From Planctomycetota bacterium (GTDB lineage Bacteria; Planctomycetota; GCA-002687715; DRQF01): a stretch of DNA of 43,565 nucleotides. Under the pieces are notes generated by a model that was not told where the DNA came from, searched no databases, and saw only the letters and a list, made by a program, of their open reading frames with translations. Below are positions 1 to 43,565 of this stretch, one piece after another. A program made the position numbers and the translations under genes. The stretch is taken from the NCBI GenBank assembly GCA_036479435.1, contig JAZGFI010000267.1:1-43565 (forward strand). The letters run 5' to 3'. The first letter of the stretch is position 1, and each line of letters starts with the position of its first letter.

Positions 1-56
1 GGGGCGCTGACACCACCCTTCGGCCGAAACTCAGGTCTTCGAAGTTAGGCTCTCGC

Positions 57-1034
57 CTAACCTTCGACGGGTTCGGGGCCGGCCGGCCCGGGCTTCGTTT
101 CCGTCGAAACAGCCGGTTGGTCCGCGACCTTCGGAGCGCCAGCTTGAGTGTCTTCTTCTTGGCGCGCCTTGGCACCCTCTTCTTCGGAGACCCGCACCGC
201 GCGTTCTTCGCGGGCCTTTTTGAGGATATCGTCGAGCTTGGTTTGCTCGCCAGCACGCTTTTTTTGTTCCACGACGCGCGCCTTGCGCTTATCTTCCTTC
301 TTCGACTCGTCGGCGGCGCGACGCTTGTCTTCTTCGGCCTTGAATTGCGAGTGAGCTGACTTTCCGTTGCGAATCGACTCAGTCATCTTATCTAGCAAGA
401 CCTGGATGCTACGAAGCGCATCATCGTTCCCCGGAATTCCGATATCGACGGCCGAGGGGTCGCAGTCAGTATCGAGGATGGCGACACAAGGAACGCCCAT
501 CTTGCGAGCTTCGGCCACTGCCGTCTTTTCTTTGCGGGGGTCAATGACAATCATCGCGCCCGGCAAACTCGACATGTTGCGAATGCCGTGAAGGTTGCGG
601 TAGATCTTCGACTTCTCGCGCAAAAAGCGGGCGAGGGCTTTTTTGTTCATGGCATCCGTGGTGCCATCAGTCGCCATCATTTCGAGTTCTTCGAGACGAC
701 GGAGCCGCGAACGGATCGTTTCGAAGTTGGTGAGCATGCCGCCCAACCAACGCTCGGCGACGAAGGGCATCCCGAGTTTTCCGGCCTCTTCCGCAACGAG
801 GTTGCGTGCCTGGCGCTTGGTACCGACGAAGAGAATTTGCTTCCCCTCTGAGGCCACTCCCTGAAGGAACATGCTCGCCTGGATCAGGCCGCGAAGCGTT
901 TCTTTCAGGTTAATGATGTGGATGAGGTTGCGCTTGCCAAAGATGAAGGGAGCCATCTTTGGGTTCCAACGGCTCGCGCGATGCCCAAAATGGACGCCAG
1001 CTTCGAGGAGGTTTTTGATCGGAACACCATGCAT
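57..1034 (-). CDS. rpsB: 30S ribosomal protein S2 with long charged C-terminal extension
   Basis: LLEAGVHFGH, WNPKM, FVGTKRQA, RWLGGMLTNF, DTDCDP and PGNDDA motifs. Start moved to the ATG at 1034, preceded by GGAGAG. Confidence 0.98.
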   Translation of the reverse strand: MHGVPIKNLLEAGVHFGHRASRWNPKMAPFIFGKRNLIHIINLKETLRGLIQASMFLQGVASEGKQILFVGTKRQARNLVAEEAGKLGMPFVAERWLGGMLTNFETIRSRLRRLEELEMMATDGTTDAMNKKALARFLREKSKIYRNLHGIRNMSSLPGAMIVIDPRKEKTAVAEARKMGVPCVAILDTDCDPSAVDIGIPGNDDALRSIQVLLDKMTESIRNGKSAHSQFKAEEDKRRAADESKKEDKRKARVVEQKKRAGEQTKLDDILKKAREERAVRVSEEEGAKARQEEDTQAGAPKVADQPAVSTETKPGPAGPEPVEG

Positions 1035-1166
1035 GAATTTCTCTCCGGTCAGGACCACTTTTCTCCAACCGGCCGCATCTGCGGCACTGGGAGACCATTG
1101 TTCCTTAGTCGTTTATTCTCAAGGAGTAAGGTCAAGCGAGGGATACGGACCCCCCGCGAGGACGCT

Positions 1167-1194
1167 ATTCTAACAGGGCCCCGGACGCTCCCAA
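1167..1194 (-). promoter_or_regulatory. Putative sigma70 promoter for rpsB
   Basis: Minus strand TTGGGA-16 nt-TAGAAT with an extended -10 (TGn). Confidence 0.5.
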
Positions 1195-1247
1195 GTGCAA
1201 GGGGGCTCTATCCTTGCCACGCTTTCGACGATCGCGCATAAGCGTCG

Positions 1248-2447
1248 ATGGCCGCAAATCCACGCGAATCTGCTAGCGCGTCGCCGGACCTCTACTTTGT
1301 GGTGGCCGGAGAACCCTCCGGTGACCTCCATGGCAGCCATTTGCTTAGCGCCCTGACCAAGCAAGAGCCCAGCGCCCGCTTCGTCGGATTCGGCGGCACA
1401 AAGATGGCCGCGGCGGGCCTCACGGTCTTAGAGGATCTACCTTCACAGGCGATCATGGGGATCTTTCCGGTGCTGGCCGCCCTGCCCAAGATCAAAAGCT
1501 GGTTTCGGATCGCCGAAAAGACCCTTCGCGAACGCCGACCGCGGGCGCTCATCCTGATCGACTATCCGGGCTTCAATCTTCGTTTGGCAACCAAGGCCAA
1601 GCAGATGGGCATTCCGGTGCTCTTTTACATCTCCCCCCAAGTTTGGGCCTGGAGGCAAAAGCGCGTGCACCGCATCGCCCGCGTCGTCGATCTGTTGATT
1701 CCCATCTTGCCCTTCGAAGCTATCTACTACGCCGATACCGAACTGCGATGCGAGTACGTTGGTAACCCCCTAGTCGATCACTTGTCCCTGACGGCGCCAA
1801 AGCCAGAATTCGTGGCTGAGCTTCGCCGCAACTCCTCCCCCATCATCGGGGTTTTTCCCGGAAGTCGCGCCCACGTCGTCGAGTCTTTGGCCCCGGTCAT
1901 GGTCGAGGCTTTGCAGCTCTTGCGAAATCGGCCGGGTCTCAAAGACCTCCACTGTATTTTTGCCGCCGCCGACGAAAAGCTCGCCGCAAAGCTGCGGACC
2001 ATCGGCGAGCTCAAGGACCTCAATCACCGCATCGTCGTCGCTGATCCCTACTCCGTCATGGACGCCGCCGATTTTTGCCTCAGCACTTCGGGGACAACGA
2101 CCTTGGAGCTAGCCCTCAAGTCCAAACCGAGCATTTTGGCCTACCGCGTCTCAGCCCCCTTCTACTTTTTGGGAAAGGCGCTCATTCGCGTGCCTCATAT
2201 CGGCCTCGTCAACCTCATTGCCGGTCGCGAAGTGGTACCCGAACACATTGGCGTGCGCTCGTTCGCGAAAGCGCTCGTTTTGGATTTGGAGCGCTTGTTC
2301 AACGACGAGGACTTTCGCGCGAACATGTTGGAAGGAATGCGTGAGGTTCAACAAAAACTTGGAGGACCTGGCGCCTACGACCGCGCGGCGAAACTCATGC
2401 TCGACTACTTATCGTCAAACTCAGCGACTTTCGCCAAAGACTCCTGA
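1248..2447 (+). CDS. lpxB: Lipid-A-disaccharide synthase
   Basis: VAGEPSGDLHG, LIDYPGFNLRLA, YISPQVWAWR, ILPFE, VGNPL, FPGSR and SGTTTLE motifs. Confidence 0.97.
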   Translation: MAANPRESASASPDLYFVVAGEPSGDLHGSHLLSALTKQEPSARFVGFGGTKMAAAGLTVLEDLPSQAIMGIFPVLAALPKIKSWFRIAEKTLRERRPRALILIDYPGFNLRLATKAKQMGIPVLFYISPQVWAWRQKRVHRIARVVDLLIPILPFEAIYYADTELRCEYVGNPLVDHLSLTAPKPEFVAELRRNSSPIIGVFPGSRAHVVESLAPVMVEALQLLRNRPGLKDLHCIFAAADEKLAAKLRTIGELKDLNHRIVVADPYSVMDAADFCLSTSGTTTLELALKSKPSILAYRVSAPFYFLGKALIRVPHIGLVNLIAGREVVPEHIGVRSFAKALVLDLERLFNDEDFRANMLEGMREVQQKLGGPGAYDRAAKLMLDYLSSNSATFAKDS

Positions 2448-3457
2448 AGGGACGCGACAATTTTGTCGGCGGTTTCCAAAGCCAAAAGCCCATGTCGCCC
2501 GCTCACGACTGGCTCCGTTCCAGCTCGAATCGCCGCCACGAAGGCGCTGTTCTCTGCCTTCAAGGGTTCGACATCCTCAATCGCAATGGATTCAATCTCG
2601 ACCAGATTTTGCTGCATGAACAGCAAGGGGTTCTTCGCCGCCTCTTCGAAAACAGCGGCTAAATCCAAGCTCTTGTCTTTCAATCCTGCGCCCCGCCGGA
2701 TGATGCGACCTTCTTTTTTCCCGTAGTCCAGGGTCACGTAGGCATCGCGCGAAAAGATCCGAATAATGCGTTCCGTTTTCATCGCCACGCGGCTCGCCGT
2801 CGCATTGGCAACGGCACCATTTTCAAAGACGATCCGCGCATTCGCGAGATCTTCGTGCTTACCGATAACCGGCACGCCAACGGCGTGTACGGCCTTGACG
2901 GGGCTCTTAACCAGGTGAAGAACGATGTCGATGTCGTGAATCATCAAATCCAAAACCACGCCGACGTCGGAACTGCGAAAACTGAAAGGGCTTACACGGT
3001 GTGAATCGATGAACCGCGGCGCCAATTGGTAACGGTCCAAGGCCACCACCACCGGGTTGAAGCGCTCACTGTGGCCCACCATAAGCCTAAGGTTGCGGGC
3101 TTCGGCTAACTCGCAGAGTTGGCGGGCCTCATCAACCGTTGCGGCGATTGGCTTTTCGACCAGAACATGCCGGCCCGATTCCAGCAATTCCAAGCCCAGG
3201 CTCGCGTGATGAATCGTGGGTGCCGCGACGACGCAAGCCTCAACGCTCTTGGGGAGTTCGGCGACGGTGGCGAATGCTTGGGCCTGGTAAAGAGCCGCCA
3301 CTTCGCGAGCGCGATCCAAATCGGTATCAACGACGGCAACCAACTCGGCCTCCGGCAACTCCGCCAAAACGCGACAGTGGATGCGCCCGAGGTGGCCGAC
3401 TCCGACCACCGCCATCGGCATGGCGCGCGACGGGGGTTTCGCGACGGGATTAGACAT
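2405..3457 (-). CDS. Gfo/Idh/MocA family oxidoreductase (GnnA-like UDP-GlcNAc 3-dehydrogenase)
   Basis: VVGVGHLG Rossmann motif, LVEKPIA, GHSERFNP and DLMIHDID. The ATG at 3457 overlaps the lpxA stop, and the gene lies between lpxA and lpxB. Confidence 0.9.
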   Translation of the reverse strand: MSNPVAKPPSRAMPMAVVGVGHLGRIHCRVLAELPEAELVAVVDTDLDRAREVAALYQAQAFATVAELPKSVEACVVAAPTIHHASLGLELLESGRHVLVEKPIAATVDEARQLCELAEARNLRLMVGHSERFNPVVVALDRYQLAPRFIDSHRVSPFSFRSSDVGVVLDLMIHDIDIVLHLVKSPVKAVHAVGVPVIGKHEDLANARIVFENGAVANATASRVAMKTERIIRIFSRDAYVTLDYGKKEGRIIRRGAGLKDKSLDLAAVFEEAAKNPLLFMQQNLVEIESIAIEDVEPLKAENSAFVAAIRAGTEPVVSGRHGLLALETADKIVASLQESLAKVAEFDDK

Positions 3458-4250
3458 TGCGACTGCGGCCATGACGACCGCGGTCGACACGCAACAAAAA
3501 CTCGACGAGCTCATTCACTTCGGGGCTCTCGTTGGCATCGGCTTCCAACTCCGCCAAGATCTCAGAACGCAAACCCGAGGCCCTAAAAATGGCGCGATAG
3601 GCGGCTTTGATCTTTGCGATACGCTCGGCCGAAAAACCGTTGCGTTGCAAGCCAACGACGTTGACTTTCCGCACCTTGCTCGGGTGTCCTTCGACGATCA
3701 TGAAAGGAGGAACATCTTGAACGATGCGGGTCAATCCGCCGACGTAGGCCAATCTACCAATCGTCGTAAACTGGTGAACCGCGGCGGAGCCGTTCAAGGT
3801 CGCTCGGTCTTCCACCACCACATGTCCCGCCAAGAGCGCGTTGTTGGCCAAGACAACGTGGTCACCCAGCACGCAATCGTGAGCAATATGCGAACAGGCC
3901 ATCAGCAGATTGCCGTTGCCCACCCTCGTGCAACCGTCGCCTTTGGGAGTACCCCGATTGATCGTCGCCGACTCGCGAACGACATTCCGATCCCCCATCA
4001 CGAGGAATGTTTCTTCGCCATGCCACTGCAGATCTTGAGGATCCCCCCCCACCGCCGAGTGCGGATAAAAGGTGTTGTTGCAGCCGATCGAAGTATTGGG
4101 GCCGATGGCGACGTGGCTTTTCAAAACCGTGCCGTCCCCCACTGAAGAGTTCTCAGCGATCGAGCAAAAAGGACCGATGACGACGTTTTTGCCCAGCGTG
4201 ACGCTGGGATGCAGCCGCGCGCTCGGATCGACAGTATTCGTGTTGCTCAA
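3450..4250 (-). CDS. lpxA: Acyl-ACP--UDP-N-acetylglucosamine O-acyltransferase
   Basis: Hexapeptide repeats, GGDPQDL, RESATINRGT, HIAHDC, LAGHV, HQFT and QDVPPF. A TTG start at 4250 is assumed. Confidence 0.96.
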   Translation of the reverse strand: MSNTNTVDPSARLHPSVTLGKNVVIGPFCSIAENSSVGDGTVLKSHVAIGPNTSIGCNNTFYPHSAVGGDPQDLQWHGEETFLVMGDRNVVRESATINRGTPKGDGCTRVGNGNLLMACSHIAHDCVLGDHVVLANNALLAGHVVVEDRATLNGSAAVHQFTTIGRLAYVGGLTRIVQDVPPFMIVEGHPSKVRKVNVVGLQRNGFSAERIAKIKAAYRAIFRASGLRSEILAELEADANESPEVNELVEFLLRVDRGRHGRSRNV

Positions 4251-4286
4251 TGAAAGGTCCCCATGGCGGTGAGCGAGATCGCTGGA

Positions 4287-4315
4287 ATTATATCCTGTCA
4301 CACCCACTTGGTCAC
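4287..4315 (-). promoter_or_regulatory. Putative internal sigma70 promoter upstream of lpxA
   Basis: Minus strand GTGACC-17 nt-TATAAT. Confidence 0.55.
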
Positions 4316-4345
4316 GGCGTGGCTGGAATACGGTGATAGACGGCG

Positions 4346-5644
4346 TTACTCCGCCATCATCATGAACTTCAAGACGGCCTCGACCGTCAACTCACCGTTG
4401 ACGGTGCCCCGGCCCACAACTTTTCCCGAAGTGCTCCTTATGTGGAGAGTTTCACACTCAAGGCGAAGCTGGTCACCCGGCACCACCGGGCGCCTAAACT
4501 TGATGTGGTCGATCGAGAGCAAGACTGCGATCTTGCCCGTGTTCTCCATCCGACGCAGCAAAAGCACCCCGGCGAGCTGAGCCAGGGCTTCGACCTGAAG
4601 AACGCCGGGGAAAATCGGCTGCCCCGGCCAATGCCCCTGAAACTGGGGCTCGTTGAAGGTGACGTTTTTGATCGCGACCGCACGCTGGAAGCCCTCGATC
4701 GAAATAACGCGGTCCAAAAACAAAAAGGGATAGCGGTGCGGAATGATCTTCATGATCTCTCGAATGTCGAGACCCGTCTCCCGTTGCACCAGTCCGAGAT
4801 TTTCCTTCTCTTGAAGCCGCCGCATGATCTTTTGAACGAGTTCCACGTTGGCAGCATGGCCGCTTTTGGTGGCGACAATTTGAGCCCGTAGGTCGATGCC
4901 CAAGAGCCCCAAGTCGCCGACTAGATCGAGGGTCTTGTGCCGAGCCAACTCGTTGTCGAAACGAAAACTGTTGTCAATCACGCCATCGGCGCCGATGACG
5001 AGAGTGTTGTCGGTCGAAGCTCCCTTGCCAAAGCCCGCAGCCTGCAGTTCTTTGGCTTCAGACTCGAGACAAAAAGTCCTCGCCGGCGCGATCTCTTCTG
5101 TAAATGCCCCTTCGTCCAATTCGAAACTGCAAAACTGCGAAGGCAGGTGCGAGTCTGAGGGGTAGTCAAGCGTATAGGAGATCTTCAGCCCCGCCTCGTG
5201 GGGAAAAGCCACGATGTGCACATCGCCCGATTCAACGACGATGGTCTTGTCGAGCTTAAAGAGCTTGCGAAGCTTTTTTTGCAGGGCGCTGCCGGCACTT
5301 TGCAACAGCTCAACAAAGGGCAAGGCTGACCCGTCAACGCCGGGCAGTTCGGGGCCATCGATTTCGACAATAAGATTGTCGATTTGAAGGGCGTGAATGG
5401 CCGACATGAAATGCTCGACGGTTTGTACTTCGGCCTGATCGGCTACCAATACCGTCTGCCGGCTTCTTTGCACCGCGTGCCGAAAATCCGCGGGGATGCG
5501 CGGCTCACCATTCAAGTCAGTGCGCACGAAAACGACGCCCGAATCCGGCTCGGCCGGTTTCAGGCTGACGTTAACTCGTTCACCGTTGTGGATGCCGACT
5601 CCCGACAGTGAAGCTGGCTGGCTAATCGTCCGCTGGTTGCGCAA
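4346..5644 (-). CDS. lpxC: Bifunctional LpxC (UDP-3-O-acyl-GlcNAc deacetylase)/FabZ (3-hydroxyacyl-ACP dehydratase)
   Basis: N-terminal QRTI, GVGIHNG, TVEH, IAPARTF, RHKTLDLVGD and GH motifs. C-terminal IPHRYPFL and GHWPGQPIFPGVLQVEALAQ (FabZ). Confidence 0.96.
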   Translation of the reverse strand: MRNQRTISQPASLSGVGIHNGERVNVSLKPAEPDSGVVFVRTDLNGEPRIPADFRHAVQRSRQTVLVADQAEVQTVEHFMSAIHALQIDNLIVEIDGPELPGVDGSALPFVELLQSAGSALQKKLRKLFKLDKTIVVESGDVHIVAFPHEAGLKISYTLDYPSDSHLPSQFCSFELDEGAFTEEIAPARTFCLESEAKELQAAGFGKGASTDNTLVIGADGVIDNSFRFDNELARHKTLDLVGDLGLLGIDLRAQIVATKSGHAANVELVQKIMRRLQEKENLGLVQRETGLDIREIMKIIPHRYPFLFLDRVISIEGFQRAVAIKNVTFNEPQFQGHWPGQPIFPGVLQVEALAQLAGVLLLRRMENTGKIAVLLSIDHIKFRRPVVPGDQLRLECETLHIRSTSGKVVGRGTVNGELTVEAVLKFMMMAE

Positions 5645-5656
5645 AGCAAATCGACT

Positions 5657-6268
5657 CTACTTCATCGCATTCTTGACATCCTGAGTGATGTCGATGCTGC
5701 CCTTGGCGTAGAGAACAGTGCGCACCACGATGCTCGAGCTTACCTCGCTCATCTGCTTGCCGAGGACTTTCCCCGTTTGCTTCATCAACACCATGTCGAT
5801 GTTGCGCCTTTTGGCGATATCCTCGACAATGGCGCGAACTTTTTCAAAAGTCTCTTTGGTCAAGGTCGCTTGTTGACTGTCGTACTGGGCTTGGTTGACT
5901 TCCTGATTGAACTTCAACTGAGCTTCTTTGACACGGATCTTCGCCGCGATCTCGAAGTACTCGGAACTTTGCCGGACGTAGACCCCGGCTTCTTGCTTCA
6001 TCGAGCGTAGTTCTTCGGCGAGCTCTTGCAGTGCGCGGCGCTTCGAGTTGAAGGTGTTGCGCAGCGAGTCGAAGGCACCCGATTGGTCGATAAAGTCGGA
6101 AATGACTTCTTCCATATCGACCGTCGCCATCGACGGGGCGCGATAGACGACCGTCGGATCAGCTTCTCGCGACGCCAAGTCGTTGACGAGCGGAGCGAGA
6201 CCCAAGCCAAGCATGAGTGCGACTAGCGTGAGCGCCAAAATGAGAGTCTGCGTGTTCGGGCGGAACAT
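5657..6268 (-). CDS. skp: OmpH/Skp family periplasmic chaperone
   Basis: Signal-like N-terminus, ATVDMEEV, long helical coiled region, IAKRRNIDMVL, VLYA...DITQDV. Lies directly after bamA and has an AGGAGG RBS. Confidence 0.85.
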   Translation of the reverse strand: MFRPNTQTLILALTLVALMLGLGLAPLVNDLASREADPTVVYRAPSMATVDMEEVISDFIDQSGAFDSLRNTFNSKRRALQELAEELRSMKQEAGVYVRQSSEYFEIAAKIRVKEAQLKFNQEVNQAQYDSQQATLTKETFEKVRAIVEDIAKRRNIDMVLMKQTGKVLGKQMSEVSSSIVVRTVLYAKGSIDITQDVKNAMK

Positions 6269-6381
6269 GTCCTACCTCCTCGAATCGTTCTTGTCGGCTC
6301 GCGCGGACATCCATGGTTGCCCATCGCGAGTCAGGGTGTCGAGTACCTTGGGTACCTCGACGCAATGACGGTGTTCCGGCC

Positions 6382-8796
6382 TTAGAACTGCCGGCTGAAA
6401 CTGAAACTGATGATCTGAGTCTGGTCCTCTTTGTATTTCACGAGAGGAAACGCAAAGTCAACGGCGAAAGGTCGGTCGCCCAAAAACCCGATCTTGAGTC
6501 TGATACCAAAGCCGACGGCGACTCGAAAGTTGCTGAGGTCGCCGTCGCCGAAGCCATTCGCCAAGGTTCCCGTGTCCAGAAAAACGACGCCCTTCAAAAT
6601 GTCTTCGTAAAGCGGGAAGTCGTAGTTCAAAGATCCGGTAATGACGATTTTTCCGCCCTCGGGACTACCGCCAGTCTGGGGACCAATGCCGCGGAACTCA
6701 AAGCCGCGAACGCTGCCCTGACCGCCAGCAAAAAGCCGCTCGTAAATTGGAACGTCATCGGTCGACCCAAACTCTTTGATGTACCCGATAGTCCCCTCAA
6801 AGAACAAGGTCTGCTTGCGGTTCTCGGCGTCTTGGTGAACCGTGAGGTAGTACTCGGTGTCGATGCGTATCTTTTGAAACTCAAGATCACCACCAAGGCC
6901 CGCGTACTCGTAATTCAAAAGCAGTCGATAGCCCTCACTCGGGCTCGCGTAGCTGTCGAGGTCGGCAATTGTGATGCCGGCCGTCAGGCTCGAAACGACA
7001 CGACTGCCCTGGTAGTCAAACACGACTTGAGGCACATCGTCGTCGATGTCGTCGACGCGGATCTCTTCGAGACGGTAACGCAGGTTCGCAGAGATATTAT
7101 TGCCGATGCGACGCCCCACGCGCACGTTGAACCCGGTACGCGTCTCATCCCAGCCCTCGCGAATCCGCGCGCGCCTGAACAAGACCGTGTTGAACTCGTA
7201 CTCGGAGTCGAAGATGAAGGGGTGAGTGTAGGAGGCCTGAAACTGGGTCTCGACGGTACCTGGGAAAAAGGACAACTCGAGGATTTGACCGCCGCCGGTG
7301 AAGGCATCGAGGATGTCGTCGAAGCTATCGGGAAAGTCCGTCGGATCGAAGTTCGTCTTGAGGTAGGTGATCGCGCCAACCAGGCCGGCGTTCGAGTTCA
7401 GACCGGCCGCAAAGCGGATGGAACCGGTGTCGACTTCTTCGACTTCAATCGCAATGTCTTTGACCGAGTCTTTATCGGTGTCACTCACGTTGAGGAAAAC
7501 GTTTTTGTAGGACTCGAACTTCTTGTTGGTAATCGGCAAGGTCAAGACATCCAAATTCTCTCGATTGAAGTAATCCAATCGGATCAAGCGCCGCTTCGCG
7601 CGATCAAGCGTGTTCGTGTTGAGCGGTTGACCGGGGGATAGGTCCTCTAACAACCTGCGGATGACCTTATCTCGCGTCTCGGTGTTGTTGACGATCGTCA
7701 CGTCGCCGATCACGGACCGTTGCCCCTCGACGAGGGAAAAGACAAGGTCGACTTCGAAGCCTTCGGCCGGGGTGCGCGTCGCATCCCGCGGGTTCGCGTC
7801 GGTAAAGGCCTGGTCGCGGTATTTTCGCCTGATCATGGCGAGGTCTTCGTAGACCTTGAGGTACTGTTCGTAGCGGTCGCCGACTTTCGATTTCAGCTCG
7901 TCCCTGATTTCCTCTTCGTTGATGTTTTCGAGGCCTTCGAAGTTGATGCTGCGAATGATGTAGGGCTCATTTTCGCGAACTCGGATCGTCAAAAAGACTT
8001 GTTCTTTGTCGGTACTAAAGCGGCGATCTTCGAGCGTGACATCGGCGTCCAAAAAGCCATTGCCGCGATAAAATCGCTGCAACCCGACCATGTCCTTGGT
8101 GAATCGCGATTCGACGTAGGAGGTGCCGAACAAAAAGCCGCCCTCATCGCTGGTCGGCATCGCGTCCAAAAGATCGCTTTTGCTGAAGCTTTTGTTGCCA
8201 ACAAAAACGACTTCTTCGAACTGAACCTCCGGCCCCTCAGTCACCTGAAAGATGACGGTCGTAAACTCGTCGACGGGTCGACTGACCTTGACCTGGACGA
8301 AATGATAGCCGCCCTTAAGGTACTCCTCACGAATGCGATTCACATCGAGTTGCAGGGTGATCTCGTCGGCGAGCCCCCCCTCGGTGGTGTCGATGAAGGC
8401 CAAGATCTCGTCGCGATTGAAGTGCTCGTTGCCGAGCAAGATCAGGGCGCCGACGGCGGGATTCTCGGTGACAAAGAGCGACACTTTGACGCCCTGCCCC
8501 GAAATCGACGTTCTCTCTTCGACACGACTGAACAGTCGCAACTCTTGAACGAGTTTTTTGATGTCCTCGTTGAGTTCTTTGGCGTTGAGAGGCCGGCCGA
8601 CTTTCGTCTTCATCTTGGCGCGGATGTTCTCGGGTTGGGCGAGCTTGGCACCGACGAATTCGATGTCGACGACCTTCATGCCTTCGAACTTATCCTGTGG
8701 TGACGATGACTCGTCCCCAGGGGGGTTGCCTTGGGCCCTAGCCGACACCAAGACGAGCGCCGTTGTCAGCAGCAAGTAGCAGATTCGACGCAGCAA
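6382..8796 (-). CDS. bamA: Outer membrane protein assembly factor BamA
   Basis: Signal peptide, POTRA repeats (Y..GY/GF..A.V, EG....I..V.F.GN), SVRGF motif and C-terminal FSFSRQF beta-signal. Confidence 0.95.
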   Translation of the reverse strand: MLRRICYLLLTTALVLVSARAQGNPPGDESSSPQDKFEGMKVVDIEFVGAKLAQPENIRAKMKTKVGRPLNAKELNEDIKKLVQELRLFSRVEERTSISGQGVKVSLFVTENPAVGALILLGNEHFNRDEILAFIDTTEGGLADEITLQLDVNRIREEYLKGGYHFVQVKVSRPVDEFTTVIFQVTEGPEVQFEEVVFVGNKSFSKSDLLDAMPTSDEGGFLFGTSYVESRFTKDMVGLQRFYRGNGFLDADVTLEDRRFSTDKEQVFLTIRVRENEPYIIRSINFEGLENINEEEIRDELKSKVGDRYEQYLKVYEDLAMIRRKYRDQAFTDANPRDATRTPAEGFEVDLVFSLVEGQRSVIGDVTIVNNTETRDKVIRRLLEDLSPGQPLNTNTLDRAKRRLIRLDYFNRENLDVLTLPITNKKFESYKNVFLNVSDTDKDSVKDIAIEVEEVDTGSIRFAAGLNSNAGLVGAITYLKTNFDPTDFPDSFDDILDAFTGGGQILELSFFPGTVETQFQASYTHPFIFDSEYEFNTVLFRRARIREGWDETRTGFNVRVGRRIGNNISANLRYRLEEIRVDDIDDDVPQVVFDYQGSRVVSSLTAGITIADLDSYASPSEGYRLLLNYEYAGLGGDLEFQKIRIDTEYYLTVHQDAENRKQTLFFEGTIGYIKEFGSTDDVPIYERLFAGGQGSVRGFEFRGIGPQTGGSPEGGKIVITGSLNYDFPLYEDILKGVVFLDTGTLANGFGDGDLSNFRVAVGFGIRLKIGFLGDRPFAVDFAFPLVKYKEDQTQIISFSFSRQF

Positions 8797-8930
8797 TTTG
8801 CCTCTCCGTTTCCCTTGGGAGTCCGTGCAGACGATAACCCGAAGGGGTCACGGTCGCATCCCCCCGTCAGCGAACACTTTGACCGTCCCGCCCGGCTCAA
8901 AACAAGACCAAAATTGAGCTAAAACGATAT

Positions 8931-10292
8931 CTAGTAGCGACTCGGAGGGTTGCGAAACAGCATCATTTCGTTAACGAATTTCAGCTCGACCGTGCCGGTT
9001 GACCCGTTGCGGTGCTTGGCGATGATCAACTCCAGCTCGCGCCCATCACTGGGGGCGAACTCAGCTCCATCTGATTTTTGATAATTCGCGTCGTGAAGAA
9101 ACATGATGATGTCGGCGTCCTGCTCGATAGCCCCAGATTCGCGCAGGTCCGACATGCGTGGCTTCCGCTCTTCTTTTTCCGAAGCGCGATTGATTTGAGA
9201 CAGAGCGATGATCGGAACTTTCAATTCACGGGCCAGCAGTTTCAATGACCGCGAGATGGTTGAGATTTGCTGCTGGCGGTTTTCCGCGCCCGGGGCTTCC
9301 ATCAGCTGCAAGTAGTCGATGAAGATCGCGTCGATCTTAGAACGGCGTTTTAGGCGCCGCGCCTTGCCGCGCAGCGCGGTTGGCGACAAACCCGGCGTAT
9401 CATCGATGAAAATCTTGCGATCATTGAGGCGCCCCGCCCCGTCTAGGAGCTGTGCCCACTCGGTCTCACTGATATTCCCTTTGCGGACGTGTGAGGCCCG
9501 GACCTCCGATTGAGCGCAGAGCATGTTGGCGGCGATTTGTTCTTTTGCCATTTCGAGGCTGAAAAAGGCCACTGCTTTGTCGTGGCGCACCGCCATGTTC
9601 ATCGCGCAGTTGATGGCAAAAGTAGTCTTACCGACCGAAGGTCGCGCGGCGAGGATAATCAGATCGCCGGGTTGCAGACCGTTGGTCAAGTTGTCGAGTT
9701 GATGAAAGTCCGTGCCGCAGCCGGTCATCTTACCCTTGTTACGGCTGTACTCCTCGATCATCTGGACCGTGCTCAGCAGCACTTGCTTCATCTCGGCGGG
9801 TTCGTTTCCGCCCCGGTTCTCCGCAATTCTAAACACCTCTGACTCGACGTACTCAACGAGGTCTTTCGCCTCGCCTTGGGCCCCGTAGGCGTCTTCGATG
9901 ACTTTGTTGGCGATCGCGATGAGCCGACGTTTCTGAGACCGGTCACGGACGATCTCGGCGTAATCCGCGACGTTGGCCGCACTGGGCACCGACTCCATGA
10001 TCGCGACCAAGGCCTCGACGCCTCCCATGCCCTCCAGCCGTCCATCGGCCTCCAAGCGGTCCTTCACTACCACGGCGTCGACCGCGCGATTTTCCTCGTA
10101 AAGGGCCAACACCACTTCGTAGATGCACCGGTTATCGAGGTCGTAGACATCTTCGGGGCGGATGATTTCCGACACGATGCCCACAGCGTCGTTGTCGATC
10201 AGAATAGCTCCCAGAACGCAGCGCTCGGCCTCCAGGTTTTGCGGCGGCTTGCGGGAAAGGATTTCGGTAACTGCGGTGGAAGTGGTGGTCAT
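8931..10292 (-). CDS. dnaB: Replicative DNA helicase (no intein)
   Basis: PPQNLEAE, LAARPSVGKT, FSLEM, IDYLQLM, SDLRESGAIEQDAD and IIAKHRNG motifs. Confidence 0.98.
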   Translation of the reverse strand: MTTTSTAVTEILSRKPPQNLEAERCVLGAILIDNDAVGIVSEIIRPEDVYDLDNRCIYEVVLALYEENRAVDAVVVKDRLEADGRLEGMGGVEALVAIMESVPSAANVADYAEIVRDRSQKRRLIAIANKVIEDAYGAQGEAKDLVEYVESEVFRIAENRGGNEPAEMKQVLLSTVQMIEEYSRNKGKMTGCGTDFHQLDNLTNGLQPGDLIILAARPSVGKTTFAINCAMNMAVRHDKAVAFFSLEMAKEQIAANMLCAQSEVRASHVRKGNISETEWAQLLDGAGRLNDRKIFIDDTPGLSPTALRGKARRLKRRSKIDAIFIDYLQLMEAPGAENRQQQISTISRSLKLLARELKVPIIALSQINRASEKEERKPRMSDLRESGAIEQDADIIMFLHDANYQKSDGAEFAPSDGRELELIIAKHRNGSTGTVELKFVNEMMLFRNPPSRY

Positions 10293-10527
10293 GAGAAAAT
10301 TCTCTGCATGGGGCCCGGCATGGATGCGGCGGGGAAAATATCATGCGCCTCGTGGACTAGCGAGGGCTGTGGATTGTTTCTTCGGCGAGGAAAAACTCTT
10401 AGCCTCTCAAGCTCAAGTCCCCACTGACTTTCGAACTTCTGAGGATTCCCTAAAAACTAAGTCCTCCACAATCTTTCAGTTTGGCAATTGCGGGGGACCG
10501 GCGAGAGCAGAGTTGAGTCGAAACAAC

Positions 10528-10561
10528 AAAAACCGGCCCAAAGGTTTCCCTTCGGGCCGGT
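10528..10561 (-). terminator. Intrinsic terminator after rplI
   Basis: Minus strand ACCGGCCCGAAGG-GAAA-CCTTTGGGCCGGT followed by a T run. Confidence 0.85.
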
Positions 10562-10594
10562 CTCAAATTCAAAATCTAAGGCTACGAGGCGAGC

Positions 10595-11176
10595 TTAGCC
10601 CTCTTCGGGAGCCTTCGCCTTTTCACCTTCATCACCTTCGGCTTCAGCGGCCTCTTCAGCGGCAGCCGCCGCTTCGGCCTCCGCCGCCGCTTCGGCGCGG
10701 GCGATGCGCTCTTCGCGCTGGTCTTCGGTTTCTTCAGCGACAACCTTCAGGCCAAACTCGGTCTCGACTTCGGAGTGCAAGCGCACCGAACCGACATAGT
10801 CACCAACCCGCTTGAAGTGGCTGCCGAGGATGACCTGCTTCGCGTTGAAGTCGCGTCCCAACTTTTTGGTCAGCGCTTCCGCCACAATCGCCTCGGTTAT
10901 CGATCCAAAAAGCTGCCCGGCCTCGTTCGCCTTCATGGTGATTTCGAGAACCAGTTCTTTGAGATCATCGGCGTGCGTTTGGGCCGCCGAGATGTGGTCT
11001 TTTTCCGTTACCAGGTAGCGCTCGCGTTCCCGTCGCAGGACCCCAATCATGTCCGCAGTCGGAAACGAAGCCTTGCCCTGCGGCAACAAGTAATTGCGAC
11101 CGTAGCCGTTTTTGACATTGACGACGTCCCCGGTGTTACCCAGGCCGCGAATGTTCTCTTTCAGAACAAGTTTCAT
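10595..11176 (-). CDS. rplI: 50S ribosomal protein L9 with acidic tail
   Basis: LG..GDVVNVKNGYGRNYLLPQGKA and GQLFGSIT motifs. Start is the ATG at 11176 (MKLVL). Confidence 0.97.
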   Translation of the reverse strand: MKLVLKENIRGLGNTGDVVNVKNGYGRNYLLPQGKASFPTADMIGVLRRERERYLVTEKDHISAAQTHADDLKELVLEITMKANEAGQLFGSITEAIVAEALTKKLGRDFNAKQVILGSHFKRVGDYVGSVRLHSEVETEFGLKVVAEETEDQREERIARAEAAAEAEAAAAAEEAAEAEGDEGEKAKAPEEG

Positions 11177-11198
11177 GGTCTCTATTTCCGCTTTCCAA

Positions 11199-11483
11199 TC
11201 AGCCCACGTAGGGCAGGAGGCCCATGTAGCGCGCACGTTTAACGGCAATCTTGACGAGTTTCTGGCACTTGGCGCAGTAACCCGAACGCTTCCGCGAAAA
11301 GACTTTGCCCTGTGGCGTCACGACCTTTTGCAAGGGCTCGAGGAACTTGTAGTCGACGAGTTTGCACTTCTCGAGGTCTTTGTTGGTCAGGTCTTCGTGA
11401 CCCTTGCAACAACCACGAGTGCGCTTTTCCGTGAACTTGCGAAACTTGTTCTTGCGCTTGCGTATTTGCGCGGCGGTGGACAT
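11199..11483 (-). CDS. rpsR: 30S ribosomal protein S18 (Cys-rich)
   Basis: VDYK, QGKVFSRKRSG and AVKRARYMGLLPYV; lies between rpsF and rplI. Confidence 0.95.
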   Translation of the reverse strand: MSTAAQIRKRKNKFRKFTEKRTRGCCKGHEDLTNKDLEKCKLVDYKFLEPLQKVVTPQGKVFSRKRSGYCAKCQKLVKIAVKRARYMGLLPYVG

Positions 11484-11590
11484 AGCGAATCCTCAAACTG
11501 GGCTGGGTCCCCCCTGGGGAGACCACAAAATTCCGGTGGCCGTCTGACATCCAAGCCAGTCGGCGGCGGCTCTTTCGAGCGCGCCTAATA

Positions 11591-12214
11591 CTATTCGCTA
11601 CTGTCGTCGGAACCCTTAGGTTCCGCTTCGACGGCAGGCGTTGAAGTCTTGGTCTCGGCTGCGGGAGCGGCCGCTTCTGCCACCGCTTCGGCGGGTGCGG
11701 CTTCAGCATCAGCGGCTTCAGCCACGGCCTTGGGCGCGGCTTCAGCATCAGTGGCTTTAGGGGTGGCAGGGGCCTTGGCGGCCGCAGCTTTCTCGGCGCT
11801 CGCGGCATCAGAGCTGCTGTCGCTACGCGGAGTCTCCGGGCGGCTGACCCGACGACTGCGGTCGCGGTAGTCATGCGATCCGTGGACCGCTTCCAACTCT
11901 TGAGCCGACTGAAACTCGGGGAACTCTTCTTTGACGAAACGCGTCAACAATTGGCGCGCAACGACTTCACTGAGCCCAAAGTCCCGGTTGATTTCCGGCA
12001 GCGAGGCCACCGGAATCTCGAGATGCGTCAGCAGATAAACGCCACGCTTTTGGCGGTTGATTTCGTAGGCGAGGCGACGCTCGTCCCACTTACCGATCTT
12101 GACGACCTTACCACCGTGCTTCTCGATGATTTGGGTGACTTCATCGATACCCTTTTGGGTGTCGTTTTTCACCTTGCCGTGATCGAGAAGGAACATTCCT
12201 TCGTACTTATTCAA
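11591..12214 (-). CDS. rpsF: 30S ribosomal protein S6 with ~100-aa low-complexity tail
   Basis: YEGMFLL and WDERRLAYEI..QKRGVYLL motifs. TTG start at 12214 after GAGGAG, overlapping the pth stop. Confidence 0.95.
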   Translation of the reverse strand: MNKYEGMFLLDHGKVKNDTQKGIDEVTQIIEKHGGKVVKIGKWDERRLAYEINRQKRGVYLLTHLEIPVASLPEINRDFGLSEVVARQLLTRFVKEEFPEFQSAQELEAVHGSHDYRDRSRRVSRPETPRSDSSSDAASAEKAAAAKAPATPKATDAEAAPKAVAEAADAEAAPAEAVAEAAAPAAETKTSTPAVEAEPKGSDDSSE

Positions 12215-12902
12215 AGTCTGAACTCCTCGAGCTGCCGTTCGCCTCTGCATCACTCGCAGCAGGTGTCCGATTGCAGGTCGTCATCAATTCCGTCAAGGAC
12301 GCGCCCTCGCAGTAGCGGGACAAGATCTCAACGGCGCGGTCCAATGCCGCAGTCCTTTGTTCTTCTTCCTCGGGGCTAAACTTCCCGAGAACGTGTTCCA
12401 CCAGATCGCCGGGGGCCGAAGCGCCGACGCCGATCCGAAGCCGCGGATAGGACGACGTGCCCATCACCGCGTTCAGGCTCTTCAGGCCGTTGTGGCCTCC
12501 GTCCGAGCCTTTGGCCTTGAGCCGCAAGCGACCTAGGTCCAAGTTTACGTCGTCAACGACCACCAACAAGCGCTGGGAGACGGATTCGACCACTTCCCGG
12601 TAGTCGTCATCGACCGCCGGAACACCGCCCGGAGGCAGCGTCGTTTCAACTTCCCCCGCTAGCGGGGTTGTCTTGGTTTCGTTCAAGATCTCCGCCAAGG
12701 CGGCTCCCGAACGATTGACATAGGTCAGGGGCTTGACCAGCACGGTCTTGCCTTCAACCTCAGCTTCGAGCCGAAGACTCGAGGCTTTCCTAAACGCTAC
12801 CCCCCGATCCGCCGCAAGGCGATCCAGGGCATCGAATCCGATGTTGTGGCGAGTGTCGGCGTAGGCCGCTCCGGGATTTCCGATCCCAAAGAGAACCCGC
12901 AT
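12207..12902 (-). CDS. pth: Peptidyl-tRNA hydrolase
   Basis: GIGNPG, TRHNIGF, KPLTYVN.SG, GSDGGHNGLKS, RLRIGVG and HVLGKF motifs. Confidence 0.96.
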   Translation of the reverse strand: MRVLFGIGNPGAAYADTRHNIGFDALDRLAADRGVAFRKASSLRLEAEVEGKTVLVKPLTYVNRSGAALAEILNETKTTPLAGEVETTLPPGGVPAVDDDYREVVESVSQRLLVVVDDVNLDLGRLRLKAKGSDGGHNGLKSLNAVMGTSSYPRLRIGVGASAPGDLVEHVLGKFSPEEEEQRTAALDRAVEILSRYCEGASLTELMTTCNRTPAASDAEANGSSRSSDFE

Positions 12903-12908
12903 TCTGAC

Positions 12909-13547
12909 CTACTCTTCGCCTTCCGGCTCTTTGGCCTTGCCGATGACTTCGGGCTCAACGCTGCCCCCTTCACCTTCTTCGTCGGCGGGAACTTCTTCCT
13001 TTTCGTGGCGGATATGGTTGATAACCACGACCGCGTCGGCCTCAGCCCCAAAAATCTTGCCTCCCGCGGGAAGCTCAATGTCGCCCAAGGTCAGCTTCGC
13101 GTCGACCGCGAGACTTCCGAGGTTGATGACGAATTCATGGGGAATCTCGAGCGGCAAGATTTCCAAGGGGATCGAATCCATCATCTTCTCGACGATACTT
13201 CCGGCCACCGCGGGTGCGGTTCCGATGTAGCGGATAACCACATTCGTGTGAACCGGCGTGTCGCGGTCAACCCGAATCAAATCCGCGTGAAGAATCGTGC
13301 TGCCGATGGCGTCAAATTGAAGGTCGGTGACCAACGCGGCCTGAACTTCTCCGCTCAGCGTCAGCTCAACGACATGCTGACCCTGGTCCATCAAGCGCGT
13401 CATCTGGTGAGCATTGACGGCCAAAGCCCGCACACTGCGGCCCAAGCCGTAGAGGTTGACAGGCAACTTGCCTTGTTTGCGGAGACCACGGCTGGCGTTG
13501 GTTCCGGTCTTCGTTCGTTCTTCGACTTCGATCTTGACGCTCTTCAT
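12909..13547 (-). CDS. rplY: 50S ribosomal protein L25/Ctc
   Basis: R..LRKQGKLPVNLYG, Q.D.I...ILHADL, Ctc C-terminal domain and EPEVIGK tail. Start is the ATG at 13547. Confidence 0.94.
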   Translation of the reverse strand: MKSVKIEVEERTKTGTNASRGLRKQGKLPVNLYGLGRSVRALAVNAHQMTRLMDQGQHVVELTLSGEVQAALVTDLQFDAIGSTILHADLIRVDRDTPVHTNVVIRYIGTAPAVAGSIVEKMMDSIPLEILPLEIPHEFVINLGSLAVDAKLTLGDIELPAGGKIFGAEADAVVVINHIRHEKEEVPADEEGEGGSVEPEVIGKAKEPEGEE

Positions 13548-13635
13548 CGCTCTCGTTCTCATTCGAGGCTCGGCACTGGACGTCGCCCTCAAGGGTCAAC
13601 GTCACTTTGAAATCAAACGTTCAGGCTCCGTTGCC

Positions 13636-14973
13636 TTAGCTCGATTTCTTTCGGCGCACAGCCTTTGTCTTGGCTTTCTTTCCGGCCGTCTTCACGACCG
13701 GTGATTTCTTCGCTTTCGCGTTGGCGGTGGACACTGCGGGCACTCCCACGACCGTGTCGTGAGCGCTCACCTCGTGTCCTTTCGGAACGACAGCACCCGC
13801 CCCAACCGTCGCGTGTTCACCAACTTTTGCCGGCGCCACCAAAACCGAGCCGGAACCAATGAAGGCTCCGTCACCGATTTCCGTTCGATGGATACGCTTG
13901 CCATCGAAATTGGCGGTCACTGCGCCAGCTCCGACATTGACCCCGGCTCCGATATCAGCGTCGCCAATGAAAGCGAGATGCTTTGCCATCGAGTCGCGTC
14001 CAAGCCGGCTGTTCTTCACTTCAACGAAGCTGCCAACTTGTGCACCGTCTTCGATGACGGATCCGGGCCGCAGATGGGCGAAGGGCCCAATCCTGCAGCG
14101 GGCGCCGATGCTAACACCGCCCTGAATCACGGAAAAGGGCCACACAACGGTACCCGCACCGATCGTAACTCCTTTGCCCACAAAGGTTGACGACGGATCG
14201 ATAAATTCCACGCCACGCGATGCGTGTTCGAGCGCAATCCGCCTCCGAAGCGTCTCTTGGGCCGACAAGAGCTCGGTGCCGGTGTTGATGCCGAGGGCCT
14301 CAAAGGGGTCGGCGATCGACTCCGCGTGGACCCCTCTGCCCGCCGTCGCCAACATCTTGATGACGTCGGTCAGATAATACTCGCCGGAACCGCGGTGAAG
14401 CTTGAGTTTCCGAAGGCCCTCAAACAGGTCCGCGTTACGAAACAGGTAGATCCCGGAATTGATCTCGCGGATAGCCAATTCAGAAAAGTCGGCGTCGCGG
14501 GCTTCCACAATGCGCTCAACCCGGCCGCGGGCGTCGCGAACCACGCGGCCGAGGCTGCCGGGATGATCGAGACTAGCCGTGATGAGGCTCGCGGGAAGGC
14601 GCGATTTTTTGTGGTGTTGGAAAAACGACTTCAGCGTCGACCCGCGCATCAAGGGCACATCGCCAGACAGGATCATGACGTGCCCCTTGCGACCCGCGAA
14701 GTGCTTGTCGGCGCAGCGTACTGCGTGTCCGGTGCCTTTTTGATCGCGCTGAAGCACGAAGGTGAGGTCGTAGTTCGCAAGTTCGGACTTCACCTGCTGG
14801 CGTGCGTGCCCCACGATGACGCCGATTTCGCGCGGCGAAAGCTCCAAGGCCGCATCAATGACGTGGCGAATAAGAGGATCGCCCAAGAGCGGATGCAGGA
14901 CTTTGGGTATGTCGCTACCCATCCGGGAGCCACGACCGGCGGCGAGAATCAAAATGTCGAGATCTCGGGCCAC
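13636..14973 (-). CDS. glmU: Bifunctional UDP-GlcNAc pyrophosphorylase/glucosamine-1-P acetyltransferase
   Basis: ILAAGRGSRM..DIPKVLH, Q.GTGHAV, LSGDVPL, EINSGIY, EYYLTD, GPFAHLRP and HLAFIGDA motifs. GTG start at 14973. Confidence 0.95.
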   Translation of the reverse strand: MARDLDILILAAGRGSRMGSDIPKVLHPLLGDPLIRHVIDAALELSPREIGVIVGHARQQVKSELANYDLTFVLQRDQKGTGHAVRCADKHFAGRKGHVMILSGDVPLMRGSTLKSFFQHHKKSRLPASLITASLDHPGSLGRVVRDARGRVERIVEARDADFSELAIREINSGIYLFRNADLFEGLRKLKLHRGSGEYYLTDVIKMLATAGRGVHAESIADPFEALGINTGTELLSAQETLRRRIALEHASRGVEFIDPSSTFVGKGVTIGAGTVVWPFSVIQGGVSIGARCRIGPFAHLRPGSVIEDGAQVGSFVEVKNSRLGRDSMAKHLAFIGDADIGAGVNVGAGAVTANFDGKRIHRTEIGDGAFIGSGSVLVAPAKVGEHATVGAGAVVPKGHEVSAHDTVVGVPAVSTANAKAKKSPVVKTAGKKAKTKAVRRKKSS

Positions 14974-15113
14974 GTTTATCCCCCATTGACAACGGCGCAT
15001 TGTAGCCCGGCTCCCATCGCTTTCAACGCGCTAAGCTGGGCTCTGTGCTCACCTTGTGCCGCGTTTTGTCGGCATCGCAATACCGGTTGGCGGCAACGAT
15101 GCCGGTATGGCAC

Positions 15114-15144
15114 AAAAAAGAGCCCTGCGCCGCAGCGCAGGGCT
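15114..15144 (-). terminator. Intrinsic terminator after the tRNA-Gln pair
   Basis: 10-bp stem AGCCCTGCGC/GCGCAGGGCT with a 4-nt loop, then CTTTTTT on the minus strand. Confidence 0.85.
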
Positions 15145-15148
15145 AAAG

Positions 15149-15220
15149 TTACCCGACTAGGACTTGAACCTAGAATAAGAGAATCAGAATCTCCCGTGTT
15201 GCCAATTACACCATCGGGTA
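15149..15220 (-). tRNA. tRNA-Gln(CTG)
   Basis: TACCCGA/TCGGGTA acceptor stem, TGGTGTAATTGGCAACAC D arm, GGAGA-TTCTGAT-TCTCT anticodon arm and GGTTCAAGTCC T arm. CCA is not encoded. Confidence 0.96.
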
Positions 15221-15262
15221 GCGATCTATCTTGGCTCAGAGCCGGCACGAGACCAGCTGTAG

Positions 15263-15334
15263 TTACCCCGCCAGGACTTGAACCTGGAATGAGTGGATCA
15301 AAACCACTAGTGTTGCCAATTACACCACGGGGTA
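15263..15334 (-). tRNA. tRNA-Gln(TTG)
   Basis: TACCCCG/CGGGGTA acceptor stem, AGTGG-TTTTGAT-CCACT anticodon arm and GGTTCAAGTCC T arm. CCA is not encoded. Confidence 0.96.
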
Positions 15335-15444
15335 AAGCAGCAAATTCTGAGGTCCCCCAGTTCGGGAAACCCGCCGAATTCTCTTATCGGCTACCGGGCC
15401 CACGGCCCGCGCCGGGAACTTGGTAACTCCAGCTCCAAAAGCCA

Positions 15445-16686
15445 TCAAGCCTCCAAGTTTAGGAGCACCCTCCTCATCAGGTCAAAAGCATGGACGGCGA
15501 CGCGATCTTTGACCTGGGATCGGGTCCCTGGATGGACGCGACATTCGCCATAGACTCTTCCCATTGGATCAGCCACTGCCACCCAAGCCGTGCCCACGGC
15601 TTGGCCAGGTAAAGCTCCGCCGGGCCCGGCGATTCCCGTCGTGGCTAGCCCCCAATCGCAGGCCTGAGTTCGGCGCGCACCCTGTGCCATGGCTTCGGCC
15701 ACCGGCTGACTGACCACACCGTGTTCGGCAATCAAGGCCGCCGAAACCCCCAGAACCTGGGTTTTCGCACGATCGGCGTAGGTCACCAAGGCCGCGATCA
15801 AAAACTCTGAACTCCCCGGAATCTCCGTCAATTGGTGTCCGAGGAGGCCTCCGGTAAGAGACTCCGCTAGCGCGAGCGTCCAGCCGCGATCGCGGAGCGC
15901 TTTGGAAATGATTTCGACCTGAGAATGCCCCACCGCCGAGACCACCTTCTCCGCAAACCTGCTTTCGATCTCGGCAACATCCACGGCGATCTTGTCGGCG
16001 GCCCCGAGTCCACGAGCGCGCAAAGTAAGCCGCAAAAAACCTTCCTTGGCCGCAATGCCGATAAGTGGTTCTCGACCACGATCGAGCAAATCCCCCAGGA
16101 TCTCGGCGGTGGCGGACTCGGAAATCCCACTCACCATGACCTCGGCCTGCCACATCCGCCGCGCGGAATCGGCCAAGGGCTCGAAATAGCGCGGGGCCAT
16201 CTCCTGCAACTCGGCCGGAACCCCAGGGAAAGCGACCATTCGCCAATCCTCATGTTCGCATACGAAACCGGGCGCCAAACCTTTAGGGTTGGGAATCAGT
16301 GTCGCGCCTTGGGGCAAACTGGCCTCGGGAAAAACCTGTCCGGCGGGATCGCGATCGAGACTTTGCCAAAAGGCCTCAACTTGCCGATGCGCCTCATCGT
16401 CCACGGCCAAGTTCAGACCAAGCGCGGCAGCTGCGGCGGGCCGAGTCAGGTCATCGGCCGTACTGCCAAGCCCCCCGGTCATCACCAAAAGCTCCGTCTT
16501 CCCCATCGAATCTCTAATCAAGCTGACGAGCGCACAAAGATCGTCGCCCACACCGACGAAACGCGTCACTTCGATGCCACAGCGATTGAGGAGAGCGGCC
16601 AAGTAGGGTCCGTTGGCATCGATGAGATCACCGTGTAAAAGCTCATCGCCGGTAATCGCGATCCAGGCCCGGCGCAGATCAGCCAC
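15445..16686 (-). CDS. cinA: CinA family protein (molybdopterin-binding-like domain + PncC NMN deamidase)
   Basis: GDELLHG, TGGLG.T.DDLT, FPGVP.E, AESLTGG, GVVS..VAEAMA.GAR and TGIAGPGG motifs. The GTG overlaps the tatC stop. Confidence 0.93.
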   Translation of the reverse strand: MADLRRAWIAITGDELLHGDLIDANGPYLAALLNRCGIEVTRFVGVGDDLCALVSLIRDSMGKTELLVMTGGLGSTADDLTRPAAAAALGLNLAVDDEAHRQVEAFWQSLDRDPAGQVFPEASLPQGATLIPNPKGLAPGFVCEHEDWRMVAFPGVPAELQEMAPRYFEPLADSARRMWQAEVMVSGISESATAEILGDLLDRGREPLIGIAAKEGFLRLTLRARGLGAADKIAVDVAEIESRFAEKVVSAVGHSQVEIISKALRDRGWTLALAESLTGGLLGHQLTEIPGSSEFLIAALVTYADRAKTQVLGVSAALIAEHGVVSQPVAEAMAQGARRTQACDWGLATTGIAGPGGALPGQAVGTAWVAVADPMGRVYGECRVHPGTRSQVKDRVAVHAFDLMRRVLLNLEA

Positions 16687-18071
16687 TAGGGCTTGTCCTC
16701 ATACATCCAGTCGGGGTGGGCGTCATACCACTTGCGCCAACCGCTGCGCGCCGCGTCCGCCTTGGCGTCTTCGTCTTCGACAAAACTAGACACGCCATCC
16801 GGCCTTTTTCCTACAAGCCCGGCCAAGAGCTTTTCAATTGAGGGCGCTTCGGCATCAAAAGCGTCCTCAAGGGCGGTCACCAAAAATGCAACCGTGTCCT
16901 TCCCGTCGGCGGCAAAAAGCCGTCTCGCGCGAACGGACTGCGTGGAGGCCGCCAGCATGAAGATGGCCTCGCCGGTGTCGGGCACTCTGGATGTCAGGGT
17001 CAACCGGTCGCTTTTGAAGGCGACCTTGACCGGACAGGCCTTCTTCTCGCTGCCAACGATCCAAAATTCCTCATCTTCGAGCCGTTGCAGTTGAAACGCG
17101 AATTTGGGTTCAAAGCCCTCGAACTCACATTCCTTAAACAACTGCATGTAGGGGACCGCTTCTTGACCATCCGCCTGGCTCGCGACTTGCACTTTTTGGG
17201 TGACCAAGCGCCCGCGGTAGCCGGCGACCACTCGATCTTGGGCGAAGTAGGCAAGCGCCAAGAGCGCCAGCCCGATGAGCCCTCGCTTTCGCCACAGCGA
17301 CCAGTTCACTGCGGGTCGCTCGGAACCCAGCCCCAGCCAAGAGAGCAAGATGCCGAACTCGTAAAGGAACATGAGGGGGATGGCCATCAGGATCTGCGTC
17401 ACGGCATCCGGTGGGGTCAGCAACGCTGACACGACGAAAGCACCCAAGATGAAATGCCGCCTTTTTTCCCGAAGCAGGTCAATGTCGACGATGTCGAGGC
17501 GCGCGAGGAGCGCCATCACGACCGGAAGCTGAAAAGTCAAACCCAAGACCAGGGTCAAGGCCATGAAAAAGGCCAGGTAGTCGTTCAGGCCAATCCAGTT
17601 TTGCAGCACCGTCGGGTCGCGAAACGACAGCAGGTATTTCAGCCCAATCGGTATCAGCACCGAGTAGCCAAAGGCCACGCCAGCCGTAAAAAGGCCGATC
17701 ATCAGCGGTGCGTAGCGAAAAACCCATTTGCGCTCGTTGCGATAAAGGCCGACCGAAACAAATGACCAGGCTTGCCAAATCCAAACCGGAGCCGCGACCA
17801 AGAGGGCGACGACGATGGAGACTTTCATGTAGGAGAAAAAAGCATCCGTCGGCTTAATGAGCTGCAGCACCGCCGACATCCGCAGTTCATTGGCGACCCC
17901 GAGGTAGGGAGCAATGACGACTCGCAAGACTTCTTGGTGAAAGTAGAAAACGACGATGAAGCAAAGCAAGGTCGCATAGAGCGAGCGAACAAGGCGCGAG
18001 CGGAGTTCTTCGAGATGATCGCCAAAGCTCATCTCGCCTTCGTCTTGTAGTCTGCGTCTTAGTTCCGTCAT
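16686..18071 (-). CDS. tatC: Twin-arginine translocase TatC with an extra TM helix and ~185-aa C-terminal domain
   Basis: MSFGDHLEELRSRL, Q.W.FV..GLY..ER, FQLPV and LTPPDA..Q...AIP...LYE motifs. It is 461 aa versus about 250 for typical TatC. Confidence 0.93.
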   Translation of the reverse strand: MTELRRRLQDEGEMSFGDHLEELRSRLVRSLYATLLCFIVVFYFHQEVLRVVIAPYLGVANELRMSAVLQLIKPTDAFFSYMKVSIVVALLVAAPVWIWQAWSFVSVGLYRNERKWVFRYAPLMIGLFTAGVAFGYSVLIPIGLKYLLSFRDPTVLQNWIGLNDYLAFFMALTLVLGLTFQLPVVMALLARLDIVDIDLLREKRRHFILGAFVVSALLTPPDAVTQILMAIPLMFLYEFGILLSWLGLGSERPAVNWSLWRKRGLIGLALLALAYFAQDRVVAGYRGRLVTQKVQVASQADGQEAVPYMQLFKECEFEGFEPKFAFQLQRLEDEEFWIVGSEKKACPVKVAFKSDRLTLTSRVPDTGEAIFMLAASTQSVRARRLFAADGKDTVAFLVTALEDAFDAEAPSIEKLLAGLVGKRPDGVSSFVEDEDAKADAARSGWRKWYDAHPDWMYEDKP

Positions 18072-18209
18072 CGACTATTCTCTCGCGAATTCTGGCCAAA
18101 TACGACAGCGCGGCGCGGCAACATCACCTATCGTTCGCCCTATGTTGTACGCCCCAGTCCAACATCCGCCAGCCCCACCCGCCCGCAAACAAAGAAACCC
18201 TCAAACTTA

Positions 18210-18274
18210 GCGTCAGACGAAAACCACTACCCTTTGAAGCTAAGGAGGAAAGGGTGGTGGTTTTCGTCTGACGC
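18210..18274. repeat. 26-bp inverted repeat with a 13-nt loop
   Basis: GCGTCAGACGAAAACCACTACCCTTT / AAAGGGTGGTGGTTTTCGTCTGACGC, with one G-T pair on the + strand. Confidence 0.9.
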
Positions 18275-18341
18275 AAAAGCAAAGGGTCTGGGATTTGTTG
18301 GAGGCGATTGGCGCGGCGTGGGCCGGGCCGGGTATGAAGGC

Positions 18342-18382
18342 AAAAACAAAGGAGCGGCGGACGTTTTGCGTCCGCCGCTCCT
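18342..18382 (-). terminator. Intrinsic terminator after the BRCT/coiled-coil gene
   Basis: 14-bp perfect stem AGGAGCGGCGGACG/CGTCCGCCGCTCCT followed by TTGTTTTT on the minus strand. Confidence 0.85.
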
Positions 18383-18412
18383 CATTGTTTCAGGTCGTCC
18401 GAAGACGGCTGA

Positions 18413-19693
18413 TTAGAACTTCAAGAAGTCTTCTAGGTCTCTGGCCAAGAGCACTTCGATGTTCCAGCGCGTGGCGTTGGTGTAGGCCTCGGTGGCTTGG
18501 AACCAATTGACGTCGGCGTCTTCGCCCAAGTCCGCTTCGGGGTCGGGGTTGTTGCCCAAGACCAAAAAGTCGACGGACGGGGAGAACTTGTCGGCGACCG
18601 TAGCCCCAAAGTCGCGAAGAATCGCGGCTGAGCGCTGGTTGTCGAAGCGGCCCGGCAGGTTGCCGAGGAAGTAGAAGGTGTGTTGACCTTCGGAGTCGTA
18701 GTAGGGATTGGTGATGAAGTCACCGTTTTGAGTGGTGGCTCCATGCTCCACCGCGCACAAGGCGCGACGAGCTTCGATCTTCTTCACCACGACGAAGCCG
18801 TGATATTCCCGGACTCCACCCTTCAGCACGCCGTAGCTGCGAAAGCGCGTGCCCCCACGAAGCTGCTTGTTGCTGCCGATGTCGATCCAGCACATGCCGG
18901 CGCGTTGGTCGACGCTCATGACCTTGCCATCGGGCTCGGCCGAGACGGTTTCGTGGCGCAATGCACCCTTGACCTGACGCACCTCGCGGTCGAGGGTATT
19001 CGTTTTCTCTTCCATCTTCTGCATCGCAGCCTGAGTTTCCGTGAGGCGGGTCTCGAGCGACTCCGTCAAGGAAGTGATCTGGCCTTGAGCCACCACCAAG
19101 TTGTCGTCGGACTGCTTAAGCTGCGTGGCCGCGCGATCCTTGTTGTCGGTCAACTCAGATTCTTTGGCCTGAATGCTTACTGCCTGCTGCTCGATCAAGG
19201 TGTCGTTGGCCTGTTCCGCACTCGTCGTGGCGTTACGAGCCGCAGAGAGATCACGCTTTAGGCGAGTGATCTCTTGACCCTGCGCATCGAGTTTGGCCTG
19301 AATGGGATCCAAGAGCTGCGTGATCGTGGTGACGGACTCGCCGCCACCCGAAAGAGCGCGACCCTCATCGACAACCTTGCGCACGATGCCAACCGCAGGT
19401 GCCACGGTCGTGTCGATCCAAGCGCTGTTGCCTTCGTCATCAAGACCCGTCGGCTCGGGAAACTCGGACAAGCCGAGAACCTTCGTGATGGAATCAATGC
19501 CTCGCTTGTACTCAGTGAGTTTGCCCTGCGATTCCAGAAGGTCGTCTTTCGCGACCACTTCGTTTTTGACTGCTTCCTCGTGGCCTTTGTACTCAGAGAA
19601 CCAAAGTCCCCACCCCACGAGCGCGATTACAAGCGCGCCCACAAAGAAGAGAATGTTGACCGCGCCTCCTTGACGCGAAGAACTGCGCATCAT
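18413..19693 (-). CDS. Membrane-anchored coiled-coil protein with a beta-barrel and a C-terminal BRCT-like domain
   Basis: AGGAGG RBS before the ATG at 19693. N-terminal RQG plus TM helix, long heptad region, IDIGS..L..G motif, then F.F.G.L...ILRDFGATV...SPSVDFLVLG...A..WNIEVL (BRCT pattern). Confidence 0.85.
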   Translation of the reverse strand: MMRSSSRQGGAVNILFFVGALVIALVGWGLWFSEYKGHEEAVKNEVVAKDDLLESQGKLTEYKRGIDSITKVLGLSEFPEPTGLDDEGNSAWIDTTVAPAVGIVRKVVDEGRALSGGGESVTTITQLLDPIQAKLDAQGQEITRLKRDLSAARNATTSAEQANDTLIEQQAVSIQAKESELTDNKDRAATQLKQSDDNLVVAQGQITSLTESLETRLTETQAAMQKMEEKTNTLDREVRQVKGALRHETVSAEPDGKVMSVDQRAGMCWIDIGSNKQLRGGTRFRSYGVLKGGVREYHGFVVVKKIEARRALCAVEHGATTQNGDFITNPYYDSEGQHTFYFLGNLPGRFDNQRSAAILRDFGATVADKFSPSVDFLVLGNNPDPEADLGEDADVNWFQATEAYTNATRWNIEVLLARDLEDFLKF

Positions 19694-19704
19694 CAAGCCA
19701 TGCC

Positions 19705-19864
19705 TCCTGGTTGCAAGTAAAGGAAGGTCATCCCTTCGCCTTGCAATCGTTTTCTCGCGCTCAGGGCGCGAGACTTGGTGTTTCCGTCGTTCCGTCCGAC
19801 CTGGAGTCGGAATCGGTTCCCCGATCGGCAGGATCTGCCGAATCGCTCCGGCACGAGCCCGTCC
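19705..19864 (-). promoter_or_regulatory. Structured 5' leader (five tandem hairpins, 8 GGA motifs)
   Basis: Stems at 19711-19746, 19753-19773, 19795-19811, 19812-19825 and 19825-19841. Confidence 0.45.
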
Positions 19865-20377
19865 CGAAGTGGCTGTAACCATACAGGACCAGCCCGCCGG
19901 GGAAAAGGCTAAGACAAAATCGGCTGCGAAGGCTAAGTCGAGCGGCTCGCGCCCCTTATCACTCGTACTCCCGAAAATGGGCGCAGGGATGCCTCCGGGT
20001 AGCGCCCAGGAGCAAATTTAGACCCAAAAACGATTGATGAAAACGCCGCCGACCTGCTACATTTCGAGCCGGTCGTGCCCCAGTTCGGGGAAGCCGGGGG
20101 GGGGGCCGACATCCGTCAGCCTCTCCTGCTCCTTTGGCAGACCCTTCGTTCAAACGCGGGTCAGCCCCCGAATTTTGCCTTTCTCGCCCCTCCGCGGAGA
20201 ACGCGGTGCGGTCGAAATGGCGGTACTTTCCTGGCACAATCGAAATTCCCACCTAAACCCTCATGATCGAGATTCGGTGAGAACTTCCAAATTCCACTTC
20301 GACTGTCGGAGCGGCAACGTAAGGAATAAGGAACAAACTGGGTGCGGGCCGGGGAAAGCCGCGCTTTAATGCTGTAG

Positions 20378-20460
20378 CCCTCTCCTCAGATCAGATCCCA
20401 AAACCAAACCGATAGACATTTCCTCCACTCTCCTCGATCGCGAGATCCCTCATTTTTCCA
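20378..20460 (+). promoter_or_regulatory. C-rich/G-poor rut-like leader upstream of coaE-rho
   Basis: About 33 C versus 8 G in 83 nt, many YC dinucleotides and no obvious SD. Confidence 0.35.
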
Positions 20461-20477
20461 TGTTGCATGTGCAAACC

Positions 20478-21089
20478 ATGACGATCGTCGTTGGCATCAG
20501 CGGCGGCATTGGCAGCGGCAAGTCGACGGTATCCCGTCTTTTCGCCGAATGCGGAGCCGCGGCGTTGAACGCCGACGAGGCGGCACGTGCCGTGACGGAC
20601 CAGCCCGAGGTGAAGGCCGCGTTAAGAAGACGATTCGGCGACGGCATTTTTGCCGAGGATGGCGGTGTCGACCGGGAAATCTTGGCCTCGCGGGTCTTTG
20701 ACACCACAGACCCGGCCGCAAGTCTTTGGGAACGGACGGCGCTTGAAGCCATCCTGCACCCTGCGGTTCGAGAACACTTGGACCGCCGACTCGCTCAACT
20801 ACGCCTCGATGGCAGGGATCTGGTGGTGCTCGACGTGCCTCTGCTCTTTCAGTCCAAGTACCAAGACGAGTGCGATCACATCGTATTCGTCCAGACAAAG
20901 CAGGAAACTCGGCGGCAATTCGTCGCCAAACGCGGCTGGACCGCGGAGGAACTCGACCGCCGCGAGGCGGCACAGACTCCTCTCGAAGACAAAAAACGCC
21001 AATCAACTGAGATCATTGAGAACGACGGTGATGTCGTTCGACTGCGCGCTCAAGTGCAAGCTATCTTTCGCAAACTCACGGCCGAATAA
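20478..21089 (+). CDS. coaE: Dephospho-CoA kinase
   Basis: [13 protein letters not shown]-loop, [25 protein letters not shown] and IIENDG motifs. The start could be 9-18 nt further upstream. Confidence 0.95.
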
Positions 21090-21103
21090 TACGGAGACTT
21101 TCG

Positions 21104-22756
<1,653 letters not shown>

Positions 22757-22807
22757 TAAGCCACACGGCCATTGTCAGCCCTCTACAGCGCCGACCGCCA
22801 ACAAGAC

Positions 22808-22845
22808 AGCGCCCTAGGTCAAGCAACTCGACCTAGGGCGTTTTT
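22808..22845 (+). terminator. Intrinsic terminator after rho
   Basis: CGCCCTAGGTC...GACCTAGGGCG stem followed by TTTTT. Confidence 0.85.
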
Positions 22846-22872
22846 CGTTGACTGGTACCCGTTCGCGATCTC

Positions 22873-25800
22873 TTAGCGCGGGCGTTCTTGCAGCTGGTTC
22901 CGAAACCAAGCTGCCCACTGAATCTGAGCAACGGACCGGTCTTCAGGCGTAGCATCGCGTCCAACGTTGCCGATTGACGATCCGCGCGCGTCCGCCAGGA
23001 TTTCCTGGGCTCGGAGTCGAAGGGGCCACGAGACGGACTCCAAAGCGTTCAGCATCAACGACAAGACACGATGATCCTTCGTCTCCCCGCGCAGCCAGGG
23101 CCCAAAATCCACGGCTCGGCGCCCGTCCCGCTGGAGCGCGTCAATGAACCAACGATCGGGGCCCTTGGCACCCTCAGCTTTCCACCAGGCGCGCCAGTTC
23201 TCTTGCAACTCTTCGGGGCTGTCGCCCTGCGCCGGCCGAAAAGTCAAAGCCTGTAGTGCTTGGCGCGCCTCTTCCGCAAGCGCGACATCGACAACAAGGT
23301 TGATCAACGCCGGAGCCGCCTCACCGCTTCTAAGCGCCGCCAACTTGAAGGCGGTATTCCTTCGGATAACGGGACTCGGCGATTTCAACAATGGTTGAAG
23401 GATCAGAGCCCGGTCATCGCCGAAGATCTGGCCAGACTCGCGAATCAACTCCGCGGCCAAGTCCAGATCCTCCGTCGTCTTGATCTTTTCGCCCAACAAT
23501 TCGGCGCGGTTCGCTAGCGATGACTCCGAGAGCAGCGCCAGCAATTTTCGCCGTCCCGACGCCGACGATTCTGCGTTGAGCATCTGCATAAGCGCAATGG
23601 TGGCTCTGGGTGACTTGGTGTTGGCCAGTGCCAACCGGGCCGCACTTGCAATTTTGGGTTGCGAGGCAAGATGTTGCAAACGGTCGACGACCGACTCCCC
23701 TCCCAACTCGGCGACAAGTTGAATGGCCTCAATGCTCTTTTCGCTGGGATTTTTCTCGATGTCATCGAGCAAGGCACGGGCGTAGACCGCACGCAGCTCG
23801 GATCTGTTCGCCAATAGCGTCGATAAGATCTTCGCTTGCCCCTCGGTGCCCGCCGTCAATTGTCCGATCACGATCTTGCGAACGTCTTCGCGCGCCAAAT
23901 CCGCGCCGAGTGACCGCAGGCCGGCGTGCTTTAGCTGAAGCTCTTGGTTCTGCAAGGCCAATAGGCGTTCCGACCGGGGACGAAGCTCCAAAAACTTCGT
24001 TGCCCGATGGCCCGTACTGCCGGGCACGACAATGCCATCGCTATTGCCTGCGATCGCGGCAGCTAGGTCAAGAGCCTCCAGAACTCTCTCGGTGATTTCC
24101 GCGCCCTTCATTTGCGCGAAGAAATTCAACAACTCGCGCGTGCCACTGGCTTCGAGGACTTCTTTTCGCGCTAGACCTAAGATCCCCGCTCGTTCGGACT
24201 GAACAAAGCCTGGTCCAGCGCGTCGAAAACTCGCCACGGCCGCACGCCGGGCCGAAGTCGAGAGCCGATCAAAAGCGCCAAGGGCCAGCTTTGCGTTGTG
24301 CATCGCGGCCTCTTCGGGGCTCAAGTTGGCCAGAAGATTGCGATGGCGATGGCGCCAAGTCTCACGATCACCATCTGAATTCGCGTCGTAGAAATGCTGC
24401 CATTGCTGGCTATCCACCAGATCTTGAAGTTCGGCCGCGAGGGTCGAAATTCCCTCGGGGATCGCGGAATGAAACACCGATCGGCGACTCGCTCGATCGA
24501 GGCGAACTTGGATTTCCAAGACATCGCCACTCCAATCAGGGTCGATGCCTGCGCTTGGCATCTCGAAGAATCCGTACTTCACAATTTTGGTTCGAAGCTC
24601 CTGCATCGTCGCCTCTGGGACCACCAGATCACGGCTACTTACCAGCGACGAGGAAGACCGACCCTCGGCTACGATCCGGTGCCGCGCTCCAATTTCGTCG
24701 CCCTTGCGCCTAAAGAACTCCAGCTCAAAGCGCGTCGCGGCAGCAACTGGTACCTCAGAGAGCTCTCGGATCGCCACAAAGGTGCGACCGTTCTTGGACC
24801 ACCATCTTCTCCAATCGGCTCCTCTCGAGCCGAAACTCTCACCGGTGATGTAGGCAACTTTCTCGAAACAGATCTTGCGAACCGATCCGATGTCTCGGAA
24901 GAGATTGCCGCTAGTTGCCGTTTCAATGAGCTTAAAGGGCACCAAGCCGTTTGCGGCTTTCCGCAAGCGGGCGTCAGAACTTCGCCGCGCCAAGTTCGAT
25001 GCCGCAATCGCCGCCGCCGCGTTTTCGAGGCCGCCTCGGACACGCATGAGTTTCAACAGGCGAGTCACAAACTCGGCGTCATCGGGTAGGAGCCGTTTTT
25101 GCGTCCGGTCCTCCGCCTTGGTCAAGGCAATGAGAGCGTAGCTGGAAGCGCGAAAGAGCCCCGTGCGGGCCAGTCTTTGCAACTCAGCATGAGTCTTGGG
25201 GTCGTCGAAATTCGACAAGGCGTCGGCCGCATAAGAAGCCACACGCGGTGAACGATCTCCGAGCCTCGACAAGAAAGGCTCCGCGACCAAGGGGCGGTCG
25301 ATCCGCGACAATATCTGAAGCGCTCGAAACCGTACGAGATCAGTGGGGTGACGAATGAGCGACCGGAGCGCGTCGTCGAATCGGAGATCAATGCGCTTTG
25401 GAATGCTTGAGAAAGCGTCGCGCGCTACGCGTGCCGATGAAGACTCTAAAAACGGCAGTAATGTCGCGGTACCGGCCGTCGAGTCAATCTTGACGAGAGC
25501 ATCGAACCAGATCTTGACCGCGATCTTGTTGCTGACGTCTTTGACTTTCGCCGCGAGAATCGGAAAGGCGCTGGCTTCTTTAAGCTCGCCTAGTGCGTAG
25601 ACCGAACCCGCGCGGACTCGCCAGTCATTGTCTTCAAGAGCAGCCATGAGCTCGGGCACCACGGCACGGCCCGCGATGACCAGCCTCTTCGCTACGTCGT
25701 AGCCACGCGCCGAGGGCCAGCGCTTGAGCTCGTCAATGAGTCGGGCATGATCGCCAACGCGCTTTTTCTCGGCCGGCCTCTTTTGCCGGTCTGCCGCCGC

Positions 25801-25926
25801 TGCGTCCTTTTTATTGATCGGCGGACCAAAAAGCGGCTCCCCCTCCTCTTGGCCTAGAGCCAAGTCGCGGCTCATGAAGATCAAGGTGAAGGTGCACAAG
25901 ACGAGGAGCAAGGTACGGCTAGACAT
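22873..25926 (-). CDS. Exported HEAT/PBS-lyase-like repeat protein (1017 aa)
   Basis: Signal peptide, multiple HEAT repeats (LEDNDWRVRAGSVYALGEL, LGDRSPRVASYAADAL, LLKSPSPVIRRNTAFKLA) and three W..WW/W..WF cap motifs. Confidence 0.85.
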   Translation of the reverse strand: MSSRTLLLVLCTFTLIFMSRDLALGQEEGEPLFGPPINKKDAAAADRQKRPAEKKRVGDHARLIDELKRWPSARGYDVAKRLVIAGRAVVPELMAALEDNDWRVRAGSVYALGELKEASAFPILAAKVKDVSNKIAVKIWFDALVKIDSTAGTATLLPFLESSSARVARDAFSSIPKRIDLRFDDALRSLIRHPTDLVRFRALQILSRIDRPLVAEPFLSRLGDRSPRVASYAADALSNFDDPKTHAELQRLARTGLFRASSYALIALTKAEDRTQKRLLPDDAEFVTRLLKLMRVRGGLENAAAAIAASNLARRSSDARLRKAANGLVPFKLIETATSGNLFRDIGSVRKICFEKVAYITGESFGSRGADWRRWWSKNGRTFVAIRELSEVPVAAATRFELEFFRRKGDEIGARHRIVAEGRSSSSLVSSRDLVVPEATMQELRTKIVKYGFFEMPSAGIDPDWSGDVLEIQVRLDRASRRSVFHSAIPEGISTLAAELQDLVDSQQWQHFYDANSDGDRETWRHRHRNLLANLSPEEAAMHNAKLALGAFDRLSTSARRAAVASFRRAGPGFVQSERAGILGLARKEVLEASGTRELLNFFAQMKGAEITERVLEALDLAAAIAGNSDGIVVPGSTGHRATKFLELRPRSERLLALQNQELQLKHAGLRSLGADLAREDVRKIVIGQLTAGTEGQAKILSTLLANRSELRAVYARALLDDIEKNPSEKSIEAIQLVAELGGESVVDRLQHLASQPKIASAARLALANTKSPRATIALMQMLNAESSASGRRKLLALLSESSLANRAELLGEKIKTTEDLDLAAELIRESGQIFGDDRALILQPLLKSPSPVIRRNTAFKLAALRSGEAAPALINLVVDVALAEEARQALQALTFRPAQGDSPEELQENWRAWWKAEGAKGPDRWFIDALQRDGRRAVDFGPWLRGETKDHRVLSLMLNALESVSWPLRLRAQEILADARGSSIGNVGRDATPEDRSVAQIQWAAWFRNQLQERPR

Positions 25927-26020
25927 TTGGAGATTTCCCTTCGAAGCTGGTCTCGCCGCGTTCCCAAGGAGCGGCGTGAACTTCGACTGTGAATTGGTTT
26001 CGATTTTGAGCGAAGCGAGG

Positions 26021-26566
26021 CTAGTGAAAGTAGGTCGTGATCTTTAGGTCGCCGACTTGATTGTCATGCATCACCAAAAAGTAGTGGCGAGCGTCCTCGA
26101 GTCCGGTTTCCTTGTTGCGATAGTAGACGCGAACCACCACCCCACCCTCACGAAAACCGATCACCTTGGCACGTTTTTTGGCCACATCGGCTTCCAAGGA
26201 CTTGCCGGCAATAGGAGTCCCGTCCAGAAAGTCCTCATAGCTCACGACCTCAAGGCGATTCGAGGCCTGTATCTGACGTCGAAGAGAACTGAGCTTCTCC
26301 CGAAAGGCCTTCTCGAGCGCGTCTTCGGTCTCGTAGTAGCCCTTTTTGCGACTCCCCAGAATAAAAGGGACATCGACAATCTGCATGATGTCTTTGATGT
26401 CTCCGTTAGAAAGCGATTGGTGGAATCTTTTCGCGAGCTCTCGGCTGGAGATCTCTCTAGAGTCATCTTTTTGCTCGCAGGCAGTGACGAACGCAAACGT
26501 CATCGCTATCAAGCCCAAGCAGACCAAAGTCACGAGAGACTCGGGTCGGAACGATCGTGCACTCAA
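26021..26566 (-). CDS. Hypothetical lipoprotein
   Basis: Hydrophobic N-terminus ending in an FVTA-C lipobox; GAGG RBS before a TTG start; co-oriented between recG and the HEAT gene. Confidence 0.75.
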   Translation of the reverse strand: MSARSFRPESLVTLVCLGLIAMTFAFVTACEQKDDSREISSRELAKRFHQSLSNGDIKDIMQIVDVPFILGSRKKGYYETEDALEKAFREKLSSLRRQIQASNRLEVVSYEDFLDGTPIAGKSLEADVAKKRAKVIGFREGGVVVRVYYRNKETGLEDARHYFLVMHDNQVGDLKITTYFH

Positions 26567-26594
26567 TTTGCTTTACCTCGCTTAGATACTCAGG

Positions 26595-28703
26595 TCAGCC
26601 CGCATCAATGAGCTCTCGGCCTCGCACAGGGCGATGCCTCGACCAAAACTCAAGTGCTGCCGCCAACTCCTCGCCCCTGTCCAGATAGTCGCGGGCGTCT
26701 TCAAAGGCCTCGGCCAAAAGATCTTCGTCCTCGGCGTGCCGAGTGGTCGGGATAAGCCCGTGCTGCCTTAGACCCATCATGTCGCCCGGTCCCCTGAGAT
26801 CAAGATCCCGTTCGGCAATCTCGAATCCATCGTCCGTCTCTAACAGGGCTGACAGGCGTTCCGACTCAGCGGCGGCCTTACCTTTCGATAGCAAGATGCA
26901 GCGGCCACCCTGGCTTCCCCGCCCCACCCTTCCGCGCAATTGATGCAACTGCGCCAAGCCAAACCGGTTGGCCCCGAGAATCACGATTGTCGTCGCATCG
27001 GGGATGTCGACGCCAACCTCGATTACCGTGGTCGCGAACAAGACTCGGACGGGTCCACTGCGGAAAGATTCCAGGTTTTGAGCCTTCTCGTCGGGCTTCA
27101 TGCGGCCATGGACCGCGGCGACGGCGATTCCCCTGAAAAAACGTTTCGCAATCGCACGGCCGTGACCGAGCAAGGTTGGGATCGACGAGCTTTCACTTTC
27201 GATCGCCGGAAAGACGATGAAGATCTTCTCGCCGTTACTGCGAACCGAATCAGCCAATCCTCCCCAATCAAACTTGCCGTCGCGGTCGGCGACGTGATTG
27301 ACGGTCTGCACCCTGCGGCGCCCCGGAGGGCGCTCGCGAATCGAACTCGTCTCTAGGTCTGAGAACAGGGACAAGGCCAAGGTACGTGGTATGGGCGTAG
27401 CGCTCATGGCGAGCAAATGAGGATGCTCGCCCTTGCGAACCAAGCGAAGTCGCTGCATCACCCCGAAACGATGCTGCTCATCGACAATAACCAAGCCGAG
27501 GCACTTGAAATTCACGCCGTCAGCGATGAGCGCGTGGGTTCCGACCACGATTCGGACGCGCCCTTCGCTCAACCCCGCCAGGGCGCGCCGCCGGTCTTTG
27601 GCGGTATTGGCGCCGATGAGCAACTCAGATTCGACTCCCAGCTCGGCGGCCCTTGCCTTGATTTCGCGAAAAAACTGGCGCGCCAATGCCTCCGTCGGCG
27701 CCAAAATGGCCACCTGTCTAGCGGCCCGCGCGACCAAGATGGCCGCGGCCGCCGCGACGGCAGTCTTGCCGCAGCCGACATCGCCCTGCACGAGTCGTCG
27801 CATGGGGACTTCCGATGCGAGGTCTTGAACGACGTCGTCCAGAGCCTGGCTTTGCCCCTTGGTGAACTCGAAAGGAAACACGCGGAGAACCCGCTGAATT
27901 TCCTCTAAGGTCACTTGGATGCCACGACGAAACTTCGACTGCAGGGCCAGTCGTGATCGAGAGCGTTTCGCGCCCTCAATGCGAAGCGCGCGCGCGAAAA
28001 ATCCCTGGTACACCAATCGTCGGTCCACCGCCGCTAGCACCTGATCGGATGGAGGAAAGTGAATGCCTTCCAAAGTCTCGCGCAAGCTCAACAGATCGCG
28101 CTTGGATCTCAGCTCTGCGGGGAGAGGATCTTCGAGCTGCTCCCATTCAACCGCCAGCGCAGCGGCAATCAAGGTTTGCAGGGTCTTCGGTTTGATGCTC
28201 CCGATGGTGGCATGCACCGCAATCGGTCGGTTTAGTTCCACTTCGTTGATGTCGTCGCCTGTGAGATAGTCCGAAACTCTCAGCTCGCAACTCGATTCCG
28301 CGCTCACGACGCCACAAGCCGCCAATTGCATCCCGGGCGTAAAAGATCCGCGCAACCAACCCTGGTTGAAAAACTGCAGCGAAACCTCTTGGCCCGCGCA
28401 GTCCAGAACGACTTTGAGATGGCCTCCCTTTCTGCGGCGACTCGATCGATGCTGCTGTTTGAGAACGGTGCCAATGACCGTCGCGGCCTGCCCGGTCACG
28501 AGCCCTGCTGCTTTCCCAAGCGGGGGTCGGGTGCGGTAGCGCCGCGGAAATCGGGCGATCAAGGCCCGGGTGTCGTGAATACCCAGCGCCGCGAAATCGG
28601 CCACGCGGGCAGGTCCCACGCCGCTGAGTTCGCCGATGGATCGCACTGTGGACTCAGAGGCCGCGAGGCCGGAAGCGGAATCTGCGGGCCTTTTTTGGCT
28701 CAT
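26595..28703 (-). CDS. recG: ATP-dependent DNA helicase RecG
   Basis: Wedge domain (FFNQ), QGDVGCGKT, APTEALA.Q, DEQHRFGV.QR, MSATPIPRTL, QLHQLRGRVGRG and DGFEIAERDL..RGPG motifs. Confidence 0.97.
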   Translation of the reverse strand: MSQKRPADSASGLAASESTVRSIGELSGVGPARVADFAALGIHDTRALIARFPRRYRTRPPLGKAAGLVTGQAATVIGTVLKQQHRSSRRRKGGHLKVVLDCAGQEVSLQFFNQGWLRGSFTPGMQLAACGVVSAESSCELRVSDYLTGDDINEVELNRPIAVHATIGSIKPKTLQTLIAAALAVEWEQLEDPLPAELRSKRDLLSLRETLEGIHFPPSDQVLAAVDRRLVYQGFFARALRIEGAKRSRSRLALQSKFRRGIQVTLEEIQRVLRVFPFEFTKGQSQALDDVVQDLASEVPMRRLVQGDVGCGKTAVAAAAAILVARAARQVAILAPTEALARQFFREIKARAAELGVESELLIGANTAKDRRRALAGLSEGRVRIVVGTHALIADGVNFKCLGLVIVDEQHRFGVMQRLRLVRKGEHPHLLAMSATPIPRTLALSLFSDLETSSIRERPPGRRRVQTVNHVADRDGKFDWGGLADSVRSNGEKIFIVFPAIESESSSIPTLLGHGRAIAKRFFRGIAVAAVHGRMKPDEKAQNLESFRSGPVRVLFATTVIEVGVDIPDATTIVILGANRFGLAQLHQLRGRVGRGSQGGRCILLSKGKAAAESERLSALLETDDGFEIAERDLDLRGPGDMMGLRQHGLIPTTRHAEDEDLLAEAFEDARDYLDRGEELAAALEFWSRHRPVRGRELIDAG

Positions 28704-28709
28704 GAGTCC

Positions 28710-28937
28710 CTACTTCTTCTTGCGATTGGGGTGCTGAGGCAAGGGAGCTTTTTCCCGCAGGCGCGCAACGATGACCTCGGCGTCGAGACCGTGCGGCTGC
28801 ACGCCGACGGCGAGCGTTTCGTGGAAAGCAACGATGCACTCCGAGCAAGGCAAACCAAACTCCAGCAGCACGTCTTTCGCCTTGGGGTGCGCGTCAACGA
28901 TGTCAGCGACGATCATCTCTTGGGAGTAGTCAGCCAT
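28710..28937 (-). CDS. DUF1858-like small CxxC protein
   Basis: M.VADIV..HP...DVL..FGLPCSEC....ETL..G...HGLD pattern; 75 aa from the ATG at 28937. Confidence 0.85.
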   Translation of the reverse strand: MADYSQEMIVADIVDAHPKAKDVLLEFGLPCSECIVAFHETLAVGVQPHGLDAEVIVARLREKAPLPQHPNRKKK

Positions 28938-28944
28938 GGGGGGC

Positions 28945-28974
28945 ACTCTATCAGAAGCCTCAAAACCACGCCAA
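28945..28974 (-). promoter_or_regulatory. Putative promoter giving a leaderless DUF1858-recG transcript
   Basis: TTGGCG-18 nt-TAGAGT (TG-extended), 7 nt upstream of the ATG, with no SD. Confidence 0.45.
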
Positions 28975-29060
28975 GACCCGTTTGCGGGGAACTTCTCGCA
29001 AAGGGGCAGCACATGATATTATTTCGGCCACGAGCACGAACTATGGGAGTTGTTTTCGAC

Positions 29061-30512
29061 ATGACTTTTCGCTTTCTCCTTCGCGGCAACGCGGAACGTA
29101 TTTCGGATAGCTGCCGTTTGGCAATCTTGGGTTTGTTTCTCGGCGGTTTTTGCCTGACCCTCGGGGCTGAGGCCCAAGTCGATGGCATGGGCGACGCGCC
29201 GAGCGCAAAGGTTCAGGCCAGAATCAACAAACTCGAAGAAGAACGCGAAGCGGAGTCCAGTAAGCTCGCCGTGGTCCATCTCGCGATGCAAGACCTTTAC
29301 GAGTCACTCTCCAAGACCTACGCCGAGGCCAGCTCTGGTCAGTCCGCCGCGGTGGTTGACGAATTGGAACGTATCCTTGACCCGGCGTTTCGCGCCGCCG
29401 CTCAAACCGCGGAGAAAACGCGAGGCAACGTCAAAAAAACGTCCGGCGCCTTTGCCAGGGAACTGCCGAACGCGCTTCGGCGGCTCGAAAACGAGTTTCT
29501 CAAGACGCTCGTGAGCTTGGTTAAGCGGGCGGCCTTGAAAACGAGCCGCGACGAAGCCGCCAACTTGACGGACTTCAGCCCCCGAGATTTTGCCATCGCC
29601 GTTGCCCGCCAGGCTTTCGCCGGCAAAGTTGAGTTCGGCGACGTCTGGAACGATTTCGTCGTACCCAAGAGCAAGTTGGCGAAGCAGTACCAAGAGCAAC
29701 GAGGCGTCGTGCAGAAACTTGACGAGCGCATCACCGTCCTCAAAGATCCGAAGATGGCTTTTACCATCGGTGCGCCCAAAAACATGGCGCGAATTCCCGG
29801 CGGCTCCTACACCGTTGAATCAAAGTATGGATTCGTCAAGAAGCGCCGCAAACCAAAAGTCATCGCCTTCTACATCGATCTCTACGAAGTTACCCACGAG
29901 GAGTACTGGAAGAACTACTACCTGAACCTCAAAGAAGCGGCGGACAAAGAAGCCGCTTTACCCCGCAGTCAAGACGGCAAGGCGATTTGGTTCCAGGAGC
30001 CCACGAGCGGCGAGTACCAGCCCCTCCCTGACATGATGCGTTGGCCGGTAACCGGCATCGACTGCGTCTCGGCGCTGGCCTACGCAAAAGCTCAGGGCAA
30101 GCGCCTGCCCACCGAAGTCGAGTGGGTCGCCGCGGCGGCAGGGTCACCCAAGGATTCTTGGCTCTACTCTTGGGGCAGGACCTACGCGACCGGATTTTGT
30201 AACGACAAAAAAGCGGGACGCGGCACACCCGCCCCCGTCGACGAGTTCAAGGCGGGGCGATCTCATTTCGGGGTTTACCAGTGCTGCGGCAACGTCAAAG
30301 AGTGGCTCGCGACGACCAAGAAAGGCAAGGACTTCAAAGACGAAGTCCCCCGCGGAAAAAACGTGGTTATCCGCGGCGGCAGCTACCTCGAACAGCAAAC
30401 CGGAGTCAGCCTCTTATGGCGCTGGGAACTCCCCGGCTCCGCCACCAGACTCGAAGACCTGGGCTTTCGTTGTGCCCAAGACATCCTCGGAGCCAAAAGG
30501 AAAACCCGCTGA
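29061..30512 (+). CDS. Exported FGE-sulfatase (SUMF1/CLec-fold) domain protein with a helical N-terminal region
   Basis: Signal peptide ending AEA; FYIDLYEVT, PVTGI, GKRLPTEVEW, YSWG, GNVKEW, RGGSY and GFRC motifs. The start is at 29043 or 29061; the upstream part of the tracked ORF overlaps recG. Confidence 0.88.
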   Translation: MTFRFLLRGNAERISDSCRLAILGLFLGGFCLTLGAEAQVDGMGDAPSAKVQARINKLEEEREAESSKLAVVHLAMQDLYESLSKTYAEASSGQSAAVVDELERILDPAFRAAAQTAEKTRGNVKKTSGAFARELPNALRRLENEFLKTLVSLVKRAALKTSRDEAANLTDFSPRDFAIAVARQAFAGKVEFGDVWNDFVVPKSKLAKQYQEQRGVVQKLDERITVLKDPKMAFTIGAPKNMARIPGGSYTVESKYGFVKKRRKPKVIAFYIDLYEVTHEEYWKNYYLNLKEAADKEAALPRSQDGKAIWFQEPTSGEYQPLPDMMRWPVTGIDCVSALAYAKAQGKRLPTEVEWVAAAAGSPKDSWLYSWGRTYATGFCNDKKAGRGTPAPVDEFKAGRSHFGVYQCCGNVKEWLATTKKGKDFKDEVPRGKNVVIRGGSYLEQQTGVSLLWRWELPGSATRLEDLGFRCAQDILGAKRKTR

Positions 30513-30529
30513 GAATTCAGCGGGTTTTC
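30500..30529. terminator. Bidirectional terminator-like hairpin between convergent genes
   Basis: GAAAACCCGCTGA-GAAT-TCAGCGGGTTTTC, a perfect 13-bp stem. Confidence 0.75.
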
Positions 30530-30577
30530 GATCTGAGTTTGCCGCAGTGAGGAGCCGCTGATAGCAGCTAGGTCGGA

Positions 30578-31180
30578 CTATCGCTGCGAATGCGAGATGA
30601 CGACAAGGTCCGTGTCGTCAAGCGCCTTGAAGGAGTGCGGGAATACGCGGTCGTATTTGACGCACTCACCGGCATTGATTTCAAAAGTCTTATCGTTGAC
30701 CGTCATTTCCAAGCGCCCCGATTGCACGATCACCGATTCAATATCGCGATTGTGGACATCGAGACGGCTCGCTTCGGCACCTTTTGGAGCATGGCCGTAA
30801 GACACGTCGAGGTCTTCGAAGGCGAAGGTCTGGAAACTGAAGGCGCCGCTGCGAAACTCGCGAGATAGGAGTTTTTCGGCGTCGCGTTTTTCGGCCAAGG
30901 CGACGAGGTTGTAGGTCGTCACCCCAAGTCCCGCCGCGATCTTGTCGAGAGTTTCGAGGTTGGGTTTGATGAGGTTGGTTTCGATGCGCGAAATCGGCGC
31001 GTAGCTGAGCCCGCAGAGTTTCGCGAACCGCTCGATGGTCAGATTGCGTTTTTGACGCAGGGTCCGGATGACGGAGAAGTCGTATTTCTTACGGACTTCT
31101 TCTTCGCGTTGCGTTCGGCTGCGCTTCGCTTTTTTTTTCTCTCCGTCTTTGGCTGGCTTGACGCCCCCTTCGTAGGCCAT
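30578..31180 (-). CDS. XRE family HTH transcriptional regulator with a C-terminal cupin
   Basis: IRTLRQKRNLT...A..CGLS...ISRIE.....PNLETL.KIA HTH; cupin V.SG.L..V......AG....D...PHSF. GGAGGAG RBS before the ATG at 31180. Confidence 0.92.
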   Translation of the reverse strand: MAYEGGVKPAKDGEKKKAKRSRTQREEEVRKKYDFSVIRTLRQKRNLTIERFAKLCGLSYAPISRIETNLIKPNLETLDKIAAGLGVTTYNLVALAEKRDAEKLLSREFRSGAFSFQTFAFEDLDVSYGHAPKGAEASRLDVHNRDIESVIVQSGRLEMTVNDKTFEINAGECVKYDRVFPHSFKALDDTDLVVISHSQR

Positions 31181-31531
31181 GTGCTCTCCTCCCAACAGTT
31201 CCCGCGCCACGACGGCGTCTCTCTATAACGCAACATTCGGGGCGATCCGCGCCAAGTGCTTGATTGCCAATTGAATAGCTCAATCTGACACCAGCCGAGA
31301 TTATCCCGCAGGGATACAAAAGAAACAAGAGAAATGATCTAAGAGCTTTCGAGTATGGAATACCCCTCTTTCGATATACGCCTAAGGTGACGGCCATAAG
31401 TCACTATAGCCAATAGTTTTAAGTCGTTGTCACTGGCGGCGAAGCGCCGGCGGATGAGGCTGAAAACCCTGGGAAAAAAGACGAAACTGGGCCTCGTGTC
31501 GAGGCCATCTCGGTTCGCACCCGTCAAGAGA

Positions 31532-33082
31532 CTAGTAGGGAAGGATGAAGTGGAGGGTCACCTTGGAAGACTGCGCAAAATCCTTCGCCGACTTCGCCGA
31601 CTTCGCCGGCGGTCGACTCACGGGATCTACAGAGTCACGCAGGCTACTTTTGGGCTCCGGGGCCGTCGCGATGACGCGCAAGCCCAAGCCTGTGTTTTGT
31701 CGAAGGCTTGCCAAGAACTCCTCGACCCTCGCTTCGGCCAACACCACTTCGAGGAATTCTCCCCGCACCGCAGTGGACTTAGACTTACCCTTCAAACCAG
31801 AGCTTCTGAGTGATCGGATCGGACGCCGTTCGCAACTCATTGCCTTCAACTGCTTGGCGAGTGCTTCGATCTGTGCGCCGGCTTTTTTTCCTCCCGTCGC
31901 AAACAACACCCGTGGACGTTGACGACGGCTCTCCGGTCGCACCAGGTGAACCGCGCCTTTTTTAGCCCTTGGTTTCGATTTGGCCCCCATTTCCTTGGGA
32001 CTTTTGGAGACCTTCGCGCCGGGAGTCCCGGCTTTCGCCGCTCCCTTATTCCGACTGCGCCTTTTTAGTCTGTCGAAATTTTGGGATCCGGGTCTGGCCT
32101 CAGGCAGTGGCGTCCCGGGGGCCGTTGGGGCTCCCGCTAGTGCCCCGCTAACACCACCGTCGGCGGGCGCATCATGGCCCCTACCCGCTTCGCCATTCGG
32201 GACCGATATGGACCGTATGAGTCTGGTGGAAAAGACTTTCTCGTAGCGGCGTCCCGCGCGTTCTTCAAGGGCCTCAACCCAACCTTCGAGGCGACCATCA
32301 GATAGCTCAAACTGCGCCAATTCGTCCAGCTTGAGCGTGGCAATGGGGAGTGACGGCGTCAACTTGCCGAGAAAAGCCCTCGCTTTCTTTTCGCGTCCGC
32401 GTTCAGTCTCTAACAAGCGGCTATCGAGCCTCTCCTCATCGTGTTCGTCAACCGGAATTCGAACCGGCTTCGCGTCCACTTCCAAGCGGCCATTGCTTCG
32501 ATCGCCCTTTCCTCCCGAAAGAGCGCCCCTGGCGCTTTTCGCTTGAGGCGCAGCTTTCTTACCCAAACGAGAGTGAGCTGCATCCCGCACTGAAGTCATG
32601 ACAGCTCGGCTCGAAACACTCGTCCGACCTTCCAAGGAGCTGTCAGTCTTTTCTTCCGCCTCACTTTTGTCCGCTACGTGATGTTGCACCAAATTCTCAG
32701 CTGCGACACCTTGAACGTCGCCTCCGTTCGAAAGGTGTTCGCGAGCCAGCACAAATGCCCCAAAGGTCAGAGCAAGGATTCCGGCCGCAACACGCACCCG
32801 ACCCAGACGCTGCCAAAGCGTCAAGGGCAGCGTGGAGCTTTGCGAAGAGTTGCGCTCTTCGCGCAAGGCAGATTCGAGCCGTGGCCAAAGTTCTTTCGGA
32901 ATTGCCACGGGAGGCAAGGCAGCTAATCCGGCGATGAGAGTTCGGAGATTCGCACACTCATTGCGGCAGTCCTCGCAGCTCTCAAGATGACTCTCAAGGC
33001 GCAGGCATTCGCCATCGGACAACATACCGTCGACGTAGGTGCCCAACTGTTCTTTGTGCTCGCGACATTTAGAGCGGGTCAT
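31532..33082 (-). CDS. Zinc-finger (zf-HC2) anti-sigma factor, single TM
   Basis: HLESCEDC (HxxxCxxC), TM helix at about aa 97-112, and an ATGA overlap with the ECF sigma gene. Confidence 0.85.
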   Translation of the reverse strand: MTRSKCREHKEQLGTYVDGMLSDGECLRLESHLESCEDCRNECANLRTLIAGLAALPPVAIPKELWPRLESALREERNSSQSSTLPLTLWQRLGRVRVAAGILALTFGAFVLAREHLSNGGDVQGVAAENLVQHHVADKSEAEEKTDSSLEGRTSVSSRAVMTSVRDAAHSRLGKKAAPQAKSARGALSGGKGDRSNGRLEVDAKPVRIPVDEHDEERLDSRLLETERGREKKARAFLGKLTPSLPIATLKLDELAQFELSDGRLEGWVEALEERAGRRYEKVFSTRLIRSISVPNGEAGRGHDAPADGGVSGALAGAPTAPGTPLPEARPGSQNFDRLKRRSRNKGAAKAGTPGAKVSKSPKEMGAKSKPRAKKGAVHLVRPESRRQRPRVLFATGGKKAGAQIEALAKQLKAMSCERRPIRSLRSSGLKGKSKSTAVRGEFLEVVLAEARVEEFLASLRQNTGLGLRVIATAPEPKSSLRDSVDPVSRPPAKSAKSAKDFAQSSKVTLHFILPY

Positions 33083-33735
33083 GATCGTTCCGCCTCCTGT
33101 TCGCCACTGATGCGCGCCAAAGTAGATCTGAGTTCTAAACGAGCGCGATGCAGTCTCGAACGCACCGTCCCCACTGGAATCTCGAGCAATTCGGCGATCT
33201 CCTCGTAGGGGCGTTGCTCGATATCGCGCAATAAAATGATCTCTCTAAAATCCGAGATTAGGCTCTGCAAGGCCTGAATGAGCTGCCCCTGTCGTTCTTT
33301 GTTCAGCGCATCTCGAGCGGGGTCGTGCGACTTGTCTTCGACGTCTATCGACGACGAGTCCTCGGCGGAAAACGCCGTGCTCAGTGACAACGACACCTTG
33401 GGTCGCGCCATTACCCGACGTTGATCGGACAACACGACGTTCCGAGCGATTCGGTAGACCCAGGTAAAAAAGCCAGCTTGGCCCTGATACCCTTCGAGTC
33501 CGCGCCAGGCGCGAATAAAGGTCTCTTGAGTGAGGTCGAGCGCGAGATCGGCGTCGCGCACCATTCTGGTCACGGTGCTGTAAACCCTTTCGTGATAACG
33601 GCGCATGAGTTCATCGAAGGCCTCCCCGTCGCCCTTGGCTCCGCGCTCAATGAGCAGCGAATCCGAGGCTTCTTGGGCCTTGGGCCCTGAAGTGGCAGCA
33701 GAGGTATCCCCCGTTGTCCTCGGCCTTTGACTCAT
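33079..33735 (-). CDS. ECF family RNA polymerase sigma factor
   Basis: GD.EAF..L, DLTQETFIRAW, F.TWVYRIARN and YEEIAELLEIPVGTVRSRLHRAR motifs. GGAGG RBS before the ATG at 33735. Confidence 0.95.
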   Translation of the reverse strand: MSQRPRTTGDTSAATSGPKAQEASDSLLIERGAKGDGEAFDELMRRYHERVYSTVTRMVRDADLALDLTQETFIRAWRGLEGYQGQAGFFTWVYRIARNVVLSDQRRVMARPKVSLSLSTAFSAEDSSSIDVEDKSHDPARDALNKERQGQLIQALQSLISDFREIILLRDIEQRPYEEIAELLEIPVGTVRSRLHRARLELRSTLARISGEQEAERS

Positions 33736-33769
33736 GCTTCCTCCGATCGTTCCCGCATCTACGACTTTT

Positions 33770-35104
33770 TTACGCTCGATTGAGTGGGAAGCCAAACCCA
33801 GTTCTCGTCAAAAATGCACGATGAGCTCGTCTCAAGACCGTGTCGTCGGGCATGCGGTCCAAAACGACGCCACAGCTCGTATCTCCCTCGGCCGCTGCAA
33901 ATGCCCGGCCCCGAAAACCGCGTTCCTCAAAAAACCCCGACCAGCGTTCTAGGAGTTCTGGGTCTCGACCGACACCCGGCCCGACCAAACACAGCACACT
34001 CGCGGGGTTGCCGCCAAATTCTCGGTCGCCCAGGTCGCTCCAGCGGCTCACGCGGTTTTGTGTTTGCAAGTAGCCTTGCCCACCCAGGTCTTCGTGCCGG
34101 GCCGGGATTTTGTCTTTCCTCGCCCCGGCCGGCCAATAGCGCACGTCGCCCATTGAAGTCAGCGCCAAGGGGCCCGAGGTTTTCATCGGCTCTCCATCGA
34201 TGACGCTAAAGGCGGCGTCCGGCTGTTGGGAGCAGCGGACCTGGAGTCTCACCCCGGTCCGCATCGCGGGTTCGATCGCACGACGGTGAAGGACGCCAGC
34301 TCCGCGACGCGCCATTTCGGAGGCGATGGCATAGTCAATGTGAGCCAGGAGCGCGGCACTCGGAACACAGCGCGGATCAGCGCTTCGGATTCCGCAAACG
34401 TCGGTCCAAATCGTCACATCGGCGCCACCCCAAGCTGCGGCCAAAGCGGTCGCCGTCAAGTCCGATCCACCGCGGCCCAAAAGTACCAAGTCATCATCAG
34501 CACGCGCCCGAAACCCGGTGACAACAGGAACGGCGCCAGCCTCCAACTGCGGTCGCAATGCCTCTTTGATGCCAGCGTCGGCCGCGGCGGAGGGCATCGC
34601 AGCGTCGAAGGGTCCGGAGGCACTCAGGAAATCCGCAGCATCAAAAACGCGCGCCGGAATATCGCGCTCCCGCAGGGCGGCAGCTACCAAGTGCGCTGAC
34701 AAGAGTTCGCCAAGCGATATGAGCTGTCGGACGAGACGAAAATCAAGTGAAGAACGTGCACCAGTTTGCGAACTTGACCACTTCGAAAAATCCGCGGCCG
34801 CCCTTTCGGCCAGTTGCTCAAGCTCGCAGCGAGCCTCCAAGTTGGCGCCGAGTTCTTCGAGATAAGCAAGATGTGATTGGATCAGACGATCAAAGTCACG
34901 TCGCGCCCATTGCGGTTCATCAGCATTCAAAAGACGTGCGAGTTCGTCGGTCACGCCCGACATGGCCGAGGCCACGACGATACGAGGCTCTTTGGTCTTG
35001 AGCGCGCCCGAGCGAGATTCGGCCACGAGGCCCGCCGCGTGTGCAATGCGTTCGGCGTTGCCCAAACTGGTTCCGCCGAACTTGTGAACTGCGAGGTTCT
35101 TCAC
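33770..35104 (-). CDS. lysC: Aspartate kinase
   Basis: HKFGGTS, SAMSGVTD, GELLSA, LGRGGSD.TA and IWTDV.G..ADPR motifs; divergent C-terminal ACT-like region. GTG start at 35104. Confidence 0.9.
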   Translation of the reverse strand: MKNLAVHKFGGTSLGNAERIAHAAGLVAESRSGALKTKEPRIVVASAMSGVTDELARLLNADEPQWARRDFDRLIQSHLAYLEELGANLEARCELEQLAERAAADFSKWSSSQTGARSSLDFRLVRQLISLGELLSAHLVAAALRERDIPARVFDAADFLSASGPFDAAMPSAAADAGIKEALRPQLEAGAVPVVTGFRARADDDLVLLGRGGSDLTATALAAAWGGADVTIWTDVCGIRSADPRCVPSAALLAHIDYAIASEMARRGAGVLHRRAIEPAMRTGVRLQVRCSQQPDAAFSVIDGEPMKTSGPLALTSMGDVRYWPAGARKDKIPARHEDLGGQGYLQTQNRVSRWSDLGDREFGGNPASVLCLVGPGVGRDPELLERWSGFFEERGFRGRAFAAAEGDTSCGVVLDRMPDDTVLRRAHRAFLTRTGFGFPLNRA

Positions 35105-35194
35105 GCTTGGTCCTGGGAACAACTAAGGTCGCGTCTAAGCCACAAGGCTACCGGCATTTTCTCCCAGATCCAAAAGATCAGGACCCTGGGAGCA

Positions 35195-36322
35195 TTATCC
35201 AAGTCTCTCTCTTTGTTCACGGACGCTCTCGTTGGAAAAGACAATCGCCGGCCTCCCAGCGATATTGAGCACCAGCGCGATCCCCAAAACCGTCGTCAAT
35301 AGCGAGGTGCCGCCAACCGAGACCAAAGGCAAAGTCATTCCCGTCGTCGGGACAATACCGAGGTTCACGCCAACATGGACAAAACTCTGCGATGCGATGA
35401 GAGTGCCCACGCCGACACAAACCAAACGTGCGGCAGGATCGCGATTGAGCACCGCAGCTCGAAAAATCAGTTGCAACAACAACAAAATGAGCCCGAACAA
35501 GACGAGGCAGCCGATCAAGCCGGTCTCCTCCGCCACGACTGCGAAGATAAAATCATTCTGACGGTAGGGCAAGGCGTTCAACTGATTCTGCAGCCCCTCT
35601 CCGAGTCCCTGTCCCAAAAAACCGCCGATGCCGATGGAATGCAAAGATTGCTCAAGCTGATAGCCCTCCATCAAGCGGTCGGCGTCGGGGAGCCGACTTC
35701 GAAAGAAGGTCGAGAGAATTCGAGCCTGCTGGTAAGGCTTCAAGAAAAAGAGATACCCCACGAGCCCAAAGCAACCGGCGCTACCCAAAATGGCTCCCAT
35801 TTGGCGCAAGGGCAGCCCGGAACAAAAGAGCATCGCGAGCGCTACGGGGGCGAATAACAAAGCGGTGCCCAAATCCGGCTGCGAAAAAATTAGCATCGTC
35901 GGCACGACAAAGGCGATGCCGGGCATCAGCAAGTCGCGAGGGCGCGCGTCACGGCCGCGAAATCTCAGAAGCCGCGCCAAGGCCACGATGAAGGCAATTT
36001 TCATGAGTTCGGAAGGCTGGATACTGATCCCTAGTTCGAGCCAGCGTTTGCTGTTGTTGCGCACCACTCCGAAGATGGGAACAAGCATCAACAAAAAAAG
36101 TGCCCCACCGTAGCCCAGCCAAGCCCGCCGAATCCAAAAGCGGTAGGGAACCAAAGAGACGAGTGTTCCCGCCGCCAGAGCAATCAGAAACCATCGAGTC
36201 TGAATTTGGGCAAAGTGAATGCCCATCGAGTCGCCGATCGAAGACTGAATGAGGAGCCCGAAGACGATAAGGAGAGCCGTGGTGATCACGATTCCTGCCC
36301 TAAGGATCAAGGGGGGAAACAT
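35195..36322 (-). CDS. rodA: Rod shape-determining SEDS glycosyltransferase RodA
   Basis: KRWL, QPSELMK, QPDLGT, LKPYQ..RI, GYQ..QS, NDFIFAV.AEE.G and G.TLPLVS.GG.S motifs; follows pbp2 with a TGATG overlap. Confidence 0.94.
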   Translation of the reverse strand: MFPPLILRAGIVITTALLIVFGLLIQSSIGDSMGIHFAQIQTRWFLIALAAGTLVSLVPYRFWIRRAWLGYGGALFLLMLVPIFGVVRNNSKRWLELGISIQPSELMKIAFIVALARLLRFRGRDARPRDLLMPGIAFVVPTMLIFSQPDLGTALLFAPVALAMLFCSGLPLRQMGAILGSAGCFGLVGYLFFLKPYQQARILSTFFRSRLPDADRLMEGYQLEQSLHSIGIGGFLGQGLGEGLQNQLNALPYRQNDFIFAVVAEETGLIGCLVLFGLILLLLQLIFRAAVLNRDPAARLVCVGVGTLIASQSFVHVGVNLGIVPTTGMTLPLVSVGGTSLLTTVLGIALVLNIAGRPAIVFSNESVREQRERLG

Positions 36323-38976
36323 CAGCGCAATTCGTCCAAGACGGTCTTGACGATTTCCGCTGCGAAAGGCGCCACATCTTTACCGCGCTTGCTAGTGCGC
36401 ACACAGGTCACAGCGAAGGCAATCCGGGGACGATCCGCCGGGGCGAAGCCGGCGAACCAGGCCTGGTTGAAGGGTCTCCAGCGGCCGCCAAAACCATCGG
36501 CCGTTCCGGTCTTGCCGGCAATCTTATAGCGCGTCGATAGCGCTGGCGCGTAGTGCTTCGCAACGCGGGTCATGGCACGGGTGATGAGGCGCCAATTTGC
36601 GGAGCTGACCAACTCGTGACCACGGTAACGAACCGGATTTTCTTGATCCCCTTGGGACAAAACCAGACGCGGTTGGGCGCTTTTGCCGCGGCCGGCGAAG
36701 GACGCCATCATCGCCGCGATCTCTACCGGAGACATGGACATGGAGCCCTGCCCGATAACAGAGTTTTTGGCGGCATCGTGTTCTCGGACGACCGCGCGAC
36801 GGCGGCGTGCGCTCGATTTTGAGACCGAATGATCGATGCCCGAAAACATGCCGAAGGCTTCGAACCACGACAGGAGCTTTTTTTGTCCGAGCTCTTTGAC
36901 GTGATGCCAAAAGTAGGGGTTCGAGGAGAGGTAGAGCGCCCCCTCTAGATCAAGATCACGGCGTTTGTCCCAACAGTGAAACAACTGGTTGGGGTTCAGC
37001 GTGCCGGACTCCAACAAGGCCGCGGCCGAAAAGACCTTCATGACCGAGCCGGGCGGAGTCCACAGTGAGTCAGCTTCAAAGGCGCGGCTCCAAAAACCGA
37101 CCTCCTCAACTTCCCACTGCATTCTAAGGCTCAATTCGTCTCTCTCTTGAGATGACAAATCTGACTTCACTTCGTTGAAGGCGCGACGGGCACGATCCAA
37201 ACGGATCTGGTCTTCGTAGCGCTCAAAATAACCTTTGCCCTCAATGAGAGGCACGGAGCAAGCGCAAAGAATGTCACCCGTCGCCAGGTCGATCACCACC
37301 GCCCCACTCCCCAAGCGGCCGTCGAGTGCCTCGTCCATCCGTGCGAGAATGGCGTTGGAGCGACGCTGCAAGTCACTATCCAAACTAAGGACGACATCAT
37401 CACCGGCCACCGGCGCGCGGCTCGTTTCAAGCTCGCGAAAACTACCGTCGGGCTGCCGTTCACGGCGCACAACTCCGGGCCACCCCACAATGGTCCCGTC
37501 GATCAAGGCACCATTCGGGTCGTTCAAATCAACCTGCCGAGAGAGACTTGCTTCGAGTCCACCGATAACAGCACCTTTAGATGTCATGCGCCCCAAGAGC
37601 ATGGTGGCCAGACCCTCGGCTTCACCCGGGTAACGTCGGCCGAAACTGGCCCGAATGTCAAAACCGGCACGACGCAAACCAAAAGTCCTCCAGATGCGGT
37701 CCGCAACCTCAAAACTCAGACCTGAGCCAAGGTGATAGGGGATACCGCCTTTGAAGTGCTGAATACGTGTCCACTTCTTGTTGAAAGTGAGGTAGTCCGC
37801 TTCATTGTAGCCCGCTTTGGCCCGGGTAAGTCGACCCACCTCGCGCTCCAAACGGTCGGGACGTTTTGACCAAAGTCCGAGATGAAACGCGAGGACTCGC
37901 CGGCGAGCGTGCGGCAGACGGTCGAATGCTCGGCGGTCAGGGACGGATTCGAACTCGCGCAAGAGCCCTTCCTCGACGCTGCCGGGCAATCGTTTGTCGT
38001 CGCGTGCCCGGCGAAGACTCATCAATCGCGCCCACAGCAAATCGCTGTCGTCCACCGGGAGCCGCAGATCCTCCGCCAAGGCCTCGAGTTCGTCGTCATC
38101 GAGCTTCGATAAGTCATGAGTGCCGAATCGTTGCAGAGCAATGTGGTCGTCGACCGCCGCCATGATCTTTCGCTCTAGGCGCTCGCCAGCACGCCATTCC
38201 TGCGCGAAGAGCTGGTTTAAAAACGAGTCGCGGCTCTCGATATCGAGTTCTTCCGCCAACCACCCGAGCTCGGCCATCTCGTCATCAAGACCCTGCACGA
38301 CGCTGCGAACGTCGATTCCCAAGGCTTTCCCCAAGACTGATTCCCGCTCCAAGCGGTCCTGAACCCGAATCCGTGTCGCCAAAGCGGGATCGTCGGCGAG
38401 GATTACGAGAGCATCCAAGACGCGACGGCGAAGTCGAGAATTGGGTGGAATGACAAGTTCGCCTCGAGGAAAGAGCACCGGCTCCCAGCGACGAGAAAGA
38501 GCTTTTATGTCCGGAAGACAATTTTGGGTGGGCAACTTGAGAAGCGCCTCAAGCAATTCTTCGCGAGCCTCGTAGATCGTCAAGAATCGTCGTAACCGCG
38601 CTTCCACCACGTCGGCTTTCATTTGCGACTTGCGATCACAGAGCCCACGGCAGCGCTCGGGCAGCAGTGCCATTGCCAAGTCGCCCAGGGCGTCAACACG
38701 ATTGCGCTCGCGAAAGCGCACCGGATAGACCCGAAGATCCCAGGTCTCCACGGAAGTGGCGAGTTCAACACCGTTGCGATCCAAGATACGGCCGCGGGGC
38801 GCCGGCAAAAGGATGCTGAGCGTCCGACGGCTGCGGACCGCCTTTCGGTGATCGTCGGCCTCCGCAATTTGGACCTGCGCCAATCGAAGCGTGCCGATGC
38901 CGAAGGCCACCACGAAACCGAAGAACAAGACGGTGAGTCGTTTTTCAAAAGTAAGTTGGAGTGAACGGGCCGCCAT
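36322..38976 (-). CDS. mrdA: Class B penicillin-binding protein PBP2 with a large insertion (884 aa)
   Basis: TM helix, PAPRGRILDRNG, RRYP, GLE, G.DV.LSLD..LQ, PGSVMK (SxxK), SSN (SxN), KTGT and AWFAGFAP motifs. Confidence 0.92.
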   Translation of the reverse strand: MAARSLQLTFEKRLTVLFFGFVVAFGIGTLRLAQVQIAEADDHRKAVRSRRTLSILLPAPRGRILDRNGVELATSVETWDLRVYPVRFRERNRVDALGDLAMALLPERCRGLCDRKSQMKADVVEARLRRFLTIYEAREELLEALLKLPTQNCLPDIKALSRRWEPVLFPRGELVIPPNSRLRRRVLDALVILADDPALATRIRVQDRLERESVLGKALGIDVRSVVQGLDDEMAELGWLAEELDIESRDSFLNQLFAQEWRAGERLERKIMAAVDDHIALQRFGTHDLSKLDDDELEALAEDLRLPVDDSDLLWARLMSLRRARDDKRLPGSVEEGLLREFESVPDRRAFDRLPHARRRVLAFHLGLWSKRPDRLEREVGRLTRAKAGYNEADYLTFNKKWTRIQHFKGGIPYHLGSGLSFEVADRIWRTFGLRRAGFDIRASFGRRYPGEAEGLATMLLGRMTSKGAVIGGLEASLSRQVDLNDPNGALIDGTIVGWPGVVRRERQPDGSFRELETSRAPVAGDDVVLSLDSDLQRRSNAILARMDEALDGRLGSGAVVIDLATGDILCACSVPLIEGKGYFERYEDQIRLDRARRAFNEVKSDLSSQERDELSLRMQWEVEEVGFWSRAFEADSLWTPPGSVMKVFSAAALLESGTLNPNQLFHCWDKRRDLDLEGALYLSSNPYFWHHVKELGQKKLLSWFEAFGMFSGIDHSVSKSSARRRRAVVREHDAAKNSVIGQGSMSMSPVEIAAMMASFAGRGKSAQPRLVLSQGDQENPVRYRGHELVSSANWRLITRAMTRVAKHYAPALSTRYKIAGKTGTADGFGGRWRPFNQAWFAGFAPADRPRIAFAVTCVRTSKRGKDVAPFAAEIVKTVLDELR

Positions 38977-38979
38977 GCT

Positions 38980-39444
38980 TCAGAGCCTCTGCAAGAGGCG
39001 GCCCTTCCCAAAAAGCCGCAACACCACCAGAGTCAAGACCGCCGTCCCCAAAGCACGCAAAGTCAACTCGCCGAGGCCGCGAAAAAAGCCGAGTTCAACT
39101 TTGGCCACGCAGAATTCGACAAGTCCCGCCAAACCCGCGGCACCTGCCGCCACCGCAAACTGCGAAAGACCGCGATCCAAACGGGCGCTGCGCCGCCCGG
39201 TGCTGATCATCATGGCCGCCATCAAGAACGCCAACGGCTTCAGTCCCCAGGGCGTCGCGCTGAAAAGCCCAGCGGCCAAACCGAGGACTAATGCCAAGGT
39301 CAAGTCGCGGTGGCGTTCGGCGACGAGAGACGCGGCCAGGCAAAGAGCGAGCGCCGGATCTGGAATCCACCCGTCGCCCCAGCCGAAAGCAGCCAATCCG
39401 GACGCCGAGAAAGTGGCCAAGAGTCCAAAGGCAACAAAAGCCAT
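38980..39444 (-). CDS. mreD: Rod shape-determining protein MreD
   Basis: 154-aa polytopic hydrophobic protein with the PD..L and GL..G......P.G pattern; TGATG coupling to mreC; position in the operon. Confidence 0.75.
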   Translation of the reverse strand: MAFVAFGLLATFSASGLAAFGWGDGWIPDPALALCLAASLVAERHRDLTLALVLGLAAGLFSATPWGLKPLAFLMAAMMISTGRRSARLDRGLSQFAVAAGAAGLAGLVEFCVAKVELGFFRGLGELTLRALGTAVLTLVVLRLFGKGRLLQRL

Positions 39445-40652
39445 CAGCCCCCCCCCCGGCCCTTGCCCAAAAGTCGCTGACGCTCCGTGCGGTGGAGAAA
39501 ACGAAAAACTTCCAGACGGGTACCAAGACCGCAGGCCGCGAAAACTCCCATGGGGTCTTTGGCCAACAACAAACCTTCGGGTCCGAAAACGGGCCCCCTC
39601 AACCTTCGGGTGCGTGAGAATCTCAAGTGACGCCGTGGTTCTCCGCGCTGATCGCCGCCGGTTTCGAAAATTTGCCAGCGGCCATCTGGGCCACGGATGA
39701 GTGAAGCCAGAGTTGTAGGATCTAGGGGGCGGACTCGCGACGTCCCGCGGCCGGCCCAACTGACAACGCCCACGACGATTCCGTCCCGAACGACGAGATC
39801 CCCACTACCGAGGCCCTGGGAATTACCGCCGTCAATCAGCCAAGACCGCTCCGCAAAACTCGAGTCGCCAGCGGAGAGAATGCGCGTTGAGAAGCTCGAA
39901 AAGACGGCCTGCGGATTGACCCTGAATGGAGCGTCATCGGTCGTGCTCGCCAAACCAACCCGATCGATGGGCTGAGTTTGAGCTGCCAACTCAATTCCAA
40001 TTTCGCCGCTCTCTTGATCTTTCTTTACTCGGCCCACGAACAAAGAGGACCCCTTCAGATCGCGCCAAGCCAGGCCTCCCTGCGAACTCGTTTCCAAAGG
40101 GCGGCCTGCACTGGCCTTCGCAATGCGACTGCCTTCGCCGCTCAAGAGCACGGTCTGGAGTTGTCGCTCGCCGTCTTCGCTTAGTATCCGCGCTCCGTAG
40201 CGCGAACGCGGGTGCCCGGGAGTTCGAACCCGCGCCAGGTGTTCCTCGACACGATCCACAAACCCAAGAAAGACCCCCCGACCGTAAACCACCTGGCCAG
40301 GGCGAATACCGTCACGCCAGCCCGCGCCCAACAGAATCGTGCGCCGCTCCGGCAGCACTTCCAACAGGGGCACTGATTCGCCGGAAAAATGCCGCTCCGC
40401 GGCCAGTTCGGCGCGCATTCGTGGTAACTCCGAAGTTTCCGGGTGGTTTTGGATCACCATCAGCCAGGCTTCCGAGAGAGGGCTGGCTTCGTCGCCACGG
40501 GCCAGCGTTTGGATGGAGCCCCAGGGGCGGCTAAAAAAGCGCGCGAGCCCAAGACGCAATTGCTCTCGGAGGGATTCGGCATTCGCCGTTAGCCCCAATG
40601 CAAAAAGAGCGGCGATGACGGCGTGGATGACAAAGAGTCCTCCGCGTTTCAA
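39444..40652 (-). CDS. mreC: MreC-like protein with a duplicated beta-barrel domain
   Basis: N-terminal TM and two copies of the I..G...G...G..V...G..LG.V..V....SRVR motif; AAAGGAG RBS with TTG start; lies between mreB and mreD. Confidence 0.8.
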   Translation of the reverse strand: MKRGGLFVIHAVIAALFALGLTANAESLREQLRLGLARFFSRPWGSIQTLARGDEASPLSEAWLMVIQNHPETSELPRMRAELAAERHFSGESVPLLEVLPERRTILLGAGWRDGIRPGQVVYGRGVFLGFVDRVEEHLARVRTPGHPRSRYGARILSEDGERQLQTVLLSGEGSRIAKASAGRPLETSSQGGLAWRDLKGSSLFVGRVKKDQESGEIGIELAAQTQPIDRVGLASTTDDAPFRVNPQAVFSSFSTRILSAGDSSFAERSWLIDGGNSQGLGSGDLVVRDGIVVGVVSWAGRGTSRVRPLDPTTLASLIRGPDGRWQIFETGGDQRGEPRRHLRFSRTRRLRGPVFGPEGLLLAKDPMGVFAACGLGTRLEVFRFLHRTERQRLLGKGRGGG

Positions 40653-40749
40653 AGCAGCTCCTTTCCCGCGATCGTTCCTCTAAGAGGATGACCGTTGCTC
40701 GACCCCAAACTCAGTTCCAGTCCAGAACGGGCGTTCGGGCGTCGTGGTC

Positions 40750-41808
40750 CTAAAGGTCTTCCGCGCTCTCGAGGATCTCTTTCAAGATGTCGAGGTTTTC
40801 TAGAATGTGGCCTGTGCCTCGCGCCACTGCGGTCAAGGGATCAGCGGCGACGTGGCATTGCAAGTCGATCGCACTATGAATGCGACGGTCGAGGCCGCGC
40901 AAGAGCGCGCCGCCACCGCACAATGTCACCCCGCGATTCACGAGGTCTGCCGCGAGTTCCGGGTCGGTGCGTTCCAAGGTCCGCCGAATCGCCTGTAGGA
41001 TCGACTCGACCGGCTCTTTTAAGGCCTCGCGGATCTCGTCGGAACTCACGACGACGGAGCGCGGCAGGCCGTTACTAAGGTCCCGGCCGCGAACGGTCAT
41101 CTCGTACTCTTGGTCCATGGGGAAGGCAGAGCCGATGCAGATCTTGATCTTTTCCGCCATCTGAACGCCGATGAGAAGGTTGTGAATCTTCTTCATCCAA
41201 CTCGAAATGGCTTCGTCCATCTCGTCGCCGGCCACGCGGATACTCTCGGAGCAGGCTACGCCGGCCAAGGACATGACCGCGACTTCGGTGGTGCCACCGC
41301 CAATATCGACGATGAGACTTCCCGCCGCTTCGCGGATCGGCAAGCCGACCCCGATGCCAGCAGCCATCGGTTCGTCGATCAAAAACACGCGGCGCGCACC
41401 CGCGCGCTCGGCCGAGTTGATGACGGCCTGTTTTTCGACCGGGGTGATGCCCGAAGGGACCGCGATAACGACCTGCGGCGCGGCGAAGATCTTTCGGCCT
41501 CCCTGAACCTTGCAGATGAAGTAGCGCAGCATGGCTTCGGTGACTTCAAAGTCGGCGATCACGCCGTCCTTCAAGGGGCGGATGGCCTCGATGTTCGAGT
41601 GAGTCTTGCCGAGCATCTCTTTGGCCCGCTTGCCGACCGCCTCGCCGTCGAGCAAGACTTGGTTGGTGCCCTTGCGCACCGCCACGACCGAAGGCTCGGC
41701 GATGACGACGCCACGCCCTTGAACACAGACCAAGGTATTGGCCGTGCCGAGATCAATCCCCATGTCGATGGAAAAGACCCCAGCCATTTTGTCGATGAGA
41801 CCAAACAT
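40750..41808 (-). CDS. mreB: Actin-like rod shape-determining protein MreB
   Basis: MGIDLGTANT, EPSVVA, RPLKDGVIADF, EPMAAGIG, VDIGGGTTEVA and GGGALLRGLD motifs. Confidence 0.98.
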   Translation of the reverse strand: MFGLIDKMAGVFSIDMGIDLGTANTLVCVQGRGVVIAEPSVVAVRKGTNQVLLDGEAVGKRAKEMLGKTHSNIEAIRPLKDGVIADFEVTEAMLRYFICKVQGGRKIFAAPQVVIAVPSGITPVEKQAVINSAERAGARRVFLIDEPMAAGIGVGLPIREAAGSLIVDIGGGTTEVAVMSLAGVACSESIRVAGDEMDEAISSWMKKIHNLLIGVQMAEKIKICIGSAFPMDQEYEMTVRGRDLSNGLPRSVVVSSDEIREALKEPVESILQAIRRTLERTDPELAADLVNRGVTLCGGGALLRGLDRRIHSAIDLQCHVAADPLTAVARGTGHILENLDILKEILESAEDL

Positions 41809-42179
41809 AGTTTCCCGCGCCCCTTTGTTGCAGACCGCCCCCAGCGGCTCTTTGCGCCTTCATCCCCAGAAACCAAATTTGGGGCTAGACCGCCGTTTTC
41901 GGATCCCGACGAAGGGACCGTGCCATCGACCTACTCGACCCCATGTGGGTCTAGGCGATACGACGTAAGGGCAAAATTATCAGAAGAGGGATACACCCCG
42001 GAATCGGGGGAGAGCACCAACCACCACCTGCATAGTAGGCCCCTTTTTTTCAAATCGCCAGCGAGAACTGAAAACGGCGCTACGGGTTTGCCCAAACAAG
42101 GGAGTCTCGACGGCGGAAAACTAAAGCCGCGCGCGCCGGCAAAGTTGCCCAAGAGCCAATCCGCTAAGTAACTAGACGC

Positions 42180-42219
42180 AAAAAACCCGCCGACCGGACG
42201 TTGGTCCAGTTGGCGGGTT
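42180..42219 (-). terminator. Intrinsic terminator after the small membrane protein gene
   Basis: AACCCGCC.AC.GGAC / GTCC.GT.GGCGGGTT stem followed by a T run on the minus strand. Confidence 0.8.
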
Positions 42220-42240
42220 CGAATGATTTGCTGGTACTTC

Positions 42241-42411
42241 TTAGGCCATGGGGCCGTCGTTGAAGTGTACCGAGAGCGCGTGGAGCACCGTGAAAATCGC
42301 CGCCAAAAGGAGGATCGTCGTGGTGATGATGAGAGCACTCGTCAGTTCGAGAGCGTTGTCAACGACTTCGACTTCTTCGTCGTAGACGTCATCCATGTCT
42401 TCGTTAGCCAT
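42241..42411 (-). CDS. 56-aa single-pass membrane protein (not in the ORF track)
   Basis: MANEDMDDVYDEEVEVVDNALELTSALIITTTILLLAAIFTVLHALSVHFNDGPMA. GGGAG RBS, starts 17 nt after the upstream stop, and is followed by a terminator. Confidence 0.85.
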   Translation of the reverse strand: MANEDMDDVYDEEVEVVDNALELTSALIITTTILLLAAIFTVLHALSVHFNDGPMA

Positions 42412-42428
42412 GTTTCCGTGCTCCCGGT

Positions 42429-43271
42429 TTAGAGTTTCGTAGCGGTGTCGCCAGCGCGGGGCTGATGACCCGGCGAGGGGATGTAGACCGAACCGACGCT
42501 GCTGCCGACTTCGACGCGGCTGATGCGAACCGTACCGATGAAAGTGGTGCCGCGGACAATGTCGAACTCGTGGCCGTGGGCAATGCCATCGCTGCGGCCT
42601 TTGTTGATCTCAACCAACTGGGTGCCGACATCGAAGCGGACGACGGCGCCGTCGACCTTGGGCTGAGCCTTGGCTGCCGGCGCAGGATAGAGCTCCTGGT
42701 ACCTCTTCAGCATGGCGCTGAGCTTGCCGTTGTCGGCACTCGCCAACATGAGGTTATCCTTCAGCTTGGCGTTCACGGCGTCCATGGCGTCAGCCTTCAC
42801 GTTGGCTTCGGTCGCCACGGATTCGGCTTTGGCTTTGGCGGCCATCGCGTCAATACTCTGCTGGCGATAGGTGTCGACTTGACCCTTCAAGGTGTCGAGC
42901 GTGCCCTTTAGGCCTTCGAAGTTGTTCGTGAGGGTACTCATGTTGCCGCCAGCTTGCGTCAGCTGGCGCTCGGCACTCAACTTGCCGCGCTCTTCAGCGA
43001 CAAGGCGCGTTTCGAGGTTGCTCTTATCATTCTCGACGGCGGTCACGTTTTGCTTGGCCGAATTGAGATCGGTGCGCGACCCCGTGAGTTCGGTCTGCAG
43101 ATTCGTGATCTGACCGTTTAAGTCCCGTTTATTCGCTTCAGCGGTGGCCTCAACCTTGGCCAGCTCTTCCTTCCACTTGGTGTTTTGGTGAAGGAAGGTG
43201 GCGGCGGCGAGGAGAAACCCACCGGCGAGCAACAAGTTAATGACAACGAAAATGCGTGCGACAGCGTTCAT
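42429..43271 (-). CDS. Membrane-anchored coiled-coil protein with a C-terminal beta-barrel (MreC/FlgT-C-like motif)
   Basis: N-terminal TM helix, ~165-aa heptad region and VEINKGRSDGI..G..F.I.R....IG.VRI..V....SVG...GD motif; GGAG RBS. Confidence 0.88.
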   Translation of the reverse strand: MNAVARIFVVINLLLAGGFLLAAATFLHQNTKWKEELAKVEATAEANKRDLNGQITNLQTELTGSRTDLNSAKQNVTAVENDKSNLETRLVAEERGKLSAERQLTQAGGNMSTLTNNFEGLKGTLDTLKGQVDTYRQQSIDAMAAKAKAESVATEANVKADAMDAVNAKLKDNLMLASADNGKLSAMLKRYQELYPAPAAKAQPKVDGAVVRFDVGTQLVEINKGRSDGIAHGHEFDIVRGTTFIGTVRISRVEVGSSVGSVYIPSPGHQPRAGDTATKL

Positions 43272-43477
43272 TCGACTCCGTTCCCTTTTCGGGTCTACAC
43301 TTAGGTCGGGGACTCTACCGAGTTTCCCTCATCCTGCGTAGCCCTTGATCATCTGCTTTATTGGTCGAACTCCAGGGGCCCGGCTTAAGCCGAATTCCGC
43401 GGAGTCACGTGGGATAACGTGCGTTAACTATTTGGGCTACCCGGAATTTAGGGCATTGAGTCCCGATCCGGAAGTAC
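43272..43477 (-). ncRNA. Candidate structured RNA / long 5' leader
   Basis: About 205 nt between a consensus promoter and the ATG; nested long-range pairings form a rod with a central A-rich bubble. Confidence 0.4.
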
Positions 43478-43483
43478 GCCGCG

Positions 43484-43511
43484 ATTTTAGGTGGCAAGGT
43501 CCGTCTGTCAA
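43484..43511 (-). promoter_or_regulatory. Near-consensus sigma70 promoter
   Basis: Minus strand TTGACA-16 nt-TAAAAT. Confidence 0.75.
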
Positions 43512-43565
43512 GGAAGGTCTGGATTCCTGGCAAAACTCTTTGAATTCGGCCTCAGGGTCGTTTAG

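Follow-up and report, generated by a model that had tools for sequence, protein, structure and literature searches.

By what means planctomycetes give their envelope its shape and, lacking FtsZ, divide is an open question, and Planctopirus limnophila needs neither MreB, MreC nor canonical peptidoglycan genes (PMC10632474, PMC12283558). The window analysed here, a 43,565-nucleotide contig of a Planctomycetota bacterium, carries a mre operon together with two coiled-coil proteins, A and B, and a small peptide, C, three named candidates for this question. A preliminary description of the window had read A, B and both halves of MreC as one family of stalk proteins, possibly working with the elongasome. 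Do A, B and C belong to the elongasome, and if not, what might they build? Among the papers listed by literature searches, no title or abstract opening describes them; Jogler et al. (2012) may list the genes as planctomycete-specific.

Architecture of A, B and C

The features of the window are as follows.

43484..43511, minus strand: sigma-70-like site TTGACA-16-TAAAAT upstream of A (11/12; 1 found against 0.6 expected)
42429..43271, minus strand: protein A, 280 aa; N-terminal transmembrane (TM) helix, ~165-aa coiled coil, C-terminal FlgT-C-like beta-barrel
42432..42674, minus strand: barrel of A; model pLDDT 95; best fold FlgT (Z 10.9, rmsd 2.9, 78 aligned)
42241..42411, minus strand: peptide C, 56 aa; one TM helix, N-terminus acidic here, position after A conserved
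42178..42220, minus strand: terminator-like hairpin with U-run after C (-31.3 kcal/mol, z -5.2)
40750..41808, minus strand: mreB, neighbour
39444..40652, minus strand: MreC with two tandem cores (~39945-40379, ~39519-39899), neighbour outside the A/B family
35195..39444, minus strand: mreD-like gene (below the cut-off), pbp2 and rodA, neighbours
16686..22756: recurring neighbourhood of B; tatC downstream, coaE and rho divergent
18413..19693, minus strand: protein B, 426 aa; TM helix, 44-residue arm to an invariant Gly74, insert, ~120-aa coiled coil, barrel, BRCT fold
18692..18955, minus strand: barrel of B, homologous to that of A; best fold FlgT (Z 10.7, rmsd 3.0, 83 aligned)
18416..18691, minus strand: BRCT-fold domain of B, without the ligase-type Thr and GSK motif
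18349..18383, minus strand: terminator-like hairpin of 15 bp after B

A and B are anchored coiled-coil proteins, as first described. All A and B sequences listed have a single N-terminal hydrophobic segment, and a crude heptad scan placed coiled coil at residues 12-195 of A and at residues 43-71 and 131-253 of B. The plan of anchor, long coiled coil and barrel had been extended to MreC; it holds for A and B but not for the MreC of this genome, in which the scan found no long segment. The stalk of A is near-fixed at about 175 residues: in 45 sequences with 14-42% identity to the A of the window, Trp33 and the barrel residue Gly208 lie 175 ± 3.4 residues apart (168-182). In B the total stalk length varies, with 162-233 residues between Gly74 and Gly256. 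Among the 60 of 677 PDB matches listed, the A sequence found generic coiled coils only. A periplasmic location and oligomerisation are predicted for A and B. The N side was the more positive in 12 of 41 A and 38 of 66 B sequences (positive-inside comparison); this charge bias is weak, and an N-in, C-out topology is tentative for both. The anchor of A could also be a cleaved signal.

The C-terminal BRCT domain of B had been overlooked. It scores 23.8 bits against PF00533 (cut-off 21.3), 18 of 45 B orthologues match that family at E≤0.01, and fold comparison gave Z 8 to 9.1. The fold is common to NAD-dependent DNA ligase and RFC, and the C-terminus of LigA is similar in sequence. In DNA-binding BRCT domains of the LigA/RFC type, the phosphate pocket is formed by Thr-Gly, an Arg and the Lys of GSK. 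The Thr and GSK motifs are not conserved in B, where columns 343, 352 and 404 hold L/V/I, a variable residue and Y/I instead of such a pocket, while a LigA-like ORF of the same genome has both VTG and AGSK. The BRCT fold of B further differs from the ligase and RFC domains in its predicted extracytoplasmic position, where it would cap a membrane stalk. A BRCT fold may thus act outside the cytoplasm.

Peptide C, listed earlier as a possible partner to model with the coiled-coil proteins, belongs with A: it lies directly after A in 59 of 65 loci (32/34 and 27/31), against 5/145 in the control.

The barrel and its relatives

Profile comparison matched the barrels of A and B to each other with an HH probability of 99.2 over 79 columns, and the predicted models contain one barrel each, of ~80 aa. 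For both, FlgT was the best solved fold, as the preliminary description had anticipated (Foldseek and VIA-align; 3w1e, 8z5n; Z 10.7-10.9). In the flagellum, FlgT assembles into a ring that encircles the LP ring. The C-terminal barrel of this protein of the Vibrio flagellar T ring (PF16538) has a fold like those of A and B, whereas its N and middle domains are replaced in A and B by a TM helix and a long coiled coil. The PF16538 match in A is weak (E 0.009, score below the cut-off), and the genes that recur near A or B include no flagellar clusters.

MreC (PF04085, COG1792) resembles A and B in its TM-stalk-barrel plan and in a related barrel fold (Z 7.2-8.5), but its core comprises two barrels, and neither A nor B matched the MreC family (PF04085 or NCBIfam MreC). 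Against the MreC core, A reached an HH probability of 54% over 39 columns and B one of 18%. Barrel trees, built on ~90 columns only and not resolving A, placed 12 of 13 MreC segments on a long branch of their own (100/100), with segment M_12 on a very long branch among A. On these grounds we rejected MreC as a close paralogue of A and B.

The MreC family had been proposed from a short motif. The four peptide stretches quoted for it were all found where they had been placed, so four copies of the motif are present; they do not form a single MreC family, the A and B barrels being homologous and the MreC match weak. Likewise, the two 'repeats' of MreC exist and are the starts of its two tandem cores (two domain matches). 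Used literally as a regular expression, the pattern matched 0/3 proteins (A, B, MreC); one relaxed form ('core') picked up A and the two MreC copies while missing B, and another ('core3') picked up A and B while missing MreC. When the 29,242 stop-to-stop ORFs of the genome were scanned alongside shuffles, 'core2' gave 6 matches against 2-5 in shuffles and 'core3' gave 4 against 0-2, one of the latter 4 resembling what we take to be the N-terminal barrel of ATP synthase alpha. With counts so close to those of shuffles, the short motif, taken by itself, is generic and close to chance level, and it was rejected as evidence. The barrel itself is promiscuous: 11,583 protein clusters match it at E≤0.001, 116 of the top 150 being multi-barrel proteins, and F1/V1-ATPase and MreC barrels score Z 7.5-9.3 in fold comparison. 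The fold therefore implies no function.

By analogy with FlgT and TsaP, A and B might serve a secretin- or pilus-type machine as its stator or collar in the inner membrane, their barrels ringing an outer-membrane pore. The FlgT fold agrees with this, as does a related barrel in the TsaP/PilQ-associated ring of type IV pilus secretin assemblies (chains 3jc8_Ta and 6ve2_O, Z 6.4-7.1). Further, 30 of 66 B sequences, against 5 of 41 A, begin in prepilin-like fashion with basic residues, a Gly and a hydrophobic run, and a T2SS-like locus is essential in P. limnophila (PMC10632474). However, the Glu5 of type IV pilins is absent from B, no pilin N-terminal family ranks within the 25 leading Pfam families for 45 B sequences, and the single GspH match is weak (E 0.053). 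All 4 PilM clusters of this genome lie off the A/B contig, and the recurring neighbours of A and B include no pilus or secretin genes, bar pilin-like ORFs beyond rho at a few B loci. We regard a collar of this type as quite unlikely. PilN-PilO and FtsL-FtsB, with which A and B can be compared, are pairs of single-pass coiled-coil proteins bracing an envelope machine; unlike these and TsaP, A and B have no LysM, PilN/O or FtsL family match over the cut-off, and no pil or fts gene context.

Distribution and gene order across planctomycetes

Most of the planctomycete genomes searched contain A, B and C, and this also holds for the majority of those without mreB and mreC. Rather than being limited to one lineage, as had been supposed, A and B occur across the planctomycete classes sampled, and the three candidates are conserved from mre-bearing classes to mre-less budding families. 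Among 91 genomes of the class of genome G163, A was found in 89 and B in 90 (one cross-match each dropped), MreB in 32 and MreC in 26. Both A and B are kept in 56 of the 59 genomes of this class in which neither mreB nor mreC was found; they are therefore not obligate parts of the elongasome.

In the anammox genomes examined, neither A nor B was found. In family f30, which has hydrazine synthase in 3/3 genomes, no B was found in 4/4 and no full-length A in 5/5 genomes tested. The anammox loci keep mreBC-mreD-pbp2; at two of them (L159, L160) lnt abuts mreB, with A and C cleanly missing. Weak A-profile matches do occur in anammox genomes, and the one inspected, at locus L180, proved to be a TM/coiled-coil protein of 177 aa that lacks a barrel.

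These data bear on the earlier proposal that A acts together with C as an accessory Rod-elongasome subunit partnering MreC or PBP2. The position of A beside the mre operon proved to be real synteny across the phylum: in 72 of 84 genomes with both genes on one contig, A is at most 6.5 kb upstream of mreC, and in 8 of 10 mreB-bearing genomes of the G163 class outside family f7 it is immediately upstream of mreB. Of 19 metagenome loci examined, 15 have an A-like gene ahead of aroA-mreB. Yet A adjoins mreB in only 1 of 22 cases in family f7, a terminator-like hairpin separates A-C from mreB in the present genome, anammox loci run a mre operon with no A, and A and B outlive mreB and mreC. An accessory Rod role is improbable. 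Homologues thus occur without mre genes, while the consistent pilus or secretin neighbourhood that the preliminary description had considered as the other home for these proteins did not appear among the recurring neighbours.

A and B are usually not adjacent: of 18 same-contig pairs listed, 10 are 14-30 kb apart and 6 more than 80 kb. Their recurring neighbours are ftsY/nusB/ribH, moeA, polA/coaE/rho and tatC/cinA, and B is divergent from polA in 30 of 64 loci only. Such mostly different loci, and the wide spread of the barrel, would suit A-C and B being separate proteins that are related by origin but do unrelated jobs, in which case their neighbourhoods would reflect conserved housekeeping gene order only. 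Set against this are their joint absence in anammox, their joint near-universal retention elsewhere and two independent juxtapositions, lnt-A-C-mreB-mreC-B in one run (L154) and B divergent from A'-A (L148); we give unrelated jobs little credence. One genome (G121) has an A-like gene and no B. The pairwise identities of A and B correlate (r 0.91), but kinship common to both inflates this value and it was left out as support.

A candidate trans-periplasmic scaffold

The best explanation, which we hold tentatively at somewhat under an even chance, is that A, B and C form an undescribed inner-membrane-anchored scaffold across the periplasm, independent of MreB and MreC, with a reach of ~25 nm. 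In such a scaffold, the TM helices of the three proteins would bundle in the inner membrane and the coiled coils would serve as rods of set length, the arm plus rod of B (~44+120 residues) matching the ~165 of A. The distal barrels would associate laterally as a ring or collar, spacing or bracing the outer envelope and positioning envelope-building enzymes, with the BRCT fold of B as a putative protein-docking head. The domain architecture, barrel homology, gene order, retention without mreBC and joint absence from the anammox genomes examined are observed; a periplasmic location, complex formation, ring assembly and such a function are inferred. The module was likely encoded early with lipoprotein-maturation and Rod genes and kept after their loss.

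Genetic data from P. limnophila bear on B. Its Plim_3010 (505 aa, a derived length) lies next to polA, appears in the essential-set figure and is tagged COG1792 (PMC10632474, PMC12283558). Plim_3010 is probably B; no B sequence of this species was among 86 matches or in 10 clusters examined, so the identity is one we infer, and with it B is probably essential. Against this, the index of Plim_3010, 0.0145, falls between the paper's cut-offs of 0.013 and 0.022, the same figure includes polA, which is domain-essential (PMC10632474), and the divergent order of B and polA is, as noted above, present in under half of the loci.

Alternatively, A, B and C could be the structural core of an FtsZ-independent division or budding machinery in non-anammox planctomycetes, an FtsLB-type coiled-coil hub at the constriction site by analogy. 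The presence of A and B across the classes sampled is consistent with this, as is the failure to find them in the anammox family, the sole group with a proposed ring protein of its own, kustd1438 (PMC5177795); moreover, P. limnophila can do without its canonical division and peptidoglycan genes, while probable B is in the essential set (PMC10632474). Against a division role, the recurring neighbour clusters contain no fts genes, A-like proteins sit beside mreBCD in another lineage, A-like Atlas clusters are commonest in Verrucomicrobiota and Omnitrophota, and Verrucomicrobium retains essential FtsZ. A division core is unlikely. In V. spinosum the neighbour of mreB is recF by its gene table, an observation uninformative on A.

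The scaffold reading has a bolder form, which we consider unlikely: in non-anammox Planctomycetota, A, B and C would supply the essential core, missing so far, of an envelope morphogenesis or division that depends on neither FtsZ nor MreB. They would form a trans-periplasmic coiled-coil ring of fixed length that bears an extracytoplasmic BRCT head, originated next to the Rod operon and persisted after its loss. As B has probably already been scored essential in a genetically tractable species, the question is directly testable. The MreC of P. limnophila is a separate gene, Plim_2621, and is non-essential (PMC10632474, PMC12283558), and the above suggests that the COG1792 'MreC' label on Plim_3010 hides a different protein.

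Genes A, B and C and the barrels of A and B

Three genes of the window were followed across the phylum:

42429-43271: A, 280-aa ORF with an N-terminal TM segment, a coiled coil and a C-terminal barrel, ahead of mreB, mreC, an mreD-like gene, pbp2 and rodA
42241-42411: C, 56-aa single-TM ORF, likewise ahead of the mre, pbp2 and rodA genes
18413-19693: B, 426-aa ORF with tatC on one side and coaE-rho on the other, 24 kb away

The preliminary description had recognised four copies of one MreC/FlgT-like barrel motif and had proposed A and B as an MreC-like paralogous family of stalk proteins. All four stretches quoted for it are present in the window; the literal pattern gave no match, and relaxed forms recovered subsets of the proteins, with 6 and 4 matches genome-wide versus 2-5 and 0-2 in shuffles. 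The short motif by itself is weak evidence. Comparison of profiles built from 21 A barrels, 18 B barrels and 13 MreC cores aligned the barrels of A and B over 79 columns with a probability of 99.2; close kinship with MreC was not borne out, the probabilities against the MreC cores being 54% for A and 18% for B. For the AlphaFold models (pLDDT 95 for the A barrel and 90 for the B barrel), FlgT was the best structural match of both (A: Z 10.9, rmsd 2.9, 78 aligned; B: Z 10.7), followed by the N-terminal barrels of V1/F1-ATPases (Z up to 9.3); MreC barrels reached Z 7.2-8.5 and pilus-secretin chains 6.4-7.1. In a 52-row tree with few columns, the B barrels formed one group (support 99/97), 12 of 13 MreC segments lay on a long separate branch (100/100) and the A barrels fell into no resolved group.

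The barrel is common, with matches to 11,583 protein clusters at E<=0.001; of the best 150, 116 are multi-barrel proteins. Pfam searches with 45 orthologues each of A and B found no A- or B-specific family among the top 25 families, and NCBIfam showed none either; Atlas neighbours were hypothetical proteins, most from Planctomycetota. Neither protein could be placed in the MreC family or, despite the best barrel fold, in that of FlgT, and B does not qualify as a DNA-binding BRCT protein of the ligase type. The overall plan of A and B resembles known single-pass coiled-coil scaffolds, and the component folds are already known.

Both proteins have a single N-terminal hydrophobic segment; the C-out topology is a prediction, because the charge bias is weak. 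In 45 aligned A sequences the distance from Trp33 to barrel Gly208 was 175 ± 3.4 residues, in agreement with total lengths of 273-303, and at 0.15 nm per helical residue the stalk would span about 25 nm. In B, an arm of nearly constant length (44 residues) reaches an invariant Gly74; a variable insert, a ~120-residue rod, the barrel and a C-terminal BRCT fold come next. This fold is without the Thr and the GSK motif of the ligase-type phosphate pocket. The N-terminus of B (19640-19693) has a basic-Gly-hydrophobic pattern resembling PilX/GspK-type prepilins, common among orthologues outside the class of genome G163. In that class, a barrel-less paralogue of A (TM plus coiled coil, ~180-290 aa) often lies directly upstream of A (L050, L051, L052, L053, L100, L108-L111, L113, L148). 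Tandem pairs occur for A (L056, L156, L157) and for B (L067, L073 and further cases among the B profile matches).

Gene order and distribution

A and MreC matches were listed in 117 genomes, on different contigs in 33 and on the same contig in 84. In 72 of these 84, A precedes mreC by no more than 6.5 kb and is read in the same direction, and the recurring order is moeA-lnt-A-C-mreB-mreC-mreD-pbp2-rodA. C directly follows A in 32/34 loci (a count that takes in 14 of 20 close-relative loci) and in 27/31 further loci, against 5/145 control positions, and it stays next to A where A has moved away from mreB. The window genome has a sigma-70-like site ahead of A and, after C, a strong hairpin with a U-run; A-C is therefore likely a separate transcript, judging from these sequence signals.

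Of 34 metagenome loci retrieved with a related protein, 19 carry an A-like gene ahead of aroA, and in 15 of these aroA is followed by mreB (ileS-dksA-lspA-lgt-rluD-[A-like]-aroA-mreBC-pbp2, loci among L183-L214). The encoded proteins are TM/coiled-coil/single-barrel, ~270-300 aa, and genes for lipoprotein maturation are found upstream, the position that lnt takes in many planctomycete A loci. By this gene order the mre link seems to reach another lineage, for which Omnitrophota is our guess from the Atlas clusters.

Among 151 genomes of the phylum, which are related so that counts are not independent events, profiles matched B in 149, A in 142 and MreC in 140. The B count takes in weak matches from the anammox family f30 and from f35, which in the five genomes checked were BRCT-only matches within LigA-like frames of 677-854 aa; the true count is therefore nearer ~139. 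A wider profile recovered three of nine A misses, one of them in part. The class of G163 is assigned to Planctomycetia on its resemblance to named records. It carries A in 89/91 genomes, dropping G244, whose sole A match sits in its B gene, and B in 90/91, dropping G177, whose sole B match has no barrel. Of the 91, MreB was detected in 32 and MreC over the cut-off in 26; 56 of the 59 genomes without detected MreB and MreC keep both A and B. An accessory role in the Rod system, which the gene order with mreC would suit, is thus set against this retention and is improbable.

Family f30 carries hydrazine synthase (3/3 genomes) and MreC; no B was found in 4/4 genomes and no full-length A in 5/5 tested, and two further genomes gave weak A matches. 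Two of three anammox mre loci have lnt adjoining mreB with A and C absent; in the third, the upstream genes are different ones and A is missing as well. G121 carries an A-like gene; B was not found in it.

B is divergent from polA in 30/64 loci and from coaE in 7/64, with tatC in 9/64. It lies within A's locus in L154 and L148 and is distant otherwise, as it might be if A-C and B had unrelated jobs, a reading that is improbable. TatC of the window (16686-18071) has a ~220-aa C-terminal extension past the Pfam domain, and long TatC occurs likewise in L074, L077, L078 and L080. Beside A, pilus or secretin genes do not turn up repeatedly; a few B loci have pilin-like ORFs past rho, and the four PilM clusters of the window genome are on contigs other than that of A and B. 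A role of A and B as the collar in a secretin or pilus apparatus is quite unlikely.

Planctopirus limnophila and a putative envelope scaffold

In the available parts of PMC10632474, Plim_3010 adjoins polA (Plim_3011), has an index of 0.0145 versus 0.06-0.15 for its neighbours, and appears in the essential-set figure as 'COG1792'. Taking that index as 22/1517 gives 505 aa, and identical arithmetic gives polA's published length. B proteins of family f7 have ~490-525 aa and are divergent from polA in 8/22 loci; in named Planctomycetaceae loci the figure is 5/5, the query having come from such a locus. Plim_3010 is very probably B. It may be domain-essential, because its index lies within the transition zone of that study. 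P. limnophila MreC (Plim_2621) is given as non-essential in the available part of PMC12283558.

Our best, still tentative reading is that A, B and C form a putative Rod-independent envelope scaffold. The three would bundle together in the inner membrane, rods of fixed length would cross the periplasm, the barrels would assemble as a collar, and partner proteins would dock on the BRCT fold. That they are instead the missing core of division or budding is unlikely; such a role would fit with A and B not having been found in the anammox genomes examined, as anammox bacteria have their own proposed ring protein (PMC5177795). The periplasm and division passages of the review PMC12673574 do not mention such proteins. 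None of the titles and abstracts listed by literature searches described A, B or C; Jogler et al. 2012 may count them among conserved unknowns.

MreC, MreB and other window genes

MreC of the window (39444-40652) consists of two tandem MreC cores, with no heptad segment or long coiled coil. Two full cores also occur in L041 and L060 (2/24 MreC ORFs scored in loci), and several further genomes have double MreC Pfam matches in one frame. L054 encodes a divergent MreB (9829-11016, 35-39% identity to two other planctomycete MreBs) directly after A-C, and MreC is undetectable in that genome. The window further encodes an 884-aa PBP2 with a large insertion ahead of the transpeptidase domain (36322-38976) and an LpxC-FabZ-type fusion inside a bamA-skp-lpxC-lpxA cluster (4346-5644).
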